This document shows, one piece after another, positions 1 to 64,000 of a stretch of DNA of 64,000 bases; position 1 is the stretch's first letter; each line of letters opens with the position of its first letter. The stretch is from an uncultured Opitutia bacterium. Lineage in GTDB: Bacteria; Verrucomicrobiota; Verrucomicrobiia; Opitutales; Opitutaceae. The notes below the pieces were generated by a model. It was not told the DNA's origin. It saw only the letters and a list, made by a program, of their open reading frames with translations, and ran no database searches. The DNA is taken from contig CAIJFT010000286.1 of NCBI GenBank assembly GCA_903820035.1, positions 102-64,101 of the forward strand, written 5' to 3'. The translations under genes and the position numbers were made by a program.

Positions 1-1233
1 AGTCGGCGCACCATTCGCGCCCGTGCTGAACGCCCACTGCAAATCCCGCGTGTTGTCGTGGTAGTAACTGGTCTGGGCCGAGAGGGTGAGAACGGAACCG
101 GGGCGCACGCGCCAATCCGCCCGGATACTGAAGGCGTCGCGCTGGGTATGGCGGGGCGCCTCGTCGAGGGTGAAGCCGGAGAGAAACGGCCGCGCGATCG
201 AACCGCCGGTCCCGACGTTGGTGTTGTCATACGTCATCCGCGTGATGTTTTGCGGGACGAATTCCAGTGACGCCAAACCGGTGATGACAAAGCCCAGATT
301 TTTGTTCACCGGCAGGGTGTAGTCGAAATCGAAAGCCGGCAGGACGTTGTGGACCATCTTGTCGTCGGGGAAAGGCGTCTTGTGCAAGGTGAGCGCGTCG
401 CTGTTGGCGGCGAGGTAGAGCCGGTAGTTGAACTGGCTCTTGCTGCGCTCGAACGCGCTCTTGCTCACGATATTCACCGAACCGCCGAGCGAGTCCGCCG
501 GATTGGCCGGGGTCGGCACCTTGTAGAGCTCGATGCGCGACGCGTTGTTCATCGAGATCTGCTTGAACTGAAAATTCCGGCTCTGGCCCTGGCTCACCGA
601 GTTCGCCGCCTGGGCGCCGTCGACCGAAACCGCCGTCATGCTGCTGCCGATACCCCGGACCGACACGGAAATCGCCTCGCCGCTTTCGAGGTCAAGGGCG
701 AGGCCGGGCAGGTACTTCAGGAATTCGGCGATGTTGCCGCCGCTGATGTCGCCGAAGGCGTCGGCCGACACGACGTTCTTGATGTTGGCGGCGTGGCGCT
801 GCTCGTTGGTGGCGAGGGCCTCACCCTCGTTGAGCTTGGACGTCACCACCACGAACGGATCGAGCTTCACCGCCGCCTCGGCGGAGCCGTAGCGACCGCG
901 ATTGGTCAACCCGACGTCCCGCTCAAGGGTTTGGCCCGCCGTCGCGTTGAGGGAAATTTGCTCGGCGTCGAGACCGGTGTAGGAGACCTCCAGCACCATG
1001 GGCCCGCTCGGCGCCCGCGGGATGCGATACACGCCGTCCTGATCGGAGAAGACGACAACCTCGGTGCCCTTGACCGCGATGCGCGCGTTGCCGAGGTAGT
1101 TGCCCGTCGCGACATTTTGCACGCGGCCGGAGATCGCTGCGGTGGCGGGCGCCTGCGCGGAAAGCGACTGCGCCGCGGCCAGCAAACCGGCGACGAGAAA
1201 ACGGGAAATGAATGTAACGAGGCGGCGGTGCAT
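1..1233 (-). CDS. TonB-dependent receptor with N-terminal carboxypeptidase-regulatory-like domain (5' part; runs off window start)
   Basis: Not in the ORF track (no stop in window). Manual translation from ATG at 1233: MHRRLVTFISRFLVAGLLAAAQSLSAQAPATAAISGRVQNVATGNYLGNARIAVKG..., then plug signature GEALATNEQRHAANIKNVVSADAFGD...EFLKYLPG...RIELYKVPTPANPADSLGGSVN, matching the other three receptors here. Confidence 0.9.
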   Translation of the reverse strand, partial: MHRRLVTFISRFLVAGLLAAAQSLSAQAPATAAISGRVQNVATGNYLGNARIAVKGTEVVVFSDQDGVYRIPRAPSGPMVLEVSYTGLDAEQISLNATAGQTLERDVGLTNRGRYGSAEAAVKLDPFVVVTSKLNEGEALATNEQRHAANIKNVVSADAFGDISGGNIAEFLKYLPGLALDLESGEAISVSVRGIGSSMTAVSVDGAQAANSVSQGQSRNFQFKQISMNNASRIELYKVPTPANPADSLGGSVNIVSKSAFERSKSQFNYRLYLAANSDALTLHKTPFPDDKMVHNVLPAFDFDYTLPVNKNLGFVITGLASLEFVPQNITRMTYDNTNVGTGGSIARPFLSGFTLDEAPRHTQRDAFSIRADWRVRPGSVLTLSAQTSYYHDNTRDLQWAFSTGANGAPT

Positions 1234-1625
1234 GGTGATAACGGCGAGACGTCGAGCGCACGCAGGACGTTGCGCGGTGGTTCGACTTAGTGTGTTACGT
1301 TGCCGTGCCGGATTCCCGTGCTGGCGTCGGCGAACGCCAGCACGCGCCACAGGGCGGAGCGGTCCGCGCGGCTTCGATCCGCCGGCGCCTCTCCTGCACG
1401 GAGCGGCAGCCTCGGGTGCCGGGCGATCCTGCAACAGAAGAGGCCTGGATCTCTGGCCGCTGAAGTCGGTCCTCACCCAGCGCGAAAGCGGGGCAATGAC
1501 GCCGCGACGTTTTGCGATAGTAGGCGGATTGCTCGCGTGGCAAACCACGCGCACCGCCGCGGGTTTGCGCAACGGTCATGATCCTAGGTGGACGAGTGGG
1601 CTGCGCCCCGCCTCCCCTTCCCCGC

Positions 1626-3680
1626 CTAGTTGCGCAAACGCTCCAAGCCGGCCCGCGCCGCGGATAATTTCGGATCGAGGCTCAGCGCCCTCACGTAGTG
1701 CACCTCCGCCTCCGCTTTTGTCTCCGGCCAAAGTTCGAGCTGTCGGGCCAGAGTAAGATGAACGGTGGGATTATCGGGCAAAAGACGAGCCGCCTCCCTG
1801 TAATGCGCCAAGGCTTCCGCTTGCCGGGCCGGCAGGCTGACCAGCAGGTTCGCCAGATTATAATGCGCCTGGGCGAAATCGGGCCGGATGCGCAACGCCT
1901 CGAGATAATGGGACAGCGCGTCCGCCTGCCGCGCGGGCGTGCCGGCGAGCAGAACGGCGAGATTGTTGTGCGCCTCGGCATAATCGGGTTTGGCCCTGAT
2001 CGCCTCGGCATAATGCGCAATCGCCTCCTGCTGGCGGCCAGGGAGCGCACTCACGACGAGAGCCAGATTATATCGTATCTCCGGACTATGCGGTTTGAGC
2101 CGCAGGGCCTCGGCGTAATGCCCCAGTGCCTCCGCCTCCCGACCGGGCCAACGATCCAGCAGCGTGGCCAAATTATTGTGCACCTCGGCAAAGTCCGCCT
2201 TGAGCCGTAGCGCCGCGGTATAGTGAGCCTCCGCTTCGGCGTGCCGACCAGGCATCTTCGCCAACAGGAGGGCCAAATTATTGTGCGCGTCCGCAAAGTC
2301 AGGCTTAAGCCGCAAAGCCGCCGCATAATGCGCCAGCGCCTCGGCCTCGCCGCCGGGGATCTTGGCCATAATGAGCGCGAGATTGTTGTGCGCTTCCGCG
2401 TAGTCCGGCTTGAGCCGCAGCGCCTCGGTGAAGTGCAACCGTGCGTCCGCCTCCCGGCCGGGCGTCTCAACCAACCAGAGTCCAAGGTTGTTGTGCGCGA
2501 TCACCAGCGGAGACGCCGGCGACCATAGATTGTCCACCTGCCGGGACGTCGCGCCGACCACGTGCCAGGCCGGCACGAGCCATGCGATCGCAGCCAGGGC
2601 GGGGGCCACGTGATAATGGCGCCACCACGTCGTACGCGCCGCGATCATCCAGCCGAGCGGCACCACGGGAATCAGCAGCACCATCGAGCGGCTCATATCC
2701 AAAGCGGTAAACAACCCGACCAGGCCGGTGAGCACGACGCCGACTGCCAGCAGCCCGGATTCGATGCGCCGGGGCGCAGCGCCGGCGCACTTCGTTCCGA
2801 CCAGCGCCACTAACACCAAGAACCAACCGGCGTGCAGCCCCTCCCAAACGCCCAAGAGTCGCTGACCAACTGAAATCTGCCCGGAAAAAACAAACTGGTT
2901 CAGATACTGCCCCATCGTTTGGGAGCCCCCGGACCCACCCAGGTTCAGCCGGAGAAGGGTGTAGCCCAGCACCAGACAGGTCGGCGGCAGGGCCTGTTGT
3001 TTCAACCAACTCCAGCGCGAGGCCACCGTATTGGAATCGCCCATCCGGCGCACACAGAGCGCGAGCGGCAAACCGATGACAAAACGTTCGTCCACCCAAG
3101 GTGCCAACACGCAGGCGAGCCAAACGACCGGGCGAGGCCGGACAAAGGCCACCGCCAGCAACGCGAGCGCCAACCACGAGTCGTAATAACCCAACAAGCC
3201 CATCGAGGTGAAAAACGGCGCGCTGGCCCCGGCGATCACCCCGAGCCAGATCGCGTCGCCGGTCGGCCGCCCCGCGGCCCGGGCCTGATGGTAGGCCATC
3301 GCGACCAGCACCGTGACGAACACCCAACACCCGATCTGCGCGAGCCCGAGGATCACCCAGCCCGGCAATTTCAAAATCAGCCCCAAGGCCGGCACCAATA
3401 GCCGCCAGCGCACAATCTTGTGGTTCGCGTCATCGATTTCCGCGTTCAGGTCCCGCGCCTGCTGCAACACGTAGTAACCCCGCGCCGAATACGCGCTGAA
3501 AATCGCCTTATCGATCGCCGCATCCTGCGCGACACTGGTCACGTTCACCCTGGCGTCGCGCAACCCGTAATAGAACGCGGCCCAGTTGGGCGAAAACCGC
3601 ACCGTCAAGAGCGCGAAGGCCAAAAGCCCGAGCGCGATGATTCGCGTCGCCGGATGCCGAAGGCCTGCGGGAAAATTCAT
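1626..3680 (-). CDS. Polytopic membrane protein with C-terminal TPR array (GT-C/TMTC-like architecture)
   Basis: 684 aa from ATG 3680 (track ORF starts 3707). About 400 aa of hydrophobic segments with motifs YYDSW and WVDERF, followed by eight 35-aa TPR units. Confidence 0.8.
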   Translation of the reverse strand: MNFPAGLRHPATRIIALGLLAFALLTVRFSPNWAAFYYGLRDARVNVTSVAQDAAIDKAIFSAYSARGYYVLQQARDLNAEIDDANHKIVRWRLLVPALGLILKLPGWVILGLAQIGCWVFVTVLVAMAYHQARAAGRPTGDAIWLGVIAGASAPFFTSMGLLGYYDSWLALALLAVAFVRPRPVVWLACVLAPWVDERFVIGLPLALCVRRMGDSNTVASRWSWLKQQALPPTCLVLGYTLLRLNLGGSGGSQTMGQYLNQFVFSGQISVGQRLLGVWEGLHAGWFLVLVALVGTKCAGAAPRRIESGLLAVGVVLTGLVGLFTALDMSRSMVLLIPVVPLGWMIAARTTWWRHYHVAPALAAIAWLVPAWHVVGATSRQVDNLWSPASPLVIAHNNLGLWLVETPGREADARLHFTEALRLKPDYAEAHNNLALIMAKIPGGEAEALAHYAAALRLKPDFADAHNNLALLLAKMPGRHAEAEAHYTAALRLKADFAEVHNNLATLLDRWPGREAEALGHYAEALRLKPHSPEIRYNLALVVSALPGRQQEAIAHYAEAIRAKPDYAEAHNNLAVLLAGTPARQADALSHYLEALRIRPDFAQAHYNLANLLVSLPARQAEALAHYREAARLLPDNPTVHLTLARQLELWPETKAEAEVHYVRALSLDPKLSAARAGLERLRN
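1671..2510 (-). repeat. Eight tandem 105-nt coding repeats (35-aa TPR units)
   Basis: Units such as DYAEAHNNLALIMAKIPGGEAEALAHYAAALRLKP and DFADAHNNLALLLAKMPGRHAEAEAHYTAALRLKA; the DNA motif (a/g)ttgtgc recurs at about 2175, 2280 and 2385. Confidence 0.9.
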
Positions 3681-3826
3681 CCGGCGAAGAAAGAAGCCGG
3701 GGCGCAATCGGTCAATAGGGCGCCGACCCGGCGGGGCGCGCGGACACCCGGCTTGGCCTCGACCCGCCCGACTTCCAGGATTGAAACCTCGGCCCCGTCC
3801 ACGCCACCTTCGCCCCCCATTCCTCC

Positions 3827-4984
3827 ATGCTGCGCCGCTGCTTCGCTTCCCTGCCCGCTCTCGCCTCGACGTTTCTGATCTTGCTGACGTCCGCCGGCGC
3901 CGCGCCGGTCACCTTTGTCTTCACCTCCGATCTGCATTTCGGACTCACTCGCAGCTACTTTCGTGGTGCGGCCAACGTGGCGGCGACGGAAGTCAATGCG
4001 GCGCTCGCCGCTGCGATCAACCGCGTGCCGGCCGCGCGGTTTCCGGCCGACGCTGGACTGCGGGCCGCGCAATCGGTCGGCCCGCTGGACTTCGTCATGG
4101 TCACCGGCGACATTGCCAACCGGCAGGAAATGCTTCCGCTGCGCATCCAACCCGCCGCCGCTTCGTGGGCGCAGTTTGAAACGCACTTCGCGCAACGCCT
4201 CGCCGTGACCAACGCCGCCGGTGCGGCGACCCCGCTCCTGCTGGTGCCCGGCAACCACGACGCCTCCAACGCCATCGGCGCCCCCGTCCCGATGCTGCCG
4301 GCCACCGACGCCACCGCGATGGTGGCGATCTACAACCGCATGATGCGCCCCGCGGTGCCCAAGACGAATTCAGATTACCGGTACACCAGCGATCCGGTCC
4401 GCTATATCCGTGAATTCGGCGGCGTGCTGATCGTCGGCTGCACCATCTGGCCCGACAGCGCCACGCGGACCTGGCTGGAGGAAGTCCTCCGCGCCGCTCC
4501 CGCCACGCAACCCGTGCTGCTCTTTTGCCACGACCAACCCGACATCGAGGCCAAGCACCTGCGCAATCCCAACGGCGACCACGGCATCAACGCGAAGGAC
4601 AAGTTCGAGAACCTCGTCGCCGACACCCTGCACGAAGGCACCAGCACCGACGCGCCGACGACCGTCGAACAACGCGCGCTCGCGAACTTCTTCAAGCAGC
4701 ACCGCAACATCGTCGGCTACTTCCACGGCAACGCCAACTGGAACCAATTCTACACGTGGGAGGGTCCCGACCGCGACCTCGCCCTCGCCACCTTCCGCGC
4801 CGACTCCCCCATCAAGGGCCGCAACTCCGGCAAGGAAGAACCGCTGCTCTCATTTCAAGTGGTCACCTACGATCTGGAACTCGGGAAACTGACCGCCCGC
4901 GAATGCCGTTGGAACGCCACGCCCACCCAAGAACCGACCTTGCAGTGGGGCGAAAGCACCACGCGCAGCCTCCGGTTCAAATAG
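3827..4984 (+). CDS. Secreted calcineurin-like metallophosphoesterase
   Basis: Signal peptide; motifs DLHFG, GDIAN, GNHD, CHD and a variant final motif FHGNAN. Confidence 0.85.
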   Translation: MLRRCFASLPALASTFLILLTSAGAAPVTFVFTSDLHFGLTRSYFRGAANVAATEVNAALAAAINRVPAARFPADAGLRAAQSVGPLDFVMVTGDIANRQEMLPLRIQPAAASWAQFETHFAQRLAVTNAAGAATPLLLVPGNHDASNAIGAPVPMLPATDATAMVAIYNRMMRPAVPKTNSDYRYTSDPVRYIREFGGVLIVGCTIWPDSATRTWLEEVLRAAPATQPVLLFCHDQPDIEAKHLRNPNGDHGINAKDKFENLVADTLHEGTSTDAPTTVEQRALANFFKQHRNIVGYFHGNANWNQFYTWEGPDRDLALATFRADSPIKGRNSGKEEPLLSFQVVTYDLELGKLTARECRWNATPTQEPTLQWGESTTRSLRFK

Positions 4985-5677
4985 CGCGTACTCAACGCCG
5001 GCTGACACCGAGCCTCTCCCCTAGACTCTGCCGCGACGAATCCGCGGGACGGAAGCGCGCCCAGCGCCGCGACCCGTACCTTGAGGGTCCGGAATAACTT
5101 CAGTGCTTTCCGCGTTCTCGGCTTGGGGCAAAATATCAGAGAGAGCCGTGCCCGTCGCACGAAGGGGTTGGCGTTATATTCACTGAACGTCTGGTGGATT
5201 CCGCTTCCGATCCAGCGGCGGCTATTTCGTGCGCCAGGTACATGCGAGCAGTGAACGGGGAGCCACCTCCGCTCGTTCACAAATCCGCGGCGTCGGACCT
5301 CGTTCAAGCAATCAGGCCAATGACGCGAAAAACCCAAACTACAAAGCCACTGACAGCTTCGAGCCGAACTGAAATTCATCGTCCTCCGGGAGGACATTTT
5401 TGCGCCTTTTCGCGGCTGATTCTCGACCATCTGCGCGTTTTGGAAAAGCGGCCGCTTTCAATCCCCACTGGTGCTGCGTGGGCGCAGGTTTAACCGCAAA
5501 CTTCGCGAAGAGGGTGAGCGCTCAAACGGGACGGCCCAAACAGTCCCAACCCGCGCTTGCCATTCGAACATTCCCGGCTGAATTACCATTTTGGCGGTTA
5601 AGCTCGCCGCTCTTCCCCCTCTGCCACCCGGGTCGTTTGTCCACTCGCGCCGTTTTCCCCACCCTTCTCTCCCGACG

Positions 5678-6160
5678 ATGAAATACACGCTCAACCTCAA
5701 CGGCCAGTCCCGTACCGTAGACGTGCCGGCCGACACCCCGATGCTCTGGGTGCTGCGCGACCACCTCGATCTCCCTGGCACCAAATTCGGCTGCGGCGTC
5801 GGCCAATGCGGCGCCTGCACGATTCACCTTAACGGCGTGCCTACCCGCGCCTGCATGACGCCCGTCTCCACCGTCGGCCGCATGAAGGTCACCACGATCG
5901 AAGGCCTCGCCGCGAGCGCCACCGCGCTGCATCCGTTGCAGCAGGCGTGGACCGAACTCGACGTCGCGCAATGCGGCTACTGCCAAGCCGGCCAGATCAT
6001 GACCGCCGCCGCCCTGCTCAAGGACAACCCGAAGCCGACCGACGACGACATCGACGGCGCCATGGCCGGCAATTTGTGCCGTTGCGCCACCTACCAGCGC
6101 ATCCGCGAAGGCATCAAACGCGCCGCCGTCATCGCCGGCACCAAGGAGGCCGCCAAATGA
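5678..6160 (+). CDS. (2Fe-2S)-binding small subunit, IorA/CoxS-like (xanthine oxidase family)
   Basis: ATG 5678; [15 protein letters not shown] and QCGYCQAG...GNLCRCATY 2Fe-2S motifs; stop overlaps the next start (ATGA). Confidence 0.95.
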
Positions 6161-8385
6161 ACACCCCCACGCTCTCCTCGCCCGTCAACCGCCGCGACTT
6201 CCTCAAACTCACCGGCCTCGCCGGCGGCGGGCTCGCGCTCGCGTTCTACATCCGCTCCGGCTCCGACGCCTCGGCCGCTACCGCGCCCGCCGACTTCACG
6301 CCCAACGCCTTTATCCGCATCACCCCCTCCGGCGCGGTCACGATCGTCTCGAAGCAACCCGAGATGGGTCAGGGCGTGAAAACGTCCCTGCCCATGATCA
6401 TCGCCGAGCAACTCGAGGTACCGTGGGAAGGCATCACGATCGAGCAGGCCGACTTCAACGAAAAGCTGTACGGCAATCAGAGCGCGGGCGGCAGCCGCTC
6501 CACCCCGAACAACTACGACAACTTCCACCTGGTCGGCGCCACCGCGCGCACCATGCTCGTCGCCGCCGCCGCCCAAACTTGGGGTGTGCCCGCGTCCGAG
6601 TGCCGCGCCGAAAAAGCGACGGTCGTCCATACCTCCGGCAAAAAACTCGGCTACGGCCAACTCGTCGCAAAGGCCGCCTCGCTGCCCGTGCCCGCCAAAG
6701 AGTCGGTCATGCTCAAGGACCCGAAGAACTACACGCTCCTCGGCCGGCGCATCGCCCAAATCGATACGCCCAAGATCGTCACCGGCCAGCCGCTGTTCGG
6801 CATCGATATGAAGCTACCCGGCATGCTCTACGCCGTGTACGAAAAGTGTCCGGCCTTCGGCGGTAAAGTCGTCAGCGCCAACCTCGATCTCATCAAGACG
6901 CTGCCCGGCGTCAAAGACGCCTTCATCCTCGAGGGCAACGGCAAGGTGAAGGAACTCGTGCCCGGCGTCGCCATCGTCGCCGACTCCACCTGGTCTGCGC
7001 TCAGCGCCCGCAAACAACTCAAGGTCACCTGGGATGAGGGCAAGGTCGTCAACGAGAGCTGGGACACCTTCGTCGCCGAGGCCCGCGCCAAGGCCGCCCA
7101 GCCGGGCCAACGCGTGCTGCGCAAGGACGGCGACGCCGACGCCGCGCTCGCGGCCGCCGCCAAGACCGTCACCGCGGAGTACGTGTATCCCTTTATCTCC
7201 CACGCCAACCTCGAGCCGCAGAACACCACGGCGCACTGGCACGACGGCGTGATGGAGATCTGGTCGCCCACCCAAATCCCGAGCATCGGTACCGGCATGG
7301 TGAACCGCGTCCTGGGCATCGCCCCCGAAAAGATCAAACTCCACCTCAACCGCGCGGGCGGCGGCTTCGGCCGGCGCATCGGGGCCGACTACCTCATCGA
7401 GGCCGCGGCCATCGCCATGAAGGTCAACGCCCCCGTGAAGCTCACGTGGACCCGCGAGGACGACCTCAAGCACGACCAGTACCGTCCCGGCGGCCTGCAC
7501 TTCCTCAAGGGCGGCGTCGACGCCGCCGGCAAGGTCGTCGCCTGGAAGAACCACTTCTTCACGTTCGGCGAAGGCGGCGCCCCCGGCAGCGGCGGCGCGC
7601 TGAGCGGCGATGAGTTCCCTGGCCGCTGGATCGCGAATTATCAGGCGGAGCAGACGATGTTTGAAACCGGCTGGCCGATGGGCCCCTGGCGCGCACCGGG
7701 CAGCTGCGTGTTCGCCTGGGTCATCCACAGCTTTATCGACGAACTCGCCCACGCGGCGGGACGCGACCCGTTGGAACTCCGGCTTGAGTTGCTTGGCACC
7801 CGCGACGAAATGCCCGCGGGCAGCAGCGGCGCAGCGAAGGGCAAACAGGGCGGCGGCTACAACGTCGCGCGCATGCGCAACGTCCTGAAGTTCACCGCGG
7901 AAAAGGCGGGTTGGGGCAAAAAGAAATTCGCCAAGGGCTCCGGTGCCGGCATCGCGTTTCACTTCAGCCACAGCGGTTACTTTGCGCAGATCGCCGAAGT
8001 CACCGTCAGCCGGGAAGGCCGGCTCAAAGTCGATCGCTTCATCACGGGCGGCGACATCGGGGCGCAGATCATCAACCCCAGCGGCGCAGAGAACCAAGTC
8101 GAAGGTTCCGTCATCGACGGCCTCGGCGTGCTCCTGACGCAGGAGTTGAACATCGAGCGCGGCCGGGTGGTGCAGAGCAACTTCAACGACTATCCGTTGA
8201 TCCGTATCACCGACGCGCCGGCGAAGATCGAGACGTACTTCCTCAAGACCGACTATCCGACCACCGGCCTCGGCGAGCCTGCCCTGCCAGCCGTCGCCCC
8301 CGCGATCTGCAACGCGATCTTCGCTGCCACCGGCAAACGCGTCCGCCAGATGCCGCTGACGCGCACGGATCTCCGCTGGACCTGA
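6157..8385 (+). CDS. Molybdopterin-binding large subunit, IorB-like aldehyde/isoquinoline oxidoreductase, Tat signal
   Basis: ATG 6157 after AAGGAGG; twin-arginine NRRDFLK; [20 protein letters not shown] and GLGEPALP motifs. Confidence 0.93.
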
Positions 8386-8399
8386 GCTCCATTCCGTCT

Positions 8400-8423
8400 G
8401 TAGCCCTGCGCGTAAGCGCAGGG
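8400..8423. repeat. GTAG-type REP-like palindrome (family A)
   Basis: GTAG CCCTGCGC GTAA GCGCAGGG; related copies at 51671-51694, 51799-51822 (inverted) and a degenerate one at 32619-32641. Confidence 0.8.
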
Positions 8424-8517
8424 TCCAAGCCCTTCCCGACTTTAGCTGCACTCAGCCGCAGTGGTAGCTGCGCGGGCCAGAGAGTGGCAGCTGGTTGTTT
8501 TGCCCGAAGATGAGTCG

Positions 8518-8599
8518 CACGCGGAGCCGCGGAGATCGAGGGGGGCGCGGAGACTGGCTTGATGTTCGCCCCGCGCCCTCCGCGCCGCCGCGTGAACCC
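8518..8599. repeat. Inverted-repeat element of the CGCGGAG periodic family
   Basis: Left arm cacgcggagccgcggaga is identical to 10958-10975; right arm ctccgcgccgccgcgtgaaccct resembles 11018-11040. Confidence 0.8.
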
Positions 8600-8697
8600 T
8601 TGCATCGTTCCGCCCGAACAATCCGCGCAGCGACAATCCCGCTTTCTGCCGCAACCAATCCCCCCGCGCTGCGTATGGCTGACGCACCCCACCTGCC

Positions 8698-10665
8698 ATG
8701 ATTTTCGTCCGCCACCTCCGTCCGCTCCTCCGCTTCGCCTTCGCCGTGCTGGCCGCCACCCTCGCCGGCGCCGCGCCGGCCCCGCGGCAGATGGAGACCC
8801 TCGGGCGCGGCGTCGTCGCCCTCAAAGCGGAAGACCACAAAATCTTCATCAGCTGGCGCGTCCTCGGCACCGACGCCCCCGCGCTCGCGTTCAACCTTTA
8901 CAGCGCCGCCGACGGCTCGGCTCCGGCCAAACTCAACGCCGCCCCGATCACCGGCGCCACCCACTTCTCCGACACCACCTTCGATCCCGCCCGGGCCAAC
9001 GCCTATTTCGTGCGCCCCGTCCTCGGCGGCGTCGAACAACCCGCGAGCGCCCGCTTTACCGTCGCGGCCGGCGCTCCGGTCCGCCCCTACCTCTCGATCG
9101 CGTTGCAGACGCCCCAAGGCTACACGCCGAACGATGTCTCGGTCGGCGACCTCGACGGCGACGGCGAGTACGAGATCATCCTCCACCAAACCGGCCGCGC
9201 CCGCGACAACTCCCAAGCCGGCGTCACCGACGAGCCGTTGCTCCAGGCCTACAAACTCGACGGCACGCGGCTCTGGACCATCAACCTCGGGAAAAATATC
9301 CGCGAAGGCGCGCATTACACGCAGTTCCTCGTGTACGACCTCGACGGCGACGGCCGCGCCGAAATCGTCTGCAAGACCGCCGACGGCACCGTCGACGGGA
9401 CCGGCCAGGTGATCGGGAACGCCGCCGCCGACTGGCGCACCCAAGGCGATGCGCCGGTCCCTTCCGCGGACAAGACCGGCAGCCGCACCACGCCCGACGG
9501 CAAGCGCGTGGCCTCCCGCGCCGGCTACGTCCTCGCGGGCCCGGAGTACCTCACCGTCTTCGACGGCCGCACCGGCCGCGCCCTGGCCACGACCGACTAC
9601 CTGCCCGCCCGCGGCGACATCAACAACTGGGGTGACGGCTACGGCAACCGCGTCGACCGCTTCCTCGCCTGCGTCGCCTACCTCGACGGCGTGCGCCCGA
9701 GCTTCGTCATGTGCCGCGGCTATTACACGCGCACGACGCTCGCCGCCTGGGATTGGCGTGACGGCAAGCTCACACCTCGCTGGTTTTTCGATAGCGATAA
9801 GTACGGTCCCGCGGATCGCTCCAACCCGTACCGCGGCCAGGGCAACCACAACCTGAGTGTCGCGGACGTCGACGGCGACGGGAAGGACGAGATCATCTAT
9901 GGCGCGATGTGTATCAACAGCGATGGCACGCCCCGGTACACGACCAAGCTCGGTCACGGCGACGCGCTGCACGTTTCCGATCTCGACCCGAACCGCCCCG
10001 GCCTCGAGGTCTTCGACATCCATGAAAACCCGCGCCATCCCTTCGGCCTCGAGTTCCGCGATGCCAACACCGGCGCGCTGATCTGGGGCAAACCCGACGG
10101 CGCGGAGAACGCCCCCGACGTCGGCCGCGGTTGCGCCGTCGACCTCGACCCGCGTTATCCCGGAGCGGAGATGTGGGGCTCAGGCGGACCGCGCGTCCGC
10201 GGCCTTTACAACGTGAAGGGCGAAAAGATTTCCGAGCGCAATCCGTCCTCCTGCAACTTCGCGGTGTGGTGGGACGGCGATCTCCTGCGTGAACTGTTGA
10301 ATTCAAACCGCATCGACAAGTGGAACTGGACCGACGGCACGGAGACCCGCCTGCTCACCGCCGAGGGCTGCACGTCCAACAACGGCACCAAGTCCACGCC
10401 CGCGCTCAGCGCCGATCTCTTCGGTGACTGGCGCGAGGAAGTGATCTGGCGCACGACCGACAACCAGGAACTGCGCATCTATTCCACAACGATCCCCACC
10501 GAACACCGCTTGTATACGCTGATGCACGATCCGCAGTACCGACTGGCGGTCGCCTGGCAAAACGTCGGTTACAACCAACCGCCTCACCCCGGCTTCTTCC
10601 TTGGCGACGGCATGAAGCCCGCCCCCCGACCGAACATCGTCACGGTCCCCGTCAAGGCCCCCTAG
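8698..10665 (+). CDS. Rhamnogalacturonan lyase, PL11 (YesW/YesX-like), secreted
   Basis: Signal peptide; repeated DxDGDG Ca-binding loops; REGAHYTQFLVYDLDGDGRAE, GQGNHNLSVADVDGDGKDEI, NNGTKSTPALSADLFGDWREEV, TLMHDPQYRLAVAWQNVGYNQPPH. Confidence 0.95.
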   Translation: MIFVRHLRPLLRFAFAVLAATLAGAAPAPRQMETLGRGVVALKAEDHKIFISWRVLGTDAPALAFNLYSAADGSAPAKLNAAPITGATHFSDTTFDPARANAYFVRPVLGGVEQPASARFTVAAGAPVRPYLSIALQTPQGYTPNDVSVGDLDGDGEYEIILHQTGRARDNSQAGVTDEPLLQAYKLDGTRLWTINLGKNIREGAHYTQFLVYDLDGDGRAEIVCKTADGTVDGTGQVIGNAAADWRTQGDAPVPSADKTGSRTTPDGKRVASRAGYVLAGPEYLTVFDGRTGRALATTDYLPARGDINNWGDGYGNRVDRFLACVAYLDGVRPSFVMCRGYYTRTTLAAWDWRDGKLTPRWFFDSDKYGPADRSNPYRGQGNHNLSVADVDGDGKDEIIYGAMCINSDGTPRYTTKLGHGDALHVSDLDPNRPGLEVFDIHENPRHPFGLEFRDANTGALIWGKPDGAENAPDVGRGCAVDLDPRYPGAEMWGSGGPRVRGLYNVKGEKISERNPSSCNFAVWWDGDLLRELLNSNRIDKWNWTDGTETRLLTAEGCTSNNGTKSTPALSADLFGDWREEVIWRTTDNQELRIYSTTIPTEHRLYTLMHDPQYRLAVAWQNVGYNQPPHPGFFLGDGMKPAPRPNIVTVPVKAP

Positions 10666-10734
10666 CCTTGGCGTCGCGCAGACTGATTCGCTTGGTTCAC
10701 TTCAGGATAGGGTGCGTTTCGCAGTCCATTACCC

Positions 10735-11178
10735 ACTCCGTGCAATCGGTGGTCTAATCCGGGCGACCCGTTTTAAGGCCGGATCATTTTAACCACAGCG
10801 CGCACCGAGTAGACGGAGTGGATAATACCTCGGACGGCGACGCCCATCAGTCAAAAGCCCCCCGGGCCGGAACCACGACCGCGGCCTTTGGTGTGTTTCG
10901 GGTATTTCTTGGTCCACCCTTCCGACCGGTTCCATCCGCCCTCCGACCAATCCATTTCACGCGGAGCCGCGGAGAACGCGGAGCCCAAGCCACCTGCTCC
11001 CCCGCGGTCTCCGCTCCTCCGCGCCCTCCGCGTGAACCCTTTTTACGCACTGGAGTCCCCACCCCCACTACCACGCCCCCCGCCCGGTCTTCTTCCGTGT
11101 TGTTCCGTGTGTTCCGTGGCCCCCCGGCTTGGTCCGCCGCCTGTCTCCGGCCTTTCGTGTATTTCGTGTGTTTCGCGG
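10735..11178. repeat. Cluster of triple-9-mer repeat arms and hairpins between convergent genes
   Basis: Arms at 10735-10753/10791-10819, 10886-10912, 10956-10983/11009-11036, 11092-11120 and 11152-11178. Confidence 0.85.
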
Positions 11179-11199
11179 TTTCTCCCGGGGTGGAGAAAC
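11178..11199 (-). terminator. Hairpin just downstream of the TBDR stop (possible terminator)
   Basis: gtttctcc-cggggt-ggagaaac, 8-bp stem; no clear U-tract. Confidence 0.4.
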
Positions 11200-11216
11200 A
11201 CCGACCGCGCCTCGCC

Positions 11217-14210
11217 TCAGAACCGACCGTTGATGCCGCCACTGATCGTCACGAAGTTGACGAGGGTGCGCTGGGTGCGGTCCTTCGGACCGCGGTAGAA
11301 GACTTGGGGCTCGTTGAAGATGTTCGCGGCATCGAGGCTCAGGCTCACACTCGGACGCACCTGGTAGGAGACGCCGACGTTCGTGGTCTTCATGGATTGC
11401 CGATAGAGACGCAGCGCCGGGGTGGCGTTATAGCTCGTGATGTATTCTCCCGTGAAGTTGTAGAGGATACGCGTGCTGAAATTACGATGGCGCCACGACA
11501 GCGAGGCGTTGGCCGCATGCGGGATGAATCCGGCCACATCGCGGCGAGTGAGGTAGGTCGTGCCGGTGTAGTTGCCGTGCGTGTCGATCCAGGTGTAGTT
11601 GAACGAACCGGCCAACCCCTTGAGCACGCCGGGCAAGAAGGTGAACTGCTGCCGGTAGGAAAATTCCCAGCCCTGCGCGATCGCGGAGTTGGCGTTGACG
11701 GAGCTGATTTCGGTCCAGCCCCCGTACTCGCCGTCGTAGCCGTTGCCCGGCCCGGTGCCGATGACGCCGACCTCTTGGTTACTGATAATATAGTCGCGGA
11801 TTTCTTTGTGGAACCAGCCGAGCGAGATCTGACCGACGGGCTCGAAATAATACTCGAGGCCGAGGTCCCAGGTGCGGGCGGTTTGCGGTTTGAGGCCGGG
11901 GTTGGCGATGGTCACGCGGCGGTTGGCCTCGTCGGGCGTCTCGGCGGGCAGGAAGTTGCCGAGGTCGGCGCGGCCGAAGCTCGTCGAGTACGCCGCGCGG
12001 AACTTGAGGTTGGTCGTGAGATCGTGAAACGCGTGGATGCTCGGGAACGCCTTCCGGTAGTCGGCGCTGAGCTTGCGGTCGTTGTTCGCGTAATCGCGTT
12101 GGGCGGAGCCCACGGGATCGGCCACCTGTTGCGCCGCGCTGCTCAACACCCGCGCGCGGACCCAGCCCCAGCTGTCCACGGTGGTGTCCTCCACGCGGAC
12201 GCCGCCGAGAAAGCCGGTGCGGCCCAGAAAGCCCTCGGTGCCGAGCCGGCCCTGGGTCATGGCGTAGGCGGCGGAGGCCGTCTCGGTCAGCCCGCGGGTG
12301 GCGGTGAATTTCTGCGTCTCGTTATAGTAGCGATCCTCCACCCAGAGCGAGGAGTTGAGGGGCCGGCGCTGGTCCATGAACGCATTGGAATACCAGCGGG
12401 GAAACACGAAGCCGGTCTCGCGGGCGTTGTAGATGCCGATCGTGGGATCCGTGGGGAGCGCGGGCCCGTTGGCGAGGTAGGACCAGCGGTGGTTGTCCTT
12501 GCCCCAGATATCGAGCACCTGCTCGCGCCAGGAGACGCCGGCCTTGAGATAGAGGGGCGTGGAGACCGGCAACTGGTAGCGGGCATTGAAACGAGCCTGC
12601 GAGAGCTGCTGGTCGTTCTGGTTGTTGCCATTGACCAGACCGTTGGCGATCGGGCGGTAGAGGCTGCCGTCGCGGATATCCGGCCCGCCGTTTTGCGTGA
12701 AGCGAGGGAACAGGTCGGAGTTGGTCCGATCGATGATCCAGCCGGCGCCGGCGAGGCGCATCGTGAGAGAGCCCGAGGTGCCGTCGCCGTTGTTGAGATG
12801 CGTGTAGCCGATACCGGCGGTGTAATCGATCTGCCAGTTGCGGTACTCGTGGTCGCCGGTAAAATCAGCCCGGCGCGTACGCACGACATAATTGCGCGGG
12901 CCGTCGATCAGGATGTCGACGTTGTTGGCGGCGACGGGCCGGATCGTGGTCACGCGATCATTGAAGGCGCCAGGCACGACGCCGGTGGTGGCGCTCGGGA
13001 CGGTGGTGGCGCTGCCGGTGTAAGCGCGCGCCTCCATGCGGCGGCGGAAGCGCTCGATATTGTTGTTGCCGAGCAACGTCACCGAGAAGCGCGAGGTCGG
13101 CGACCAGCGGTAGTCGGTGCGGAGACTGAGGCTCGACTGCTTGCGGTTGTTGAAATTATCCCAGACGCGGTAGTCCCAGATATAGGCCTCGGGTGCGGGC
13201 GTATTTTGGTAGTCGAAAGTCGTGCTGGTGCCGCCGACGGCGTTTTCGCTGTAGAAGGCGTTAACCGCGACGGCGAGGTTGCGCGTGCCGCCGAAGACAT
13301 CGAATAGTTCCTGGTGGGCGATGTTGGCGAGCGGATGGGAGCGGTGCTGCTCGCGGATGGGAACTTGTTCAAAGAAGGGCGGCGCCCAACGTCCGGTCAG
13401 ACTGTAGGTCGTGCGGCGCTTTTCGCGCATGCTCAGGGGCGAGCGGGTCTTCAGGTTGAGCGTGGCACCCAGCGAATCGGCGCCCTGGTCGGGCCGGTGG
13501 CCCTTGGTGAGTTCAAGTGCCTCGAACATGGTGCCGGTGATGCTTTGCAGCTCGAAGGCCCGACTGGTGCCGAGGCTTGGCATCAGACCGCCGTCGACCG
13601 TCACCGTGTTCAGTCCCGGGGCCATGCCCCGCATGTTGAACTGATAGTTGAGACCCTCGTCGGTCGGGCTGCCGGCGACGCCGGGGAGGCGCATCACGAC
13701 TTCGCCCGCGCTCATGTTCGGCAGGTTGCCGAACGAATCCATCGCGACCACATTCTTGAGCGTCTCCGAGTTGCGCTGGCTCGTGAGCGCGACGGCTTCG
13801 CCTTCGCGGGCGCCGGTAACCTTGAAGGCCTCCAATTTGTAGATCCCGGTCGTGAGGTCAAAGTTGCGGTCGGCGCGCGCGCCATCGGCGAGGGTCACCT
13901 GCACGCGCGCGGCGTCCAGGCCGATGTAGGACACCAACAGTTCATGCGTGCCGGCCGGCAGGCCGCTGAGCACATAACGGCCGGTCTCGTCCGCGAGCGC
14001 CGAGCGGCCGAGCGCGGGCACCTGCACGCGCGCGCCTTCCAGCAGGTTGCCGGTGGCGGCATTGCTGACGGTGCCGGCAATGACGCCGTTGTCGGCGGCG
14101 AATGCGGTCGGGCGGGCGCCCAACACCGCGCAGGCGGCGAGCAGGACGGCGAACGCGGCGGAGCGCACACGCACGGCGGGACGGGAACACAGGAAGGCAC
14201 GGGGATTCAT
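11217..14210 (-). CDS. TonB-dependent receptor with carboxypeptidase-regulatory-like N-domain
   Basis: 997 aa from ATG 14210 (MNPRAFL...AADNGVIAGTVSNAATGNLLEGARV); EGEAVALTSQRNSETLKNVVAMDSFG plug motif; NPGLKPQ; C-terminal INGRF. Confidence 0.93.
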   Translation of the reverse strand: MNPRAFLCSRPAVRVRSAAFAVLLAACAVLGARPTAFAADNGVIAGTVSNAATGNLLEGARVQVPALGRSALADETGRYVLSGLPAGTHELLVSYIGLDAARVQVTLADGARADRNFDLTTGIYKLEAFKVTGAREGEAVALTSQRNSETLKNVVAMDSFGNLPNMSAGEVVMRLPGVAGSPTDEGLNYQFNMRGMAPGLNTVTVDGGLMPSLGTSRAFELQSITGTMFEALELTKGHRPDQGADSLGATLNLKTRSPLSMREKRRTTYSLTGRWAPPFFEQVPIREQHRSHPLANIAHQELFDVFGGTRNLAVAVNAFYSENAVGGTSTTFDYQNTPAPEAYIWDYRVWDNFNNRKQSSLSLRTDYRWSPTSRFSVTLLGNNNIERFRRRMEARAYTGSATTVPSATTGVVPGAFNDRVTTIRPVAANNVDILIDGPRNYVVRTRRADFTGDHEYRNWQIDYTAGIGYTHLNNGDGTSGSLTMRLAGAGWIIDRTNSDLFPRFTQNGGPDIRDGSLYRPIANGLVNGNNQNDQQLSQARFNARYQLPVSTPLYLKAGVSWREQVLDIWGKDNHRWSYLANGPALPTDPTIGIYNARETGFVFPRWYSNAFMDQRRPLNSSLWVEDRYYNETQKFTATRGLTETASAAYAMTQGRLGTEGFLGRTGFLGGVRVEDTTVDSWGWVRARVLSSAAQQVADPVGSAQRDYANNDRKLSADYRKAFPSIHAFHDLTTNLKFRAAYSTSFGRADLGNFLPAETPDEANRRVTIANPGLKPQTARTWDLGLEYYFEPVGQISLGWFHKEIRDYIISNQEVGVIGTGPGNGYDGEYGGWTEISSVNANSAIAQGWEFSYRQQFTFLPGVLKGLAGSFNYTWIDTHGNYTGTTYLTRRDVAGFIPHAANASLSWRHRNFSTRILYNFTGEYITSYNATPALRLYRQSMKTTNVGVSYQVRPSVSLSLDAANIFNEPQVFYRGPKDRTQRTLVNFVTISGGINGRF

Positions 14211-14490
14211 GCTTTGCACGGGGGGTTGGGGTGAAATAACCGAGCAGCCGGAGGAAAAACCAGGGGGAAGAAAAACCGGCTGAGACGCGAGGGAAGGTCC
14301 TCTGCGGGAGATGTTTCTTTCCCAAAAACTCGCAAAGCTAAACTGCGCGAACGATTCCCGCTCGGGCCGTGACGGGGTGCGCGAAGCAGAAAGCGTGGTC
14401 GGTGGGCGAACCGTTTTGACCCAAGCCGGCGTACTCACTCGATCTACTCCCAGGCCGCGTCGCTTCCCTGTATTCCGCTGAACGATCCGG

Positions 14491-14583
14491 CACTTGACCC
14501 TTGTCACTTGCCCCCTCGCCCCCACCCCTCTCCCCTTCCCCTTCCCCTTCACTCGCGCTTTCCCCTTCACTCGCCCTTTCCCT
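14491..14583. repeat. Pyrimidine-rich tandem repeats upstream of sbcD
   Basis: 7-mer triplet cacttga-cccttgt-cacttgc (14491-14511); 18-nt direct repeat ttccccttcactcgc(g/c)ct twice (14542-14577). Confidence 0.7.
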
Positions 14584-14590
14584 CCCCGTC

Positions 14591-15823
14591 ATGTCCACCC
14601 GCATTCTCCACACCGCCGACTGGCATCTGGGTGCGCGGCTGATCGAGTGCGACCGGCACGCGGAGCATGAGGCGTTCGTCGCGTGGCTGTTGCCCCAACT
14701 CGTCGCGTTGCGGCCGGATCTGTTAATCATCGCGGGCGACATCTTCGATAGCGCCAATCCGCCACAGGAAGCCCTCACGCTTTACTACACCTTCCTCAGC
14801 GAACTCGCGCGCAAGGTGAAGTGCCGCACGCTGATCTTGGGTGGCAACCACGACTCGCCGGCCACGCTGCACGCGCCGCGCGAGATCCTGCGCGCCCTCG
14901 ACGTGCACGTCGTCGCCGCGCCGCCGGCTGATCCCGCGGCGGCATTGTTGGAGTTGTCCGACGCCGTGGTCTGCGCCGTCCCCTACCTCCGCGAACGCGA
15001 CGTCCGCACCGCCCAGCCCGGGCAGTCCGCCGATCTGGTCGCCGCCGCCATCCGCGAGGGCATCGGCCGGCACTACGCGGACATCCTCGCGCGCGCCCGG
15101 GCGATCGCGGGCGACCGCGTCATCGTGGGCACCGGCCATCTCACGGCGACCGGCAGCACCGCGAGCCCGAGCGAACGCACCATCCACATCGGCAACCTGG
15201 GCGCGGTCGACGCGGCGTGTTTCACCGGCTTCGCCTACACGGCGCTCGGCCACATCCACCGGCCGCAACGCGTCGGGGCCGGCAACTCCGTGCGCTACGC
15301 CGGCTCGCCGATCCCGCTGAGTTTCTCCGAGGTCGACCTGCCCAAGGAGTTTCGCGTGATCGATATCGCCGGCGGACAACTCACGCAGCACGCCGTCGCC
15401 ATCCCGGAATTTCGTCCGCTCCGCCGGCTCACCGCGAGCGTGGCCACGCTCGCGGCCGAACTCGCGCGCCACCAGGGCACCGCCGGCGGTGTGCTCGAGC
15501 CATGGGTGGAATTGACGGTGACGGACGGCCGCACCTGTCCCGATCTCGACCGCCAGGTCCGCGAGGCCGCCGCCCCGCTCCGGCTGCGCGTCCTCAAGGT
15601 CCTCACCCCGGCGCCCGCCGCCGGCGCCGGCGGGGCCGACGCCGCGCCCCCCCCGCGCTCGCTCACCGAGCTCCGCCCCGAAGACGTATTTGCCGAACGC
15701 TTACGACGCGAAACGATCGATCCGGCGTCCCCCGAGAGCATCGCCCTCACGCAGACGTTTCACGAACTCCTCGGCGGATTGTACGACACCGCGCCCGCCA
15801 TCCCGCCGGAGGCCGCGCCGTGA
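14591..15823 (+). CDS. sbcD: SbcCD nuclease subunit D (Mre11-like)
   Basis: HTADWHLG, AGDIFD, GNHDS, LGHIHRPQ, YAGSPIPLSFSE; ATG 14591; GTGA overlap with sbcC. Confidence 0.95.
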   Translation: MSTRILHTADWHLGARLIECDRHAEHEAFVAWLLPQLVALRPDLLIIAGDIFDSANPPQEALTLYYTFLSELARKVKCRTLILGGNHDSPATLHAPREILRALDVHVVAAPPADPAAALLELSDAVVCAVPYLRERDVRTAQPGQSADLVAAAIREGIGRHYADILARARAIAGDRVIVGTGHLTATGSTASPSERTIHIGNLGAVDAACFTGFAYTALGHIHRPQRVGAGNSVRYAGSPIPLSFSEVDLPKEFRVIDIAGGQLTQHAVAIPEFRPLRRLTASVATLAAELARHQGTAGGVLEPWVELTVTDGRTCPDLDRQVREAAAPLRLRVLKVLTPAPAAGAGGADAAPPPRSLTELRPEDVFAERLRRETIDPASPESIALTQTFHELLGGLYDTAPAIPPEAAP

Positions 15824-18800
15824 AAATTCTCCGCCTGCGCCTGACCAACCTAAACTCGTTGCGCGGCAGCAACGAGGTCGATTTCACGCAGCCACCGCTC
15901 GCGCACGCGGGACTCTTCGCGATCACTGGGCCGACCGGGGCGGGCAAGAGCACGTTGTTGGACGCGATCACGCTCGCACTCTACGGCCGCGTCGCGCGCT
16001 ACGGCTCGATGCCGAGTCCCGATGCCGTGATGAGCCGGCACACCGGGGAGTGCTCCGCCGAAGTCGAGTTCGCCTGCGCGGCCGGCGAGTTCCGCAGCGT
16101 CTGGCAACTGCAGCGCGCGCGGAAGAAGGCCGATGGCAAGATCCAGCAGGCCAAGCGCCGCGTAATCGCGTTGCCCGCGGAAACCATCATCGCCGAAAGC
16201 ATCAAGGAGACCGACGCCACGATCCTCGAGTTGACCGGCCTCGATTACGACCGGTTTCTCCGCTCGGTGTTGCTCGCGCAGGGCGACTTCGCGACGTTTC
16301 TCAAGGCGGGCGCCAAGGAGCGCACCGATCTCCTGCAACAGGTAACCGGCACTGTCGTTTACGAGGACATCTCCCGGGCCGCGTTCCGCCGCGCCGCCGA
16401 CGCTGAACAGGCCCTCGCCACTCTGCGCCGCGAACAGGACGCGGTGACCCTCCTGGACCCCGAACAACGCCGGCAGCACGAGGCCCACCTTGCCACGCAA
16501 CTTGAGCGCCTGCGGCAGTTACAGGAACTCGCCCCGACCCTCACCCGCAGGATCGACGAAGCGCGCCGGTGGCTCGACGTGGAACGCGCCACGCGACAGC
16601 TGCAGGCGGATCAAGCCGCGCACGATCAAGCCTGTCAGGACGACGCCCCGAACCTCGCACGCCTGACCCAACACGAAAAGGCCGCGCCGTTTATCGCCGA
16701 CCTCACCACCCTCGATCACTTCGCCCGCGACGATGAAAAGGACGTGACCGCACGCCGCGAACTCGACGCCAACGCGCCGCAACGACTCCAGACCGTTCAA
16801 ACCGCCCAAACCGCCGCGCAGGAGGCCCATGACACTCTGACGCGGGAGACGGAGCAGATGACCGGGCTCCGCGTCCTTTGGACCGAAGTCATTGAACTCG
16901 ACCGGGTGCTCGCCACCGCGCGCGAGGCGCTGCGCCAAGTGGAAAGCCAACACGCGGAAGCCGGAACCCGACTCACCGCAACGTCCACGGCCCAGGCGGC
17001 GTCCGCCGCGGCCTTACAGCGTACAACCGCCGAGCACCTGACCGCGTCCGGCTGGCTCAACCAACATCCGCTCGACGCCACCCTGACCGCGCAGTTGCCG
17101 GAGATTCAGGCGGCGCACGCCCGCTGGCAGGCCGCCGAAGAGGCCGGCGTGGGTACAGACAAGAAACTCGAGCTCGGGCAGGCGGAGCTCAAACGCGTAG
17201 AAATCGCCGTCGGCCGAATCGAGGAGATCCTCGCGCCGCTGCGCACCGCGCTCGCCAAGGCTAACACGGCCGTGACGACCGCAGTCGCGGCCGTCGAGGT
17301 CGCCGGCGAGCAGCAGCCGCTCAGCGAATTGGAAACCCGGCGCGATCGCACCCGCGACCGCCGGCAGGCGCTGGATAAACTCGCGGGCGAAGCCGCGCAC
17401 CTTCGCAAACAAACGGCTGAGCTGGCGACGGTTCGCCGGAACGCCGGCGTCACGACTGAACTGCTCCGTCAGGGCGCCGCCGCCATCACTCAACTCACGC
17501 AGAATCAGGACGCCGCAGCGGCTCTGCTGCAGGCCCATCGCGTGACGTTATCGTTCGCCGAGAAGGTCCAGTCGTTGGAAAGTCACCGGACCACCCTGCG
17601 CGACAACGAACCGTGCCCCCTATGCGGTGGAGTCCATCACCCGTATGTCAGCACTTCGGATACGCCGGCCCGCAGCGTGGCCGCGGTCCGCGGGCAGGTG
17701 GCAGCGGCCGAAGCGGCGTGCCTGGAAACCCGGCAGCAGCTGGGCGCCGCGGAGAATCTGCGCGCCTCGCACCTCGGAACCGAAAAGCGCCACGCGGCCG
17801 ACGACGCCAAGCTCACGGCCGAAATCACCCGTCTCACGACCGACTGGAATTCAGCCGCCGAGCCCCACGGGCTTGAGGGCCAATGGCAGGACGAAGCGCG
17901 CCTGACCGCCGAAATCGCGACCGCCCGAACGGAGGAGAGCCGCCGGGACACGCAGCTCCTCGCGGTGCGCACCGCCGAGAACCTCCTCACGGCCGCGCGC
18001 CGGGAAGCCCAGAACGCACTAACCAACTTTGTGGAGCAGGACACCGAGGGCCAGAAACAGTCCACGCTGCTCAAGCACCTGCGGGAGCAGTGGCCGTCCC
18101 TTGAAGACGCCCTCGCCGAGCAACGCCGGCGCGCCGTCGCCGCCAGAGATGCGTTGGCGCAATTGACCTCCGCTTATGTCCCGTCGGAGCCAGGCGCTGC
18201 GCCCACGGCCGGACTGCTTGCCACGTTGAACGAACGGGCCACCACGTACACCCGCCACCAGCAAGCCGTCAGCGATCTGTTCGCTAAAGTTGAAAAATTA
18301 CGCGCGACGTTCGACGGCTGCGCCCAGCAGTTCGAGCAGGCGCAGGCCAGCGTCGAGGCCGCGGCGCGCAAGGTCGCCGCGGCCGGGCAAGAGGTCGAGC
18401 GACAGGACCGCCAGCGTCAGGAGAAGTTTGGCCAACGCGTCGTCGCCGAGGCGCAGCGCATTGCCGACACCGCGCTGCAAAACGCCCGGAGCGCGGCTGA
18501 CTCGAAACGAAAGGAGTCCGAAGCCTGTCGCCAGAAGCAAGAGTCGGCCGCCAAGGAGCAAGCCCGCCTCACGGAGGCGATCGCTGCCCGGAGCGCGCCG
18601 CGCGCGCAGATCGCGGCGCGCCTGCAAGCCGGCGCCGTCGCGGCTGGCTTCGGCGACGGGTCGGCCATCCGGTCCGCCCTACTCGATCCGACGGCGGTCA
18701 CCGTACTGGGGGCCCGCCGCGCCCACTTGGATGACCGCCGCACCGTGCTCAAAACCCAAGCGGAAGGCCTCGCCACCCAGCGCCGCCAACTGCCGCCGGC

Positions 18801-19494
18801 CGCGGCCGCAGATGCGGGCAACCTCTCCCATCTCGCGGCGGAAAAGGCCGCCGGCGAAACCGAACTCACCGCCGTGCACGCCGCGGTCGCCGACTCGCGC
18901 GCGATCCTCAAACACGACGACGGGCTGCGCGGGCGCCACGCCCTGGTGGCGGAGCAGATCCAGGCAGCGGACCGCGAGTTTGTCCGCTGGCACCGGTTGC
19001 GGGTGCTCATTGGCTCGGCCGACGGCTCACTGTTCGCCCGGTTCGCGCAGGGCCTTACGCTCGAGCATCTGACGGTCCTGGCGAACCGGCATCTGCGGCA
19101 GCTCAATCCCCGTTACACGATTCGACGGGCTACCGACGGCGCAGCCGACGATCTCGAACTGGAGATTGTTGACCACTATCAAGCCGACGTGACCCGGCCG
19201 ATGCGCAGCCTCTCCGGCGGCGAGAGTTTTCTCGTGAGTCTCGCGCTGGCGCTCGGGCTCTCGCAGTTGGCGAGCGGCCGGACGAGCATCGAGTCGCTGT
19301 TCATCGACGAAGGGTTCGGTTCGCTCGATGCGGAAACGTTGGAGGTCGCGATGTCGGCGCTCGAAAACCTCCAGGCCGGCGGCAAGGTCATCGGTGTGAT
19401 CTCGCACGTGCCCGCGATGCAGGAACGGATTACCGTGCAGATCAACGTGACCAAGGAAACCGGCGGTTGCAGCCGGATCACGCTCCGGTCCTGA
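15820..19494 (+). CDS. sbcC: SbcCD ATPase subunit C (Rad50-like)
   Basis: GTG 15820; Walker A GPTGAGKST; coiled coil with zinc hook CPLC; LSGGESF signature; LFIDEGFGSLD Walker B/D-loop. Confidence 0.95.
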   Translation: MKILRLRLTNLNSLRGSNEVDFTQPPLAHAGLFAITGPTGAGKSTLLDAITLALYGRVARYGSMPSPDAVMSRHTGECSAEVEFACAAGEFRSVWQLQRARKKADGKIQQAKRRVIALPAETIIAESIKETDATILELTGLDYDRFLRSVLLAQGDFATFLKAGAKERTDLLQQVTGTVVYEDISRAAFRRAADAEQALATLRREQDAVTLLDPEQRRQHEAHLATQLERLRQLQELAPTLTRRIDEARRWLDVERATRQLQADQAAHDQACQDDAPNLARLTQHEKAAPFIADLTTLDHFARDDEKDVTARRELDANAPQRLQTVQTAQTAAQEAHDTLTRETEQMTGLRVLWTEVIELDRVLATAREALRQVESQHAEAGTRLTATSTAQAASAAALQRTTAEHLTASGWLNQHPLDATLTAQLPEIQAAHARWQAAEEAGVGTDKKLELGQAELKRVEIAVGRIEEILAPLRTALAKANTAVTTAVAAVEVAGEQQPLSELETRRDRTRDRRQALDKLAGEAAHLRKQTAELATVRRNAGVTTELLRQGAAAITQLTQNQDAAAALLQAHRVTLSFAEKVQSLESHRTTLRDNEPCPLCGGVHHPYVSTSDTPARSVAAVRGQVAAAEAACLETRQQLGAAENLRASHLGTEKRHAADDAKLTAEITRLTTDWNSAAEPHGLEGQWQDEARLTAEIATARTEESRRDTQLLAVRTAENLLTAARREAQNALTNFVEQDTEGQKQSTLLKHLREQWPSLEDALAEQRRRAVAARDALAQLTSAYVPSEPGAAPTAGLLATLNERATTYTRHQQAVSDLFAKVEKLRATFDGCAQQFEQAQASVEAAARKVAAAGQEVERQDRQRQEKFGQRVVAEAQRIADTALQNARSAADSKRKESEACRQKQESAAKEQARLTEAIAARSAPRAQIAARLQAGAVAAGFGDGSAIRSALLDPTAVTVLGARRAHLDDRRTVLKTQAEGLATQRRQLPPAAAADAGNLSHLAAEKAAGETELTAVHAAVADSRAILKHDDGLRGRHALVAEQIQAADREFVRWHRLRVLIGSADGSLFARFAQGLTLEHLTVLANRHLRQLNPRYTIRRATDGAADDLELEIVDHYQADVTRPMRSLSGGESFLVSLALALGLSQLASGRTSIESLFIDEGFGSLDAETLEVAMSALENLQAGGKVIGVISHVPAMQERITVQINVTKETGGCSRITLRS

Positions 19495-19512
19495 GGTCGC
19501 ACCTTCGGTAAA

Positions 19513-19540
19513 GTCGCCCGGCGCGGGAACGCCGGGCGAC
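19513..19540. terminator. Hairpin between convergent sbcC and TBDR
   Basis: gtcgcccggcg-cgggaa-cgccgggcgac, 11-bp perfect stem; followed by TTT on the minus strand. Confidence 0.65.
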
Positions 19541-19560
19541 GGAATCAATTCCCGCAGGGG

Positions 19561-22500
19561 TCAAAAACGCCCGCGGACCCCGATGGTCCAGACCGCGCCA
19601 AATACGGTATTGGATAGCAGAATACCCGTCTCGTTCATATAGGTGCGGATGGGGGAATTGCCGATGTTTCGACCGCTGAGCGTGAGATCATAGGTCTGGT
19701 TGATTTTGTAGCCACCGCTCAGGTCGAACATCAACCGCTCATATTGCCACACGGTCTGCGTGGCGGAAGTGGACGTCATGCGGGCGGCCGCCCAGGTCGA
19801 GCGCAATTGCAGGTTGAATCGGTGATTGCTGAAACGAATCCCGCCGTTCGCGGACTTCGGCACGACGCTGGCCGCCTGGGTGTCCGGGACGGCGCGCGAG
19901 ACGGAGCCAAAGAGGCTGAGGCCGCGGGCGAAGCCCGGGAGGAAGACGAGTTGCTGGCTGTACTCGACCTCCACGCCCTTGATCTTCCGGACCCCGGAAA
20001 GGTTCGTGGGCCGCAGGAAGCGATACCCGTTGTACTCGGGCTCGTCGGCGTAGCCGGCGGCCTCGGCGGAAATTTCCGTGTTCGCGGTGCCCATGTTTTT
20101 AACTTCGAGCTGATACGCGGAGACGCTGATATTGCCGGCCGGCTCGATGTAATACTGGACGCTGGCGAAGTACTTGTTCGAGGTCTCGGGCTTGAGATCA
20201 GGATTGGGCAGGGTGACGGTCAGGTTCGTCGCATTGACGCTGATGGCGCCGGCGAGGTTGTTGTAATCCGGTCGGCTGATCGACTGGTTGCCGGCCAGCT
20301 GCAGGCTGAGGTTCTTCGTCATGGAATACCTCAGGCCACCGCTGTAGAAAAGGTTCTCGTAACCGCCGTATTTATTCCGCCGTTCGAAATTACGATACTG
20401 GTACGCGAGATACGGGATGGTGTTAGGCGTGTAGCCGGCGGCCCGCACGAGGGCATCGGGAATGAGGTCAAAGGTCCGGCCGATGGTGCGGGTACGCTCG
20501 TCGCGGATACCCAGATTCAACCGCAGGCGGTTCCAGCGGGTGTTGGCTTCGACATAGCCGGAGTCGATCTGCTCCTTGATGCCGCGTCCGGTCGTATTGA
20601 GGATGCTGTAATTGCCAAAATCGTTCGGGGCGAAATAGTCGGGATGCAAGTGATAGAGATCCAGCATCGCGGTGGCATTGGGAATCGGGATGTTGAGCGC
20701 GGGGAGATTGTCGCCCTGCTTCGGATCAAACAGCCCCGGCTCCAAGTGCGGGATCATCACCGCGCTCGGGTCGAGCTGGTTCTTGGTCGCGCCAACATAG
20801 GTCCAAGAGACGGAACCGGTCCGGTTCAGATCGTACGTCGTCAGCCGGGCCTTCCCGCCGGCCTGGATCGTCACCGGCAGCCCGAGATTGAAGGTCTTTT
20901 TCGCGTCGAGATAGCCGAGATAAACCTGGCTCTTACCCGTGCGGGCGACGCTGGTGATGTTGTTCGGATCGGCGTCGATCCGGTCGTAGTTGGCCAGGTT
21001 GTTCCACGGGGCGCCGGACAGCTGGGTCAACTGCCAGTCCGTCGAGGTCGAGCTGCTCCGGCGGGCGCTCCAGCTCATGCGGGTGAGCCGGCTGATGGTG
21101 TTGGCAAAATAGCCGGACCGCATGTCTTCGTAATGGGTCCGGCTGCGCGAGTAGCCGCCGCTGGCGGTGATGACGATGTCGTTAAGTTTGTATTCGAGCT
21201 TGGGCGTATAGGTGGCCGTGTCGTTGAACTTGTGGCTTTGGCCGATGTTCTGCTCGAGCCGGGTGTTGATATTGGCCGTAGGAAGGGCGAGCAGGTAGGT
21301 CTGCGTCGAGGAGGGATCGATCTGGGCCGTGGCCGCGCGAAAGGCCAGGGTGCGGGCATTGATCTCGTCGTTGAGGTGGGAAGCCGCGGTGCGCAGCGAA
21401 ACGACCAGTTCGCGGGTGATGCGATAGTCGAAATTCAAACCCATCGCGGCACGGGTCGTGATCTTGGGGTTGTCGCGAAAGGTGAGTACATTGATGACCG
21501 GACCGCGCGCGGCGATCGTGTTGTCGATGGTCTCCGTGACGGCCGCCTGCTCGTTGAAGAGGCTGTTCGCCGAGAGGCTGAGCTGGACCCCGAACCGCCC
21601 GTTGAAGGAATCGGCATAGCTGAACATCAGGCCCGGACCGATCTTCCGGTGCGCACCGTCCCCGGGGCTCGGGGTTTTGCGGAGCGTGAACTCGTAGGGA
21701 TTGGCCGTCAGGCTGGCCTGCACGATGACCTCGCGCCCCTTGCGCTCGAAGGCATTTTTGCTCCGCATGTTCACGGTGCCGGCCGGTGCGTCGGCGTCCA
21801 TGCTGGCGGTGAGGGTCTTATTCACCTCGATCGACTCGATGCTGGTGATCGAAGCCTGTTCGAACTCGAACTGGCGGGTCGTGCCGCCAAAAGAAGCGGA
21901 GGCGGCGGAGGCCATGCGCATGCCGTCGACGCTCACGGCGGCATATTTCGGATCGAGGCCGCCGATGCGCACGGCGCGGGCGTCGGCATTGTTGTAGTCG
22001 ATTTCAACGCCCGGGATGTACTTCATGAACTCACCGACATTACCGCCGGTAATGTCGCCGAAATTATCCGACGCGACGACCCGCTTCAGGTTCAACGCCG
22101 CGCGCTGTTCCATCAGGGCCTTCGCGTTGCCCTCGCGCTCGGATGAAACTTCGAACTTTGCGAGCTGCATGATGGAGTCCCCGGCGACCGCCGTACCCGG
22201 CCGGAACGTCGCCCCCTTGAGGTCAAAGTCCCGGGTGGCGGTCTGGCCGGCTTGCAACGTCACAGGGCTGACCGCGTGATCGTAACCCGTGTAGGTAACG
22301 GAAACCGAAACCGTACCGGCGGCGACGTTGGACAGAACGTAGGAACCGTCGTCGCCGGAGAAAACGACCAGATTGGTGCCGTCGACCATGACCTCGGCGT
22401 GACGGACAAATTCCTTCGTGGCGGGATTGAACACCCGCCCGACGATGGTGCCGGTGCCAGGCGCCTGCGCTTGGACCGGCCGGGAAAACCCGAGAATACA

Positions 22501-22644
22501 AATGCCAGCGAGCAGGATGCGCCCCGCGGCGAGCCGGAGTCCGGTGCCACGCGCGCCGCTCCGGCAATCCAGACGAGGTGGCGTCTTCGGCGGAATGGCA
22601 AAGTAGGATCCGGGTTCGGTGCAATAAACGGGGTTTGGCTTCAT
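19561..22644 (-). CDS. TonB-dependent receptor with carboxypeptidase-regulatory-like N-domain
   Basis: 1027 aa; EGNAKALMEQRAALNLKRVVASDNFGD plug motif; NPDLKPE; C-terminal VRGRF. Start codon uncertain. Confidence 0.92.
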   Translation of the reverse strand: MKPNPVYCTEPGSYFAIPPKTPPRLDCRSGARGTGLRLAAGRILLAGICILGFSRPVQAQAPGTGTIVGRVFNPATKEFVRHAEVMVDGTNLVVFSGDDGSYVLSNVAAGTVSVSVTYTGYDHAVSPVTLQAGQTATRDFDLKGATFRPGTAVAGDSIMQLAKFEVSSEREGNAKALMEQRAALNLKRVVASDNFGDITGGNVGEFMKYIPGVEIDYNNADARAVRIGGLDPKYAAVSVDGMRMASAASASFGGTTRQFEFEQASITSIESIEVNKTLTASMDADAPAGTVNMRSKNAFERKGREVIVQASLTANPYEFTLRKTPSPGDGAHRKIGPGLMFSYADSFNGRFGVQLSLSANSLFNEQAAVTETIDNTIAARGPVINVLTFRDNPKITTRAAMGLNFDYRITRELVVSLRTAASHLNDEINARTLAFRAATAQIDPSSTQTYLLALPTANINTRLEQNIGQSHKFNDTATYTPKLEYKLNDIVITASGGYSRSRTHYEDMRSGYFANTISRLTRMSWSARRSSSTSTDWQLTQLSGAPWNNLANYDRIDADPNNITSVARTGKSQVYLGYLDAKKTFNLGLPVTIQAGGKARLTTYDLNRTGSVSWTYVGATKNQLDPSAVMIPHLEPGLFDPKQGDNLPALNIPIPNATAMLDLYHLHPDYFAPNDFGNYSILNTTGRGIKEQIDSGYVEANTRWNRLRLNLGIRDERTRTIGRTFDLIPDALVRAAGYTPNTIPYLAYQYRNFERRNKYGGYENLFYSGGLRYSMTKNLSLQLAGNQSISRPDYNNLAGAISVNATNLTVTLPNPDLKPETSNKYFASVQYYIEPAGNISVSAYQLEVKNMGTANTEISAEAAGYADEPEYNGYRFLRPTNLSGVRKIKGVEVEYSQQLVFLPGFARGLSLFGSVSRAVPDTQAASVVPKSANGGIRFSNHRFNLQLRSTWAAARMTSTSATQTVWQYERLMFDLSGGYKINQTYDLTLSGRNIGNSPIRTYMNETGILLSNTVFGAVWTIGVRGRF

Positions 22645-23098
22645 AAAAGGGGCGGAATCTCCAGCGGTGTTTAAGTCGGATACGGAACGTGGTCTCTAAA
22701 GGGGCGCCGGGGCGGGCGGGGGTGAGAACAGACGGGTTGAGAAGTAGCCTTGGAACCGCTGGGCATAAAGCCCCAAAAGGGGGAAGCGTGGACTTTATTT
22801 TTCGGCCGCTCGCCCCGTGGCTATCCGATGGCCCGCGCGGTAGTTAGCCCGGACCTCGCGTGCGCTGCGGCCTAGCCAAGACCGCGGCGACGGGCACGGG
22901 GTAGCACCAACGACGGAGGATTGCCTGACCGCGATGCGCTCACCTCCCCGGTTGGCAGCGGAGTGCCACAAGCGGCACGTTCTCGGCGATGGCCAAGTTG
23001 CGCGCAGTCTGATTTTGTTTTTAAGTGCAGCCGGCCTTAGTAGCTCGTCAGCTGTCATCGCCGCCCCACGCTCCGCACCGCACTCTCGAAGAAAAAAT

Positions 23099-24022
23099 AT
23101 GTCATCCCTCGCTCCCCTCCTCGTCCGAATCAGCTTCCTGTTTGCACTGCTCCTCAGCCCCGCTGTCACCCGGGCCGAGCTCGGAGTGATTCGGGATAAC
23201 GGCGCGTTTTTCTCCGAGTCGGCCAAATCCGAAGCCAGCCGGCATATCGGAGAAATCGGGGGCCGTTTCAAAAAGGACCTCGTGGTCGACACCTTCAAGG
23301 GCATCCCCGACGACATCAAGCAGGGGGTAAACCTGCAGGACCGCGCGGCCGTGAACCGCATGTTTGAACAGTGGACGGTCCGGCTGGCGCGCCAGCAGCG
23401 GGTCAACGGCATCTACATCCTCCTGACCAAGGAACCAGCCCATCTCCAGATCGTCGTCGGCAACGAAACCCAGGTCTCCCTCTTCACTTTGAAGGATCGT
23501 GACGCACTCGTCAGCTCGATGCTGGCCCGGTTACGCAATAAACAAAATGACGAGGCCCTGCAGGACGGAGTAAACTTTGTCTCCGCCACAATGAAGGCAC
23601 GGGCGGTCGCACGCAACGCCCGCCCGACTCCGGCGGCGAGCAGCGCCCCCGTTGAAGCGACCAGCCCGTGGGGCTGGGTTGTCGCCGCCTTGATCGGCTT
23701 CGTGGTGGCGTGGATCGTCGTGGGACTCATCCGTTCCATGATGCAGCGCTCCGGAAGCGCGGCGACGCCCGGAGCGGCGCCCAGTTCCGGCGGCGGATTC
23801 CTCTCCTCACTCCTCGGCGGCATGCTCGGCGCCGCCGCCGGTATGTGGCTGTATGACCAGTTCTCGGGTCATAATGACTCCGATCACAACCGGGGATCAG
23901 CGGACGACGCCGGGAACTCCCGGAGCGACACCGACTACTCGAGTTCCGGTGATAGCTTCAGCGACGACTCGAGTGGCGGCGATGCGGGCGGCGGCGGGGA
24001 CTCAGGCGGCGGCGATTTTTGA
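23099..24022 (+). CDS. TPM-domain (YgcG/Psb32/MOLO-1-like) membrane protein with Gly/Asp/Ser-rich tail
   Basis: ATG 23099; signal peptide; VIRDNGAFFS...GIYILLTKEPAHLQIVVG...NDEALQDGV TPM pattern; TM helix; low-complexity acidic C-terminus. Confidence 0.75.
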   Translation: MSSLAPLLVRISFLFALLLSPAVTRAELGVIRDNGAFFSESAKSEASRHIGEIGGRFKKDLVVDTFKGIPDDIKQGVNLQDRAAVNRMFEQWTVRLARQQRVNGIYILLTKEPAHLQIVVGNETQVSLFTLKDRDALVSSMLARLRNKQNDEALQDGVNFVSATMKARAVARNARPTPAASSAPVEATSPWGWVVAALIGFVVAWIVVGLIRSMMQRSGSAATPGAAPSSGGGFLSSLLGGMLGAAAGMWLYDQFSGHNDSDHNRGSADDAGNSRSDTDYSSSGDSFSDDSSGGDAGGGGDSGGGDF

Positions 24023-24481
24023 GGCCCAAAAAACCGCACGGCCGCGGGTCATTCCGTTCGCAAGCCTCGCGGCCTGAGTTGAGGTAAGAACACCACGAAA
24101 TCCCCTCCAGCGCGGTGAAGCGCGGCGGTGAACTGTCGTTACGGGCAGACGAAGGCGCTACGGACGGACCAGAGTCCAGCCGAGCGGATAAGCCGATATC
24201 GCGCTGCCCCGCGCGGCTCGGTTCCCAGAGAGCGACGCTGCCGCTTTGCCGTCACCGACCATCTGCGCGCACAGCCGGGACGCGCAGCCCGTCGTGAATT
24301 TGGAAATCTCCGGTAGAAAAGCCCGAAAAACACCCCCCTATTATTGGGGGGCTCATCCGTTCGATAATAGATTGAAACGCACGAACCGAGGCCGTCCATA
24401 GTCGCCGCTCCCCACGCCCTTGAACGAGTTCGATGCCAGCCAACGCCAACGGCTAGCGAGGACTCAAACGGTGATTTCCGC

Positions 24482-24742
24482 ATGCTCGCACCCATATCAT
24501 TAGCTCCCGCCGGCCAAATATTCCTCAGCGGAAAGCGCTGGTGCGAATTCCACTTCTTCGACTCGGCCGTCTCGCTAGAACAGTGGCTGGCGACCAATCA
24601 CGGTGAAGACGCTTTCAGCTACGGATGGTTCGACAACGACGGAAACGCCTTCGAGGTCTGCGTGCGAAAAGTGAAGCACGGCGATCTGACACTCTACGTC
24701 AGCTCCGAAGCAACCAACACAATCGGCTCCTGGAACGACTAA
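24482..24742 (+). CDS. Hypothetical 86-aa protein
   Basis: Non-GC-biased, aromatic-rich, protein-like composition (WCEFHFFD...YGWFDNDG); stop overlaps the convergent RHH gene by 4 nt. No family recognised. Confidence 0.5.
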   Translation: MLAPISLAPAGQIFLSGKRWCEFHFFDSAVSLEQWLATNHGEDAFSYGWFDNDGNAFEVCVRKVKHGDLTLYVSSEATNTIGSWND

Positions 24743-25032
24743 CGCCGCAACCGCTGCTTCACTTGGTCGGCACGCAGCATCTTCTTTGCAGCGGCGAGTT
24801 TCTCCGCCAAGAGAGCCGGCTCCCCGCCGCCCCCGAGTTCCGACCTCACGTGATCCCTCAGCACCTTGCGCACATAATCGCTGAACACCCGGTCATTGGC
24901 TTCCGCGAGCGTCCGCAGTGCATCTTTAACCTCTTGATTGATCCCGATGGTCAACGACACGACCCCCTCGGCGCGTTGATTGTGTCGCGTGCGAGCCGGT
25001 AATTTTTGTTCAGCACCCTTGAGGTCGGCCAT
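24739..25032 (-). CDS. Ribbon-helix-helix (CopG/Arc/MetJ-like) DNA-binding protein
   Basis: From ATG 25032 (track ORF starts 25092): VSLTIGI strand, NQEVKDALRTLAEAN helix, FSDYVRKVLRDHV helix. Confidence 0.7.
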   Translation of the reverse strand: MADLKGAEQKLPARTRHNQRAEGVVSLTIGINQEVKDALRTLAEANDRVFSDYVRKVLRDHVRSELGGGGEPALLAEKLAAAKKMLRADQVKQRLRR

Positions 25033-25430
25033 AAATTTTCGTGTCGGTTTCTTAGGGCGAAAGATTTTCGGTAAAGTAGTCCTTGCCAACACTTTTTGTG
25101 GTATCTTATATCCTTCAGTTACTATGGTTTATCTATTATCTATCCGCTTTTGATTGAAGCGCAAACGAGTGGGCAAAAGGAACCATCCCGGTGAGCAATC
25201 GCGGCTCGGCTGCCGCCCACACCGATGGAGCGAAACGCAGGACGAAGGCGGTTGGTTCCAGCTCCCCGCGCGTCACCCGCCAGTGCCCTCCGGCCCGCGA
25301 CGCCCCCGAGCAGCCACCGGTAAATATCAACATGTATAAAGACTAATGGGTAATAAACAGGCGTAAGTATGAATATTGTTAAATCTTTATACGCTCGTTC
25401 CTGCCGACGCAGGTCACTCCCATCAATCGA

Positions 25431-26117
25431 ATGCCACTCGAGCAAGCCTACCCAGAAAATCCGGTAACGCTCGTGAAGTCGTTGCGCCACCTGCTGGATA
25501 ACCTTGAGCATTCCTGCGCAATCACCGGCGCGGACGGTTTATTTATTTACGTCAATCCCGCCTTTTTTGCACTTTACCATTATAACGAAGCGAATATCAT
25601 CGGAGTATCCAGCAGGATATTACTACCCGGCTCCAGCGGATCGCCCGCAACCAGCGTCGCCCAGCAGTCGACCGCTTTAAACCACAGGGCATGGGAGGGC
25701 GAAGTAACCCACGTCGACCGCGCAGGAAGGCCCCTCGCCCTGTACCTCTTCAATCTGCCGATCCTCTTCTCCCCGACGCCCCGACCCGCTTGCCTCTTGC
25801 ATCTCAGCTGCCCCATCGAGGCCCGGCATCAACTCATGCGGGATTTCGCGGCGAGGCTATGTGCAGCATTGATTGAATGGCAGATTAACCTGCCACCCGA
25901 GCATCAAGTGATAAGCCCACCGCAGAGCGGGGATCGTCAGCGGCAAATCAGTAAGCTGACCCAGCTGGGTTATAGGACGAAAGAAATAGCCGCGCTGATG
26001 AGAATTTCCATCAGCACCGTTAATGTGGTGAAATGGAAAATCCGGAAGCATTCGGCTCGTCGGCTCACACCGCCGACCGCCGAAATGGATTCGGCGCAGC
26101 AAGTCGCGCAGCGTTGA
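25431..26117 (+). CDS. PAS-domain plus LuxR-type HTH transcriptional regulator
   Basis: PAS pattern ITGADGLFIYVNPAFFALYHY...WEGEVTHVDRAGRP; LuxR HTH GYRTKEIAALMRISISTVNVVKWKIRK. Confidence 0.85.
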   Translation: MPLEQAYPENPVTLVKSLRHLLDNLEHSCAITGADGLFIYVNPAFFALYHYNEANIIGVSSRILLPGSSGSPATSVAQQSTALNHRAWEGEVTHVDRAGRPLALYLFNLPILFSPTPRPACLLHLSCPIEARHQLMRDFAARLCAALIEWQINLPPEHQVISPPQSGDRQRQISKLTQLGYRTKEIAALMRISISTVNVVKWKIRKHSARRLTPPTAEMDSAQQVAQR

Positions 26118-26629
26118 TCCCAGGGAGCGGGCGGCGGCATCAATCCAACTGGAGTGACCTATCCGGACCTTGGCGCTTCCCGCAGTGCCATGCGCCATCG
26201 GGTTAAGTTCCGCGATCACGAGATGGAGCACGACGGACGCCGCGACAGGCAGCCCTGAGGCACGGGGAAGCGGGCGTGGGGCGCACGATTCACACGATGC
26301 AGCGAAGCGCCCGCGCGTCCAGGTTAACGCCCAACCACCATTTTACGTACAAGGAACTCGAGCCACTCGCACCGGCAATCGGGTCCGCCAAGGGTGCAGA
26401 GGGAGAATTCGGGATCGGCTGATGGCGCTGGAATGTTCCTCGGGTATGCGCAAAGCCTTCGGTGGGACCGCTGAACCGATAGCTTGGTGAGGCAAGTCCT
26501 ACGACCTTCGGATGGCTCCTCTACCTTCAATCAAGACCACCGGTTCGCTTCCGCGACCTGCCCGTGAATCGTTTGCCCGCCGCCCCGGCGGAATTGATTC
26601 CGTTCGTGACCGCACCCTCAAATGGGCCC

Positions 26630-26659
26630 AAAAAAGGGCACCGGTAAAGGTGCCCTTTT
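26630..26659 (-). terminator. Intrinsic terminator downstream of tRNA-Glu (potentially bidirectional)
   Basis: aaaaaa-gggcacc-ggtaaa-ggtgccc-tttt. Confidence 0.85.
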
Positions 26660-26704
26660 CAAAATGGGACGGATCCTGTGCTGCGTCAGGGTCTACGCTT
26701 TCTC

Positions 26705-26776
26705 TACCACCACGGAGAATCGAACTCCGATTTACTGAATGAGAATCAGTCGTCCTAACCGTTAGACGATGGCGGC
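26705..26776 (-). tRNA. tRNA-Glu (anticodon CTC), CCA not encoded
   Basis: GCCGCCA TC GTCT AACGGTT AGGAC G ACTGA TTCTCAT TCAGT AAAT CGGAG TTCGATT CTCCG TGGTGGT A folds as a full cloverleaf. Confidence 0.95.
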
Positions 26777-27117
26777 AAAAGAAAATCCTTACGGAAAAAC
26801 CTGCAGAAATTTAACTATCTCCTGTCCTAACCGATCCTCGCTGAGGCCGAAAATCGGGACGGCGAGCGTCGCGGTTTCCTTCCACGGGTCAAGCGTCTTT
26901 CCGCAGATCACCTTGTCCCGGGTCGGCTCCCGGCAAAAGCGACAACCTCACCGGCCGGCGGCGCATCCCCATCTCCGTCCCAGCTCCTTTCCGTAACACC
27001 GGGCACTTGGGCCAATGGCCCGCGGCTGTTTTGCCGGTGCCGTACACCCCGTTCCCCGGACCGGAAGCCCGCCCAGCGGGCGGGCCTGCAACGGTCGCGG
27101 GGGTGGCAGGGTGCCAC

Positions 27118-27765
27118 TTACTTCTTGATCGTAAACGGCAGCGAGAACTGGGTCGCCTCCCACTGAATGTTGATCACGCCGGTCAGGCTTTGCGCCGGCG
27201 TGTTCGCGATCGAGATCGTCAACTGCTCCACGGCCTTGGGCAGCGACTCTTTCTTCAGGTCGACGCGGGCCTGGTCGGTGGCTTCATCGACGGGCACGCC
27301 CCACTTGCCGATGCTCTTCGAAAAAGCGAGCTTCGAGCCCTGCCCCTCCTGCGGGATGATATAGAGGGTGTAAACTCCGGCCGGAATCGTGGTGCCGCCA
27401 GTCTCGATCGGATGCTGCAAAATGATGCTCGTGGCCTCGTCCGCACCGAGGCGGTCGGCTTTGCCGAAAGGTACGAGGCCGCCCCATATCTTGCGCGGCT
27501 CACCGCCCTTGCGTGGGTGCACCGCCGTAGGCCTGCCGTAGCTGATGGTAACGGTGCTGCCGTCGCGGCGATTTGGTCCAATGACCGCGCTCGTGGTGGC
27601 GTGTGGCGTATTACCACCGGTGCCGGTCCCGGGCAACGGAGGCGGCGGCGGAGCCTTTTTCGCCGCGGCCGGCTGGCCTTTCTCGGCAGTTTGGGAAACG
27701 AGCGGCGCGGCACAGATCAGCGCCGCGACCACGGCAATCAGGGTTGTCTTGAGGGTATTATTCAT
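27118..27765 (-). CDS. DUF2911-family secreted protein
   Basis: Signal peptide, Pro/Ala linker, then VTISYGRP...IWGGLVPFGKADRLGADEAT...IPAGVYTLYIIP...KWG pattern. Confidence 0.8.
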   Translation of the reverse strand: MNNTLKTTLIAVVAALICAAPLVSQTAEKGQPAAAKKAPPPPPLPGTGTGGNTPHATTSAVIGPNRRDGSTVTISYGRPTAVHPRKGGEPRKIWGGLVPFGKADRLGADEATSIILQHPIETGGTTIPAGVYTLYIIPQEGQGSKLAFSKSIGKWGVPVDEATDQARVDLKKESLPKAVEQLTISIANTPAQSLTGVINIQWEATQFSLPFTIKK

Positions 27766-27922
27766 GGGTTCGTGGGTAAAAGCCTCACCCGCACGGCAAC
27801 ACGATCGCCCGCGCCGGAAGGCCCTTCAGAATTGAGCCACCACACCGCGAAAAGCGAGCCTCCGAAAACTCGGCCGCGCATCTGCCTTGCGGGGCACTGG
27901 ATCGCCCGCTTCATCCTACGTC

Positions 27923-29059
27923 GTGAAGTTCCCCCGCCTTCCCCTGACCTGCCGTTGCGTCGGCCTCTTCGCCGTCGCCAGCGCACTCACCGCCACCCTT
28001 TCCTCCGGCCTCGCCGCGGATAACCTTCCCGCCGGGATCCAGCGGGCCGTCTTCGGCCAATCGGCCGACGGTGCGACCATCGAGGCTTTCACGTTGACCA
28101 ACCCGCGGGGCACGACGGCCAAGATCCTCTCGCACGGGGCGACCCTTGCCGATTTGCAAGTGATCGACGACCGCGGCCAAAAAGTCAGCGTCGTGATCCC
28201 CGTGACCACCCCGCCGGGGCCGCAGGGCGGATTTTCGACCGCCGGCTCGGTCTTTGGGCGGGTGGCCAACCGCATCGCCCGAGGCCGATTCAGCCTCGAT
28301 GGCAAGGTTTACCAAATCCCCGTCAACAACGGCCTCCACTCACTCCACGGCGGACGCCGGGGTTTTAATCGCGTCACCTGGCAGGCCGAGCCCGTTGCGT
28401 CCGCGGCCGGGCCCGCCGTGAAACTGACCTACGTGAGCGCCGACGGCGAAGAAGGTTTTCCAGGCCGGCTCACCGCCACGGTCGTCTACACGCTGACCGC
28501 CAACAACGTCCTGCGGCTCGACTACACCGCGACGACCGACCGCGCCACGCCGGTCAACCTCACCAACCACGCCTACTTCAATCTCGCGGGCGGCGGCGAC
28601 GTGCTGGACCACGACCTCACGATCGACGCCGCACGGTACACGGTGTTCGACGCCGATCTCATTCCGACCGGCGAGATCCGTCCGGTCACGGGCACCGCAC
28701 TCGACTTCACAAAGCCCTCCGCCGTCGGCGCTCACCTTGCCCGACTCGCTCCGGCGCGGCGCTACGACCACAACTTCGTACTCGATGCCGGCGGCACCAC
28801 CCTCGCCCGCGCCGCGCGGGTGACCGAGCCGCGTTCCGGTCGCGCGATGGAAGTGTGGACGACCGAGCCCGGCATGCAGGTTTACACCAGCCCGCTCTCG
28901 GCACCGACCGCCAAGGAGGCCACGCCGCGCCAAGGCTTCTATTGTTTCGAGACCCAGCATTACCCCGACTCGGTGAATCACGCGAATTTCCCGACGACCA
29001 TTCTCCGCCCGGGCGAAATGTACCGCTCGACCACGGAGTTTCGGTTCACGGCGAAATAA
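27923..29059 (+). CDS. galM: Aldose 1-epimerase (mutarotase), with signal peptide
   Basis: GRVANRIARGRF, LHGG, NLTNHAYFNL, YDHNF, FETQHYPDS; probable GTG start at 27923 (track ORF starts 27887). Confidence 0.9.
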   Translation: MKFPRLPLTCRCVGLFAVASALTATLSSGLAADNLPAGIQRAVFGQSADGATIEAFTLTNPRGTTAKILSHGATLADLQVIDDRGQKVSVVIPVTTPPGPQGGFSTAGSVFGRVANRIARGRFSLDGKVYQIPVNNGLHSLHGGRRGFNRVTWQAEPVASAAGPAVKLTYVSADGEEGFPGRLTATVVYTLTANNVLRLDYTATTDRATPVNLTNHAYFNLAGGGDVLDHDLTIDAARYTVFDADLIPTGEIRPVTGTALDFTKPSAVGAHLARLAPARRYDHNFVLDAGGTTLARAARVTEPRSGRAMEVWTTEPGMQVYTSPLSAPTAKEATPRQGFYCFETQHYPDSVNHANFPTTILRPGEMYRSTTEFRFTAK

Positions 29060-29196
29060 CCGGGGCCGCGCGTCCGAACGAAGGCAGCGGGGCGTCACTA
29101 TCCCGCGAGCATGATTGATGTGCGACCGGCCGGCAGGATCAGTTTGTCGCACCTTTTCCGCGGGTCGGAGACACCCCGCTCCATGGTTCGGACGAC

Positions 29197-29223
29197 AAAA
29201 AAGCGCCGCGAAAGGCGGCGCTT
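29197..29223 (-). terminator. Intrinsic terminator after ndk
   Basis: Minus strand aagcgccgc-ctttc-gcggcgctt followed by TTTT. Confidence 0.85.
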
Positions 29224-29252
29224 GAAAGCAGGGTCGAGGGCTGCAACGCGGA

Positions 29253-29669
29253 TCAGGCGAACAACTCGTCGGGCTTGAAAAAGCGGGCGAGCTCGGCCTG
29301 ACCGTTTTCCACGCTGTCGGAGGCGTGGACGATGTTCTTCATCATGTCGGTACCGAAGTCGCCGCGGATCGTGCCCTTGGCGGCCTTGCGGGAGTCGGTC
29401 GGCCCGAGCAGGTCCCGCACGCGCTTCACCACGTCGACGCCCTGCAGGCCGATCATGATGACCGAACGGGCGCTCATGAAGCCCTCGATCTCCGGATAAA
29501 ACGGCTTGTCCGCCACGTGCGCGTAATGCTGGCGCAGCAGAGCCGGCGAGAGCCGGCTCATCTTGCAGGCAATCACGTCGAAACCGGCCGCCTCAAAGCG
29601 GCTGAGGACCGTGCCCACGATGCGCTGATCCATAGCGTCGGGCTTAAAGATGATGAACGTTTTCTCCAT
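29253..29669 (-). CDS. ndk: Nucleoside diphosphate kinase
   Basis: MEKTFIIFKPDA...KGTIRGDFG...NIVHASDS; 138 aa from ATG 29669. Confidence 0.97.
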   Translation of the reverse strand: MEKTFIIFKPDAMDQRIVGTVLSRFEAAGFDVIACKMSRLSPALLRQHYAHVADKPFYPEIEGFMSARSVIMIGLQGVDVVKRVRDLLGPTDSRKAAKGTIRGDFGTDMMKNIVHASDSVENGQAELARFFKPDELFA

Positions 29670-29710
29670 AGGTTTTGGAGAACGTAGCCCCCGCTCCGGC
29701 TTTGGAAAGC

Positions 29711-31093
29711 CTAGAGTTGGCGCCCCAAACCATCCGCCAGCGCCGCCGCTAATTGCGGGTGCCGGAAGCGGTAGCCGGTCGCCAGCAACGCCGCCGGCAC
29801 GACCCGTGTGCTCGCCAACAGGGTCGCGTCCGCCATCTCGCCGAACACCGCGCGGAGCACGATGGCCGGCACCGGCAGCACCGCGGGCCGATGCAGGGTT
29901 CGCGCCAGCGTTTGGGTGAACTCGCTGTTCGTGACGGGCTCCGGCGCCACGACGTTCAAGGGTCCGCGACACCGGGGCTCCAACAACGCATGATAAATCG
30001 CCCCGACGACATCATCGCAACTGACCCAACTCATCCACTGCGTCCCGCGCCCCACCCGACCACCGAGTCCGGCGTTGAACAGCGGGAGTAATTTACCCAA
30101 CGCGCCACCCGCCGGCGTCAGAACCACGCCAAAGCGCAGCAGCACCGGGCGCACGCCCTGGTCCGCCGCCCGTTGCGCCTCGGCCTCCCACACGCGGCAC
30201 ACCTCGGAGAGGAAGTCACCACCGGGCGCACCTGCCTCCGGTAAAATCGTGTCGCCGCAATCGCCGTAAATCCCGACTGCCGATGCGTTCAACAACACCG
30301 CGGGTTTCACCGCCGCACGCGCGATCGCGGCCACCAGGGTGCGGGTCGCATCGATGCGGCTGCGCAGAATCGCGTCACGGCGCGCGGCCGACCAGCGTCC
30401 GGCGGCGATACTCTCTCCCGCGAGGTTCACGACGGCGTCGATCCCATCCAGCGCAACCGGATCGATCGAGCCGGCCGACGGATTCCAAGTCCGCTCCGAG
30501 TCGCCGCGCGCCGGACGCCGGACGAGTCGCACAACGCGGTGTCCCTGCGTCTGCAGAAAAGCCTCCAGCGCACGCCCGACCAGCCCCGAACCGCCCGCGA
30601 TAAGTATCCGCCTTGCTGCGACGGCGCCGTAGCGCGCGGTCGACTCCAGGTCAGCCTTCGTGGTCGCGTGACGCCAGGCAAAGAGCTGCGCCAACTTGCC
30701 CGCAACGAACCGCCCTGCCGCCCACTGGCCGAGCGGCCCGCCCGGCAGCCGATACGAAATCTCATCCGTGAGCGTGCACGCATCGGCGCCGTCCGGGGCG
30801 ATGCGGTGCAGGTGTTCCCAGCGGGCGAACGGGCCGCTTACCTGGACATCGCGAAACTGCACGCCTGGGATATAATCGCGGTGTTCGACTTCCCACTGCT
30901 GCCAGAAGGGGCCGAACTTGTTGCGCACGGTCACCCGCGCGCCGTCGCGCACGCCGCCGGTGGCGGCGACGAGCTCCACGCGCTCCCAAGGCGGGCAGAG
31001 CCGCGCCAAGGCGCCGGGTCGCTCGTGCCAGGCGAAAACGTCCGGCGCGGGTCGGGCAATCCGGGTGGTGAGGGAAAAAGTTTGGACACTCAC
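29711..31093 (-). CDS. SRPBCC domain fused to TIGR01777/YfcH-like NAD-dependent epimerase family domain
   Basis: N-terminal VFAWHERPGALARLCPPW...FRDVQVSGPFARWEHLHR; C-terminal IAGGSGLVG, VNLAGESI, NASAVGIYG, LRFGVVL, GRGTQWMSWV. Confidence 0.88.
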   Translation of the reverse strand: MSVQTFSLTTRIARPAPDVFAWHERPGALARLCPPWERVELVAATGGVRDGARVTVRNKFGPFWQQWEVEHRDYIPGVQFRDVQVSGPFARWEHLHRIAPDGADACTLTDEISYRLPGGPLGQWAAGRFVAGKLAQLFAWRHATTKADLESTARYGAVAARRILIAGGSGLVGRALEAFLQTQGHRVVRLVRRPARGDSERTWNPSAGSIDPVALDGIDAVVNLAGESIAAGRWSAARRDAILRSRIDATRTLVAAIARAAVKPAVLLNASAVGIYGDCGDTILPEAGAPGGDFLSEVCRVWEAEAQRAADQGVRPVLLRFGVVLTPAGGALGKLLPLFNAGLGGRVGRGTQWMSWVSCDDVVGAIYHALLEPRCRGPLNVVAPEPVTNSEFTQTLARTLHRPAVLPVPAIVLRAVFGEMADATLLASTRVVPAALLATGYRFRHPQLAAALADGLGRQL

Positions 31094-32553
31094 GCGTTAT
31101 CAGCGGGCAAGGCCCGGAGTTCCTTCAGGGCGGCCAGTGCCGCGTTGCGCGCCCGCGTGTGGTCCACGATCGGCCGCGGATAAGTCTCGCCCAGCCGTAC
31201 ACCGGCGGCGGCGAGCACGTCGGGCGGCGCCTCCCACGGGGCATGGATGTGCTCGGCCGGCAGTCGCGCGAGTTCCGGTACCCAGCGGCGGACGTAGTCG
31301 CCGTTGCCGTCGAACTTCACGCCCTGGAGCACCGGCGCGAAGATCCGGAAGTACGGCGCGGCGTCCGCGCCGCAGCCGGCAGTCCACTGCCAGCCCAGCG
31401 TGTTGCTCGCGAGGTCGGCGTCGACGAGCGTGTCCCAAAACCACGCGGCCCCGTGGGTCCACGGCAGCCGGAGGTGTTTCACGAGAAACGAACCGGCCAC
31501 CATGCGCACGCGGTTGTGCATCCAACCCACCTGCCAGAGTTGGCGCATGCCCGCATCGACCATCGGATAACCCGTTTGCCCCCGCTGCCAGGCGCGCAAT
31601 TTCACGCCGCCCGGATCGTCCGCCCACGGAAACCGGCCGAACTCCTCCCGCAAAGGCCGCTCGGGCGTGTAGGGAAAATGATAAAGGAGGTGGTGCGCGA
31701 ACTCGCGCCAGCCAACCTCGCTAAGAAAAACCCGCGCCCCGTTGTTCGGGGGAAAAACCCCCGAGGACCGGGACGCGTTCTCGACGGCGGCCCAGACCTG
31801 TCGCGGCGACAACTCTCCCGTGTGCAGCCAAGGTGAAAGCATCGACGTGCCATCGCGGTCCGGGAGATTGCGTGTGTCGGCGTAGTCCGCCATCGCGCCG
31901 GCGACGAAGGTCTTCAAGCGCCGCGCGGCGCCAGCCTCCCCCGGTTCCCACTGGGCGGCAAAACCGGCATCCCAGCGCCTGGTCGGCAGCAAGCCCAGAT
32001 CGCCCAGCGCGAGCGAGCGCGGCCAGCGGTCCGGCGCCGGAAGTGCAACCGCGCCCGACTTCACCGGCGGGCTCGTCGGCAGGGTAAGGCAATGCCGCCA
32101 GAACGGCGTGAAAACCTGAAACGGTTTCCCCTGCTTGTTCGCAATCGTGTGCGGTTCGTGCAGGAGCGCGGCGTTGCTACTCTTCACCTCGAGTCCGGCG
32201 GCCGCGAACTCGGCCTTGAGCTTGGCGTCGCGCGCCATCACCGCCGGCTCGTAGCGTCGGTTCCAAAACAGGGCTCCCGCGCCCGTCGAGCGCACCAGCT
32301 CCCGCAAGACTTCCGACGCATCGCCCCGCGCGACAATCAAGCGCGAACCACGCTCGCGCAGCGCCGCATCGAGTGCGCCCAGGGAGTGGTGCAGCCACCA
32401 GCGAGCGGCGCCGCCAGCGACCCAACGCCCCTCGCCTGCATCGTCCAAAATATAAACGGGAATGACCGCGGCGCCACGCGCGACGGCGGCGAGCAAGGCG
32501 GGATTGTCCTGCAGGCGCAGGTCTTGGCGGAACCAAAGGAGGGAAGGCTTCAT
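31090..32553 (-). CDS. phrB: Deoxyribodipyrimidine (CPD) photolyase
   Basis: WFRQDLRLQDNPAL, TSMLSPWLHTGELSPR, EVGWREF, GQTGYPMVDAGMRQLWQVGWMHNRVRM, WQWTAGCG. Confidence 0.95.
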   Translation of the reverse strand: MKPSLLWFRQDLRLQDNPALLAAVARGAAVIPVYILDDAGEGRWVAGGAARWWLHHSLGALDAALRERGSRLIVARGDASEVLRELVRSTGAGALFWNRRYEPAVMARDAKLKAEFAAAGLEVKSSNAALLHEPHTIANKQGKPFQVFTPFWRHCLTLPTSPPVKSGAVALPAPDRWPRSLALGDLGLLPTRRWDAGFAAQWEPGEAGAARRLKTFVAGAMADYADTRNLPDRDGTSMLSPWLHTGELSPRQVWAAVENASRSSGVFPPNNGARVFLSEVGWREFAHHLLYHFPYTPERPLREEFGRFPWADDPGGVKLRAWQRGQTGYPMVDAGMRQLWQVGWMHNRVRMVAGSFLVKHLRLPWTHGAAWFWDTLVDADLASNTLGWQWTAGCGADAAPYFRIFAPVLQGVKFDGNGDYVRRWVPELARLPAEHIHAPWEAPPDVLAAAGVRLGETYPRPIVDHTRARNAALAALKELRALPADNA

Positions 32554-32732
32554 GAGGCGGCGAGAGCCGGCGCAAGTACTACGCCCGACGGAGCCCGGCG
32601 GATGCCAAACCGCTGGTCTTAGCCCTGCGCTTGGACGCAGGACCCATGAGAATAGAGAATTTCCCTGCGCTCACGCGCCGGACTGCAAGCCACGGCTTTC
32701 AAAAGGGATCGCACCCACGCCGACGAACCGTT

Positions 32733-34175
32733 TCACAGCGAATCCTGATAGAGGCTCTCGTATCCGGCAGCGGCGACCTGCCAGCTGAAGTCGCGCGCCA
32801 TCGCACGTTGCTGCACGGCCGCGTAGCGCGGCTTGTCGGCGTACAGCGTCAGCGCGCGCTGCAACGCATCGCGCAAGCTCGCCGTGCTCGGGTCGCACAT
32901 CAGGCCGGTGCCCAGCAGCGGGCTCTCGTCCGCGTCGATCACCGTGTCCGCCAAACCGCCGACCCGGCTTACGATCGGGAGCGTGCCATAGACCTGGGAA
33001 TACATTTGATTCAAACCGCAGGGTTCAAAGACCGACGGCATGATGAAAAAATCGCCGCCGGCCTCGATGAGGTGGCTCATCGCTTCGTCCAACTGCGCGC
33101 TCAAGTAGACCCGCTGCGGCGCCATGCGTACGATCTCCCGCAGATCCTCTTCCATGCGCCGGTTACCGGAGCCGAGGACCACCAGGCGGCAGTCGTGCTC
33201 GAAGAAAAAATCGCGGTTCGCGAGGATGAAATCGATCCCCTTCTGTTCCGCGAGACGCGCGACGACGCCGAAAACCGGCCCCTTGCAGTCGGGCGCAAAC
33301 CCGCAGCGCTTGAGGAGTTCCGCGCGGCAGCCGGCCTTGCCCGCGAGGTTACTCGCCGAGTAACGCGCCGGCAGCAGCGCATCGAGCGCGGGGTTCCAAA
33401 CCGAGTTGTCCACGCCATTGAGCAGGCCGACAATATCATCGGCCCGCGTCTGCACCACGCCGTCGAGGCCACAGCCGAACTCGGGCGTCTGGATTTCCTG
33501 CGCGTAGCGCGGGCTCACCGTGGTCACGCGGTCGGCGAACAGGATGCCGCCCTTCATCAGATTGATCTGAGAATAGTATTCGAGCCCGTCCATGTGGAAG
33601 AGCTCGTCCGGCAGATTCGTGCGCGCGAAGGCCTTGGCCGGGAAAACGCCCTGATAAGCGATGTTGTGGATCGTGAAGATCGTCTTGAGCGCCAGCGTGA
33701 CGCTGTGGCGCCGCTCGGTCTCGCGCAGCAGAATCGGCAACAACGCGGCCTGCCAGTCGTGGCAGTGCACGACGTCAGCCTGCAGGTCGCCGAGGCGCAA
33801 CATTTCGACCACGGCCTTGCAGAAGAAAATGAAACGGTCCGCATTATCCTCGTAATCACGATCGCCCGTGCCGTAGGGCGCGCGCCGGTCGAAGAACTCC
33901 TCGCGGCAGATCAGGAAGACGCGGAGGTTTTTCCGCGGAGAGAACACGCGTACGTCGCCGGAGAGGAAATCGTTCGCCATGTCGACTTTGAGCCGCAGCC
34001 GGCGCTCGGCCCCGGCCGCGTCCTTGTGTTCCAGCACCGCACGATACCCCGGAAGGAACACGGCGACCTCGTGACCGTTGTCCGCCAGGGCCCCGCAAAG
34101 GGCGCCCACGGCGTCCGCCAAGCCACCGGTCTTCACATAGGGGAATAGCTCGCTCGCCACGTGGACGATTTTCAT
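32733..34175 (-). CDS. glgA: Glycogen synthase
   Basis: KTGGLADAV, VVHCHDWQAAL, TIHNIAYQG, MPSVFEPCGLNQMYS, VGGLADTV. Confidence 0.96.
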   Translation of the reverse strand: MKIVHVASELFPYVKTGGLADAVGALCGALADNGHEVAVFLPGYRAVLEHKDAAGAERRLRLKVDMANDFLSGDVRVFSPRKNLRVFLICREEFFDRRAPYGTGDRDYEDNADRFIFFCKAVVEMLRLGDLQADVVHCHDWQAALLPILLRETERRHSVTLALKTIFTIHNIAYQGVFPAKAFARTNLPDELFHMDGLEYYSQINLMKGGILFADRVTTVSPRYAQEIQTPEFGCGLDGVVQTRADDIVGLLNGVDNSVWNPALDALLPARYSASNLAGKAGCRAELLKRCGFAPDCKGPVFGVVARLAEQKGIDFILANRDFFFEHDCRLVVLGSGNRRMEEDLREIVRMAPQRVYLSAQLDEAMSHLIEAGGDFFIMPSVFEPCGLNQMYSQVYGTLPIVSRVGGLADTVIDADESPLLGTGLMCDPSTASLRDALQRALTLYADKPRYAAVQQRAMARDFSWQVAAAGYESLYQDSL

Positions 34176-34249
34176 CGCCGCAAAGTAAGGTGGACTGTTT
34201 CGTCAGGCCAATCCCAAAGCGCGAGCCCCGCTTCGTGCGCCAACCCATC

Positions 34250-36757
34250 ATGCCACTTCGAGACCGCCTGCTCGCGCTGATACGCGATCCCGCGTATGCC
34301 CCCGGTAACGAATTTGAGCTCTCGCGCCGGCTCGAACTCAAGAAAAAGGACCGCGCCAACCTCGCCCATGAGGTGCGAATGCTACTGAAGGACGGCAAGC
34401 TCACGCGGGCCCGGAACGGCCGGCTCGCCCCGCCCGCCGGCGCCGCCGGTGTCCCGCCCGCCCCGCGGGCCGCGGAATCCCGCCCGGTCTTCGTTCCGAC
34501 CCGCCGCGGCCCCACGATGCCGGCCCCAAGCTCGAACGCCAGCACCCCGTTTGCCGCGGTGGCTCCGGTATCCACTCCGGCGCGTACGCCGGCCCGGGGG
34601 AAAGCGGAACGCCCCAAGCGGACCACCGCCGCGCAACCGATCCCGAAAGCCGCCCCGGCGCCCGCGGCGGCACCGGCCCGCGCGCCTCGCGAGCTCTCCC
34701 ACGATCTGCGTCCCGGCGAATTGATCGGGCGCATCCAATTTCGCGCCGGCGGCTCCGCCTTTGTGGTCCGCGAGGCGGTCGAGGGTGAGCCCGCGGAGGC
34801 GGCGCTGCAGGTTTTCCCCGAGGACACCGGCGTCGCCCTGCCCGGCGACCGCGTGATCGCCCGCGAGTATCCCGGGCGTACCGGGCGCCGCGCCGGAGAA
34901 AAGGTCGGCGCCGTGGTCCGCGTACTTGAACGGGGCCGCGACACCATTGTCGGCGACCTCCGCGCCGGGCGCCGCGGCTACGTGGTCCAACCCGACGATC
35001 CGCGCTTTATCCACGAGATCCACGTCGATAATCCGGCCGACTCAGACCTGAACCCGCCACCCCGGACCGGCGACAAGGTCGTGGTCAAGCTCGGGGAATG
35101 GCGTCGCCGCGAGCAACCGCTGGGCGGGGTGATTACCTCCCGCCTCGGCCGCACGCATGAGCCGCGCGCAGAGTTGCTCAGCATTTTTCTGAAGTACGAG
35201 CTGGCGACGGAGTTCCCCGCCGACGTCGAACTCGAGGCGGCGGCGATTCCGCCCAAGGTGCAGGCGAAGGAAATCACCCACCGGCTCGATTACCGCGCGA
35301 AAGCGGTTTTCACGATTGATCCCGACGACGCCAAGGATTTCGACGACGCGCTCTCCTACGAAATCTCTGATAACGGCGATGTCCGGGTCGGTATTCACAT
35401 CGCGGATGTATCGACTTATGTCCGCCCCGGCACCGCGCTTGATCGCGAGGCCCAGCGCCGCGGCAACTCCACCTACCTCGTCGGCGTGGTGATCCCGATG
35501 CTGCCCGAAAAGCTCTCGAACGGCCTCTGCTCGCTCGTCGAGGCCCAGGACCGGCTGTGCAAGGCGGTCTTCCTCGTGTTCGACAAGAAGGGCCGTCTCA
35601 CCGACACCACCTACGCCAATACGGTCATCCGCAGCCGCAAGCGGCTCACCTACAAACAGGCGTACGCCTTCATGTTCGAGGACAACCTCGACCGCATTCG
35701 CGACCTGCCGTTGCCGCCGAAGCACCAGACCGGTTCGACCGGCCGCGCCCTGCGCGACCTGCCCGAGACCGAACTCCGCGACCTGCAGGGTTGGATCCGG
35801 GCCTTGTGGAAAATCGCGGCCAAACTGCGCCACGACCGCATAACCCACGGGAGCCTCGACCTCGACATGCCGGAGACGAAAATCTTCGTCGACGAAAAGG
35901 GCTACGCCGACCGCCTGGAGCGGATCGAACATGACGAGAGTCACCAGCTGATCGAGGAGTTCATGCTCGCGGCCAACGAGGCCGTCGCGCGACTGACGCG
36001 CACGCACAAGCTGCCCTCGCTCTACCGGGTGCACGACGAGCCCGACGTTGAGAAACTTCAGGAATACCGCGACCTCCTCGGCTCGTTCCACATCAAGGTC
36101 GGCGACCTCACGCGCCGCGAAGAACTGGTCCGCCTCCTGCATACGCTGCGCACCCACCCGCAGGGTTACACCCTGCGCACCCAACTGCTGCGCAGCCTGA
36201 AGAAGGCGGCGTATCGGTCCTCCGCGGACGGGCACTTCGGTCTCCACAAGAAGGACTACACCCACTTTACCTCGCCGATCCGCCGCTACTCCGACCTCGT
36301 GGTCCATCGCGTGATCGAGCACCACCTCGCGCAGCAAGGCGGGCCGAAGGCGGCCGCGCCCCGCGGCGCCGGGTACGACCTGCCGCGCGTCGAACGCCTC
36401 GGCGAACATCTGAGTCTGACCGAGATCAACAGCACCGAGGCCGAACGCGACAGCGTGAAAGTGAAGCTGCTGGAATATTTCGAACGCGAACTCGACCGGA
36501 AGCCCCGCACCCGTTTCGCCGCGGTCATCACCGATGTGCGGGCCAACGGCTTCTTCATCGAACTCGTCGAATCGATGACGTTCGGCTTCGTGCCGGCCGC
36601 GGCCCTGGGCGACGATTACTATACGCTCAACCCCGCGGGCAATGCGCTCGTCGGCAAACGTCACCGCCTGAAATACGAGCTCAACGGCCGGCTGGAGGTC
36701 ACCGTCGAGTCGGTCGACCGCTACAAGCGCCTGATCGACTTCCGTCCGGTGCATTGA
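34250..36757 (+). CDS. rnr: Ribonuclease R (RNB family)
   Basis: ATG 34250; N-terminal HTH, cold-shock domains, catalytic TIDPDDAKDFDDA, IEEFMLAAN, YTHFTSPIRRYSDL, C-terminal S1. Confidence 0.93.
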   Translation: MPLRDRLLALIRDPAYAPGNEFELSRRLELKKKDRANLAHEVRMLLKDGKLTRARNGRLAPPAGAAGVPPAPRAAESRPVFVPTRRGPTMPAPSSNASTPFAAVAPVSTPARTPARGKAERPKRTTAAQPIPKAAPAPAAAPARAPRELSHDLRPGELIGRIQFRAGGSAFVVREAVEGEPAEAALQVFPEDTGVALPGDRVIAREYPGRTGRRAGEKVGAVVRVLERGRDTIVGDLRAGRRGYVVQPDDPRFIHEIHVDNPADSDLNPPPRTGDKVVVKLGEWRRREQPLGGVITSRLGRTHEPRAELLSIFLKYELATEFPADVELEAAAIPPKVQAKEITHRLDYRAKAVFTIDPDDAKDFDDALSYEISDNGDVRVGIHIADVSTYVRPGTALDREAQRRGNSTYLVGVVIPMLPEKLSNGLCSLVEAQDRLCKAVFLVFDKKGRLTDTTYANTVIRSRKRLTYKQAYAFMFEDNLDRIRDLPLPPKHQTGSTGRALRDLPETELRDLQGWIRALWKIAAKLRHDRITHGSLDLDMPETKIFVDEKGYADRLERIEHDESHQLIEEFMLAANEAVARLTRTHKLPSLYRVHDEPDVEKLQEYRDLLGSFHIKVGDLTRREELVRLLHTLRTHPQGYTLRTQLLRSLKKAAYRSSADGHFGLHKKDYTHFTSPIRRYSDLVVHRVIEHHLAQQGGPKAAAPRGAGYDLPRVERLGEHLSLTEINSTEAERDSVKVKLLEYFERELDRKPRTRFAAVITDVRANGFFIELVESMTFGFVPAAALGDDYYTLNPAGNALVGKRHRLKYELNGRLEVTVESVDRYKRLIDFRPVH

Positions 36758-37100
36758 GGCCGAAGCGGCCGTTGAAAGCTTCGGGTGGCACGGTGAAGGA
36801 CCGGAGCCGGTGGCGAGCGGTACACGGCTCCGCTCGAATTACTCCGGCGCAGTCAAGTCCGGCTCGGAATAGTTGCGGCATACCCCGAGAGCTGCGCGCA
36901 TCCGCCGCCGGGGCTTGAAACCCGCGCTGACCGGGTCACACCCGCCGAGACTCGAGTATCTTTTGCGGGTGATGCCGGACGACCTGGCGGCAATGGTACC
37001 CAAAAGGAATCACTACCCGCCGGTTGCACTTTCCCTCCGCTGACCGCCCCTTCGAACCTCGCCGCACGGCCGCGGCCACGCTCAAACCCTGCTCAAACCG

Positions 37101-40100
37101 ATGGAACCCTTCCCGCCCCTCGCCCGACTGCATCGCCTCGCACTCGCCGTCCTCCTCCCGCTCGCCCTGCTGCTCGCTCCCGGCCTTCGCGCCCAAAACG
37201 CGACCGGCACCGTCGAGGGCCGTGTGTTCAACGCCGCCACCGGCAACGCTCTGACGAACGCCCGCGTCACCTTGGAAGGGACCGCGCGCGAGGTGCTCAC
37301 CGACGAGAGCGGCTCCTACCGGCTCACGGGCGTGACCGCCGGCCCGGCCCGCGTGACGGTTTCGTACCTCGGTCTTCAGCGCCAGACCGCCGAGGTCACC
37401 GTAGCCGCCAACGGCAACGTGAAGCGGGAGTTTGAACTGGTGCGCGAAGCTGCCACCGGCGAGACGGTAAAGCTCGACGCCTTCACGGTCGCGGTCGACC
37501 GCGAGATGAGCGCCCAAGCGGTCTCAATGAACGAACAGCGCGCCGCGCCAAACCTCAAAAATGTCGTCGCAATCGACGAGTTTGGCGACCGCGGGGCCGA
37601 AAACATCGGCGAATTCCTGCTCTTTCTCCCCGGCGTTTCGGTCACGACCTCCGGCTCCGAGCCAACCACCGTCGCGATGCGCGGCTTCCCCGGCAACAAC
37701 ACGGGTCTCACCATCGATGGCGCGGAGACCACTGCGACGTTCAACGGAAACAGCCGCGCCCTCGACCTGCGCGAAGTTCCGTTCAACAATGTTTCACGCG
37801 TCGAGATCACCAAGGTCCCCACACCCGATATGCCCGCCTCGGGTCTGGGCGGCTCAATCAATCTGATCACGCGCAACGGCTTCGAATCGCGCAAGCCGAA
37901 GCTCACGCTCAACGCCTACACCATGTTCCACAACCGCAACGGCCCGACCTTCGACGGCGGCCCGCGCAATGCTTCTGGCGTCACCTCGTCGCGTTACACC
38001 GAGCCGTCGTTTGACTTCAGCTACCTGCGGCCCGTGAACTCGAACCTAGCCGTGACCGTCGGCGGCTCGCGCACCTGGCGCGCCAAGCCGATGGAAACCG
38101 GCACCAAGGACACCGACGAGTCTCCGACCTGGGACCAGGTTCGTCTCGTACAAACCACGAGCCAGTGGAACAGTCTCGCCCAGCAGTTCAAGACGCTCCA
38201 AGGCCAGATCGGCGTCGACTGGCGCTGGCGCGAAGCCGACACGTTCTCCGTCAGCGCCCAGTACCGCAGCTACGCGCTGCCGATCACCCGCAGCGTCCTC
38301 GGCTTCGCCTACGGCGCCGGCGCGACCGGCGGCCCGACGTTCACCCAGGGCGCGGCCACCGCGGTCGGCACCGTGACCATGAACGGCAGCGGCGAAAACG
38401 TCGATATCCTCACCCAGACGAAACTCTATAATTTCAAGTATCGCCACCGCGGTGACACCTGGCGCGTCGACTTCGGCAGCTACTTCTCCACCTCGGGCAG
38501 CAACCGCGCCGATGTCGACGCAGGCTTCTTCAACACCACCCCCGCCACCATCTCGAATGTCATTTTGCGCGGCGACGGCATCCCCGCGTCGGGCGGTACG
38601 ATCCCCACGCAATACTCCGCCACCAACGCGGCCGGCGCTCCCGTCGACGTCTACGACGGCGGGAACTACTCGCTCGTCAGTGGCAACACCAACCAGCCCG
38701 ACTGGAATACCCAGCGCTATAACTTCAAGGTCGACCTCGCCCGCGACTTCCGCGGCGCGGTGCCGTTCGCGTTGAAGGTCGGCGGCCTCGTCGACACCCT
38801 GCAGAACGACCAGCGCCGCTACGCCAGGACGTGGACGTTCCGCCCGAACGGCGCGACCGATGCCACCTCGCGCCAGGCGAAGAATTTCGACGTCTTCGAC
38901 AGCGCCTTCAACGACGACGGCCCCACCGTCTTCGGCCGGAAGGTCCGCTGGATCAGCGGGGCGAAGTACTACCAGCTGTACCAAAAGAACCCCTCCTGGT
39001 TCACCTCCGACGACGCCCAAGTCTGGCAAGACTACGTGAACAACTCCCGCGCCCTCGCCGAACAGGTGGCGGCCGCCTATCTCCGGACCGACGTGCGGTT
39101 GTTCCATAACCGCCTCTGGCTCGTGGGCGGCGTCCGCTTCGAGCGCACCCACGACAAGGGCAGCGGCCCGCTGAACGACATCAACGCGCAGTATCAGCGC
39201 AACGCCGACGGCTCTTTCGTCGACGGCAACCCGGCCCTCGCCGGGGTCCAGCGGGTGCAGCTCACGAACGACGCGCTCGCCCTGCGCAAACTCCGCTACG
39301 TGGAGCGCGGCGCCACCTCAGACCAGCACTACGGCGGCCTCTACCCCAGCCTGAACGCCAGCTTTAACCTGACGGAAAACCTGATTGTGCGCGCCGCCTA
39401 TGCCCAGACGCTCGGACGGCCCAACATCAATAACATCATCCCGAGCACCTCGATTTCCGACGCCGCCGCGGCCAACCCCACGATCACCGTCAACAACTCC
39501 GGCCTCAAGCCGTGGAGCGCCCGGAGCTACGATCTCTCGATCGAGAGCTACCAGATCAAGGACGGCTTCGGCTCGATCGGCGTCTTCCAAAAAGAGATCA
39601 AAAACTTCTTCACCTCGGTCACGACCGCCGCCACCCCGGCACTGCTTGAACTCTACGGCCTCGAAAGCGACCAAGCCCTGCTCGGTTACAACGTCACCAC
39701 CCTCGCCAACGGCGGTGACGCCAAAATCCAGGGCGTGGAATTCACCTACCGGCAATCACTCACCTTTCTGCCGCACTGGGCCCGCGGCCTTCAGATCTAC
39801 GCCAATGCCACGAAGCTCAACCTCGGAGGCACCCGCACGTCGGACTTTTCCGGGTACAATCCCAAGTCCGTTTCGGGCGGGGTGAACTTCGTCCGCGGCC
39901 GCGTCGCGCTGAAGTGGACGATCAGTTACAGCGGCGACGTCAACACCGGCGCCGTGGCCGCCAGCGCCACCGTGGCGCCAGGCACGAGCAATTTCCAGGC
40001 GAAGCGCACCCGCATCGGCGTGAACGCGACCTACAGCCTCACCCAGCGTTACTCCCTGTACGCGTCCCTCGTCGACTGGGGCGGTTTCGTGCAGAACCTC

Positions 40101-40196
40101 CAACGCTACTCGGCCACGACGCCGGCCTACGCCCGCCCGACCCGCTGGCAGGAACTCGGTTACTACACGAACGTTGGCGTGCGCGCGACGTACTGA
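37101..40196 (+). CDS. TonB-dependent receptor with carboxypeptidase-regulatory-like N-domain
   Basis: 1031 aa; signal peptide; SAQAVSMNEQRAAPNLKNVVAIDEFGD plug motif; NSGLKPW; C-terminal VRATY. Confidence 0.93.
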   Translation: MEPFPPLARLHRLALAVLLPLALLLAPGLRAQNATGTVEGRVFNAATGNALTNARVTLEGTAREVLTDESGSYRLTGVTAGPARVTVSYLGLQRQTAEVTVAANGNVKREFELVREAATGETVKLDAFTVAVDREMSAQAVSMNEQRAAPNLKNVVAIDEFGDRGAENIGEFLLFLPGVSVTTSGSEPTTVAMRGFPGNNTGLTIDGAETTATFNGNSRALDLREVPFNNVSRVEITKVPTPDMPASGLGGSINLITRNGFESRKPKLTLNAYTMFHNRNGPTFDGGPRNASGVTSSRYTEPSFDFSYLRPVNSNLAVTVGGSRTWRAKPMETGTKDTDESPTWDQVRLVQTTSQWNSLAQQFKTLQGQIGVDWRWREADTFSVSAQYRSYALPITRSVLGFAYGAGATGGPTFTQGAATAVGTVTMNGSGENVDILTQTKLYNFKYRHRGDTWRVDFGSYFSTSGSNRADVDAGFFNTTPATISNVILRGDGIPASGGTIPTQYSATNAAGAPVDVYDGGNYSLVSGNTNQPDWNTQRYNFKVDLARDFRGAVPFALKVGGLVDTLQNDQRRYARTWTFRPNGATDATSRQAKNFDVFDSAFNDDGPTVFGRKVRWISGAKYYQLYQKNPSWFTSDDAQVWQDYVNNSRALAEQVAAAYLRTDVRLFHNRLWLVGGVRFERTHDKGSGPLNDINAQYQRNADGSFVDGNPALAGVQRVQLTNDALALRKLRYVERGATSDQHYGGLYPSLNASFNLTENLIVRAAYAQTLGRPNINNIIPSTSISDAAAANPTITVNNSGLKPWSARSYDLSIESYQIKDGFGSIGVFQKEIKNFFTSVTTAATPALLELYGLESDQALLGYNVTTLANGGDAKIQGVEFTYRQSLTFLPHWARGLQIYANATKLNLGGTRTSDFSGYNPKSVSGGVNFVRGRVALKWTISYSGDVNTGAVAASATVAPGTSNFQAKRTRIGVNATYSLTQRYSLYASLVDWGGFVQNLQRYSATTPAYARPTRWQELGYYTNVGVRATY

Positions 40197-40481
40197 GTCG
40201 CGCCGGTGCGATCCGCCCCCCCTCGGGTCGTTGCGGTGCGACCGCCACTTCAATCCAGCGCGATGGGACGTCGGGCCCCGCCCCACTCAGGTGTTTAGGC
40301 TCGCCGGTTCCAGCCTGCCCCTGCACCGAGGCCCGGCGCTGAAGCGGTTCCGCAATCTCTGTCGCCTCGTTTGAGCCGGAGGCAAAAACGTGGGCCCGCC
40401 AGAGCACACCTTGATCGCTGCGCTCCAACGCGGATACGCTAAACCTGAAACGGTGCAGCCCGGAAAACTGCCCTACCCGCT

Positions 40482-41294
40482 TCAGGCAAACGTCCGCCGC
40501 AAATACTCTAGGCTCCGGGTCGCGATGGCCTCGGGGCCTTCTTCAAAGGTAAAAACCTCGACCGACACCGTGCCGTTGTAGCCGGTCTCGCGCAACGCCG
40601 CGGCGATGGGCTTGAAGTCGACGTCACCAAAACCCGGCCCCTTGAGATTCTTGTCGTTGGCGTGCACATACGCGAACTCCCCGCGGCTCTCGCGCAGAAT
40701 CTGCGCCACCGGTTTCGCCTCGTGGCTCATCGCGCGCACATCGAGGATTACCTTGAAGTTCGGCGAATCGAGCCCGCGGGTGAAGCGGATGGCATCCGCC
40801 GCGGTGTTGATAAAATCCGTGTCCTCGAGCGGCAGTGGTTCGAAGCAGATCGTCACGCCGCGTTGCTCGGCCAACTTGACCGCCGGTCGGAATACCTCGG
40901 CCGCCCAGGTCCAGGCCTGTTCGAGGGTCACGCCCGGCAACAGGCTCCGCTGCTTCGGCGATCCGACGATGATGCTCTTGCCGCCCAGGTCGGCGCAGAA
41001 GTCGGCGAGGTCGCAAAAATACTGAGCCGTCCGCGCGCGCGTCGCGGCGTCGGGTGACGTCACGTACATCCCCTCGGCCTGCACCAGTACCCAGTGGATC
41101 CCGGAAATCGCGATGCCCGCCCGCGCCGCGGACTCGCGGATGCGGACACGTTCGGCGGGGGGGATGTCGGTCACGTACTTCGCGAGCGTGAACGGGGCGA
41201 TTTCCACCGCATCGTAGCCGATCCGGGCGCAGTAGGAAAAGACGTCGTCGATTTTCCAGTCCTTGAAAATCTCGTTGCAGATGCCGAATTGCAT
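40482..41294 (-). CDS. Sugar phosphate isomerase/epimerase (xylose-isomerase-like TIM barrel; ketohexose 3-epimerase-like), cytoplasmic
   Basis: ATG 41294; metal-ligand pattern FEPL, ILDV, VHAND, SVEVF. Confidence 0.88.
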   Translation of the reverse strand: MQFGICNEIFKDWKIDDVFSYCARIGYDAVEIAPFTLAKYVTDIPPAERVRIRESAARAGIAISGIHWVLVQAEGMYVTSPDAATRARTAQYFCDLADFCADLGGKSIIVGSPKQRSLLPGVTLEQAWTWAAEVFRPAVKLAEQRGVTICFEPLPLEDTDFINTAADAIRFTRGLDSPNFKVILDVRAMSHEAKPVAQILRESRGEFAYVHANDKNLKGPGFGDVDFKPIAAALRETGYNGTVSVEVFTFEEGPEAIATRSLEYLRRTFA

Positions 41295-41352
41295 GGAATC
41301 AGAGAAGGGAGGATTGCGCGCCGGCCGCAATCAAACAACCGGCGGAGTTTGG

Positions 41353-41590
41353 CCCACGGAACACACGGAGAACACGGAAGCGGAAGCCAACCTTCGAAAG
41401 CCGGTGGCTACGAGCGCTCGCGGGCGGCGAATGTGGCCATTCCGATCGATGCAAAGGTTCACGCGGAGCAGCGGAGGTCGCGGAGATTGATCCTGCCCTC
41501 CCTTCCTGCCCCCCCCCGCTTTTCACCTCACCCGCCGCCCTGAACAAGGGAGCCTCGGCGCACTTCCGTGTCTTCCGTGTGTTCTGTGGG
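41353..41590. mobile_element. 238-bp MITE/REPIN-like element with 28-bp terminal inverted repeats
   Basis: 41353-41380 cccacggaacacacggagaacacggaag vs reverse complement of 41563-41590 cccacagaacacacggaagacacggaag: 25/28 identical; no internal ORF. Mobility is inferred only. Confidence 0.55.
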
Positions 41591-41614
41591 CTACTGGATT
41601 GCCGGGCCCGGCAC

Positions 41615-43150
41615 TCAGTGCGCGAAGCCCTTTTCCTCTTCCGGCAGCGGCTGTCCCTTCGTCTCGGGCGCGAACGGCAGCACCATCAACCCGAGCAGAA
41701 AAATCCCGCACATCGTCACACCGGCGTAGCGCATCGGTTCGGGCTGGTCTTTGTAGACTTCGCTGGTGAGCAAGCCAAGGACCGCCGGGCCCGAGGCGGC
41801 GGCAAAGCGGCCGACGTTGTAGCAAAAGGAAATGCCCGTGCTGCGCAGGCGCGTCGGAAACAACTCCGGAAAATACACCGCGTAGCCGCCGAACAGCGAG
41901 AGCTGGCAAAAGCCCATGATCGGAATCATCCAGAACACTTGGCTCCGGTCCTTGAAAAACAGGAATACCATCGCCGTGCTCAGCATCGCCGCCACGAAAC
42001 TCAACGCGAACGTCGGGCGGCGGCCAAGGCGTTGCGAGAGGTAGCTGAAACTCGCGATGCCCGGGAAAGCGCCGACATTGATCATGATCGAGGTCACGCC
42101 GGCCCAGAAGGTCACGGCGCCCGGCACCCGCGCGGGATCCATACCCTCGGCCAGAAAGGCCTTGGTGAACACCGAGCGCATGAGATCGATCGTGAAGAAC
42201 CCGATGCCCCACAGTCCGATGATACCCGAAAGCGCCAACAGCAACCCGACGACGGCGCGGCGGCGCCAGCGCGTGTCGCCTTGACCGCCGAACACACTCC
42301 ACAGCCCGGCCGCGAGCGCGCCCGCCGCCAAGACGATGCCGATCTTTAGTTTCGGCAAACCGGCCCCGCCGAAGAAGGCCACGGCGACAATCGCCACGAT
42401 GAAGCCCGCCGCGAGGAACGCCGGCCTCTGCCATTTATCGTTGCCGAAGAGTTCGGCGTACGAGCCGAGGCTCGCGCCCTTCTTCGCCGGCGCCGCCGCG
42501 GCCGCCTTCCAGCGGTCGGGCTCCTGCAGCCGCGAACGAATCAACAGGGCCAAGAACGCCGGCAGCGCACCAATCACAAACATCCAGCGCCACGCCGAGC
42601 CCACCGCGCCCGATTCCTCGAGCCGGCCGAGCCCCATGCTGATGAGCGCCGCCGACACATTGCCCACGACAGAAAGCGCCTGCAGGAGGCCGAGCGCGTG
42701 CGGCCGGGCGCGGTCCGGCATGACTTCCGCCACAAGCGAGACGCCGACCGCAAACTCACCGCCGACGCCCAGGCCCGTGAGGAAACGAAAGAACGCGAAA
42801 TCCCAAAACCCGGAGGACAGCGCGCTCAGGCCGGTGCAAACGGAGTAGATGAGAATCGTCCACATCATCGTCTTTGCCCGACCGATCCGATCGCCCAGCA
42901 CCCCGAACGTCAGGCCGCCCGTGGCCCAGCCGAGGAGAAAAATGGCGGTCGCGTAACCGCTGTAGAGCGCAACGTCGTCGCCGGGCTTGAGCAACGCCTT
43001 CATCGCCGGCACGCGGGCCAGGTTGAAGAGCTGCTGGTCCATCGTGTCGAAGAGCCAGCCGAGGGCGGCCACCACGAGAACGAACCAGTGGTAACGGTTC
43101 AATTCAGTCCACCACGCGCCGGTGACGCGGGTCGGTTGGGAGGATGTCAT
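41615..43150 (-). CDS. MFS transporter (metabolite:H+ symporter-like)
   Basis: LGWLFDTMD, FGVLGDRIGR motif A, FRFLTGLGVGGE, ELFPTRLRSTG. Confidence 0.92.
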   Translation of the reverse strand: MTSSQPTRVTGAWWTELNRYHWFVLVVAALGWLFDTMDQQLFNLARVPAMKALLKPGDDVALYSGYATAIFLLGWATGGLTFGVLGDRIGRAKTMMWTILIYSVCTGLSALSSGFWDFAFFRFLTGLGVGGEFAVGVSLVAEVMPDRARPHALGLLQALSVVGNVSAALISMGLGRLEESGAVGSAWRWMFVIGALPAFLALLIRSRLQEPDRWKAAAAAPAKKGASLGSYAELFGNDKWQRPAFLAAGFIVAIVAVAFFGGAGLPKLKIGIVLAAGALAAGLWSVFGGQGDTRWRRRAVVGLLLALSGIIGLWGIGFFTIDLMRSVFTKAFLAEGMDPARVPGAVTFWAGVTSIMINVGAFPGIASFSYLSQRLGRRPTFALSFVAAMLSTAMVFLFFKDRSQVFWMIPIMGFCQLSLFGGYAVYFPELFPTRLRSTGISFCYNVGRFAAASGPAVLGLLTSEVYKDQPEPMRYAGVTMCGIFLLGLMVLPFAPETKGQPLPEEEKGFAH

Positions 43151-43210
43151 GTGGGAAGGGGATAGTCAGTTTCAGGTGGAGCCCGATGAGATCTTCGGGC
43201 TTGCCAGCCG

Positions 43211-43290
43211 GTTGAAAGTCATCCGTTGAAAGTTGAAAGGCACGGACGGCAGAAGCCCCGGCTTTAAACGTTCAACCATCAACGTTCAAC
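43211..43290. repeat. Inverted pair of 7-mer tandem arrays (STRR-like hairpin)
   Basis: gttgaaa-gtcatcc-gttgaaa-gttgaaa ... tttaaac-gttcaac-catcaac-gttcaac. Confidence 0.75.
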
Positions 43291-43313
43291 CGCCCGGCCC
43301 GACCGGGCCGGGC

Positions 43314-44228
43314 TTACAGCAGACCCTGATAGGCGAGCCAGAGCGCCCGGAAATATTTCATCAGCCGCACCGGATCTTTGCTCTCGGGAATTTCGGCGAA
43401 CGTGTAGCCCTTGAACCCGCTCGCGCTCAGACTCGTCAGCAGTTTCCGGAAAGGATACTCCTCGAGGTAGAGATCCCGCAGGTGGACCGTGAAAATCTTG
43501 CCCTTGAGGGCGGCGAAATTGCGATCCCAGCCGTCGCCCTGCAGGTCGGTCTGGTTCGAATTCCAGCACGCACCCACGTTCGGGTGGTTGGCGAAGTCGA
43601 GAATCTGCTTCGCGTTGCTCACGAGCTGCGTGCCGTTGCCGTGTACCTCCATCCGAATCTGCTGACCGTGGCTTGCGCCAAACTCGCCCAGTTCCCGCAA
43701 CGAACGGCCGATTTGCTCGAGGGTTTTCTCCACGGGCACGCCGTTCGGCAGGCCGTTCGGGCGCACCTTTACGCCCGTTGACCCGACGTCCTGCGCAAGC
43801 ACGATGTACTCCTTCGTCAGCTCGATGTCCTGCCGGAGCTTTGCCTGATCGGTCGTATGATAGTCGAACGCGCTGCCCATGCTCGCTAGTTCCACCGGGG
43901 AATCGGCAAAACGTTTCTTCACCTCGGCCCGCTCGGCCTTGCTGAGCGTGACCTCGACGCCGTGCTTGTGCGAGGTGCGCAGCTCGACGCCGTCAAACTT
44001 CGCCTCCGCACAATTCTTGATGATCGTCGCGATGTCCCAATCCATTGCGATATTGTACGTCACCGTGCCAAGCTTCATCGGCGACTTGCCGGCGAAGCTC
44101 GGTTGCGGCGCGGACGGCGCCTTGGCCTTGTCTTTTTTGTCCGCGGCGAAAGCCGCGGTGGATAGGGCGCCAAGCGCGCCGAGGCTGACAGACGCGGTCC
44201 TGAGGAACTGACGACGGGATGAGTTCAT
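43314..44228 (-). CDS. Tat-exported sugar phosphate isomerase/epimerase family TIM-barrel protein
   Basis: ATG 44228; SRRQFLR twin-arginine; GVELR, MEVHG, VHLRD, FAEI. Confidence 0.85.
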   Translation of the reverse strand: MNSSRRQFLRTASVSLGALGALSTAAFAADKKDKAKAPSAPQPSFAGKSPMKLGTVTYNIAMDWDIATIIKNCAEAKFDGVELRTSHKHGVEVTLSKAERAEVKKRFADSPVELASMGSAFDYHTTDQAKLRQDIELTKEYIVLAQDVGSTGVKVRPNGLPNGVPVEKTLEQIGRSLRELGEFGASHGQQIRMEVHGNGTQLVSNAKQILDFANHPNVGACWNSNQTDLQGDGWDRNFAALKGKIFTVHLRDLYLEEYPFRKLLTSLSASGFKGYTFAEIPESKDPVRLMKYFRALWLAYQGLL

Positions 44229-44482
44229 ACGGGGTAAAGCCAACAACGCCGGCGCCGTGCCGGTGAAAGGAAAACCTCACGCGCCGCGGCGAGGCTGTCG
44301 AGGGTGGAAAGCGAAAGTCTCGCTCCCCTGCACGTCCTCCGACCCCGGCGGCGCCAACGGTGTCCCGGTCAGCCAGCGCCCCGGCTGGCGCGCACCAGCA
44401 CAAAGCGGAGAAACGGGCCGTCCGGGGCGAATCCGGTCGCACTTGAAACGGCGGCGCCCCTGCCCTCGTCTCTCCTGACGCC

Positions 44483-46999
44483 ATGGCCCTCCCCGCCCCC
44501 TGTTGGATTCTCGCCGGTCTGTTCCTCGCTTCCGCCGCGCGCCTGTTGGCCGCCGAACCGCTCCTCGACTGGTCCGATTGGGAGAAATACCGCGGGACCG
44601 TGCAGCACCCGAGCGGCGCCTTCAAGGCCGCCGACTTTGAACGGGCCAAGGAAAACATCGTGCGCTACCCGTGGGCGAAGTCCTACGCCGCCGCCATCGA
44701 GCGCAATGCCAAGGCGGCCGCGGCCAAGATCACCCCGGGCTACCTCGCGGCCATGATCCCCGAGACGACGCCCGGCGACAGTAAGTTTACCCCTTGCCCG
44801 GCCTGCCGCGATCAGGGCCAACCCGTCCACCCGCACGGCCTCTGGTCGTGGCGCGAGAGCCGGCCGGAGGAGCTCACCTGCGACATGTGCCGCACGGTTT
44901 TCCCCAACGCGAAGTATCCCGAGTCAGTCGTGCTGCAGACCACTTGGGGTAAACCACAACAGCTGACCTACTGCGGCGGCGAGCCCTTCGTGATCTTTGG
45001 CTACAAGACGGGGCGGCCGAGTTTTTCCGCCAACCTCCGCGCGCGCAAAGTCGGACACCTCTCGTCGCTCGCACGCACCCTCGGGGAAGCCTGGGCGCTC
45101 ACGGGCAACGTCGAGTACGCCCGCGCCGCGCGCGCGATTCTGCTGCGGTTCGCGGCCGTGTATCCGAATTATTTGGTACACGTCGGCTACGGCGAGTTCG
45201 CCGACATGGATCCGCGCGTCGCCGCCCAGGCGATCCAAAGCCTCCCCGCACCGGAACTCTGCCCGCCGCCGAACCGGCCCGACCGCAAACTGCACACGGG
45301 CTACTGGACCGCGGGCCGCGCGAGCGGCGTCGGTCAGGAATCCGGCTTCGTCCGCCACGTGGTCGAAGCGTACGACTTCACCTGCACGGCCCGCGAGGCC
45401 GGCGGTCGGCCGGTCTACTCCGACGCCGACCGCCGGCTCATCGAACGCGACTTGCTGCTCGAAAGCACCCTCCTCCTCGTCTGTGACAAGGGCATCAACA
45501 ACAAGTCCGTCGGCAACCGCACCGCCGCCGCTCTCGTCGGTCTCGCCGTCGGCCATCCCGGGCTCGTCCGCTTCGGCTGGGAAGGCTTCGAGCAGACCGT
45601 CGCCGACTGGTTTCTGCCGGACGGCACGACATCGGAATCACCCGCCTACGCGACAATGACCTTGGGCAACACGTGGGACATGCCGCAGGCTTTGCGCGGT
45701 TATTCGGATCCGGAGAGTTACCGCGACGTCGCGGGCCAACGCCGCACGGCCGTCGACCTGTATCATGGCACCGCGTACGGCAAGGTATGGGAGAACATGT
45801 ACCGCGGACTGCAGGGCAACCTCCTCTATCCGGCGTATGCCGACTCCTACCGCACGTCCGGCCTCGGCAGCAATTTTGTCGAGCTCATGGTCGCGAACTA
45901 CCCGGAACGCCCCGAGTACCTCGCCCTGTTGAAGGAACAAATCGGCCCGGAGCTCGACCATGGCTACGCGCCGCTCGCCCTTTATTACCGCGAGCCCGGT
46001 CTGGAAAAAAAGCCCGCGCCGACGATCACACTGCCCGATTGGGTGTCGGCTGATCTGCGCATCGGCCACCTCCGCTCCGGTCGCGACGGCCGGGAAAGTT
46101 TACTGCTGCTCAGTGCGAGCCATTGGGGCGGGCATCATCATCAGGACAGCCTGAACCTCACGTACTGGAAGCAGGGCGCCGAGGTGCTGTCGGACCTGGG
46201 CTACCTCTGGGATCACCCGCGGAAGCACGAGACTTTGCGCACGCTGGCACACAACACCGTGCTCCTCGACGAACAGGAGCAGCTCACGAAAGAACGCGGC
46301 GGGGACGTGCAATTCTTCCGGGCCACGCCGCACGTCAAGGTGATGCAGGCGTCGTCGCGGGCCTACGCCGCGGCGAAGACCTATCGCCGCACCTCGGCCG
46401 TGGTCGATCATGGCGACGGCAAGACCTACGTCGTGGATTTCTTCCGCGTACAGGGCGGACGCCAACAGGACTACGTTTTCCACGCGTCGGCGCCGACGGT
46501 CGCGGTGACCGAAGCGACGACCACGCCGGCGGCGGCGAAGCTCTATGATTTCACCAACGTCCGCGCCATCACCAGCCACGCCGCCTGGCGCGCCACCTGG
46601 CGCAACAGCGACCAGACCTGCGTCGCGTGGAATTTGCCGCAATCCGGCGAAACGGCGTTCGTTGGCGACGGCTGGGGCCAGCGCGATTGGAAAAATTCCG
46701 ACGTCGGCGCGACCCTTCCGTACCTCGTACGCCGCACCACCGGCGACGGGGAGAAAGTATTTGTCACGGTCTTCGCGAGCCACCCCGGCGACACGGCCTA
46801 CGTGCGCGGCGTGCGCGCAGTCGACGCCGCGGGGATCATTGCGATCGAGACGGTCGACGGGACGGATTTCGTACTCTCGGCGGCGGACACGGGTAACTTG
46901 CGGGCGCCGGGCGCACCTACGCTCACCGGGCGTTTCGGCGTGACCTCCGTACAGCAGGGCAAGCTCGCGTGGAGCTTCGTCGAACCGGAAAAACCCTGA
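44483..46999 (+). CDS. Heparinase II/III-like polysaccharide lyase, secreted
   Basis: Signal peptide; helical N-half; DGTTSESPAY; C-terminal GGHHHQDSLNL...LSDLGY...LAHNTVLLD pattern. Substrate unknown. Confidence 0.8.
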   Translation: MALPAPCWILAGLFLASAARLLAAEPLLDWSDWEKYRGTVQHPSGAFKAADFERAKENIVRYPWAKSYAAAIERNAKAAAAKITPGYLAAMIPETTPGDSKFTPCPACRDQGQPVHPHGLWSWRESRPEELTCDMCRTVFPNAKYPESVVLQTTWGKPQQLTYCGGEPFVIFGYKTGRPSFSANLRARKVGHLSSLARTLGEAWALTGNVEYARAARAILLRFAAVYPNYLVHVGYGEFADMDPRVAAQAIQSLPAPELCPPPNRPDRKLHTGYWTAGRASGVGQESGFVRHVVEAYDFTCTAREAGGRPVYSDADRRLIERDLLLESTLLLVCDKGINNKSVGNRTAAALVGLAVGHPGLVRFGWEGFEQTVADWFLPDGTTSESPAYATMTLGNTWDMPQALRGYSDPESYRDVAGQRRTAVDLYHGTAYGKVWENMYRGLQGNLLYPAYADSYRTSGLGSNFVELMVANYPERPEYLALLKEQIGPELDHGYAPLALYYREPGLEKKPAPTITLPDWVSADLRIGHLRSGRDGRESLLLLSASHWGGHHHQDSLNLTYWKQGAEVLSDLGYLWDHPRKHETLRTLAHNTVLLDEQEQLTKERGGDVQFFRATPHVKVMQASSRAYAAAKTYRRTSAVVDHGDGKTYVVDFFRVQGGRQQDYVFHASAPTVAVTEATTTPAAAKLYDFTNVRAITSHAAWRATWRNSDQTCVAWNLPQSGETAFVGDGWGQRDWKNSDVGATLPYLVRRTTGDGEKVFVTVFASHPGDTAYVRGVRAVDAAGIIAIETVDGTDFVLSAADTGNLRAPGAPTLTGRFGVTSVQQGKLAWSFVEPEKP

Positions 47000-47014
47000 T
47001 GGTCGGCCGTGTCT

Positions 47015-47047
47015 GGTTTTAGCCCGATGTCCCATCGGGCTAAAACC
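47015..47047. terminator. Perfect 15-bp hairpin between convergent genes
   Basis: ggttttagcccgatg-tcc-catcgggctaaaacc. Confidence 0.75.
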
Positions 47048-47094
47048 GCACCCCTTACCGAACAAAGGCCGATGGGGGCAGCGGGCCCCACGGC

Positions 47095-47430
47095 TCACGA
47101 GCCGGGCTTGGGTGCCGTCGACTTCTCCGCGCCGTAGGTCTTCACCAGGTAATCGACGATCGGAGCAATCGCCTCGTCGGGCACGGGCGCAGCGAAGGTC
47201 TTCTGCATCTTTGTGACCGTTGCCTGCCAGTACGCGCGCGCCGACGTCGGCTGCATTTTGAAATAATCCACCGAGTGGCAGGTGTAACACATTCCCGTCG
47301 CCAGCGCGTAGCCGGGCAACGGCGATTCGATCAGCCGCGCCGTCTCGGCCGGCAACTGGATCTCCAAGGCCGTGACGCGCACGACGGCGCCGAGGGCAGC
47401 AACCAACGCGATAAATTCCCCCTTCCTCAT
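47095..47430 (-). CDS. sorB: SorB-like c-type cytochrome subunit of sulfite dehydrogenase
   Basis: ATG 47430 overlapping the sorA stop; signal peptide; IQLPAET...LPGYALATGMCYTCHSVDY (CxxCH)...WQATVTKMQKTFAAP. Confidence 0.85.
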   Translation of the reverse strand: MRKGEFIALVAALGAVVRVTALEIQLPAETARLIESPLPGYALATGMCYTCHSVDYFKMQPTSARAYWQATVTKMQKTFAAPVPDEAIAPIVDYLVKTYGAEKSTAPKPGS

Positions 47431-48653
47431 ACGGCCTCCACGTGGACGGTTTCGACGACGTTGCGGAGATAGCCCGCGGGATTCCACAGCGGCTCGAGCG
47501 GCTGCGATTCGCCGATGCGGTTCAGCGCGCGCGCCATCAACGTGTGCGACCCGCGCTGCGTCGGCGTGAAGGCGATCTTCCACTCGCGAAACGAATATCG
47601 CCCGAGGTCCTCGCCGAGATTCGCCGCGCGCCAGGTACGCCCCCCGTCGCTGGAGAACGCGACCTCCCGGATGCCCTGCCCGCTATCGAAGGCGATGCCG
47701 CGCACGACGGTCTCACGGCCGACCGTGACGGTCGCCTGGTCCGTCAGGCTCGTGATGAACGACCGGATCGTGAACCGCTGGATCGGCTCGGTCTTCTTCG
47801 CCGTCGTGCCGGGCGCCACGCTCCGGCCGGGTGTGTCGGGCGTGCGGTAGGCCGCGCTCATCCAGAAACCGGTGAAGACGCTGTCGAGCACCTCGATGTC
47901 GTCGACATGCTTGACCCAATACGTGCCGTAGTAGCCCGGCACCACCAGCCGCAGCGGGTAGCCGTTCAGCATCGGCAGGTCCTCGCCGTTCATCGCCCAC
48001 GCGAGCATCACTTCGCCGTCGAGCGCGTGGTCGACATCGAGCGCTTTCACGAAGTCCGGCGTGCCCGGCAACGGCGGCTTGTCGAGGCCGTTGAACGCCA
48101 CCTGCCGCGCCTCCTTGGCGAGGCCGGCCTTTTCGAGAATCGTCTTCACGGCCACGCCGGTCCACCGCGCATTGCCCATCGCGCCGTGACCGAGTTGTCC
48201 GCCATTCACGCGCGGCTTGAAGAAACCACGACTGTTGCCCGAGCACTGGTTGACCGCCACGACCTCGACGGGCGGGGCGAGTTTCTTGATGTCGTCGAGC
48301 GAGAGCGTGAGCGGTGTCGCGACCTTCCCGTGGATCTTGAGTCGGAACGCGCCCGGATCAACCGACGTCGGGATGTCGGACAAATGGTACCGCACGAAGA
48401 ACGCATCGTTCGGCGTGAGCAGGCCCTCGTTGAAAACGGCGAACGGCGTCTCGAGCTGCGGCGGCCGCGCGGTCATGCGGATGAGTGGACGCTTCTGCGG
48501 GTACGCCACGAGGTCGCGTTCGCCATTCTCAAACGGCATCAGCACGGTATCCGCGGCGCCGAGGAGGCGCGAGAGCGGACCCCCGAGGGCGGCACCGGTG
48601 GCGAGCATCGCGCTAGTTTGGAGAAAGCGACGGCGGTCAGGGGCGGACTTCAT
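47427..48653 (-). CDS. sorA: SorA-like molybdopterin sulfite dehydrogenase, Tat signal
   Basis: DRRRFLQ; FFVRYH; Mo-ligand QCSGNSR; GAMGNARWTGV; LNGYPLRLVVPGYYGTYWVK. Confidence 0.92.
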   Translation of the reverse strand: MKSAPDRRRFLQTSAMLATGAALGGPLSRLLGAADTVLMPFENGERDLVAYPQKRPLIRMTARPPQLETPFAVFNEGLLTPNDAFFVRYHLSDIPTSVDPGAFRLKIHGKVATPLTLSLDDIKKLAPPVEVVAVNQCSGNSRGFFKPRVNGGQLGHGAMGNARWTGVAVKTILEKAGLAKEARQVAFNGLDKPPLPGTPDFVKALDVDHALDGEVMLAWAMNGEDLPMLNGYPLRLVVPGYYGTYWVKHVDDIEVLDSVFTGFWMSAAYRTPDTPGRSVAPGTTAKKTEPIQRFTIRSFITSLTDQATVTVGRETVVRGIAFDSGQGIREVAFSSDGGRTWRAANLGEDLGRYSFREWKIAFTPTQRGSHTLMARALNRIGESQPLEPLWNPAGYLRNVVETVHVEAV

Positions 48654-48736
48654 CGACGGCCAACGCTGCCGACGATAGCGCGGAGCGCAACGATGTTTGA
48701 GTGGTGGGCGGGACCGTGGTCCGCGTCCGTCCGGTT

Positions 48737-48862
48737 GTAGGCCAGCGCGCTTGCGCGCGCCCCACGGAGCGGCGCTTTCCGAAGCGGCGCTTCACGTAAA
48801 GCCGGCGGTTGGGAAACCGCCGCTCCGACCGGCAATCCGCGCTCGCGAGCGAGCTGACCTAC
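48737..48862. repeat. Nested REP doublets (outer GTAG pair enclosing an inner inverted pair)
   Basis: Outer 48737-48760 vs reverse complement of 48839-48862: 20/24. Inner 48765-48791 vs reverse complement of 48801-48827: 21/27. Confidence 0.85.
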
Positions 48863-48944
48863 GCCACGCCGCGCGGGGCGGTTTCGATTGCCAACGTCCG
48901 CGCTGTAACCACAGGGTTACCTCGCCCCTTCTTATCTTATCTCC

Positions 48945-50321
48945 ATGCAATCGCCCTCCCCTGCCACCCGTCGCACGTTCCTGAAAACCCTCGGCGCCGC
49001 TGGCGTCGCCGCCCCGTTCATCGCCCGCAGCCTCCGCGCCGCGGCACCAAGCGGCGTCCTGCGCCACGTCAGCTTCGGCTCGGCCGGCATGGCCTGGGCC
49101 GACCTGCAGGCGATCACCAGCAATCCATTTGTGAAGCTCGTCGCGGTCGCCGACGTCGATCTCAACCGCACGAAGCAGGTGAAGGAGGCGTTCCCCGATG
49201 TGAAGGTCTATCAGGACTGGCGCCAGTTGCTCGACAAGGAGAAGAACAACTTCGACTCCGCCAACGTTTCCACCCCGGACCACATGCACGCCGCCATTGC
49301 GATGTCCGCGATGCAACTCGGCAAGCACGTCTACTGTCAGAAGCCGCTCGCACACGACATCTACGAGACGCGCATGCTCACCAACTACGCCCGCGAGAAG
49401 AAGCTCGTGACGCAGATGGGCATCCAGATTCATTCTTACAAGGTGTACCGTCAGGCCGTCGCCCTCGTGCAGAGCGGCGTCATCGGCAAGGTCAAGGAAG
49501 TCCACACCTGGAGTAACAAGAAATGGGGCGACCTCGGCGCACCCGTGGTCAAATACGACCCGGTACCGTCGAATCTCGACTGGGATATTTGGCTCGGCGG
49601 CGCGGCGGCGCGGCCGTTTGTCGGCGGCGGTTATTATCACCCGAGCAACTGGCGCAAGCGGCTCGACTTCGGCACCGGCACGTTCGGTGACATGGGCTGC
49701 CACATTTTTGATCCGGTGTTCGAGGCGCTGGCATTGACGTCGCCACTGTCCCTCCGCTCCGAGGGTCCGGCACCGGACCAGTGGAATTGGGCGGTCAACG
49801 CGAAGATTCACTACGTCTTCCCGGGCACGAAATTCACCGAGGACAAAACGGTGCCGATCACCTGGTACGACGGCGACGAGCGTCCGCCGGCGGAGATCCG
49901 CGCGCTGATCGAAACCCCGGCCGCCGAGGCCGCGGCCAAGTCGGGCAAACGCAAAGGCGGCGAAGCCGACAATCAGGGTTCGATCATCATCGGCACGCAG
50001 GGCGTGTTGCACATCCCGCACGTCGCGGCGCCGAAGCTGTTCCCGATCGCCAAGTTTAAGGACTACAAGCTCCCCGAGTGCGAACAGGGGCACCATTGGA
50101 CCGAGTGGGCCGAGGCGTGCATGAAGGGTGGCAAGCCCGGCGCGAACTTCGATTACTCGGGCCCGCTCACCGAAGCGGTGCTGCTCGGCAGCGTCGCGGT
50201 GCGCTTCCCGAAGACGAAGCTCGAGTGGAACGGCGCGAAGCTGCAATTCGACAACGAACGCGGCGCGAACCAGTTCCTCCGCCGCACTTACCGCAAGGGT
50301 TGGGAAGTCGCAGGCTTGTAA
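48945..50321 (+). CDS. Tat-exported Gfo/Idh/MocA oxidoreductase
   Basis: TRRTFLK; NVSTPDHMHA, KHVYCQKPLA, GTFGDMGCH. Confidence 0.93.
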   Translation: MQSPSPATRRTFLKTLGAAGVAAPFIARSLRAAAPSGVLRHVSFGSAGMAWADLQAITSNPFVKLVAVADVDLNRTKQVKEAFPDVKVYQDWRQLLDKEKNNFDSANVSTPDHMHAAIAMSAMQLGKHVYCQKPLAHDIYETRMLTNYAREKKLVTQMGIQIHSYKVYRQAVALVQSGVIGKVKEVHTWSNKKWGDLGAPVVKYDPVPSNLDWDIWLGGAAARPFVGGGYYHPSNWRKRLDFGTGTFGDMGCHIFDPVFEALALTSPLSLRSEGPAPDQWNWAVNAKIHYVFPGTKFTEDKTVPITWYDGDERPPAEIRALIETPAAEAAAKSGKRKGGEADNQGSIIIGTQGVLHIPHVAAPKLFPIAKFKDYKLPECEQGHHWTEWAEACMKGGKPGANFDYSGPLTEAVLLGSVAVRFPKTKLEWNGAKLQFDNERGANQFLRRTYRKGWEVAGL

Positions 50322-50439
50322 GCCCGGAGCTTCAGCGTCGGGCGCGGGTTCAGTCCCGGCCCGACAGCGTCGGCGCGATTCAGCATCGCGTCTTTCTGCT
50401 CGCCGCACCTTCCCTGCCCGCGGCACGCTTCGCCTGAGC

Positions 50440-51657
50440 ATGAAGAACGGACTCCACCCCGGCCAGACCGGAGATCTGCTTTGGGTCGTCGATCCAACGA
50501 TGACAATCACCCTCGGCGGACTCCCGGCCGCGACCGTGTTTTCAACGCCGTTCATGATCATGCTCATGGAACGGGCGGCCCGGGAGGCCCTGCGGCCGTT
50601 TCTCGAGGACAGCGAGGAATCGGTCGGCGTCGAAGTTCAAGTGGAGCACCTGGGGCCCGCCGCCCTCGGCGACACCGTCCGGGGCTTAGCCCGCGTCACC
50701 GCCGTGGACGGACGCCGCGTGCATTTCGCCGTGCAGGCCTTCGCCGGTGACCGCGAAATTGGCCGCGGCACCCATCGTCGGGCCGTCGTGAATCTCAATC
50801 GGATCGTCGAAAACGTGGAAAAACTCTGTGGCGATCAGGGTCGGGCTCTCGCGCTTGAACCCAATCCTGGCAACCTGCCGCCCCTCGAAACGCTGCGCGT
50901 GGCGACCAAGGACCGGGTGACCACGGTGACGTTTCGCCGGCCGGATGCACTCAACGCGGTCAACGTACGGATGACCGGTGAATGGGAACAGGTCATGAGT
51001 TGGCTGGCCGGTCATCCCGAGGAGGTCCGCGTGGCCATCCTGACCGGTGCCGGTAGCGCCTTTTGCGCTGGCGACGACGTGAAGGAACTGGCGTCGCTTT
51101 CGCTCGACGAGGCGCGCCGCCTCAGCCTGCGGCAGGCGAACCTTTGGCTGGCGGCCGAACGGTTGCCGCAGCCCGTCATCGCGGCAGTCAACGGCCCGGC
51201 CCTTGGCGCCGGCTGCGTGGCCGCCTACTCCTGCGATTTCCGCGTCGCCGCGCATGCCGCAACCTTCGGGATGCCCGAAATCAAGCTCGGCTGGCCGCCG
51301 GGTTACGGCGTGGCGCAACTGACCGCGATCGTGGGTAAGGCCCGCGCGTTGGAACTCTGCCTGCTTGGCGAATCCATCCCGGCGACGAAGGCGCTGGAGT
51401 GGGGTCTCGTGCACGAGGTTGTGCCCGGCGCGATGCTGCTCACCCGCGCGCAACACCTTGCCGACCGCCTGCTCGCGTTGCCCGCCGAAGCCCTGCGTGC
51501 CACCAAACGGCTCGTGCATGCGGACGAAGGTCAACTACCCAAGATCACGCATCGCGCCGACACCGAGGCGTACATCCGTTGCCTCGCCCTACCCGATGCG
51601 CAGGAAGGGATCGCCGCTTTCGCCGCGAAACGAAAACCACAGTTCCGCGGAAAGTAG
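50440..51657 (+). CDS. FlK-type hotdog thioesterase fused to crotonase (enoyl-CoA hydratase/isomerase) domain
   Basis: ATG 50440; VFSTPFMIMLME and VEHLGP (FlK Thr/Glu/His pattern); FCAGDD, NGPALGAGC, FGMPEIKLG, DAQEGIAAFAAKRKPQF. Confidence 0.85.
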   Translation: MKNGLHPGQTGDLLWVVDPTMTITLGGLPAATVFSTPFMIMLMERAAREALRPFLEDSEESVGVEVQVEHLGPAALGDTVRGLARVTAVDGRRVHFAVQAFAGDREIGRGTHRRAVVNLNRIVENVEKLCGDQGRALALEPNPGNLPPLETLRVATKDRVTTVTFRRPDALNAVNVRMTGEWEQVMSWLAGHPEEVRVAILTGAGSAFCAGDDVKELASLSLDEARRLSLRQANLWLAAERLPQPVIAAVNGPALGAGCVAAYSCDFRVAAHAATFGMPEIKLGWPPGYGVAQLTAIVGKARALELCLLGESIPATKALEWGLVHEVVPGAMLLTRAQHLADRLLALPAEALRATKRLVHADEGQLPKITHRADTEAYIRCLALPDAQEGIAAFAAKRKPQFRGK

Positions 51658-51670
51658 GCGGAAGTCGCCT

Positions 51671-51822
51671 GTAGTCCTGCGCGTGAGCGCAGGGAATCCG
51701 TCGCCTTCCGCTCATAGTCGACCCGGCCGCCTGGCGGGCGCCCGCCACGGGGCGGGCCTATTTCGGAAAATCCGGACCGCACGTCCGAGCCACATGCGCC
51801 CTGCGCTCACCCGCAGGGCGAC
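51671..51822. repeat. REP family A doublet enclosing a degenerate inner inverted pair
   Basis: 51671-51694 vs reverse complement of 51799-51822: 21/24. Inner units at 51717-51739 and 51740-51761 (ATAG GCCCGCC CCGT GGCGGGC on the minus strand). Confidence 0.8.
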
Positions 51823-51837
51823 GTGCAGCCGGCGCCC

Positions 51838-54105
51838 TCACTTCTTCATGATCGCGTACACGCTCGCGAAGTCATCCGTCCAAAGCACGCCGGGTTTCTT
51901 ACTGGTCTCGGGGCCTTCCGCGATCTCGCGAATGCGCTCCTTCTCAAGCAACGCCTTGTTCTTCGTCACGAGCATCCACGAGGTCGCATAGATCCACCAA
52001 TCGGGCTCGTTGTCGTCCGACATGTGCACGACCTCGAGACCGAAGTGCGAGGCGAGCTTTTCCACGACCGGGCGCAGATCGAGATAACGGTTGGAAATAT
52101 GCACCGCGAGCACCCCGTCCGGCTTCAGCTGACGCAGGTAGATTTCAAACGCCTCCTTGGTCAACAAGTGCACCGGAATCGCATCGCTGCTGAACGCGTC
52201 GAGTGCCAGCAGGTCGAATTGCTGCGACTGTTTCTCCTGCAGTTCGCGTTCCATCATCAGGCGCGCATCACCCATCACGACATCGAGCTTGGCTTGGCAG
52301 TACTCGAGGTACTTGAAGTGCGTGCGCGCGAGTTCCTGCACGACGGGGTTGATCTCGTAAATGCGCAGGTAGTCGCCCTTGCGGCCGTAAGTCGCGAGCG
52401 TACCGGTGCCGAGACCGACGAGACCGAGGCGGCGCGGCGCCTCCGGCAGTGAACTGATCGCACGACCGACGCCGCTGGTGTCGCAATAATAGGTCGTTGG
52501 GGTCATCGCCTTCTCCGGCTTCACAAACTGGATGCCGTGGGTGGTCGCACCGTGCAGCAGGAGGTGGTAGTTATCCTCGGCATCGTCGGGGTAGTAGTTG
52601 AAGACCTTCAGCGTGCCGTAGAAGTTACGCGTCGAGCTGAGCGTCGGGACACTACTGCGCTCACCCCACTGCATCACGAAGACCGCACCGACACCGACGC
52701 AGAGGATCATGACAAAGAGGCCCGCGCGCGGCAGCCACTCGCGGCTCAGCGCCCGACGGCGGAGGTCGAACAGACATCCGATAATCAGCACCAGGCCCGC
52801 GACGATGTAGGGTGCGCGGTCGCGAAAAAAGGCCGTGCCCTCCGCGAGCAGACCGGGGCTGTCCTCAAAATTCGAGCGCAGCCACGGTAAGCCGACCGTC
52901 GTGAGCAGCGCGCCCACCGCGGCGGCCAGCGCCAGCTCGCGGCTCCGATGGCGGAAACACAGGACGCCGAGCGCGTAGCTGAGCAACCAGAGCCCGAGCT
53001 GAAGTTCGCGGTAGTCGCGGAACAGTGCCGGGGCCACGATGGCGACGAGGAAACCGCCCAGCGCCCCGCCGGCGGAGATAAAGAGGAAGTACGAGGTCAG
53101 TTGCTGGGGCGGCGGCTTCAGCCGGTAGAGTTCACCGTGACAAACCATGCAGGCCACAAAGAGGGTCGCGGTGTAAGCGATGATCTGCAGGCGCATCGGC
53201 GCGTCGTTACCGACGGGCAGCAACTGGCAAACGAACGCGGTGCCGATAAAAAACAACGCCGTGAAAATCCCGCGGTGGTACCAGCGCGCGTGGTCAAAGC
53301 AGACAATGAAGGTGACCAGATACAGGCTGAGCGGGAGCACCCAAAGGAAGGGAATGACGGCGACCTCCTGACAGAGCTTATTGGTCGTGGCCAGCAGCAG
53401 CACCGAGGCGATGGCCGGCAGCGCGACCCAAAGCAGTTTATCCACGGCTTGCGGCGACTCTCCGGCCGGCGCGGCCGCGGGCGGAGTGGCGGTCGCAGCG
53501 GAAGCGATCGGCACCGTTCCATCACCCTTGCGCCAGACCAGAACGGCGCAGTAACCGCAGACCAAGACAAAGAAGCCCAACCCCACCGACCACATCGTCG
53601 CCTGGGTCTGCCGGGGGAAATTCACCTCGAAGAACAACGGATAGCTGAGCAGGGCGAGCAGCGAACCGACATTGGATAACGCGTACAAGCGGTACGGTGA
53701 CACCCCCGGATTCGTCCGGCTGAACCATTGCTGCATCAGCGGGCCGGTCGACGACAACACGAAGTACGGGAGGCCGATCGTGGCCAGCAAAAGAAGGAGG
53801 ATCTGCAGGTTCGGGTCGCCCGATACCTGCACGTGCCAGCCGGCCGACGGCGTGATCGGCAGCATCGCCAGCGACAGGGCCATCAGAATGAAGTGCACGA
53901 TCACCTGCCGCTTCGGCGTGAGCCGCGTCGACGAAAAGTGCGCGTACGCATAGCCCCCGAGCAGCACCATCTGAAAGAACAGGAGGCAGGTGGTCCATAC
54001 GCCCGGGCCGCCACCGAACCAGGGCAAAATATATTTACCAATCAAGGGTTGGACCTGAAACAGCAGGAAAGCTCCCGTGAAAATCGTGAGCGCGAAGGGC
54101 AACAT
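51838..54105 (-). CDS. Fused membrane domain / spermidine-synthase-like SAM-dependent transferase
   Basis: ATG 54105; many TM segments (FQVQPLIGK, PYRLYALSNVGS); LHGATTHG, VGLGTGT, YEINP, LDAFSSDAIPVHLLT. Confidence 0.88.
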   Translation of the reverse strand: MLPFALTIFTGAFLLFQVQPLIGKYILPWFGGGPGVWTTCLLFFQMVLLGGYAYAHFSSTRLTPKRQVIVHFILMALSLAMLPITPSAGWHVQVSGDPNLQILLLLLATIGLPYFVLSSTGPLMQQWFSRTNPGVSPYRLYALSNVGSLLALLSYPLFFEVNFPRQTQATMWSVGLGFFVLVCGYCAVLVWRKGDGTVPIASAATATPPAAAPAGESPQAVDKLLWVALPAIASVLLLATTNKLCQEVAVIPFLWVLPLSLYLVTFIVCFDHARWYHRGIFTALFFIGTAFVCQLLPVGNDAPMRLQIIAYTATLFVACMVCHGELYRLKPPPQQLTSYFLFISAGGALGGFLVAIVAPALFRDYRELQLGLWLLSYALGVLCFRHRSRELALAAAVGALLTTVGLPWLRSNFEDSPGLLAEGTAFFRDRAPYIVAGLVLIIGCLFDLRRRALSREWLPRAGLFVMILCVGVGAVFVMQWGERSSVPTLSSTRNFYGTLKVFNYYPDDAEDNYHLLLHGATTHGIQFVKPEKAMTPTTYYCDTSGVGRAISSLPEAPRRLGLVGLGTGTLATYGRKGDYLRIYEINPVVQELARTHFKYLEYCQAKLDVVMGDARLMMERELQEKQSQQFDLLALDAFSSDAIPVHLLTKEAFEIYLRQLKPDGVLAVHISNRYLDLRPVVEKLASHFGLEVVHMSDDNEPDWWIYATSWMLVTKNKALLEKERIREIAEGPETSKKPGVLWTDDFASVYAIMKK

Positions 54106-54387
54106 GGTGATGCGGGCTGGGATGGGATGGGGGAAGTCTGGACGAATCCGGAAACCGTGCATGACGGACGACATCGGGAATCGATGCAATGCTGCGCGTG
54201 GGCGGCGCGACCGTTGGCCGAGGATTCGTCCCGCGTTTGCCGGTTCACCCGACGAGGCAGACGGGAGTCGCTTGCAGAACGCCCGGTCGACGGCAGGCCG
54301 ACCGGACAATTTCACCCCGCGGCCCCGAATCGCGGAACCCACCCGATTCGGCGTGAGTCCGACGGGCTCGTGCTGCAACCTCCGCCC

Positions 54388-55029
54388 ATGCTTCCCGGTT
54401 TACGCCTCTGGTTGGCGTTTTGCCTACTTTGGACCTGCGCGTCCGGGGGCGACGCCGTCGAACCACGTTTCTCCCAGATCCTCGGCAAGGCTGACCGTGA
54501 GGCGGCGGGAATCGTGCGGCTGAACTCCGATGAAGTCGCCGTGATCGACGCCCTCGTCCGCCGCGACACCGTGGCGCGCCTCAACGCTAACGCCGCTTCA
54601 AAGCTGGCCGAGCAGTTCTCCCAACGCCTGACCCCAGGCGAACGCCAAACCTCCGGCATCGGCAAACTCAGCCCCACGGAACTCACGCAACTCGACGGTC
54701 TGGTGGACCGCCATCAAAACGCCCGCCTCGCCCGTACGCTCCTTGCGCCGCCCGCGTACCTTTCCCGCAGCGGTCCGGTGCGAACCACTGAAACGAAACG
54801 GGAACGGGAAATCCACGGCACCTTCTCCCTCAGCTACGGGATCGGCAGCGGCGGCTACAGCGAGAAGTCGGGCTCCACCACCCTCACCCTCGAGGATCCC
54901 GCGAAGGGTTACTCCGTGACGCTCGGCTACAGTGAGACGCACACAAAGGGCGGGCCGGTTTACCGCGACCCGAGATACGATTACTCCCGCGGGATGCCGC
55001 TGGACCTCGCCGCCACCCCGCGTCCTTGA
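54388..55029 (+). CDS. Hypothetical secreted protein with an internal ~35-aa duplication
   Basis: ATG 54388; signal peptide; FSQILGKADREAAGIVRLNSDEVAVIDALVRR vs FSQRLTPGERQTSGIGKLSPTELTQLDGLVDR. Confidence 0.7.
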   Translation: MLPGLRLWLAFCLLWTCASGGDAVEPRFSQILGKADREAAGIVRLNSDEVAVIDALVRRDTVARLNANAASKLAEQFSQRLTPGERQTSGIGKLSPTELTQLDGLVDRHQNARLARTLLAPPAYLSRSGPVRTTETKREREIHGTFSLSYGIGSGGYSEKSGSTTLTLEDPAKGYSVTLGYSETHTKGGPVYRDPRYDYSRGMPLDLAATPRP

Positions 55030-55277
55030 TCGACCGTGGTTATCGGATGGCGCAGGCTGGAGACCAACCCACGTGCCAGCCTCCCGACAGGAGTAATGCC
55101 GTTGAAGGTTTCAGGTAGAGCGTTGAAAGCCCCGGTCCAGGGGCGCAGTTGGCCCAAGTTCCAACCGAGGCGCCCATTTCCCCGAGCCGGCCACGTGGGG
55201 CAGAAAGAGAACCCGCCCCCGCGTCAGTCGGTTTGCCTGCCACCGCAACCAAGCTCCTTAAAACCGCCTGAGCCGGC

Positions 55278-56465
55278 TTAGCTCAGCTGCTGAATGATGC
55301 TCACCAGCGGGAGGAACAGTGCGATAACGATCGTACCGACCATCACCGCCATGAACACGATCATGATCGGCTCGATGATCGACGTGAGGCCGGCGACGGC
55401 GTTGTCGACCTCTTCGTCGTAGGTGTCCGCGATGCGGGTCAACATGTCGGGCAAGGCACCCGTTTCCTCGCCGACCTCGATCATACTGGTGACCATGCCG
55501 GGGAAGATGTGCGTAGACTCGAGCGGCTTTGCGACATTGTCGCCCTCCTTCACGCGGTCGTGCACAACGTTGATCGCATCCGCGACGTGTACGTTGCCGC
55601 TCGTATCGCGGGTGATAATCAGCGCCTGCAAAATGGGCACGCCCGACGACAGCAACGTACCGAAGGTACGGGTGAAGCGAGCGATCGCGCCCTTGAGAAA
55701 CAAATCGCCCAAGATCGGCATGTGGATCATGAGCCAGTCGTAGATCCGGCGACCGACCTTCGTCTTGCCGAAGAGATTGAAACCCACGTAGGCCCCGATG
55801 GCGCCGGCGGTCGCAAGCAGGTAGTGGTCCTTGACGAAATTACTGACGTCCATGAGCCCCTGCGTCAGCGCCGGCAACGGCTTACCCTTGAGCAGACCGG
55901 AGAAGATGTCCTGGAACTTCGGGACGACGACCACCATCAGGACGGATACAATCGCCATCGCGACGCACACGATGATGACCGGGTAGATCATCGCGGACTT
56001 CACCTTGCCGGTGAGCTTTTGGGCCTTTTCGGAAAACACGGCGATGCGCTCCAAGACGACCTGGAGCACGCCGCCGGCCTCGCCGGCTTTCACCATGTTG
56101 ACATAGAGCCGGTCGAAGACCTTGTCATGCGCCGCGAGTCCGTCCGAAAAATTGCCGCCGGAGCGGATGGTGTCGGCGACATCTTCAATCACCTGCTTGA
56201 ACTTCGGTCGCTTCTCCTGGCGGGCCAGCACCTCGAGGCAGCGGAGGATGGGCATGCCCGCCTTGGTCAGCACGGCAAGCTGGCGGGTGAATACGGCGAG
56301 CCCCTTGCCGTTGATGGCCCGACCGAAGGAGCGGCGGCGTTTGCGGGCGGCGGAATCGCCCATCGCAAACGTAGTGGCCGCCGCCTTGCCGACCGCCTTG
56401 GCGGTGAAGGTACCGGGCGTTGGAGCGGTCGCTGGGGCAGCGGGGCGAACGGAGAGCTTGGCCAT
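55278..56465 (-). CDS. pilC: Type IV pilus/T2SS inner-membrane platform protein (PilC/GspF)
   Basis: [54 protein letters not shown]. Confidence 0.93.
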
Positions 56466-56581
56466 ATTAGATGGAAGATTTCAGGAGCCGGATTCCAAGG
56501 GGCAAGGACGAGCCAGAGGTTATCGGCGGCGCGTTGGTTACTCGGGGCTTGTCCCTGATTGCGTGAGCCGGCGGGTCGACC

Positions 56582-58282
56582 TCAGGTGTACTTGACGACC
56601 TCTTCAATGGACGTATTGCCGTCGAAGATCGCGCGCAAGCCGTCGTCGCGCAGCGTGCGCATGCCCTGCTCGATCGCCTTCTGGCGGATCGCCAGTGTCG
56701 GGGCCCGCTCGGTCACGAGATCTCGGATCGCCTCGCTCATCCGCAGCCACTCGTAGATTCCGAGCCGGCCCTTGTAGCCCGACTGGCTACAAGTCGGACA
56801 ACCCTTGCCGTAGAAGAACTCGCGGCTCCCGATGCTTTCCTTGGCAATATTCAGCTGCGACAACAAGTCCGAGTTCGGAATGTAGGACGTTTTGCACTGG
56901 GTGCAGACCCGGCGCACCAAGCGCTGCGCGAGCACCGCCTCGAGCGAGGAAGCGATGAGGAACGGCTCGACCCCCATATCGACAAGACGCGTGACCGCGC
57001 CGGCCGAATCATTGGTGTGCAAGGTCGAGAGCACCAAGTGACCGGTCAGCGACGCCTGAATGGATATCTGCGCCGTCTCGAGGTCGCGGATTTCTCCGAG
57101 CATGATCACGTCGGGGTCCTGCCGGAGGAAGGAACGCAGCGCCGCGGCGAACGTGAGCCCGACGAGCGGATTCACCGGCACCTGCATGATACCCTCGATC
57201 TCGTACTCGACCGGATCCTCGGCGGTGAGGATTTTGAGGTCGACGGTGTTCACGATGCGCAGGCCGCTGTAGAGGGTCGTCGTTTTCCCGGAACCGGTCG
57301 GGCCGGTGACGATGAAAATGCCGTTGGGCCGGCGGACGATATCCTGGATGCCGTTCAACACGTCGTCGGGCATACCCAACTGGGTGATATCGAGCCGCAC
57401 CGCCGACTGGTCGAGCACGCGAAGCACGATGCTCTCGCCGAACTGGGTCGGCAGCGTGGACACGCGCAAGTCGACGGCCCGACCGGCGATGTTAATCTTG
57501 ATGCGGCCGTCCTGCGGGACGCGCCGTTCCGCGATGTTGAGCCCGGCGAGCACCTTGACGCGCGAGAGGATGGGTAGCGCCAGCTGCTTCGGTGGGGGCG
57601 CCATCTCGTACAGCGAACCGTCGATGCGGTAGCGAATCTTGAACTCGTGTTCGAACGGCTCGAAGTGGATGTCGCTCGCCTTGTCGCGCACCGCCTGACC
57701 GATGACCAAATTAACAAATTTGATGATCGGCGTCTGCTCGGCCATCGACTCGATGTCGCGTTCCGAGAGTTCGCGATTGCCCGGATCGGCCGCAACCTTG
57801 TTGCCCGTGCTGATCTCCTGCAACAGGTCATCGATACTCTCCTCATCCTCGCCGTAGTGCTGCTTGATCTGGATATCGACTTTGTCGGGATCGGCAAAAT
57901 AGAGCCGGACATTACGGTCGAGCGCGAAGGTCAGGTCATCGACGGCGTGCGTGTTGAACGGGTCGGCGACGACGAGGTCGATATTCTGATCATCGGCCTG
58001 CAGCGGCATGACCCCGTAATCGCGCGCCAGCTTACCGGTGAGCGCGGCGATCGCCTCCCCGGGAAACTGCACCGGCAGTTCCGCGAGATAGTCGTAACCG
58101 AGGTGCTCGGCGATGCGCTTGAGCAACTCCTCCTTCTCCACAATGCCTAGATCCACGACGACATCGGCCAACGGCTTGCCCGTGGCCTTGTGCTCCTCGT
58201 TGAGCTCGTCGAGCTGCGCGGGGTCGACCAGCCGCTGCTCTTTGAGGAATTCGTAGATCGCGGGGCTGTGACTGGGGAACAT
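56582..58282 (-). CDS. pilB: PilB/GspE-family assembly ATPase (copy 2)
   Basis: [45 protein letters not shown], Cys4 zinc motif (CTQC...CPTC). Confidence 0.92.
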   Translation of the reverse strand: MFPSHSPAIYEFLKEQRLVDPAQLDELNEEHKATGKPLADVVVDLGIVEKEELLKRIAEHLGYDYLAELPVQFPGEAIAALTGKLARDYGVMPLQADDQNIDLVVADPFNTHAVDDLTFALDRNVRLYFADPDKVDIQIKQHYGEDEESIDDLLQEISTGNKVAADPGNRELSERDIESMAEQTPIIKFVNLVIGQAVRDKASDIHFEPFEHEFKIRYRIDGSLYEMAPPPKQLALPILSRVKVLAGLNIAERRVPQDGRIKINIAGRAVDLRVSTLPTQFGESIVLRVLDQSAVRLDITQLGMPDDVLNGIQDIVRRPNGIFIVTGPTGSGKTTTLYSGLRIVNTVDLKILTAEDPVEYEIEGIMQVPVNPLVGLTFAAALRSFLRQDPDVIMLGEIRDLETAQISIQASLTGHLVLSTLHTNDSAGAVTRLVDMGVEPFLIASSLEAVLAQRLVRRVCTQCKTSYIPNSDLLSQLNIAKESIGSREFFYGKGCPTCSQSGYKGRLGIYEWLRMSEAIRDLVTERAPTLAIRQKAIEQGMRTLRDDGLRAIFDGNTSIEEVVKYT

Positions 58283-58324
58283 CGGGCGAAGATTAGCGGG
58301 ACGATGGAGCGGGGCGGGCTGGAA

Positions 58325-59407
58325 TCAAAGATCGCGCAGCTTGACGCCGAGCGCGTGGAATTTTTCCCGCATGACGTTCGGGTCCTGCGCCTTTTCCAGC
58401 GCCTCGTCGGCGGACACAAGCTCGCGGTTGACCAGACTCATGAGGTGGGTGTCGAGCGTGATCATGCCCAGGTTCGCCCCGGTCTGGATGTCGGAGGCGA
58501 TGCGGAAGGTCTTATTCTCGCGGATGAGCGCGCCGATCGACGTCGTGTTGACCATGATCTCGTAGGCGGCGATGCGCCCGCCGCCGGTCTTCTTGCAGAG
58601 CACCTGCGAAATGACCGCCACCAGCGACGACGCCAGCTGGGTGCGGATCATGTCTTTCATATTCGCCGGAAAGGCGTCGACGATCCGGTCGATGGTCTTC
58701 GCCGCGCCGTTGGTGTGCAGCGTGCCGAACACGAGGTGACCGGTCTCGGCGGCGCTGATCGCCGCCTCGATCGTCTCGAGGTCGCGCATTTCACCGACCA
58801 TGATGACGTCGGGGTCCTGCCGGAGCGCCCGCCGGATGGCCTCCGAGAAATTCGGCACATCGACGTGCACCTCGCGCTGGGTCACCACGCACCGCTTGTG
58901 GTCGTGGTAGTACTCAATCGGGTCCTCGATCGTGATGATGTGACCGTCGCGCGACTCGTTGATGTAATTCACCATCGCGGCCAGCGTGGTCGATTTGCCG
59001 GAGCCCGTCGGACCCGTCACCAAAATCAGCCCCCGCGGCCGGAAGAGTAATTCGCGGATTTTATCGGGCAGGCCGATATCGCGCAGCCCGAACATTTTGC
59101 TCGGAATCAAGCGGAGAACCAAACCGTAGTTGGTCTTGGCGCGGAGCACCGAGACCCGGAAGCGGGCCTTCTCGCCGAAGGAGAAGCCAAAGTCGGCACC
59201 GCCGTTCAACTTCACGTTGCTCACGTGACCATCGGGCGTAACGGCGAGCATCAGCCGCTCGGTGTCTTCCGGCTTCAGCGCCGGTCCGTCGATGGGCAAC
59301 ATACTGCCACTGACGCGCAGGGTCGGAGGCTGCCCCACCTGCAGATGCAGGTCCGACGCCCCCTGCTCGACCATTAATTCCAAAAGATCGTTCATTTCGT
59401 AGCTCAT
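58325..59407 (-). CDS. pilT: Type IV pilus retraction ATPase
   Basis: [49 protein letters not shown]. Confidence 0.94.
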
Positions 59408-59440
59408 GGGCAGGTGGGTTGAGGTTGGAGAACGAAAGAC

Positions 59441-61207
59441 TTAAACGGCGTCGCCGACGGTGATTGAGACCACCTCGTCGATGGTGGTGAGGCCGGCGAC
59501 GACCTTGCGGGCGCCGTCTTCGCGCATCGTCCGCATGCCGAGGGCGCGGGCGCGCTCCCGGAGCTTCGCGGTGCCGACATGCTCGTAGATCAGCTTCTGA
59601 ATTTCCTCGTTCACGACGAAGATCTCGAAAATGCCCATCCGCCCGCGATAACCCGTGGCGTTGCAGTCCGCACAACCCTCGCCCTTGGCAAAGGTGGCGC
59701 TGGCGGCCTGCGACGGGTTGATATTCAGCGAGCGCACCTCGTTCGCATCGGCATTATACGGGCGCTTACAGTGCTTGCAGATCTTGCGCACGAGCCGTTG
59801 CGCCATAATCGCACGCAGTGACGTCGACACGAGGAACGGCTTCACGCCGATGTCGATGAGACGCGTCACTGCGCCCGGCGCGTCGTTGGTGTGCAGCGTA
59901 GAGAACACCATGTGACCGGTCAGCGAGGCGTTGATGGCAATCTCCGCGGTTTCCAAATCGCGAATTTCACCCACCATTACAATATTGGGCGCCTGGCGGA
60001 GCATGGCGCGCAGGGCCTTGGCAAACGTCATACCAACGTCGTGCCGCACCGGCACCTGATTGATCCCGTTGAGCTGGTACTCGACCGGATCCTCGACCGT
60101 GATGATCTTGCGGTCCGGCTTGTTGATGAAGTGGAGACAGCCGTAGAGGGTCGTGGTCTTGCCGGAGCCCGTCGGGCCGGTGACGAGGAGAATGCCGTCG
60201 GGTAAAGAAATCAGTTTCTCAAACGTCGCGGCGTCGTCGCTGAGAAAACCGAGCTCGGGCAGACCGAGCGTGAGGCCTTCCTTGTCGAGAATACGCATCA
60301 CGATGCTCTCGCCGTGAGCCGTCGGCAGCGACGACACACGCAGGTCGAGCTGCTTCGCCCCCGCCGTAATCTGAATGCGACCGTCCTGCGGGATGCGCTT
60401 CTCGGCGATGCTGATATTCGCCATGATCTTCAACCGCGACAGGATCGACAGCTGCAGCCGCTTCGGCGGGTTCTCAACCTCGATCAGTACGCCGTCGATG
60501 CGGTAGCGGACGCGAAACCGTTTTTCGAGGGGCTCGATATGGATGTCGGACGCGCGCCGCGCGATGGCCTCGAGGATAATCTGGTGGACGAGCTTGACGA
60601 TCGGGGCGTCCGCCTCGGTGTTCTGCGGATCAACCGCGGCTCCGGGCTCGGTCGTGACTTCCGCGGCCTCGCCACCGGCGCCGCCACCCGAGAGGTTATT
60701 CAGCAGGTCGTCGATCGAGTTGGCATCCTTGCCGTAAAAGCGATCGATCGCCGTAGTGATCTCCTCCGGTGTCGCCACCATCGGCTCGACCGGCATCTTC
60801 ACAATGTATACCAGGGCGTCGATGCCCTCCGTGTCCAACGGATCGGCAATGGCCACGCGCAACTTGTTTCCGTCGCGCACCAGCGGCAACAACCGGTAAC
60901 GCGCTGCAATCGCTCGCGGCACGAGTTCCAGAATGTCTCCGGGGATGCGCAGGTTCACGAGATCCGGCGCCATCGGCATCCCGAATTCCGTGGCGAGTAA
61001 TTCGGCCACCTGCTGGCTCTGGATGATCCCCTGCTGCACCAGCAGTTCCGCCACCCGCGGCACCGGGGTCGACGGATCCGTGTGCCTCGCCGCCATGGCC
61101 CGAGCCGCATCCACCTGCGCCGGGTGCAACAGGCCGCGCTCCAACGCGAGCTGGAGAATGAAGTCGTCCGCGGCGGTCGAAGGCAGTTGGGGGGAAGTCG
61201 GGGTCAT
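59441..61207 (-). CDS. pilB: PilB/GspE-family assembly ATPase (copy 1)
   Basis: ASDIHIEP, GPTGSGKTTT, LRQAPNIVMVGEIRD, LHTNDA, Cys4 motif (CKHC...CADC). Confidence 0.92.
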   Translation of the reverse strand: MTPTSPQLPSTAADDFILQLALERGLLHPAQVDAARAMAARHTDPSTPVPRVAELLVQQGIIQSQQVAELLATEFGMPMAPDLVNLRIPGDILELVPRAIAARYRLLPLVRDGNKLRVAIADPLDTEGIDALVYIVKMPVEPMVATPEEITTAIDRFYGKDANSIDDLLNNLSGGGAGGEAAEVTTEPGAAVDPQNTEADAPIVKLVHQIILEAIARRASDIHIEPLEKRFRVRYRIDGVLIEVENPPKRLQLSILSRLKIMANISIAEKRIPQDGRIQITAGAKQLDLRVSSLPTAHGESIVMRILDKEGLTLGLPELGFLSDDAATFEKLISLPDGILLVTGPTGSGKTTTLYGCLHFINKPDRKIITVEDPVEYQLNGINQVPVRHDVGMTFAKALRAMLRQAPNIVMVGEIRDLETAEIAINASLTGHMVFSTLHTNDAPGAVTRLIDIGVKPFLVSTSLRAIMAQRLVRKICKHCKRPYNADANEVRSLNINPSQAASATFAKGEGCADCNATGYRGRMGIFEIFVVNEEIQKLIYEHVGTAKLRERARALGMRTMREDGARKVVAGLTTIDEVVSITVGDAV

Positions 61208-61250
61208 CGCGAAAGCAGGACGGGGGCGGTTCAGGCGAGGTGATCGGGGG

Positions 61251-63380
61251 TCATTTCGGCGCCAAGCTCATCAGGAACTCGGCGTTCGACTTGGTCTTCT
61301 TGAGCCGCGTGATGAGCATCTCCATCGACTCAATCGGGCCCAGGCCCTGCATCGCGCGCCGCAGGCCGTAAATGCGCTGCAACTCGTCGGGATGGTAGAT
61401 CAGCTCTTCCTTGCGCGTGCCGGAGCGGTCGATGTTGATCGCCGGGAAAATGCGGCGCTCGACGAGCCCGCGGTCGAGGTGCAGCTCGGAGTTACCCGTG
61501 CCCTTGAATTCCTCGAAGATGATTTCGTCCATCCGGCTGCCGGTGTCGATCAGCGCACTGGCGATGATCGTGAGGCTGCCGCCGCCTTCGATGTTGCGCG
61601 CGGAACCGAAGAAACGCTTCGGCTTTTGCAACGCGTTCGACTCAAGGCCGCCCGACATCGTCTTGCCGCCGTTACCGGCGAGCGCGTTGTAGGCGCGAGC
61701 GAGGCGGGTGATGGAATCCAGCAGGATCACAACATGCTCGCCCTGCTCGATGCGCCGACGCGCAATTTCGATCACCATCTCCGCGCAATGCACATGACTC
61801 TCGGGGGTCTCGTCAAAGGTCGACGACACCACTTCTCCCTTCGTGTGACGCTTGAAATCCGTCACTTCCTCGGGACGCTCGTCGATGAGCAGCAAAATCA
61901 ACTTCACGTCCGGGCTGTTCGCACTGATCGAGTTCGCAATATTCTGCAGCAGGACGGTCTTGCCGGTGCGCGGCGGCGCGACGATCAGGCCGCGTTGGCC
62001 GAAACCGATCGGGGTGAGAATGTCGACGGCGCGCATGGAGACGTCCTTCACGACGTCCGCATCCTCGAGCAGGATGCGCTTCAACGGATAGTACGGCACC
62101 AACTCCTCGAACGGGGTGACCTTCGAGATCTCGTCCGGCGCCATGCCCATCACCGTATCGATGCGGATAACCGACGGGCAACGCTCGCCCTCCAAAGGAG
62201 GCTGCAGCGTCACCTCCAAAAGGTGACCGCGCTTGAGCCCGTAGCGTTTCACGAGGGAATCGGGGAGGAAGCCGTCCTCGGGATAGAGGCGATAGTTCAC
62301 GTGCGTGTGCACGAGGAACGAGCCACGGTCGTTCTGGTCGATGTAACCGCGATCGCGTAGCGCGCGCTTGCTCTCGGTGGCGAACTTGAAGATCTCGCCG
62401 AGCAATTGCCGCCGGTTGGGCGCACCCTCGAACTTGATGCCGAGGCCGCGGACAAACCCCGTCAGTTCAAACAGGGTCTTGGCGTAGATCTCGTGCAACC
62501 AGAGCGGCTCACCGCCGGTCGCAGCCAGACCCGTCGCCAAGGTATCGAGCGCCGCCAGGTCGTTGAAACGGCTCGGGTTTGGCAGATCGCCAAAGACCGG
62601 CGCGTTGCTCGGCGGCGGGGGCTGCGGGGGATGCTGTTCGCGTCCGGCCGGTTGACCACCACCACCTCCTCCTCCACCAGGGCCGCCTCCACCGCCGCCA
62701 CTCGGCTGCCAGTGCCCACCACCACCACCGCCACCGCCACCACCGTGGCGGCCGCGCTTGCGCTTGCCGTGTTTCCAGAAACCGCGGTCCTGGCCACCAC
62801 CCTGAAATCCACCACCGCCACCGCCGCCGTGGCCGCCCTGCTGCCCCTGCCAGTCGCCACGACCGCCGCCACCCCCTTGAGGTTGGCCGCCTGGGTTTGA
62901 GCCGGACTGGACGGTCCGATCACCTTCGGCTCCCCGATCCCGCTCGGGTTCCTGGCCCGATGGGCGCTGGTCCGACTCACGGGTCGGCGCTTCAGCTCCG
63001 GCGGACTTGTCGCTAACGTGACCACCGCGATCGTGGTCCGAAGACTGGGCGCGCGGAACATCCGCCACCGCCGCAGGGGCCGGGGCGGGCGCCGGCCGCT
63101 CTTCGCGGGGCGCGGGAGTCGGGGCGGGTTCAAAACGAAACTCGGGTTCGCGCACGACCGTAGCCGCGGGCGGCGCCGAACGCTCTTCGCGCGGAGCCGA
63201 GGCGCGGGGCGCGGGCGCAGTCTCACTCGCCGCAACCTTGGCCGTCGGCTTGCGCGTGCGACTCTTGGTCGCCTTTTCGGCAACGGGCTTGGCCCCGCGC
63301 GCGGTCAGGCGCGGGCGGCGGGTTTTCTTTTCGCCGGCAGAGGCGGACGTGTCGTCGTCGGATTTGGGAGGAAGGGCCAT
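61251..63380 (-). CDS. rho: Transcription termination factor Rho with long N-terminal disordered extension
   Basis: ATG 63380; IGFGQRGLIVAPPRTGKT, LIDERPEEVTD, STFDE, LDSITRLARAYN, RFFGSARNIEGGGSLT, FEEFKGTGN. Confidence 0.96.
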   Translation of the reverse strand: MALPPKSDDDTSASAGEKKTRRPRLTARGAKPVAEKATKSRTRKPTAKVAASETAPAPRASAPREERSAPPAATVVREPEFRFEPAPTPAPREERPAPAPAPAAVADVPRAQSSDHDRGGHVSDKSAGAEAPTRESDQRPSGQEPERDRGAEGDRTVQSGSNPGGQPQGGGGGRGDWQGQQGGHGGGGGGGFQGGGQDRGFWKHGKRKRGRHGGGGGGGGGGHWQPSGGGGGGPGGGGGGGGQPAGREQHPPQPPPPSNAPVFGDLPNPSRFNDLAALDTLATGLAATGGEPLWLHEIYAKTLFELTGFVRGLGIKFEGAPNRRQLLGEIFKFATESKRALRDRGYIDQNDRGSFLVHTHVNYRLYPEDGFLPDSLVKRYGLKRGHLLEVTLQPPLEGERCPSVIRIDTVMGMAPDEISKVTPFEELVPYYPLKRILLEDADVVKDVSMRAVDILTPIGFGQRGLIVAPPRTGKTVLLQNIANSISANSPDVKLILLLIDERPEEVTDFKRHTKGEVVSSTFDETPESHVHCAEMVIEIARRRIEQGEHVVILLDSITRLARAYNALAGNGGKTMSGGLESNALQKPKRFFGSARNIEGGGSLTIIASALIDTGSRMDEIIFEEFKGTGNSELHLDRGLVERRIFPAINIDRSGTRKEELIYHPDELQRIYGLRRAMQGLGPIESMEMLITRLKKTKSNAEFLMSLAPK

Positions 63381-63448
63381 GTCAGGATTATCGGAAAAAG
63401 AGGACGGCGGGCACGCTCTGCGTCTGACGCGGCGGCTCCCGCGAAGTT

Positions 63449-64000
63449 TCAGGCCACCGCGAGGGCGTCGGCCAAGCGATCGACCTGAGCCTCGAGAAAC
63501 GCGGGTGTTCCCTCGTTCCACAAGACAAAGTCGGATAGCTCGATCTTTCGCGCCAGCGGCAGTTGCTTGGAGATTCGCTGCCCGGCGAGCACGCGCGGAA
63601 GGCCGCGTTGCTCCAGTCGGACGAGTTGCTGGTCCGGAGCACACGCGACGCACACGGTGAAATCAAACCAATTCTCCAAACCTTTCTCGAAGAGGAGCGG
63701 CACCTCCACCACCCAACGCGCGGTCGGATCCGTCGCGAGTATCTCCTGCCACAAAGCGAAGACGCGCGGGTGCGTGAGATCCTCCAGCCAAAGCCGCTCC
63801 GCATCGTCGCCGAAGACCCGCTTGGCCAACGCCGGCCGGTTCACGCCAACGTCTCCCGCCGGGCCCATCGCCAGCACCTCATCCCCGAAACGGGCACGCA
63901 ACGCCGCGAGCACCGCAGGATCGGTAAGGACGCGCTCGCGCACCAACTGATCGGAATCGATGCGCTTGAACCCCCGCATTTCGAGGGCCCGTGCGACCGT
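63449..64000 (-). CDS. coaE: Dephospho-CoA kinase (3' part; start beyond window end)
   Basis: TVARALEMRGFKRIDSD...NRPALAKRVFGD...LEDLTHPRV...VEVPLLFE...LEQRG. Confidence 0.92.
   Translation of the reverse strand, partial: TVARALEMRGFKRIDSDQLVRERVLTDPAVLAALRARFGDEVLAMGPAGDVGVNRPALAKRVFGDDAERLWLEDLTHPRVFALWQEILATDPTARWVVEVPLLFEKGLENWFDFTVCVACAPDQQLVRLEQRGLPRVLAGQRISKQLPLARKIELSDFVLWNEGTPAFLEAQVDRLADALAVA

Follow-up and report, generated by a model that had tools for sequence, protein, structure and literature searches.

Analysis of a 64,000-nucleotide stretch of DNA from an uncultured Opitutia bacterium (hereafter, the window) revealed that at least two independent hairpin-repeat systems, and not one, occupy a common permissive intergenic space in this Opitutaceae genome. 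System A is of an already known kind and consists of GTAG-headed REP/REPIN hairpins, in four dialects, together with a GGAGCGGCGG unit. System B is apparently undescribed and consists of periodic-arm hairpins, in which each arm is built from three or four repeats of 7 or 9 bases. The periodic-arm hairpins of the window are gene-less copies of small cassettes which, elsewhere, carry a gene for a GxxExxY nuclease or a four-helix-bundle protein. The combined explanation that we consider probable, while leaving real room for doubt, is that System A represents REP/REPINs moved by Y1 enzymes and System B gene-less derivatives of GxxExxY/four-helix-bundle cassettes, multiplied in trans. All repeats reported in the original prediction were found at their positions, outside genes, as members of genome-wide families far more numerous than expected by chance, and every copy in the window lay in gaps of gene calls checked with Pfam, as had been claimed. 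That prediction had assigned them to one multi-family system; the several recurrent families were recovered, but they belong to at least two unrelated systems. It would have been refuted by rare copies, by fixed sites with no empty alleles or by the lack of any arm-flanked gene, and none of these applied: copies were numerous when genome and shuffled-genome counts were compared, relatives showed empty or otherwise-filled sites, and the GxxExxY gene on contig C457 and the four-helix-bundle gene on C229 have flanking arms.

Periodic arms were far more abundant in the genome than in its dinucleotide-shuffled counterpart (GTTGAR, 93 vs 1; CACGRA, 31 vs 3; CGCGGAG, 29 vs 1; GGGAGT, 13 vs 1), and their polarity was strict: out of 166 purine-rich arms, 101 had their partner downstream and only 11 upstream. 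The description of the units as usually inverted pairs fits these approximately 61% of periodic arms, but not three arms at 10886-11180, which share one direction. System B arms start with GCCCACGG, AACCACG, GGTTCACG or GTTGA, and do not meet the GTAG-head criterion of REPs. The 9-mer (CACGGAA, CACGAAA, and CGCGGAG) and 7-mer (GTTGAAA) arms of the window match those bordering small cargo genes, and the window itself contains only gene-less System B copies; in agreement with the reported absence of a transposase, no Y1 transposase gene, and likewise no GxxExxY or four-helix-bundle gene, was found there, although not every ORF was run against Pfam. Elsewhere in the genome there are four GxxExxY genes (PF13366, 129-139 bits, cut-off 22; TIGR04256, 131-137 bits, cut-off 35) and three four-helix-bundle genes (PF05635, 54-110 bits, cut-off 33.8; TIGR02436, 59-101 bits, cut-off 24). 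The C457 gene is flanked by CACGGAA arms as at 41352/41563, and its protein retains, as judged by eye, the GFLEAVY motif, the Asp of EADF and the LEIKA motif, while the C229 gene is flanked by GTTGAGA 7-mer arms. No gene-bearing cassette corresponding to the GTTGAAA, CACGAAA, and GGGAGT dialects was found in this genome. The statement that similar arms flank such genes in other genomes proved correct on both contigs and holds as a rule genus-wide: among 20 species of the genus, inverted arms scoring at least 29 were present at 23 of the 32 loci with a GxxExxY gene and at 23 of the 26 with a four-helix-bundle gene, compared to 1.1% of 473 control genes. The arm also follows the gene in its period: of the scoring loci, 20-22 of the 27 for GxxExxY had a period of 9-10, and 21-22 of the 24 for the four-helix-bundle protein had a period of 7.

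The System B copies of the window range from well-folded hairpins to remnants. An unstranded, degenerate CGCGGAG-type hairpin of the 9-mer class at 8516..8610 keeps the conserved outer end CGCGTGAACCCTTGCATCG, and is taken as a decaying copy because its fold was no better than that of shuffled sequences (z = -0.4). The cluster that follows comprises a degenerate CACGAAA-type solo arm (10886..10913, minus strand), a gene-less, unstranded CGCGGAG-type hairpin with three 8-9-nt units per arm (10954..11039; -46.8 kcal/mol, z = -6.3), whose unit also occurs around GxxExxY genes of G006, G013, and G014, and two further minus-strand solo arms of the CACGGAA type (11090..11120) and the CACGAAA type (11150..11180), to which the first arm runs parallel. 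Further copies of the composite formed by the latter two arms and their spacer lie on C271/C42 and C58, and the spacer motif GGCGGACCAAGGCGG is common to the copies. At 41352..41380 (plus) and 41563..41591 (minus), an inverted pair of CACGGAA-type arms (three 9-mers, 90% complementary) delimits a gene-less element, and the arms of the C457 GxxExxY cassette are nearly the same as both. A relative that shares 95% protein identity has kept the arm at 41352 (28/29 identical) while its spacer has diverged (65% identical), and in it a solo CGCGGAG-type arm nested in the pair (41455..41485, plus) matched at only 23 of 30 positions and is thus considered to be decaying. Gain and loss between close species were evident at this A/B junction, where the flanking genes abut without spacer in G003 and G017 carries a CGCGAAT-type hairpin, another arm dialect. 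Likewise, the gene-less GTTGAAA 7-mer hairpin at 43213..43290 (unstranded inverted pair, four-helix-bundle class; -26.9 kcal/mol, z = -3.7) is missing in G017 and in the relative with 95% protein identity, while GTTGAAA arms surround four-helix-bundle genes in G014 and G031. The last copy is a solo 7-mer arm (GTTGAAG GTTTCAG GTAGAGC GTTGAAAG) at 55098..55130 on the plus strand.

The history of the gene-bearing form could be followed as a deletion series at one locus, the junction between ABC ATPase and permease genes that holds the C457 cassette. The cassette is intact in six species, interrupted by a TGA stop, a frameshift or a partial deletion in three, reduced in G002 to a mini-gene whose first codons are fused to its last between CACGAAA arms, and replaced by a 7-mer hairpin in G014, while merely a 20-65 nt gap is present in six species. 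With terminal inverted repeats common to a gene-bearing parent and the internal deletion seen in G002, the gene-less form has the structure and origin expected of a MITE, a non-autonomous deletion derivative of a larger element. Lineage-specific bursts were reflected in counts of 0 to 212 CACGGAA arms and 0 to 84 CACGAAA arms per species, against a reversed-pattern control of about 0. Arm abundance goes with the cognate cassette: the ten species whose C457 locus has retained the cassette or a remnant of it had 7-114 arms, vs 0-6 in the seven species in which the site is empty (exact rank-sum by hand, p approximately 2e-4, without correction for phylogeny), and after subtraction of the cassettes' own arms G002 alone, in which the gene is destroyed, overlapped the empty-site group. 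Arms remained numerous (31-114) in G017, G018, and G003 despite a broken gene at this locus; G031 had 296 arms, with no CACGGAA-armed GxxExxY gene found in its 86%-complete assembly; and in G004 the cassette has CACGAAA arms, yet the genome is richer in CACGGAA arms (10 vs 2). Gene-bearing cassettes were mostly at orthologous loci and diverged about as much as their flanks, which argues against recent mobility of whole cassettes. Comparison of two hairpin junctions among three near-identical strains from different metagenomes revealed no movement, only single-base changes and a 2-nt indel, and inspection by eye gave no evidence of a target-site duplication.

These data also bear on whether each gene-less hairpin is simply the independent, in-place wreck of an inserted cassette, the gene-less form itself never multiplying. 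The internal deletion in G002, with earlier stages in G003, G017, and G018, and a hairpin on C135 whose short spacer retains about 15 nt resembling the cassette inner flank, are what such a process would leave. Against it, this genome contains only seven cargo genes but 81 distinct paired hairpins, divided among four dialects, some 100 hairpins in G031 have zero-mismatch arms, and 16 of the 19 spacers between a CGCGGAG arm and its partner measure 17-19 nt, which points to the copying of one gene-less master. Moreover, whole cassettes appear to move rarely, and therefore cannot have seeded so many sites. We consider this account unlikely, though not negligible.

An explanation at the RNA level, in which the arms form an RNase III stem that excises the cassette or hairpin from operon transcripts and are conserved by selection on that stem, also has little in its favour. 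The geometry resembles the intervening sequence of Coxiella, with its 28-bp terminal stem and loop of about 400 nt containing a four-helix-bundle ORF (PMC4990558); the cassettes lie at operon junctions, with a ribosome-binding site and no evident promoter, and their loops diverge while the arms are conserved. However, G·U-compatible mismatches, counted in sense vs antisense, showed no sense excess in gene-less hairpins (28 vs 30), nor in four-helix-bundle (29 vs 34) or GxxExxY cassettes (29 vs 41), and stem selection alone leaves unexplained the tandem periodicity, the gene-specific period and the solo or same-direction arms.

Still harder to sustain is an origin of the periodic hairpins by local replication slippage, with retention as terminators or mRNA-stabilising stems and neither mobility nor any link to a protein. 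Their usual position right after stop codons or between genes, their good folding (z = -3.7 to -6.3) and their fixation in near-identical strains are as expected for such structures. Slippage does not account for the recurrence, at numerous unlinked sites and across many species, of one 27-29-nt arm down to its non-repeated outer end and the succession of its unit variants, nor for the strict polarity, the range of copy number among congeners or an arm period set by the enclosed gene family. Most copies also lack a T-run, relatives have ordinary terminators at the equivalent place, and the transcribed strand shows the same want of a G·U excess.

The GTAG families behave as the REP/REPINs they had been proposed to be. 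Their units open with a GTAG head, continue as an imperfect palindrome and often occur as inverted doublets 55-66 nt apart, with z values of -4 to -5.5 for their folds; the head of the GGAGCGGCG unit is GGAG instead. System A families have approximately 40-230 copies each genome-wide: the GTAG dialects have 112-230 (230, 154, 135, and 112, vs 50, 22, 9, and 12 in the shuffled genome) and the GGAGCGGCG unit 43 (vs 11), the shuffled counts thus spanning 9-50. REP type 1, with 75 exact-head copies, many of them as inverted doublets, is represented in the window by a solo unit (GTAGCCCTGCGCGTAAGCGCAGGG; 8400..8423, plus) located 14 nt past the stop of a Mo-enzyme gene (RNA fold -19.4 kcal/mol, z = -5.5), where G017, G003, G005, and G018 have plain terminators at the orthologous positions, and by an unstranded, decayed doublet at 32619..32693, whose fold was not above that of shuffles. 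The families listed in the original prediction were all present, but two further GTAG families had been overlooked, both on the minus strand: a REP type 3 unit (GTA[GT]CCGCGTGGGAGC ... GCCTCCGGCTCAAACG) at 40356..40450, with 11 BLAST matches and the genome total of 135, and a REP type 4-like unit (GTAAGCCCGGCCCGGTCGGGCCGGGC) at 43291..43316, whose head overlaps a stop codon and which belongs to the 112-copy family GTAGGYCCGGCCGG.

At 48737..48865, an unstranded REP type 2 doublet (GTAGGCCAGCGCGC / GTAGGTCAGCTCGC; -79.2 kcal/mol, z = -5.0) encloses between its units (48737/48849) a GGAGCGGCG...CGCCGCTCC double hairpin (48766-48834) of GGAGCGGCG-TTTCC units, and the whole element is missing from the corresponding divergent promoter region of G017 and G001. 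Another unstranded doublet, of REP type 1 with GTAG and GTCG heads (51671, 51799), lies between convergent genes at 51671..51822 (-82.2 kcal/mol, z = -4.0). Nesting, reported previously at three sites, was clear at 41353 and 48737, while the 104-nt interior at 51671 contains only a degenerate type 4-like doublet, a likeness seen by eye, and had no BLAST depth across the genome. As to the related suggestion that hairpin spacers are preferred insertion targets, nesting is well supported only for the GGAGCGGCG unit, about 8 of 14 loci of which sit in GTAGGCC REPIN loops. Mosaics of hairpin types within single intergenic regions were observed in the window at 8400-8610, 41352-41591, and 48737-48865.

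Three Y1 (RAYT-like) genes are present in the genome, outside the window, and two of the families flank such genes: the Y1 gene of C141, which lacks its N-terminus, is flanked by GTAGGYCCGGCCGG REPs, and that of C10/C210, which has an in-frame TAG, by GGAGCGGCG units. No adjoining Y1 gene was found for REP types 1-3 in this assembly of 469 contigs. Y1 (RAYT) transposases would be the putative movers of the four GTAG dialects and the GGAGCGGCGG unit. That they also move System B, with the cargo genes as passengers, is barely tenable: Y1 enzymes do work on DNA hairpins, three of their genes are at hand and the start of the C457 arm (GTAGCCCACGG) resembles a REP head (GTAGCCCTGCG), but other arm copies lack a GTAG head, the 58 cargo loci examined are all devoid of Y1 genes, the REPs on either side of the Y1 genes are non-periodic, and the split between periods of 7 and 9-10 matches the cargo family.

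When compared to the REP/REPIN-RAYT system (Bertels and Rainey, PMC3116915, PMC3337134; bioRxiv 10.1101/2021.07.10.451892), the GTAG families are alike in their head and palindrome, in forming inverted doublets, in being present outside genes in hundreds of copies and, for two of the families, in flanking Y1 genes. System B shares with it a single-copy gene that is flanked by its own repeats and inherited vertically at a fixed locus, and many gene-less inverted doublets elsewhere, whose abundance follows the presence of the gene; it differs in arms of three to four phased tandem units without a GTAG head, and in a partner that is a GxxExxY PD-(D/E)XK or four-helix-bundle protein and not a Y1 HUH enzyme. 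The ORF-carrying intervening sequences of 23S rRNA in Coxiella burnetii and Leptospira (PMC4990558) are similar in their size of about 430-450 nt and an inverted-repeat stem of about 28 bp around one four-helix-bundle ORF (S23p, PF05635). In contrast to these sequences, which occupy helix 25 or 45 of 23S rRNA, all System B copies seen lie between protein-coding genes; their arms are periodic, GxxExxY is a second cargo family, most copies are gene-less and there is no G·U sign of RNA-level selection. The GIY-YIG single-strand nucleases Ssn, for which a role in transformation has been shown, and their NTS repeats (PMC11893778) likewise combine a small nuclease gene that has a short repeat on either side with hundreds of dispersed intergenic copies of that repeat, but the nuclease fold differs and NTS is a single short motif, whereas System B has inverted arms of phased units; matches of System B cargo were only to PF13366, PF05635 and their NCBIfam counterparts, with no GIY-YIG family in the NCBIfam scan. 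The STRR and TAACTGA heptamer repeats of cyanobacteria and Beggiatoaceae (PMC4679880) are also multicopy intergenic tandem 7-mers of species-specific abundance, but are mainly reported as direct arrays upstream of genes. For these repeats, neither a tie to four-helix-bundle or GxxExxY genes nor an inverted-arm rule was found in the literature searched. BIMEs are mosaics of small dispersed repeats with nested hairpin units, and the present regions are alike in having several hairpin types each, with units nested, but here two mechanistically unrelated systems are mixed.

The proposal that a separate trans-acting protein spreads the 7/9-mer arms is supported by the association and by the species-level correlation but has not been demonstrated; that the cassette protein is this agent is our inference from the same two lines, without biochemical evidence that it binds or cuts the arms. 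The full form of System B is a promoterless cassette of about 450 nt, in which one small gene lies between a purine-rich arm, made of three or four units in tandem, and the complementary arm, with a period of 9-10 and the unit core CRCNRA corresponding to the GxxExxY PD-(D/E)XK nuclease gene and a period of 7 to the four-helix-bundle (23S-rRNA-IVS/Avd-like) gene. Such a cassette is a long-term resident, mostly single-copy, of a fixed operon junction. On the multiplication-in-trans reading, gene-less forms would arise from it by internal deletion, and would multiply and turn over at other intergenic sites, chiefly at stop/start junctions and in the loops of other hairpins. The cassette protein may recognise the phased repeats of its own cassette, probably in the form of DNA, and would copy or maintain the gene-less copies in trans, comparable to RAYTs with REPINs.

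Every repeat listed in the original prediction was confirmed at its given coordinates when all intergenic gaps of the window were read, and all copies lay outside gene calls, in keeping with the claim that they occur only between genes. The genome-wide calls are heuristic, being based on a crude GC3 filter that covered 80% of the genome; the noncoding fractions are approximate, and the assemblies are fragmented. Two GTAG-headed families, at 40356-40450 and 43291-43316, were additional to that list. Periodic arms, counted wherever three cores stood at the correct spacing, were far more frequent in the genome than in its dinucleotide-shuffled control (GTTGAR 93 versus 1, CACGRA 31 versus 3, CGCGGAG 29 versus 1, and GGGAGT 13 versus 1), and five REP-like heads occurred 230, 154, 135, 112, and 43 times compared to 50, 22, 9, 12, and 11 times after shuffling. 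Most window copies folded much better than shuffled sequences (z = -3.7 to -6.3), while two decayed copies folded no better. The proposed arrangement as inverted pairs held for about 61% of the periodic arms, which had a complementary partner within 500 nt, but the three arms at 10886-11180 all run in the same direction. This tract is one of a recurrent kind of composite, in which a CACGAAA arm and a CACGGAA arm, separated by a conserved spacer of about 33 nt (GGCGGACCAAGGCGG), follow each other in the same direction; others were located on contigs C271 (9780-10260, joined to C42:1-90) and C58 (9533-9722). These composites are not hairpins, and the one on C271 occurs three times in succession beside a tRNA gene recognized by eye, without a scan.

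The window corresponds to positions 102-64101 of contig C286. The genome (6.05 Mb, 469 contigs, 65% G+C) encodes window proteins whose closest named relatives are from Horticoccus and Opitutus (Opitutaceae, Verrucomicrobiota). The gene content of the window is ordinary and includes a Mo-cofactor oxidoreductase, a rhamnogalacturonan lyase, a TonB-dependent receptor, TIM-barrel isomerases, an MFS transporter, a sulfite-oxidase-like enzyme, a GFO/IDH/MocA oxidoreductase, and a thioesterase-crotonase fusion. At 50128-51657 (plus strand), an FlK-type thioesterase domain and an enoyl-CoA hydratase domain share one frame; the GC3 gene caller had misplaced a minus-strand gene there. The tRNA at 26705-26776 was the sole Rfam match of the window, and no Rfam family covers any of the repeats. 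This tRNA adjoins a low-G+C islet (24023-26704; 57% G+C in 24001-26000 versus about 65% overall) with a PAS domain gene of LuxR-type appearance, judged by eye, and small ORFs that match nothing in Pfam; the ORFs tested yielded no integrase. Eight tandem repeats of 105 nt (35 codons) at 1671-2470 (minus strand), within an ORF of 693 residues, are probably TPR-like coding repeats and are unrelated to the intergenic families. At 56582-61207, two adjacent minus-strand genes have common blocks (69-76% identical, offset by 2874 nt), and a third gene has shorter common motifs, one of them P-loop-like by reading; these are probably paralogous ATPases.

The repeats fall into two systems, the first of which is of a known kind. 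The classical REPs are four GTAG-headed palindromes, GTAGCCCTGCGCGTGAGCGCAGGG among them, and many copies form inverted doublets 55-66 nt apart. The element at 48737-48865 is a type 2 doublet whose loop holds a GGAGCGGCG...CGCCGCTCC double hairpin. Type 2 doublets span 55-91 nt without this insert and, in copies whose two outer arms are intact, 124-128 nt with it; the inner unit is also found on its own, and the junctions of the composite vary from copy to copy. About 8 of the 14 inner-unit loci lie within type 2 doublet loops, and since such loops account for very little of the intergenic DNA, nesting is real for the type 2 composite. Nesting as originally proposed was therefore supported at 48737; at 51671, the interior of the doublet appeared by eye to be merely a degenerate REP-like pair. 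The composite at 48737 is missing from the related genomes G017 and G001. Just outside it, at 48880-48925 and upstream of the GFO/IDH/MocA gene, lies a GATTGCCAA box followed by a GTAACCACAGGGTTAC palindrome, which is probably an operator; orthologous sites were found in G017, G010, and G001, and the box is kept in all four genomes and the palindrome in three, with the box alone in G001.

Family searches of the genome revealed no Y1 transposase (RAYT-like; PF01797), GxxExxY or four-helix-bundle gene in the window, in agreement with the originally noted lack of a transposase. Three Y1 genes are present elsewhere in the genome, on C141, C10/C210, and C126. The C141 gene has GTAGGYCCGGCCGG REPs on its flanks. 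The second gene, split over two contig ends (C210:1-400 joined to C10:6775-7475), contains an in-frame TAG, at what we take to be a position where relatives would have Tyr, and has GGAGCGGCG units on both sides in the same orientation. The C126 gene was not accepted as the RAYT for the main REP, since its contig has no REP. The GTAG-headed repeats are a member of the established REP/REPIN-RAYT type (PMC3116915, PMC3337134), and this part of the finding is ordinary.

The second system consists of hairpins with periodic arms of three to four tandem 7-mers or 9-10-mers, the unit sequence being referred to here as the dialect. The genome has four GxxExxY nuclease genes (PF13366/TIGR04256) and three four-helix-bundle genes (PF05635/TIGR02436). 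The GxxExxY gene on contig C457 is enclosed by GTAGCCCACGGAATACACGGAAGACACGGAAA and its complement, the arm also present at 41352 and 41563 in the window, and the four-helix-bundle genes have arms of the GTTGAGA- (C229), GGTCAGA- (C332), and GGGAGAG-type (C135). Of about 170 such loci in the genus, 77 with GxxExxY and about 90 with four-helix-bundle genes, 58 from 20 species were scored for flanking inverted arms, and a score of at least 29 was reached at 23 of 32 GxxExxY loci and 23 of 26 four-helix-bundle loci, compared to just 1.1% of 473 small genes picked at random. The arm-enclosed genes of both kinds mentioned in the original prediction were thus found in this genome and across the genus. 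The arms of GxxExxY genes have a period of 9-10 and the units CACGGAA, CACGAAA, CACAGAG, CACTGAT, CGCGGAG, CGCGAAG, and CGCTAAT, with the common core CRCNRA, while those of four-helix-bundle genes have a period of 7 and the units GTTGAGA, GTTGAAA, GTAGCGR, AGGAGTC, GGCTAGA, and GTGACRT. Polarity was strict: among 166 arms, the purine-rich one came first in 101 cases and second in only 11. According to this rule, the CACGGAA, CACGAAA, and CGCGGAG arms of the window belong to the GxxExxY class, and the GTTGAAA arms there to the four-helix-bundle class. All periodic-arm copies in the window are gene-less, and the seven cargo genes of the genome are outnumbered by 81 distinct paired hairpins of four dialects. 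No description of the arm-to-gene rule was found in the literature on both cargo families and heptamer repeats.

Other arm-flanked genes were rejected as cargo. Those on C271 and C37, which look like RsmE and PyrH by sequence reading without a family scan, lie between two separate hairpins; for the small ORFs on C326, C111, and C362, the flanking repeats are ordinary REP type 3 units. At 14512-14590, just upstream of a gene judged SbcD-like by its first residues, there is a periodic CCCCTT/CCCTTTCCC tract for which no partner was seen; it is similar to the pyrimidine arm of the four-helix-bundle cassette on C135.

Gene-bearing cassettes (arm, gene, and complementary arm) with similar proteins occupy orthologous loci and are mostly old residents. 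At the ABC ATPase-permease junction of C457, the cassette is intact in six genomes (G000, G001, G004, G005, G007, and G015), while in three others the gene is interrupted by a TGA stop (G017), frameshifted (G018) or partly deleted (G003). In G002, the first 32 and last 17 codons are fused into a mini-gene between CACGAAA arms, in G014 a gene-less 7-mer hairpin replaces the cassette, and in G006, G008, G009, G010, G011, and G013 the gap is only 20-65 nt. The arms at this locus are of the CACGGAA, CACGAAA or CGCGAAT dialect depending on the species, with all units of both arms altered together. The G014 hairpin (L098:2240-2340, orthologous to C457:15217-15684) is built of GTGACNA 7-mers and belongs to the other class, which indicates that sites of one kind serve both classes.

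Turnover is faster for gene-less copies than for gene-bearing cassettes, and the suggested comparison with relatives revealed empty or differently filled junctions. The gene pair around the element at 41352-41591 has no spacer whatever in G003, and in G017 it encloses a CGCGAAT hairpin, the dialect of that species' own cassette. In a relative with 95% protein identity, the CACGGAA arms of this element are each 28/29 identical, the 182-nt spacer 65%, and the nested CGCGGAG arm 23/30. The 7-mer hairpin at 43213 is missing from G017 and the 95% relative, and just beyond the gene that ends at 8385, the various species have plain terminators, other REPs or GTTGAAA arms. Synteny around 7700-11700 is not conserved in relatives, and 10666-11216 was left out of the empty-site comparisons.

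Arm numbers per species ranged from 0 to 212 for CACGGAA and from 0 to 84 for CACGAAA, with a reversed-pattern control of about 0. Where the C457 locus retains a cassette or a remnant of one, species had 7-114 arms, and where the site is empty, 0-6. After subtraction of the cassette's own arms, G002, with its destroyed gene, was alone in overlapping the empty-site group. An exact rank-sum gave p ~2e-4 (hand-counted, without phylogeny correction). Matching between arms and the dialect of the own cassette was mixed: the G017 CGCGAAT hairpin fits, and G004 and G031 do not.

These comparisons demonstrate the arm-to-gene rule, polarity, deletion origin, turnover, and bursts, as well as the association of arm abundance with the cassette. 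The mechanism is inferred: the cassette protein may read its own phased repeats, and it would act in trans on the gene-less forms, copying or maintaining them in the manner of a RAYT and its REPINs. Several results stand against action in trans. No change was observed among three near-identical strains, in whose metagenome contigs the two hairpin junctions were fixed; many arms persist in species with a broken gene at the C457 locus; and the dialects mismatch in G004. In addition, no matching gene was found in G031 (86% complete), a genome with a burst of about 300 arms, and target duplication was not seen. Selection on an RNA stem was not supported, as the test for G·U versus A·C asymmetry was negative in gene-less hairpins and both cassette classes, with G·U-compatible mismatches in sense versus antisense of 28 versus 30 (gene-less), 29 versus 34 (four-helix-bundle), and 29 versus 41 (GxxExxY). 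Because there was no G·U enrichment on the transcribed strand, a constraint on the arms at the DNA or sequence level is favoured. A tentative proposal, possible rather than probable, is that two parallel RAYT-like systems, so far undescribed, have GxxExxY nucleases and four-helix-bundle "23S-IVS" proteins as their respective protein partners. Each gene would lie between inverted arms in its own phased code (9-10 with CRCNRA, or 7), would be vertically inherited at one junction, and would sustain genome-wide gene-less hairpins of its dialect; protein and arm dialect would change together, as the species-dependent CACGGAA, CACGAAA or CGCGAAT arms of the C457 locus may reflect.

The periodic-arm system works like REPIN-RAYT but without a GTAG head and without a Y1 gene, and like Ssn/NTS (PMC11893778) but with no GIY-YIG domain. 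Its full form has the same build as the S23p-bearing 23S rRNA intervening sequence (PMC4990558), but is not in rRNA. Periodic hairpins break assemblies, insert in operon junctions and promoter regions, and can pass for terminators or CRISPR-like arrays. TIGR04256 (GxxExxY) and TIGR02436 (four helix bundle/23S rRNA IVS protein) are large, widespread families for which, to our knowledge, no function is known; the link of each family to its own periodic DNA partner provides a concrete candidate substrate. Across the genus, the number of gene-less arms varies with the cassette, suggesting that there is, beside REPIN-RAYT, a second class of systems, long-lived and inherited vertically, that combine a gene with a repeat population.

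Follow-up and report, generated by a model that had tools for sequence, protein, structure and literature searches.

Gene-less repeat units of several dialects between two convergent Opitutaceae genes resemble the arms of GxxExxY nuclease cassettes

REP and REPIN repeats are built on an imperfect palindrome of 20-40 nt with a GT[A/G]G head, and the associated RAYT is an HUH Y1 transposase (PF01797) whose gene is flanked by the repeat. The STRR of cyanobacteria form a class of heptamer repeats reported without a link to a gene. Heptamer repeats were also reported without a gene link for the GGGNATC repeats of Xanthomonas and Nostoc (PMC4692102) and for the TAACTGA repeats of Beggiatoaceae, Cyanobacteria, and Bacteroidetes (PMC4679880). 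A gene is present in the 23S rRNA IVS of Coxiella burnetii, where an S23p / PF05635 gene lies inside a 28-bp tandem-heptamer stem that is cut by RNase III (PMC4990558). The GxxExxY family (PF13366 / TIGR04256) is very widespread, and in a superfamily survey it is listed with multiple transfers and a function given as "Unknown" (PMC3424549). Short periodic intergenic repeats have themselves long been unexplained in many genomes. Among the papers listed for GxxExxY, PDDEXK_3, PF13366, and TIGR04256, we found no account of repeats tied to the family.

We analyzed the 551-nt gap (10666-11216) between two convergent genes in the window, which is the whole 64-kb stretch of DNA under analysis and corresponds to contig C286 of a genome with 6.05 Mb, 65% G+C, and 469 contigs (Table 1). 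From the letters of the window it had been predicted that this gap holds a dense cluster of arms made of imperfect 9-nt units in several dialects, and all five of the items listed were located where they had been placed. The inventory consists of five gene-less units: a two-word hairpin, a CGCGGAG hairpin, and three solo arms, two of which fall within an 88-nt unit. At least three dialects share the gap, namely CACGGAA, which has a cognate gene on contig C457 of the same genome, CACGAAA, and CGCGGAG, in addition to a CACCGAG-like pair. No remnant of a GxxExxY gene was detected in the six frames of 10600-11300 (hmmsearch --max with the family profile; no hit at E <= 100), and the cluster is therefore described as gene-less units. 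It was also noted that the window contains no GxxExxY gene, so that the association with a gene is invisible from its letters.

The inverted pair first described at 10735-10751 and 10803-10819 (14/17 matches) is real and proved to be longer, extending to 24 nt at 83% complementarity. Its arms are composed of two CACCGAG/GACGGAG-type words with the CCAC/GTGG ends outermost, and the pair folds at -20.6 kcal/mol (z -3.4 compared to shuffles). The CGCGGAG hairpin is closed by the ends tCA...TGa, is complementary at 86% over 22 nt and at 88% over 16 nt, and folds at -29.4 and -34.6 kcal/mol on its two strands (z -6.6 and -7.1). The genome contains more than 30 such units. The degenerate solo arm is 81% identical to 11148-11179 and showed no structure of its own in the folding test (z +0.9). 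The CACGGAA arm is nearly identical to the arms that bracket a GxxExxY gene of the same genome (C457:15223-15678). Seven genome copies of the 88-nt unit were identified, including the one at 11093-11180, with the other six on C271 (twice), C42, C58, C188, and C80; the BLAST matches ranged from 74 to 85.5% identity, and the unit was unstructured on both strands (z -0.05 and +1.0). The RNA folding check that had been proposed for the cluster was thus positive for the two hairpins, which fold beyond shuffles, and negative for the rest, with z values of about 0 to +1 for solo arms and for the 88-nt unit. All three solo arms are co-oriented, with the receptor-gene strand reading CCAC....

Table 1. 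Coordinates of the features of the convergent-gene gap and its flanks in the window, and of the cognate gene on contig C457 of the same genome.
Feature	Position	Strand	Description
RGL11-type rhamnogalacturonan lyase gene	8698-10665	+	PF21348, E 4e-232; its stop forms the left gap edge
Two-word hairpin	10728-10826	none	Arms 10728-10751 / 10803-10826, 24 nt, 83% complementary
Degenerate solo arm, CACGAAA dialect	10882-10913	-	Plus strand reads CGGCCTTTGGTGTGTTTCGGGTATTTCTTGGT
Gene-less hairpin, CGCGGAG dialect	10956-11036	none	CGCGGAG x3 (10960-10983) and CTCCGCG x3-4 (11000-11032)
88-nt composite unit	11093-11180	-	CACGAAA arm, GC-rich spacer of about 32 nt, and CACGGAA arm; arms co-oriented
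Solo arm, CACGGAA dialect	11093-11118	-	TTCCGTG x3; minus strand reads CACGGAACACACGGAACAACACGGAA
Solo arm, CACGAAA dialect	11153-11177	-	TTTCGTG x3; minus strand reads CGCGAAACACACGAAATACACGAAA
TonB-dependent receptor gene	11217-14570	-	Its stop forms the right gap edge
GxxExxY gene	C457:15260-15607		CACGGAA arms on both sides, 32-nt inverted match

The distribution of arms was then considered for the genome as a whole. A generic arm scan, defined as three C[AG]CNRAN words spaced 8-10 nt apart with the later words at most 1 mismatch from the first, recovered 142 arms compared to 7 in the reversed genome and 9-10 in first-order Markov shuffles, which bears out the expectation that period-9 motifs exceed background. 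The commonest dialects were CGCGGAG (51 arms), CACGAAA (20), CACGGAA (16), and CGCGAAG (15). The strict pattern CACGRAA-NN x3 occurred 15 times, with 0 matches in the backwards-read control. It was noted that the number of units is exactly three in 37 of 38 CACGRAA arms and in 44 of 52 CGCGGAG arms. Among the 120 class arms of the genome, 48 arms belong to head-to-head pairs (hairpins) and 12 arms to the reverse arrangement, and the remainder were solo or in direct arrays. Of these 120 arms, 50 were no more than 400 nt away from the end of a contig compared to 6% expected, which indicates that the arms break assembly in the manner of young repeats. Because the loops of the CACGRAA hairpins are wholly different between copies, independent decay is favored over copy-and-paste of whole hairpins. 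Both neighboring genes were called for 56 arms, using rough, own-made gene calls that cover 77% of the genome; 42 of these arms lie between co-directional genes, 10 between convergent genes, and 4 between divergent genes. The location between convergent 3' ends that was emphasized in the original prediction therefore holds for this gap and is atypical genome-wide.

Of 41 related genomes, 17 contained the strict pattern, in as many as 96 copies, compared to only 1 match in the backwards-read control. Fifteen of the 17 positive genomes are members of the genus, the present genome included, and the other two carry single matches and belong to other families of the order. The relative with 96 strict arms was found to possess 2 genes. 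Exact matches were sought in a single genome of each species, and at least 120 contigs from many phyla carried one, compared to approximately 0.07 expected by chance under uniform base composition. Among the matches listed were Verrucomicrobiota, Acidobacteriota, Planctomycetota, Kiritimatiellae, Bacteroidota, Desulfobacterota, Gammaproteobacteria, Cloacimonadota, Armatimonadota, and others, and many of those listed were Opitutaceae and other Verrucomicrobiota MAGs. The arm is unchanged across genomes of 40-65% G+C, is often part of a hairpin, and keeps its outer ends aaCC...GGtt.

These arms were determined to form the inverted termini of small cassettes, with a GxxExxY nuclease gene as the sole gene. 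On a Vicinamibacterales contig, two CACGGAA arms stand 640 nt apart around a 153-aa ORF that matches PF13366 (PDDEXK_3; E 2.9e-31) and TIGR04256 (GxxExxY; E 7e-31). The genome that holds the window possesses four PF13366 genes, on C457, C41, C410, and C21. The C457 cassette fills the space from the stop of an ABC ATPase gene to the start of its permease gene almost exactly. The C41 gene adjoins CGCGGAG hairpins; the bracketing arms of the C41 and C21 genes are only weak or decayed, and those of the C410 gene are also weaker. No CACGAAA-type gene was found in this genome. In relatives, CACGAAA arms bracket the PF13366 genes of L141, L152, L160, L211, and other loci, and CGCGGAG arms bracket those of L161 and L165 within the genus. 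A full cassette measures approximately 410-490 bp and consists of a single gene for a PD-(D/E)XK nuclease of about 125 aa (PF13366 / TIGR04256) between inverted arms, each composed of three direct C[A/G]CNRAN words with a 9-bp period and usually a CC...GG outer end, and it fills the gap between host genes almost exactly.

The association was recovered from the arms as well as from the genes. When loci were chosen by the arm pattern alone (120 of the matches listed), 10 held a GxxExxY gene, and 8 of these 10 genes were bracketed by or adjacent to an arm. The PF13366 survey comprised 30 genes of the genus, 30 genes from 12 genomes of other phyla, and the genes of the ABC ATPase-permease junction, giving 68 distinct genes. 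Inverted upstream and downstream arms with a score of at least 15 were found at 51 of the 68 genes compared to 0 of 204 displaced controls, and at several genes below this threshold the arms were still recognizable. The best arm period among the 51 genes was 9 in 31 cases, 8 in 7, and 10 in 6. In 47 of the 51 the CC end is distal, which places the gene inside the would-be hairpin, and in 4 the polarity is reversed. At a Brocadiaceae locus (L181), the gene is not enclosed by a hairpin but stands between two complete ones that are gene-less. Approximately 20 dialects were recorded, including CACGAAA, CACGGAA, CACAGAG, CACGAAG, CACAAAG, CACGAAT, CACTGAT, CACTAAT, CACAGAT, CGCGGAG, CGCAAAG, CGCTAAT, and GACAGGA, and all but a few (GACAGGA, GACTATG) follow the frame C-[A/G]-C-N-R-A-N. 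The earlier suggestion of one ancestral architecture that diversified into subfamilies is upheld by this common frame, by the period of about 9 nt, and by the three-word arms; it is further extended by the observation that every dialect flanks one protein family, PF13366 / GxxExxY, and follows its phylogeny.

The C457 protein was modeled with AF2 at a pLDDT of 94 and a pTM of 0.86. A PDB sequence search with this protein gave nothing at E <= 0.01, and the nearest folds to the model were Cas4 SSO0001 (E 5e-5, TM 0.5-0.6), lambda-exonuclease-like enzymes, and tRNA-splicing endonucleases. In a ten-sequence alignment, G15, E23, G25, G27, E30, D70, and K82 were invariant and E80 was at least 90% conserved. 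Judged from the alignment, this E...D...ExK conservation is the pattern that would be expected of a PD-(D/E)XK active site.

When dialects were mapped on a maximum-likelihood tree built from the 68 proteins, 28 changes were required, whereas 300 label shuffles required 44.7 on average and never fewer than 40. Proteins from Gemmatales, Brocadiaceae, Gemmataceae, Planctomycetota, and Pyrinomonadaceae cluster with proteins of the genus that have the same dialect, at different genomic sites. A well-supported deep split of the tree separates A/T from G at word position 7. Because the dialect follows the protein and not the host, the gene and its arms appear to travel and evolve as a unit, and generic landing pads are disfavored. 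Mutual information pointed to a small number of alignment columns that vary together with word positions 5 and 7. Suggestive candidates for specificity residues are the residue before the Y/E-x-I-I/L-G helix, which tracks word position 5, and both the N/T of the NY/TY motif and the Cys/Pro of the G-C/P-G turn, which track word position 7; the residue-word tests of independent pairs had only 1-3 pairs on well-supported branches, a number with which significance is unreachable.

An empty counterpart of the lyase-receptor gap was not obtained in relatives, because their nucleotide identity is no more than 70-80% and they do not conserve the lyase-receptor junction. The ABC ATPase-permease junction was used for site comparison instead and was readable in 28 genomes of the genus. 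Six of these were empty, with a gap of 10-16 nt, and 17 were full, with a gap of 410-488 nt and a GxxExxY match, which is partial in L223. In two genomes the gene was internally deleted between intact arms (L208, 284 nt; L214, 255 nt), and in three the junction carried gene-less hairpins of other dialects (L206, L207, L219). Of the 11 genomes whose gene at this junction is full or truncated, 10 contained strict CACGRAA arms, and the four genomes without the gene possessed 0, 0, 0, and 1 such arms. The GxxExxY proteins of the junction are 58-84% identical to the G000 copy and the flanking proteins 79-93%, and this lower identity suggests faster evolution or replacement. Other junctions are occupied in several species of the genus with related dialects, including a gatA-gatB-like junction and a site upstream of a hemL-like gene, both putative identities read from the flanking sequence. 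As occupation of the same junctions extends over deeply diverged species, long vertical residence fits as well as mobility. No target-site duplication was seen, and the flanks of six CACGRAA hairpins showed no direct duplication; the empty sites at the ABC junction have diverged too far in relatives for exact junctions to be defined.

Among described systems, REP/REPIN-RAYT is the closest concept, and the enzyme and the repeat architecture both differ. Similar to REP/REPIN-RAYT, the arms are short, dispersed, mostly intergenic repeats that often occur as inverted doublets forming hairpins, with several families per genome, and every family goes with an enzyme gene of low copy number that stands between inverted copies of the repeat and is far outnumbered by gene-less copies. 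However, the GxxExxY enzyme is a PD-(D/E)XK protein of about 125 aa (PF13366) and not an HUH Y1 transposase, the cassette arm consists of three direct 9-nt words and not of one imperfect palindrome with a GTAG head, and the same arm dialects recur across phyla. The arms are best described as another case of a repeat paired with a cognate enzyme, in which both the enzyme and the repeat grammar are different.

The closest published architecture is the ORF-bearing 23S rRNA IVS, which likewise has a small gene between inverted arms that consist of short words in tandem, the whole lying within a transcribed unit. It differs in that S23p is a four-helix bundle without a nuclease fold and the period is 7 and not 9; in addition, RNase III excision was shown for the IVS, and the arms of the gap are gene-less and lie outside rRNA. 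The heptamer repeats (STRR, GGGNATC, and TAACTGA) share with the arms short tandem words, of 7 nt in the heptamer classes, a preferred small copy number, an intergenic and transcribed location, and a patchy distribution across phyla. These repeats have a period of 7, form mostly direct arrays of variable unit number, and have been explained as G-quadruplexes or translational operators; the GxxExxY arms, in contrast, have a period of 9 and a fixed number of three words, are commonly inverted, and are tied to a nuclease gene. A resemblance to MITEs was also noted, as both are short non-autonomous elements with terminal inverted repeats that derive from a gene-bearing parent by internal deletion, a path shown by L208 and L214. 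Unlike MITEs, the units have no DDE transposase and no visible target-site duplication, the interiors of the CACGRAA hairpins are unrelated, and solo arms and direct arrays are common.

From these results, the region is probably an accumulation of units without genes that are remnants or satellites of GxxExxY cassettes. The three words of an arm would be recognition sites of the cognate nuclease, which would act on DNA as an oligomer. This nuclease may move or maintain its own cassette together with gene-less arms, both in cis and in trans, and loss of the gene by internal deletion would leave hairpins and solo arms behind. Units of several dialects could then have accumulated in the permissive gap downstream of the two convergent genes. 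A broader proposal, which is a serious possibility that we put forward tentatively, is that GxxExxY proteins are the sole enzyme of undescribed minimal elements found across phyla, in which a PD-(D/E)XK nuclease of about 125 aa would read arrays of three 9-bp words via a few specificity residues and would so maintain or spread the cassette and large populations of gene-less arms.

These readings were weighed against a role at the RNA level, in which paired arms would be stems cut by RNase III, with the cassette looped out of an operon mRNA as in the 23S rRNA IVS, or would be 3' stabilizers, terminators, or RNase barriers, and in which the gene-less hairpins would keep the role. The folding of the CGCGGAG hairpin and of the two-word pair far beyond shuffles is consistent with such a role, as is the position of cassettes within operons, where they must be co-transcribed. 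Some upstream arms also reach the start codon and contain GGAG-like runs, and the Coxiella stem around the S23p ORF provides a precedent for cutting by RNase III (PMC4990558). However, approximately half of the arms stand alone or form direct arrays and are unable to pair, the mismatches of paired arms comprise 33 G:T and 45 A:C, without an excess of G:U on the sense strand, and the tracking of dialect and protein across phyla would be left unexplained. Because solo and direct arms are abundant, no G:U excess is present, and the unpaired units are unstructured, we prefer the DNA/protein-site reading over the RNA-stem reading and regard the latter as unlikely. An intrinsic terminator was rejected, as only one weak terminator-like pattern was found (11020-11034) compared to 1.1 in shuffles and 3 of the 5 units are unpaired arms; with most arms of the genome lying elsewhere than between convergent genes, the terminator or RNase-barrier function raised in the original prediction is not supported as a general one. 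Rfam 15 gave for the region only matches with E-values of 0.26 and 0.7, far below gathering scores, and 0 matches at gathering score in twenty gene-bearing cassette loci.

A reading in which the word arrays belong to the host independently of GxxExxY, for example as sites of a regulator or nucleoid protein or as structure-prone hot spots, and are used by the genes as landing pads, would account for the vast excess of gene-less arms over genes and for the placement of the L181 gene between two whole hairpins. It would also suit the single junction that carries hairpins of different dialects in different species, and the other repeats that are nested inside arm pairs (41355-41588 in the window). 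Under this reading, any lineage could occupy any dialect, yet the dialect follows the protein tree across phyla and sites, and genomes without a CACGRAA-type gene at the sampled junction are almost without CACGRAA arms. The word frame, moreover, was found in at least 10 phyla at a G+C of 40-65%, which is hard to ascribe to one host factor, and we therefore consider landing pads improbable. Ordinary REP/REPINs mobilized by a RAYT, or MITEs mobilized by a DDE transposase, would share the dispersed, mostly intergenic arrangement in inverted doublets and the several families per genome; this explanation is very unlikely, since the two weak Y1_Tnp (PF01797) matches (C126, C10) have no arms within 600 nt, a single arm is non-palindromic and lacks a GTAG head, the interiors are unconserved without visible target duplication, and the bracketed gene encodes a PD-(D/E)XK protein. 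RAYT/REP was also rejected as a class for the arms themselves, which are direct triplets of a 9-nt unit without self-folding. Among further candidates, integron attC sites were dropped because the arm polarity is opposite to that of attC core sites, CRISPR was dropped as no regular repeat-spacer array was present, and a tandem array of the SSR/STRR type was rejected because the unit number is fixed at three and not slippage-variable. That the periodic motifs arose by chance or local slippage, without family relationship, has only the small unit size in its favor and is refuted by the control counts of the arm scan, as well as by the near-constant three units of the CACGRAA arms and the exact cross-phylum matches; its probability is negligible.

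Returning to the preferred reading of the gap as a collection of cassette derivatives, its dialects would be satellites of several nuclease lineages, related to each other, rather than a regulatory device specific to this locus. The tie between repeat and protein gives the family a concrete proposed function, which is the reading of and acting on arrays of 9-bp words, and it offers an annotation route for the hundreds of puzzling repeats per genome that also break MAG assemblies. The family may possibly provide a compact nuclease with a specificity that varies naturally by lineage. If it is true that the nuclease reads and moves the words, the cassettes and their arms would represent a new element class. 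If GxxExxY proteins are indeed the sole enzyme of such elements, the dialects in one gap would be the footprints of several co-resident nuclease lineages, and along with the period-7 arms at PF05635 genes, these dialects would account for much of the short periodic repeat content that has been without explanation in many bacterial genomes.

Separately, three PF05635 genes were observed in the genome that holds the window, each bracketed by period-7 arms (GTTGAGA, CAGAGGT, and GAGGGA-like), and 102 dispersed GTTGAR arms were counted in the same genome.

We found that inverted arms built from 7-nt words lay on both sides of all three PF05635 genes in the window's own genome assembly (G000), with words of GTTGAGA, CAGAGGT/TCTGACC and GAGGGA-like types. 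PF05635 is therefore matched by a 7-nt period, and PF13366, the GxxExxY family of PD-(D/E)XK nucleases, by a 9-nt period. A total of 102 GTTGAR arms, most having four units, were scattered over the assembly, and one of these was located inside the window.

Coordinates of the arm units, hairpin and PF05635 genes
Feature	Location	Strand	Details
Second unit of the window	41355-41588		Inverted CACGGAA-type arms at 41355-41379 (+) and 41564-41588 (-)
Small hairpin	window 11173-11204		13-nt stem, TCGCGGTTTCTCC / GGAGAAACACCGA, 85%
GTTGAR arm	window 43264-43290	-	
PF05635 gene (G000)	C229:28965-29279		23S-rRNA-IVS-type four-helix-bundle
PF05635 gene (G000)	C332:31407-31721		23S-rRNA-IVS-type four-helix-bundle
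PF05635 gene (G000)	C135:4203-4499		23S-rRNA-IVS-type four-helix-bundle

The residues of the PF13366 proteins were compared with the arm words in an alignment of 68 proteins (residues 3, 19 and 90, in the numbering of the protein at locus L154). G at word position 5 accompanied a Thr preceding the Y/E-x-I-I/L-G helix in three separate dialect groups. Whether word position 7 was A/T or G tracked whether the NY/TY motif carried N or T, and was likewise linked to whether the G-C/P-G turn had Cys or Pro. These associations between residues and words are suggestive and are confounded by phylogeny.

In the second unit of the window, one dialect was nested within another, with a single CGCGGAG arm (41462-41485) lying in the 184 nt between the CACGGAA-type arms. 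The small hairpin, which had no T run, was located immediately past the stop of the TonB-dependent receptor gene and overlapped the CACGAAA arm there at its outer end. Across the assembly, arms were concentrated at contig edges (50 of 120 in the nine-nt class and 34 of the 52 CGCGGAG arms), and the real copy number is probably well above the assembled count.

Across the genus (L205-L228), the ABC ATPase / permease junction carried cassettes of differing dialects and protein clades (CACGGAA, CACGAAA and CGCGAAT), together with gene-less hairpins whose dialects, CACAGAG and CCAAG/CCAAA-type, are unrelated, which suggests that one site has been occupied repeatedly. The PF13366 gene at this site in genome G017 (C2:46008-46355), a relative that has 71 strict CACGRAA arms, contained an in-frame TGA that may reflect a pseudogene, a sequencing error or read-through. 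A different layout was noted at locus L181 (about 1200-2150) of a Brocadiaceae genome (G075), where two complete gene-less hairpins of ~180 nt each, which have arms of the CACGGAA type and share a conserved interior, flanked a GxxExxY gene in the order hairpin-gene-hairpin rather than gene-in-hairpin.

Follow-up and report, generated by a model that had tools for sequence, protein, structure and literature searches.

The stretch of DNA analysed here (the window, 64,000 nucleotides) carries, within 13 kb, genes for a sulfite dehydrogenase in the midst of genes for sugar breakdown, which raises the question of whether these neighbours supply the sulfite. The host is an Opitutus-type verrucomicrobium, a freshwater-type bacterium. 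In a preliminary description, the 13 kb had been read as one coherent locus for the periplasmic, non-hydrolytic breakdown of a sulfur-bearing sugar coupled to sulfite oxidation. According to the present analysis, the segment is probably a mosaic of a sugar neighbourhood, a sorAB operon that arrived once and has since been inherited, and an unrelated TonB-dependent receptor (TBDR), with the sulfite likely coming from the unlinked sulfoquinovose (SQ) monooxygenase SmoC.

Gene content and layout

All eight genes listed beforehand are present between positions 37101 and 50321, intact and without internal stops, and the families proposed for the TBDR, the TIM barrels, the MFS transporter, the lyase, SorAB and the Gfo/Idh/MocA protein (Gfo) were confirmed by Pfam and NCBIfam. 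As had been cautioned, the genes lie on mixed strands; they form five transcription units. Signal peptides were judged from sequence motifs only, by which all eight proteins except TIM1 and the MFS transporter are exported. An independent ENA metagenome contig has the same gene order TIM2-lyase-sorB-sorA-Gfo-thioesterase/hydratase. Thus, the part from TIM2 to Gfo, in which the order of five of the eight genes is repeated in an independent assembly, is not an assembly artefact.

The sulfite dehydrogenase

The genes sorB (47095..47430, minus strand; NCBIfam), coding for a monoheme cytochrome c, and sorA (47427..48653, minus strand; NCBIfam), coding for a twin-arginine molybdenum sulfite dehydrogenase, are adjacent, with a 4-base overlap between sorB and the stop of sorA, and convergent with the lyase gene. 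Both products score above the curated cut-offs (SorA, 677 vs 600 bits for NF052245; SorB, 99 vs 93 bits for NF052246), SorB has a CxxCH motif at 48-52, and sorA is single copy in the genome. In SorA, we take C137 to be the Mo-ligand cysteine and the Arg, His, Arg and Tyr aligned below to be active-site residues. R88, H90, C137, R142 and Y269 align with R55, H57, C104, R109 and Y236 of Starkeya SorA (2blf), and the active-site residues are invariant among the copies of the genus. The Starkeya novella enzyme is matched over its full length (E 5e-160); the two-gene layout is common to both systems, and the Mo-ligand Cys, the active-site Arg/His/Tyr and the monoheme SorB are kept. However, sorAB has sugar genes as neighbours here, and its host is a verrucomicrobial heterotroph. 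Judged by its sequence, the pair is a true SorAB sulfite dehydrogenase. By analogy with its family, it would oxidise periplasmic sulfite to sulfate and pass the electrons to cytochrome c.

The sugar genes

TIM1, a xylose-isomerase-like barrel of 270 aa without signal peptide (40482..41294, minus strand; Pfam), has E152/D185/H211/E246 as in keto-sugar epimerases of the D-tagatose 3-epimerase type and is near-core in the genus (32/36). The MFS transporter, of the anion/H+ symporter type (41615..43150, minus strand, 511 aa; NCBIfam), is nearest to aromatic acid/sialate families, with scores below the cut-offs, and its gene usually lies directly upstream of TIM1 in relatives. TIM2 (43314..44228, minus strand, 304 aa; Pfam) is a second xylose-isomerase-like barrel, with a twin-arginine motif and the invariant residues E194, H196, N223, H249 and E279. 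No close solved relative of TIM2 was found (best 15-19% identity), and the AL1/BT1 structures are absent among its best 50 fold matches. The 3-ketoglycoside lyases AL1/BT1 use the metal ligands His, Asp and His together with a catalytic Glu; TIM2 has E/N/H/E where AL1 has H/D/H/E.

The secreted heparinase II/III-like lyase (44483..46999, plus strand, 838 aa; Hepar_II_III_C) has PL17 enzymes as its top ten fold matches (TM 0.52-0.62; 16% identity to PL17 oligoalginate lyases). The candidate catalytic residues Y389, H552 and Y574 are invariant in 46 homologues. Like the PL17 lyases (9irq, Alg17c, 7bjt) and other heparinase II/III-fold lyases, it combines an alpha/alpha barrel with a beta-sandwich and carries Tyr/His/Tyr motifs. 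Unlike the PL17 lyases, it has Asn-Lys in place of Asn-His, a position deduced from motifs, and a four-cysteine insert near the N-terminus. It thus shares the PL17 fold and the Tyr/Tyr pair but neither the Asn-His carboxylate site nor the family-level score, falling far below the oligoalginate lyase model (24.5 vs 1400 bits).

The Gfo protein (48945..50321, plus strand, 458 aa; NCBIfam) has a twin-arginine motif, and its nearest structures are the glycoside 3-dehydrogenase entries 8tdf/8tdh (E 1e-52). The Gln, Arg, Asp and His of the AL3 site are kept as Q161, R237, D249 and H253, which are invariant in the genus; the Trp of the site is replaced by Leu240, and its Tyr was not located. The score lies below the BT2158 equivalog cut-off NF058561 (295 vs 750 bits). 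The protein is thus a candidate AL3/BT2158-like glycoside 3-dehydrogenase, and the non-hydrolytic (non-Koshland) reading given to it beforehand is supported. The characterised clusters AL1-4, BT2156-2159 and P2B11 (Nasseri et al., 10.1101/2024.03.25.586180) likewise have a Tat Gfo with TIM-barrel partners, and P2B11, like the block described here, is without DUF1080. In contrast to these clusters, the Gfo and TIM genes here are not in one operon and there is no second Gfo in the block. One non-Koshland glycosidase operon of Gfo and TIM2 was rejected because 4.7 kb separate the two genes, which are also on different strands.

It had been cautioned that families so numerous might be neighbours by chance. 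The genome has 72 Gfo, 43 TIM-barrel, about 96 TonB-receptor and about 100 sulfatase genes, and 3.3% of its genes have a Gfo neighbour. Among random 14-kb windows of this genome, a Gfo gene occurs in 15%, a TBDR gene in 18%, Gfo with TIM in 4% and all three in 0.6%. The sugar block exceeds chance and recurs in relatives; the TBDR does not travel with it. Without sorAB, the block recurs as TIM1-MFS-lyase-Gfo; in G034, G025 and G063 (G numbers denote genomes compared), the lyase gene immediately precedes Gfo, and a Tat TIM gene is divergent from Gfo in G029, G065, G032, G016, G079 and G072. Thus, Gfo, the two TIM barrels, the MFS transporter and the PL17-like lyase are a recurring, reshuffled sugar block, which is also found without sorAB. 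The block would most likely degrade acidic oligosaccharides or glycosides: the lyase may cut uronate glycans by beta-elimination, Gfo may oxidise glycosides at C3, TIM2 may eliminate or isomerise the keto sugar, and the product could be imported by the MFS transporter and epimerised by TIM1; the families are established, the substrates and the order of steps inferred. Its lyase belongs to a clade that is uncharacterised, and its pairs of Gfo and TIM are candidates for non-hydrolytic glycoside cleavage.

The TonB receptor and the one-unit reading

The TBDR (37101..40196, plus strand, 1031 aa; Pfam, NCBIfam) has orthologues that mostly lie beside sialidase/BNR, NanA-like, mutarotase and GntR-type genes, and TIM1 was found in none of 24 such loci. 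It is a bystander, a third unrelated unit that is not part of the sugar block. A polysaccharide utilisation locus spanning the 13 kb was rejected because the TBDR orthologues are unlinked to the block in these 24 loci.

If the 13 kb nevertheless formed one unit, the receptor would import a sulfated or sulfonated glycan from which periplasmic enzymes release sulfite for SorAB, for instance by oxidation beside a C-sulfonate followed by elimination. The export of most of the proteins would fit, some members of the fold family of the lyase act on sulfated glycans, sulfatases come next downstream of the Horticoccus lyase orthologue, and a sulfatase is convergent to Gfo in several relatives. Such a unit is nevertheless very unlikely. 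The TBDR orthologues never accompany the block, the block occurs without sorAB, sulfatase neighbours are expected because there are about 100 sulfatases per genome, and the nearest relatives of the lyase are PL17 alginate lyases, whose substrate is unsulfated. On chemical grounds, C3 oxidation should not activate a C6 sulfonate for elimination. Moreover, heparin, chondroitin, ulvan and fucoidan, which had been proposed as inducers, carry sulfate esters and yield sulfate instead of sulfite; sulfated glycans are therefore no substrate source for SorAB, which cannot use sulfate. The lack of a sulfatase or DUF1080 gene, named beforehand as a caveat, weighs little, since about 100 sulfatase and 29 DUF1080 genes are present in the genome.

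Linkage of sorAB and Gfo

In the genus, sorA is present in 21-22 of 60 genomes and the Gfo orthologue, which is near-core, in 48; sorA was not found in 30 of these 48. The sorAB genes are divergent from the Gfo orthologue in 6 (probably 8) of the 22 sorA-bearing genomes and not beside it in 14. No Gfo, TIM or lyase match was found within 5 kb of about 70 sorA loci outside the genus. The eight Gfo-linked sorA copies form one branch (support 72/84 in one tree; SH-aLRT 93 in a second tree, where the branch is nested among unlinked copies), which indicates that the link arose once. On the other hand, the divergent arrangement has been kept across lineages in which SorA is just 75-83% identical and most other neighbours have changed, and TIM1, MFS and lyase genes lie within 10 kb of sorAB in G069. 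Elsewhere, sorA adjoins SnoaL/PhoPQ, MarR-RND, sulfatase, YeiH, RNase R and other genes. The linkage of sorAB to Gfo is thus real in several relatives, but it has one origin and was not found at the sorA loci outside the genus. Together with the separate TBDR orthologues, this speaks against one coherent locus; a self-contained sorAB operon would have entered the sugar neighbourhood once, in one sub-lineage, and then been inherited. As read, the locus is ordinary, with known families and a sulfite dehydrogenase inherited beside sugar genes.

A further point against the mosaic is that, in G036, G001 and G067, sorAB and two TIM genes face the same way, with gaps of 70 and 20 bases, and may share a transcript. 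The 291-bp divergent intergenic region between sorA and Gfo (48654..48944) holds the palindrome GTAAC-N6-GTTAC (48905..48920), a candidate operator about 25 bases before the Gfo start. It occurs before Gfo in 9 of 29 relatives, seven of which have no adjacent sorAB. Four Gfo genes linked to sorAB are not preceded by it, nor is any unlinked sorA. The candidate operator goes with the Gfo gene and not with sorA.

Two further adjacencies of sorAB to other Gfo paralogues arose independently (G026/G071; G133), that is, 2 of about 16 other contexts (P ~0.1-0.25). Since sorAB hence adjoins a Tat Gfo in three separate lineages, the divergent pair could be explained without a sulfur sugar if NADH bound to the periplasmic Gfo were re-oxidised by SorB or SorAB; Nasseri et al. 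(10.1101/2024.03.25.586180) mention cytochromes as possible re-oxidants of such enzymes in vivo. This is hardly credible: the sulfite-binding set of SorA is complete, SorB stays permanently bound to SorA as its subunit (PMC4760952) and is a one-electron carrier, and most Gfo-bearing genomes are without sorAB.

The source of the sulfite

No known C-S cleaving family was found among the window genes. The window was also considered as a sulfo-SMO/SDO SQ cluster, which was rejected because it contains neither a C-S cleaving oxygenase nor an SQase. A SmoC orthologue is encoded on another contig, C322. It matches 7oh2 along its length with E 1.4e-132 and keeps all five substrate residues W206/R236/H238/Y341/H343. 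The genome thus resembles the Agrobacterium sulfo-SMO system (PMC8795539) in having SmoC with the five SQ-recognition residues, but no window gene is a sulfo-SMO gene and smoC is unlinked. Neither GH31 nor clear orthologues of smoA and smoB were found in this genome. Since searches for TauD, Xsc, SoxB and cysteine dioxygenase were negative as well, SmoC is the sole sulfite-releasing catabolic enzyme found, and it, not the neighbours, would be the most likely sulfite source of SorAB. Against SmoC as the source, sorAB was not found near any of 20 smoC loci, and sorA shows no preference for genomes with smoC. Desulfonation would then likely be cytoplasmic and not periplasmic as proposed. In G097, which belongs to another Opitutaceae genus, yeiH-sorAB adjoins GH31, smoA-like, smoC and smoB-like genes, a full sulfo-SMO cluster, and the SQ cluster of Alteromonas macleodii (PMC12780224) contains a two-component sulfite dehydrogenase, a precedent for coupling SQ sulfolysis to sulfite oxidation. 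Given the SmoC orthologue and the G097 cluster, the proposed route from a sulfosugar via sulfite to SorAB is plausible for the genome as a whole, but hypothetical for the locus itself. No paper placing a SmoC-type pathway in Verrucomicrobiota was found in the literature searched.

As smoC is present and no GH31 was found, another SQ-releasing enzyme would be needed. The Tat Gfo and TIM2 could form a periplasmic non-Koshland sulfoquinovosidase, neither GH31 nor GH188, with unlinked SmoC desulfonating the SQ and sorAB, placed beside Gfo by shared induction from the common intergenic region, oxidising the sulfite. The P2B11 system of one Gfo and two TIM barrels cleaves sulfoquinovosides, albeit slowly (10.1101/2024.03.25.586180). 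Among paralogues, the one nearest to the window Gfo (40%) belongs to the smoC operon of this genome and is also near smoC in G003 and G070; a 67% relative of this paralogue comes after yeiH-sorAB in G133. In G018 and G077, about 6 kb separate the window-Gfo orthologue from smoC. However, the SmoC-type operon, present in 37 of 60 genus genomes, already has its own conserved Gfo, with an MFS gene, in most of 30 loci. The window Gfo is near-core and also present in genomes without smoC or sorA, the link to sorAB is of single origin, and smoC was not found in the linked genomes G001 and G036 (91% and 98% completeness). GH188 NAD-dependent sulfoquinovosidases such as SqgA (PMC10755693) share the Gfo fold and C3 oxidation, but the window Gfo has Asp249-x3-His253, as in AL3, instead of Glu-x3-His and no match to 8qc2/8qc3 at E 0.001; its assignment to GH188 was rejected. 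This split pathway is therefore doubtful; if true, it would provide a third way of SQ release, and the freshwater bacteria that degrade this abundant sulfur compound would gain a new group.

It is similarly improbable that sorAB serves as a general sink for sulfite from the environment, from leaks of assimilatory reduction or from other sulfonates, with no special tie to SQ or to the neighbours. The presence of sorA tracks genome size (p 0.0002, kin not being independent) and not smoC (12/21 vs 25/39, p 0.78), smoC was not found in 9 of the 21 sorA genomes, and the sorA contexts are very varied. Against this stand the lack of other candidates than SmoC and the position of sorAB beside the sulfo-SMO cluster in G097. 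The general sink and the preferred mosaic agree in that the adjacency in the window is incidental.

Gene content and background of the locus

Family profile searches confirmed that the eight genes named in the preliminary description between window positions 37101 and 50321 are all present, intact and in the families as named. Moreover, they lie on mixed strands, as had been cautioned, and form five units: a TonB-dependent receptor (TBDR, +); TIM2-MFS-TIM1 (-), in which TIM1 is a cytoplasmic xylose-isomerase-like barrel and TIM2 a twin-arginine barrel; the heparinase II/III-like lyase (+); sorA-sorB (-); and the twin-arginine Gfo/Idh/MocA gene (Gfo), followed by a thioesterase/enoyl-CoA hydratase fusion gene (+). 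One independent metagenome contig shows the same gene order between TIM2 and the fusion gene. The warning that such families are numerous in these genomes also holds: the source genome has 72 Gfo, 43 TIM-barrel, about 100 sulfatase, 29 DUF1080 and 5 heparinase II/III-like genes as well as about 96 TonB receptors. SorA is present in a single copy. A Gfo neighbour is found for 3.3% of random genes, and Gfo, TIM and TBDR occur together in 0.6% of 14-kb windows of this genome. Promoter and terminator scans gave counts at chance level. The close relatives carry the labels Opitutus or Opitutaceae.

In our judgement, the locus probably comprises three parts: a sugar module that would handle sugar acids or glycosides, an inherited neighbouring sorAB pair whose sulfite would come mainly from an unlinked sulfoquinovose (SQ) monooxygenase, SmoC, and a TonB receptor that would be unrelated to both. 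The components belong to already known kinds. The earlier interpretation is partly supported: the genes and families stood, whereas a sulfite source within the locus and the membership of the TBDR did not.

The fusion gene (50431-51657, +) encodes an FlK-type thioesterase and an enoyl-CoA hydratase/isomerase and starts about 110 bases 3' of Gfo; none was seen beside Gfo in the relatives examined. Both flanks are of housekeeping type. To the right (51838-62540) are a spermidine-synthase-like membrane protein, pilC, pilB, pilT and rho; to the left (29711-36757) are an epimerase fusion, photolyase, glycogen synthase and RNase R, the last being the only flank gene compared with a family library.

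The sugar genes and the TonB receptor

The nearest structures to Gfo are the glycoside 3-dehydrogenases 8tdf and 8tdh (E 1e-52), the next matches being at 1e-13. The Gln, Arg, Asp and His of the site of AL3, the glycoside 3-dehydrogenase of non-Koshland clusters, are retained and Trp is replaced by Leu, from which we infer an AL3-like action, although Gfo scores under the AL3 family cut-off. Gfo is not a GH188 sulfoquinovosidase. In TIM1, the Glu/Asp/His/Glu residues characteristic of keto-sugar epimerases are present. TIM2 has the same barrel fold with Glu/Asn/His/Glu, and structure comparisons yielded no close or useful solved relative. The lyase fold resembles PL17 oligoalginate lyases (16% identity) with the candidate catalytic Tyr, His and Tyr retained, and the enzyme probably acts on a uronate glycan, with or without sulfate groups. 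It also has a conserved CxxC...CxxC motif (residues 105-136; 44795-44890, +), a possible metal site that is atypical of PL17.

Across the genus, Gfo (48/60) and TIM1 (32/36) are near-core, whereas TIM2, the lyase and the close orthologue of MFS are found in scattered genomes. The sugar genes recur close together in variable order, for instance as TIM1-MFS-lyase-Gfo without sorAB, TIM-TIM-lyase-Gfo, TIM2-MFS-TIM1, TIM2 divergent from the lyase, or another Tat TIM barrel divergent from Gfo. The neighbourhood is real but loose. The TBDR (37101-40196) had been counted as a member of it; however, TIM1 is absent from all 24 loci carrying a TBDR orthologue (69-83% identity). Many of these loci (L290-L313) contain sialidase-like, N-acetylneuraminate-lyase-like, mutarotase or GntR-type genes, and their content suggests that the receptor may import sialic-acid-type sugars. 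That the whole 13 kb acts as one unit is highly improbable.

A palindrome, GTAAC-N6-GTTAC, lies just 5' of the Gfo start (48905-48920). The genome contains 16 exact copies, 15 of them intergenic, and many precede TBDR, Gfo or TIM genes; other spacings are almost lacking, save for five copies with a spacer of 7. These sites are a candidate regulon of one regulator. Among 29 relatives, the palindrome precedes the Gfo orthologue in nine, seven of which have no adjacent sorAB, and it is missing at four sorAB-linked Gfo genes and before every unlinked sorA. The palindrome tracks Gfo rather than sorA.

Identity and history of sorAB

SorA and SorB score above curated cut-offs and retain the Starkeya active-site residues; judged by sequence, they are a true SorAB. 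An exact look-up of the SorA sequence matched no second contig. A recent foreign origin was rejected, GC and GC3 being the same as in the neighbours.

Synteny bore out the expected conservation only in part: the sugar block recurs and the sorAB-Gfo pair occurs in six, probably eight, genomes, but sorA is unlinked in the remaining carriers. Of 60 other genomes in the genus, 21 carry sorA. The gene is transcribed away from the Gfo orthologue in the source genome, G017, G036, G001, G081 and G083, and probably, across contig breaks, in G067 and G019. In the other 14 it adjoins different genes, and in one of these (G069) it lies less than 10 kb from TIM1, MFS and the lyase. For comparison, 11 of 12 other divergent gene pairs were kept and so were 55 of 73 co-directional ones, a housekeeping-biased sample that serves as a rough guide only.

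The linkage history was reconstructed from SorA and Gfo trees; the backbone of the rpoB species tree was unresolved and could not date the linkage. The eight linked SorA copies form one side of a single branch (72/84); once outgroups are added, they form a clade embedded in the unlinked ones (SH-aLRT 93). The simplest reading is therefore that the linkage arose once, with moderate support; in the Gfo tree the linked copies group weakly (support 49). Presence of sorA was compared with that of TIM2 (p 0.003; 0.11 in large genomes only) and of the lyase (p 0.15), and neither link was accepted, since genome size and kinship confound both.

About 70 sorA loci from outside the genus were also examined, and no counterpart of these sugar genes lies within 5 kb of any of them. 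One of eight Opitutaceae of other genera, G133, carries yeiH-sorAB within a Gfo/TIM/DUF1080 cluster. Counting G026/G071 as well, sorAB touches Gfo paralogues twice more among about 16 contexts, which is slightly above expectation but within the reach of chance (P about 0.1-0.25). That sorAB is a general sulfite sink without any tie to SQ is unlikely, and this explanation agrees with the favoured one in that the adjacency to the sugar genes is incidental. An electron-sink role for sorAB is extremely unlikely.

Three genomes have YeiH-type putative sulfate exporters next to sorAB, and one has a DASS anion symporter there (L039:8192-9421, L324:7990-9213, L329:7922-9061, L126:4830-6092). In G017, an NrfA-like cytochrome c nitrite reductase and a partner cytochrome are convergent to sorAB (L031:11061-13054). 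In G028, sorA is in two frames (L041:9380-10314), reflecting a frameshift or an assembly error.

A probable sulfite source outside the locus

Sulfatases yield sulfate, and sulfite arises only from C-sulfonates and reduced sulfur. Release of sulfite by the locus enzymes, as had been proposed, gains no support from the window genes, none of which falls in a known C-S cleaving family. Searches of the source genome (98% complete) detected no TauD, Xsc, SoxB, cysteine dioxygenase or GH31, and no clear smoA or smoB orthologue. Another of its contigs, C322, encodes a full-length SmoC orthologue (E 1.4e-132 to 7oh2) that retains the five SQ-recognition residues named in PMC8795539. This unlinked SmoC is the likely sulfite source for SorAB. 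Within the genus, smoC (37/60 genomes) and sorA show no preferential co-occurrence (p 0.78) and were never together in the loci examined.

In another Opitutaceae genus, yeiH-sorB-sorA abuts a complete-looking cluster for the SmoC-dependent SQ pathway, sulfo-SMO (G097, L329:1-10699), comprising a sodium symporter, a YihQ-type GH31, glycerol-3-phosphate dehydrogenase, a flavin-reductase-like protein, SmoC and an aldo-keto reductase. By its gene content, this is such a pathway with its own sulfite dehydrogenase; an Alteromonas SQ cluster with a sulfite dehydrogenase has already been described (PMC12780224).

Alternatively, the SQ pathway could be split, with the Gfo and TIM2 of the window freeing SQ in the periplasm. 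Three observations favour this explanation: smoC is present in the source genome, where no GH31 was found; a related Gfo/TIM system cleaves sulfoquinovosides slowly (10.1101/2024.03.25.586180); and in three genomes the paralogue closest to the window Gfo (40%) lies within or close to the smoC operon. The explanation nevertheless appears rather doubtful.

The smoC operon is a more promising lead than the locus itself. On C322, smoC is the first gene of a genus-conserved smoC-Gfo-MFS operon; in the genus loci the same Gfo (70-82% identity) almost always comes next, and an aldo-keto reductase is often found upstream of smoC. With its Glu-x3-His and an Arg upstream of it, this Gfo recalls GH188, although the match is distant (E 5e-21 to 8qc3); it is a candidate for a new SQase or a 6-oxoglucose reductase. 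The surrounding region (C322:21163-27587; L330:7164-13588, minus strand) contains a sulfatase, smoC, the cytoplasmic Gfo, MFS and a Tat Gfo, all in the same direction.

Follow-up and report, generated by a model that had tools for sequence, protein, structure and literature searches.

A 238-bp intergenic hairpin in an Opitutaceae genome is a gene-less copy of a phased-heptamer repeat family spread across the genus

Two bacterial systems in which a nuclease is associated with dispersed repeats, RAYT/REPIN (RAYT standing for REP-associated Y1 tyrosine transposase) and Ssn/SRM, offer close parallels to the element described here. REP sequences are defined as imperfect palindromes of 20–40 bp that carry a GTAG or CGTC tag (PMC3733652), while Ssn proteins are GIY-YIG single-strand nucleases with NTS/SRM hairpin repeats (PMC11893778). 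A related architecture is seen in the ORF-bearing intervening sequences of 23S rRNA in Coxiella burnetii and Leptospira; that of C. burnetii carries a 28-bp stem, which RNase III cuts mid-stem (PMC4990558). The protein family involved in the present case, GxxExxY (PF13366), was listed under 'function unknown' in a PD-(D/E)XK survey of 2012, and is the subject of only a handful of papers in the searchable literature.

We analyzed a window of 64,000 nucleotides (the whole stretch of DNA under study, from contig CAIJFT010000286.1 of assembly GCA_903820035.1), which belongs to a 6.05-Mb Opitutaceae MAG of 65% G+C, labelled G000 in what follows. The window holds a 238-bp element (41353–41590), a copy without a gene of a repeat family that is dispersed over an Opitutaceae genus. 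Functionally the element recalls a REPIN or an SRM repeat, and in its construction an rRNA intervening sequence, but it belongs to none of these groups. With REP/REPIN-RAYT systems, the family shares short dispersed intergenic repeats, mostly in inverted doublets able to form long hairpins, a position between co-directional or convergent genes without target-site duplication, and the character of an old, vertically kept family tied to one small enzyme gene framed by repeats. It differs from them in that its arms are made of three phased heptamers, not of tagged (GTAG/CGTC) self-palindromes, and in that its gene encodes a GxxExxY protein of PD-(D/E)XK fold, not a Y1 transposase, with a repeat abundance that does not track Y1 genes. 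As in Ssn/SRM (PMC11893778), a small nuclease-family gene is flanked on both sides by a repeat of which tens to hundreds of dispersed copies exist, and variant repeats accompany variant proteins; the gene may also be more frequent where repeats abound, with the exceptions given below. However, the protein is PF13366/TIGR04256 (PD-(D/E)XK fold) rather than GIY-YIG and is known from sequence alone, the repeats are phased arrays in inverted arms around variable loops, and a link to natural transformation is known for no member of the heptamer family. The likeness to the 23S intervening sequences (PMC4990558) lies in a terminal stem of ~28 bp around a few hundred nt, in a stem length that matches that of RNase III-cut stems, and in the cargo of sibling elements in G000, which is a PF05635 four-helix-bundle protein or GxxExxY. 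The 238-bp element, in contrast, lies in an mRNA operon and not in helix 25/45 of 23S rRNA, and it holds no S23p/PF05635 ORF; no assembled 23S genes were found in the 13 genomes searched, which are MAGs.

The terminal inverted repeat, as given by a repeat finder and by direct reading, is 29 nt long, 90% complementary, and leaves 182 nt between the arms. The left arm (41352–41380, GCCCACGGAACACACGGAGAACACGGAAG) and the right arm (41563–41591, CTTCCGTGTCTTCCGTGTGTTCTGTGGGC), which is the reverse complement of the left one at 26 of 29 positions, each consist of three 9-mers, CCACGGAAC-ACACGGAGA-ACACGGAAG, in which CACGGAA heptamers follow one another at a 9-nt phase. In the left arm the three phased CACGGAA-type heptamers read GCCCACGGAA-CACACGGAG-AACACGGAAG, with the GCCC end directed outward, and the outermost base pair varies between strains (GCCC/GACC). 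We refer to this heptamer type as dialect A. A preliminary description, made from the letters alone, had placed the arms at 41353–41380 and 41563–41590, with 25/28 complementarity and three 9-mers each, in agreement with these values. It had also placed the element between co-directional genes, and both neighbors are indeed on the minus strand: upstream lies an MFS sugar transporter (41615–43150; PF07690, PF00083), and downstream a xylose-isomerase-like TIM-barrel protein (40482–41294; PF01261), whose ATG is at 41294. A spacer of 23 nt (41592–41614) separates the right arm from the stop codon of the MFS gene; it contains a small palindrome, TGCCGGGCCCGGCA, at 41600–41613, and is missing in relatives with an empty site. 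On the other side, the left arm is 57 nt (41295–41351) away from the start codon of the TIM-barrel gene, and this spacer includes a palindrome, GATTGCGCGCCGGCCGCAATC, at 41312–41332, and is mostly missing in the same relatives.

The 182-nt interior (41381–41562) holds no credible ORF, its longest frame (82 codons) being Arg/Ala/Gly-rich noise, and it resembles neither GxxExxY or four-helix-bundle proteins nor the interiors of other A pairs. Approximately half of it consists of the arm of another family, the imperfect partner of this arm and a nested inverted repeat. The arm in question is a single one, on the plus strand, of the CGCGGAG dialect. The arm proper (TTCACGCGGAGcaGCGGAGgtCGCGGAG) occupies 41456–41485 (41458–41485 reading TTCACGCGGAGCAGCGGAGGTCGCGGAG), and a conserved 12-nt outer extension, GATGCAAAGG, carries it back to 41444; the whole feature spans 41444–41486. 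About 30 relatives of the arm exist elsewhere in the genome, often at contig ends, a number taken from BLAST only: a fixed-spacing pattern gave one match versus three in the control, and is unfit for this dialect because the spacing within it is variable. In the predicted fold, the arm pairs imperfectly with a tract that is C-rich on the plus strand and G-rich on the minus strand (41490–41519), in which the poly-C/G run differs in length among strains (9 versus 7). Both lie within an inner inverted repeat, whose left half (41420–41438, CGGGCGGCGAATGTGGC) pairs with its right half (41525–41543, CACCTCACCCGCCGCCCTG). The lone CGCGGAG arm that had been noted earlier represents a second family, and the idea that further material had been inserted into the element is borne out by this arm and the nested inverted repeat, as well as by replaced and nested hairpins at another site of the genus (see below).

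Adjoining the left arm, there is a GTAG-tagged imperfect palindrome on the minus strand (41385–41411, GTAGCCACCGGCTTTCGAAGGTTGGCT). The preliminary description had singled it out as a GTAG unit, and this holds for its format; the combination of a GTAG tag and an imperfect palindrome is 4.1-fold enriched before hairpins in the host genome. As a sequence it is a singleton, with no relative in the genome at ≤7 mismatches, and it is REP-like by format only; one strain differs from it by three substitutions. A REP built on the palindrome CCTGCGC...GCGCAGG also occurs in the genome, approximately 60 times. An Rfam scan of 40800–42100 at E ≤1 yielded, as its sole match, a chance sRNA outside the element, and no promoter or terminator signal in the element exceeded the expectation from shuffled sequence.

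Arms of the family were searched for with the pattern CCCACGGAANNCACGGAANNCACGGAA, allowing at most three mismatches (substitutions only), and the same pattern read backwards served as a control. In G000, 18 CACGGAA arms were found versus none with the reversed pattern. They include five pairs, with loops of 17, 49, 63, 184 and 406 nt, the 184-nt loop being that of the 238-bp element as measured by the pattern scan. The genome also carries sister dialects in greater number, namely CACGAAA (dialect B; 30 arms) and CAGGAAG/CGGGGAG (65 arms). Within the genus, the CACGGAA arm is present in 51 of 61 genomes, in 1–224 copies each, with forward and reverse counts about equal and a reversed control close to zero. 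Loops of the genus pairs mostly measure 6–23 nt, while others are of 40, 47, 87–113 and 178–184 nt; loops of ~406–409 nt enclose a GxxExxY gene. The supposition that the arms recur elsewhere as pairs was thus correct, with loops from 6 to ~410 nt. A (G)TA precedes only 3 of ~12 A arms. The loop sequence differs at each site, and between copies, both within and between genomes, only the arms match; a simple copy-and-paste of a master hairpin therefore fails to explain the spread of the family. The arms stay at consensus across species that are ~25% apart in coding DNA, and are conserved far beyond neutral expectation.

These data bear on whether the element is a classical MITE, that is, a deletion derivative of a DDE-type insertion sequence served by a transposase in trans. 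Like MITEs, it is small, non-coding, intergenic and multicopy, it ends in terminal inverted repeats, and its site is empty in other, related species. However, target-site duplication, which had not been obvious by eye either, is absent at all five pairs checked (the element itself, C135, C32, C283 and C457). In addition, the only longer element with the same ends, at C457, bears a gene for a 125-aa protein of PD-(D/E)XK fold and no transposase; the copies have unrelated loops, which is unlike MITEs, whose copies have internal sequence in common; and arms remain at consensus over a divergence of ~25%. With target-site duplication, cognate transposase and common interior all lacking, the classical MITE is largely refuted, and we consider it highly improbable.

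The gene-bearing pair at C457 (C457:15217–15686 of G000) has A arms and a 406-nt loop that encodes a 125-aa GxxExxY protein (PF13366, 138 bits; TIGR04256, 138 bits). By direct reading of its sequence, this protein retains the motif GFLEAVY as well as D...E-I-K, a motif of PD-(D/E)XK enzymes, and a PDB sequence search with it gave no match at E ≤0.01. The gene is on the same strand as its neighbors, and the arms are 2–24 nt from the ORF. A arms tightly flank a GxxExxY PD-(D/E)XK gene in seven other species as well. In G000, none of the four GxxExxY genes or the three PF05635 four-helix-bundle genes is without repeat arms, of one dialect or another, on one or both sides. When the sample was extended to 65 GxxExxY loci from 26 genus genomes, at least 50 of them were seen to be flanked, at 0–25 nt, by inverted phased-heptamer arms of ~10 dialects. 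In a maximum-likelihood tree, the dialect tracks the protein clade, with 20 label changes versus 46.4 upon shuffling (none of 200 shuffles being as low). Seven of the eight CACGGAA-flanked proteins, from seven species, fall into one clade with 100/100 support, which stands beside the CACGAAA-flanked proteins.

The number of arms per genome follows the number of GxxExxY genes (rho 0.56, p = 3e-6), but not that of Y1/RAYT genes (rho 0.17), over 61 genomes with phylogeny and genome size ignored in both comparisons. Genomes with an A/B-type gene, defined as one whose protein is ≥56% identical to the C457 GxxExxY, have a median of 26 arms versus 3 in those without it (Fisher odds ratio 19, p = 5e-6; phylogeny and genome size likewise ignored). 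No A/B-type gene was detectable in the arm-rich genomes G019 (224 arms), G044, G056 and G074. In G017, with 81 arms, the only GxxExxY copy is a distant, CGCGAAT-flanked one of 58% identity with an in-frame TGA, and G000 itself has 30 B arms, yet no B-type GxxExxY gene.

The element shares with the phased-heptamer/GxxExxY cassettes its inverted arms of about three heptamers, a dialect that is also found flanking the gene, an exactly intergenic seat and an empty site in relatives. The explanation that we favor as the probable one sees in it a composite copy, devoid of a gene, of a phased-heptamer hairpin family found across the genus, whose complete form encloses a promoter-less GxxExxY (PF13366) gene. 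Our confidence in what the element is is high; as to how it spreads, it is low to moderate. The preliminary description had spoken of a non-autonomous mobile unit. The first half of this term is apt with respect to anatomy, because A arms also flank the gene-bearing copy at C457:15217–15686, whereas for mobility neither target-site duplication, nor a transposase with these ends, nor polymorphism among strains (at three loci) was found.

A further suggestion in that description was a decayed gene cassette, in which arms formerly enclosed a GxxExxY or four-helix-bundle gene whose ORF then decayed and was partly overwritten. Intact GxxExxY genes between A arms, at C457 and in seven other species, would fit such an origin, as would an interior of 182 nt that far exceeds the usual loops of 6–23 nt. 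Nevertheless, a tblastn search with 65 GxxExxY and 3 four-helix-bundle proteins finds no coding remnant in the interior (best E ~0.02, in a tiny database), and nine other long gene-less interiors are likewise free of GxxExxY or four-helix-bundle remnants at E ≤0.01. Since no residual coding similarity is left in these interiors, the decayed cassette is without positive evidence; with about half of the interior filled by the other family's arm, its partner and the nested inverted repeat, we regard it as unlikely. The unusually long interior was more probably built of other hairpin material, with the CGCGGAG arm set in a nested inverted repeat, than left behind by a gene.

The MFS and TIM-barrel genes abut, or nearly so, in most of the relatives compared. 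In the orientation of the transcript, the junction of G000 consists of TGA, 320 nt and ATG, while at the orthologous junction the distance is 0 nt in G003 (stop and start codons overlapping), 8 nt in G023, 9 nt in G018 and G024, and 13 nt in G005. The gap had been expected to exceed that of relatives, and it does so by a wide margin: 320 nt versus 0–13 nt in five congeners. Other Opitutales MAGs have 24 and 62 nt. Two further genomes carry hairpins at this same place: G019 has a junction of 121 nt with an unrelated hairpin of 27-nt arms, and in G017 the junction measures 180 nt and its hairpin has inverted arms of three units each, in a different dialect (GCCCGCGAATCACGC...). The left junctions of G000 and G017 are alike, and their interiors show a weak local match (score 20 versus 14.8±2.3, reached by 18 of 500 shuffles, p ~0.04), which is only suggestive of homology between the two sequences. 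In the tree of the TIM-barrel protein, G000, G003, two MAGs and G017+G019 form a polytomy. Given this polytomy and the weak G000/G017 match, the site may have received either a single old insertion, followed by rewriting and loss, or several separate ones.

Four near-identical strains, from other metagenome assemblies, all carry the element with 98–100% identity. Their differences are confined to the outermost arm base, the poly-G run (9 versus 7) and the small GTAG hairpin. A variant of the junction measuring 309 nt was noted as well. Every strain found also has the A hairpins at C135 and C32, so that no gain or loss among near-identical strains was observed at three A hairpins, including the 238-bp element. 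The element probably reached this junction later than, or separately from, the lineages in which MFS and TIM-barrel genes are 0–13 nt apart, and it is now fixed in the species.

A record of how such arms change is provided by the site orthologous to G000:C111:833–930, where more than 40 species of the genus have a hairpin. In more than 30 of these, homology is clear for the loop (CAAAAGACAAAATCCTTTTCCTCGCCG) and for the flanks, but it does not extend to the arms. CACGGAA arms are present in ~16 species and CACGAAA arms in G000, G069, G060, G017 and G073. In G017, G073 and G053, a stump of an outer CACGGAA unit remains beside a CACGAAA arm, and G053 is chimeric, with CACGAAA on the left and CACGGAA on the right. 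G063 has a CACAGAG-type hairpin, and in G061 a whole CGCGAAT hairpin stands in place of the left arm, leaving the right arm solo. One arm of G047 has four units, the loop of G064 is inverted between its arms, and in a clade of eight genomes without arms elsewhere, the arms have drifted from the heptamer pattern. The site is thus an unusually clean natural record, in which arms were swapped, hybridized, inverted or left to decay while loop and flanks stayed constant, and it makes the mechanism of arm maintenance directly testable.

All six units of a hairpin switch at once, and the boundaries, which lie within the arms or beside them, are sharp; independent mutation does not give such a pattern, which points to copying from other arms. 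The C111 series shows how solo arms and nested structures originate, and the interior of the 238-bp element looks alike. Maintenance of arms is not universal, since the C111-site arms are degenerate in the G018/G023/G024/G067 clade, where canonical arms are plentiful elsewhere.

The most likely mode of action would link the gene to the arms in several steps. A cognate GxxExxY paralogue would read the heptamer arrays in a sequence-specific manner, and breaks made at the arms would be mended from another copy, which would hold the arms at consensus. Cut-and-repair of this kind would allow a dialect to be replaced in situ by a different one and may occasionally seed new sites, the gene-less hairpins being dispersed targets of the paralogue. 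In a stronger and more tentative form, which we judge to be possible though doubtful, the arms would be a rewritable code: each GxxExxY paralogue would read its own dialect, cut the arrays, and trigger either repair from a template or a resynthesis, one unit after another, at the two break ends. If true, this would explain consensus arms, in-place overwriting and inverted arrays around arbitrary sequence without target-site duplication; it would also cover site-specific loops, solo and chimeric arms, the Russian-doll nesting of the element and, possibly, how rRNA intervening sequences arose. The searchable literature, including that on PF13366, on intervening-sequence proteins and on Opitutaceae repeats, yielded no account of arms made of phased heptamers and no role for GxxExxY. 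The gene-less hairpins and GxxExxY cassettes apparently constitute an undescribed nuclease-plus-phased-repeat hairpin system, and, if the link to the gene holds, the role of GxxExxY (PF13366) would be that of the protein partner in a third bacterial nuclease-plus-dispersed-repeat system, beside RAYT/REPIN and Ssn/SRM.

Alternatively, the element could be REPIN-like and moved by a RAYT that acts on single-stranded hairpins. G000 does encode a RAYT-like protein (C126:4249–5304; NF047646, 66 bits; Y1_Tnp, 41 bits) and a second Y1 fragment, on C10; the absence of target-site duplication fits IS200/IS605-type chemistry, GTAG-tagged REPs exist in this genome, and three A arms are preceded by (G)TA. 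Nevertheless, the NF047646 score of 66 bits is under the family cut-off of 80, and neither of the genes on C126 and C10 has flanking A arms. The arms themselves are direct heptamer arrays with no self-palindromic REP units of 20–40 bp, and the GTAG tag is inconsistent across copies. Across the 61 genomes, the abundance of arms is, as noted above, unrelated to the Y1 count: G060, G069 and G075 have 34–51 arms and no Y1 match, while G042 has 10 Y1 matches and no arms. Movement by a RAYT thus appears quite unlikely.

The stem predicted for the element is strong on either strand. The RNA fold of the transcribed strand has −137 kcal/mol (z = −3.6) and the DNA fold of the plus strand −67 kcal/mol (z = −3.1), the arms forming the outer stem in both cases; this 29-bp stem is present in the minimum-energy as well as in the centroid folds. 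In the operon transcript, it would be a likely substrate of RNase III, and a cut in the stem would part two cistrons that overlap or sit 8–13 nt apart in relatives, in which they are translationally coupled. The family also flags operons in which insertions of this kind may have broken translational coupling.

One could also propose that the host selected the RNA structure itself, as a processing or stabilizing hairpin between cistrons that has no machinery of its own, the family likeness being due to ordinary recombination among intergenic hairpins. Three different hairpins at one junction in three lineages (G000, G017 and G019), a hairpin kept at the C111 site in more than 30 species and a strong stem on either strand are consistent with this proposal, and REP-type repeats elsewhere have been proposed as RNA elements (PMC3733652). 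However, it leaves unexplained why heptamer sequence, phase and number are identical across 51 species, why all six units switch dialect jointly and why the dialect tracks the clade of the enclosed nuclease-like gene; moreover, a junction of 0–13 nt suffices in five congeners. We therefore find selection on RNA structure very unlikely as the full account, and retain the phased-heptamer family with its GxxExxY gene.

In assemblies of Opitutaceae, the same hairpin family accounts for many contig breaks, solo arms and hairpins between genes. One solo arm of dialect A, a member of the arm family outside the element, is found elsewhere in the window on the minus strand (11092–11120), where arms of several dialects are clustered in one and the same orientation. 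Its similarity to the arms of the element, which had been pointed out beforehand, amounts to 93% identity over 28 nt (11092–11119).

At the junction of the MFS and TIM-barrel genes, where the window carries the gene-less hairpin with two inverted CACGGAA arms, the two congeners G017 and G019 have different hairpins. That of G017 (locus L093, contig C23, 670700-671200) is a triple-unit pair of the CGCGAAT dialect, or heptamer type, with an interior of ~70 nt from arm end to arm end, and that of G019 (L094, C74:700-1100) is unrelated, with 27-nt arms and a 12-nt loop. Among strains, a homopolymer run inside the element (window 41500-41508; 9 C on the plus strand) has a length of 7 in three of four others, and in one further strain the junction is shorter by 9-11 nt.

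A second site in G000, the genome that holds the window (C111:833-930), has a hairpin at orthologous loci in more than 40 species (L111, L112, L115, L184-L223), with a loop that is conserved in more than 30 of them. Its arms vary by species, and can be CACGGAA, CACGAAA or chimeric, decayed, or occupied by another hairpin in their place; in G064 the arms enclose the loop in the opposite orientation, and G047 has four units in one of its arms. Many CACGGAA hairpins of G044 (L102-L105, L107, L113, L114, L118) have a common conserved loop of 47 nt. Around these hairpins lies a further repeat, with GCCGCAACCGAAAGAACGGAGAG and its complement as the flanks, which suggests that this genome contains larger composite repeat units.

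Solo arms in G000 form strings at C271:9750-10315 (overlapping C42:1-100) and window 10735-11180, in one orientation and 40-100 nt apart. Such strings mix the CACGAAA, CACGGAA and CGCGGAG dialects, and the order of a CACGAAA arm followed by a CACGGAA arm is repeated at four loci (C245, C271, C58 and window 11092-11178). CGCGGAG-dialect hairpins form a tandem array with a period of ~250 nt (C41:1-1260), directly upstream of a GxxExxY gene. Since an arm of this dialect starts or ends many short contigs (C75, C93, C130, C143, C309, C342, C351), it is probably the cause of assembly breaks.

All three G000 genes of the PF05635 four-helix-bundle (23S-IVS-protein) family (C229:28880-29350, C332:31330-31800, C135:4100-4600) are framed by inverted repeat arrays, built of yet other units: GTTGAGAG, CAGAGGTCAGAG and GGGAGAGGGAAAG. 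The same genome has ~60 GTAG-tagged REPs (CCTGCGC...GCGCAGG) and encodes a RAYT-like Y1 protein of 351 amino acids (C126:4249-5304) with HxH and Y motifs, which scores under the NCBIfam cut-off. A second Y1 fragment (C10:7040-7475) is adjoined by a GGAGCGGCGGTTTTCCAACCGCCGCC hairpin.
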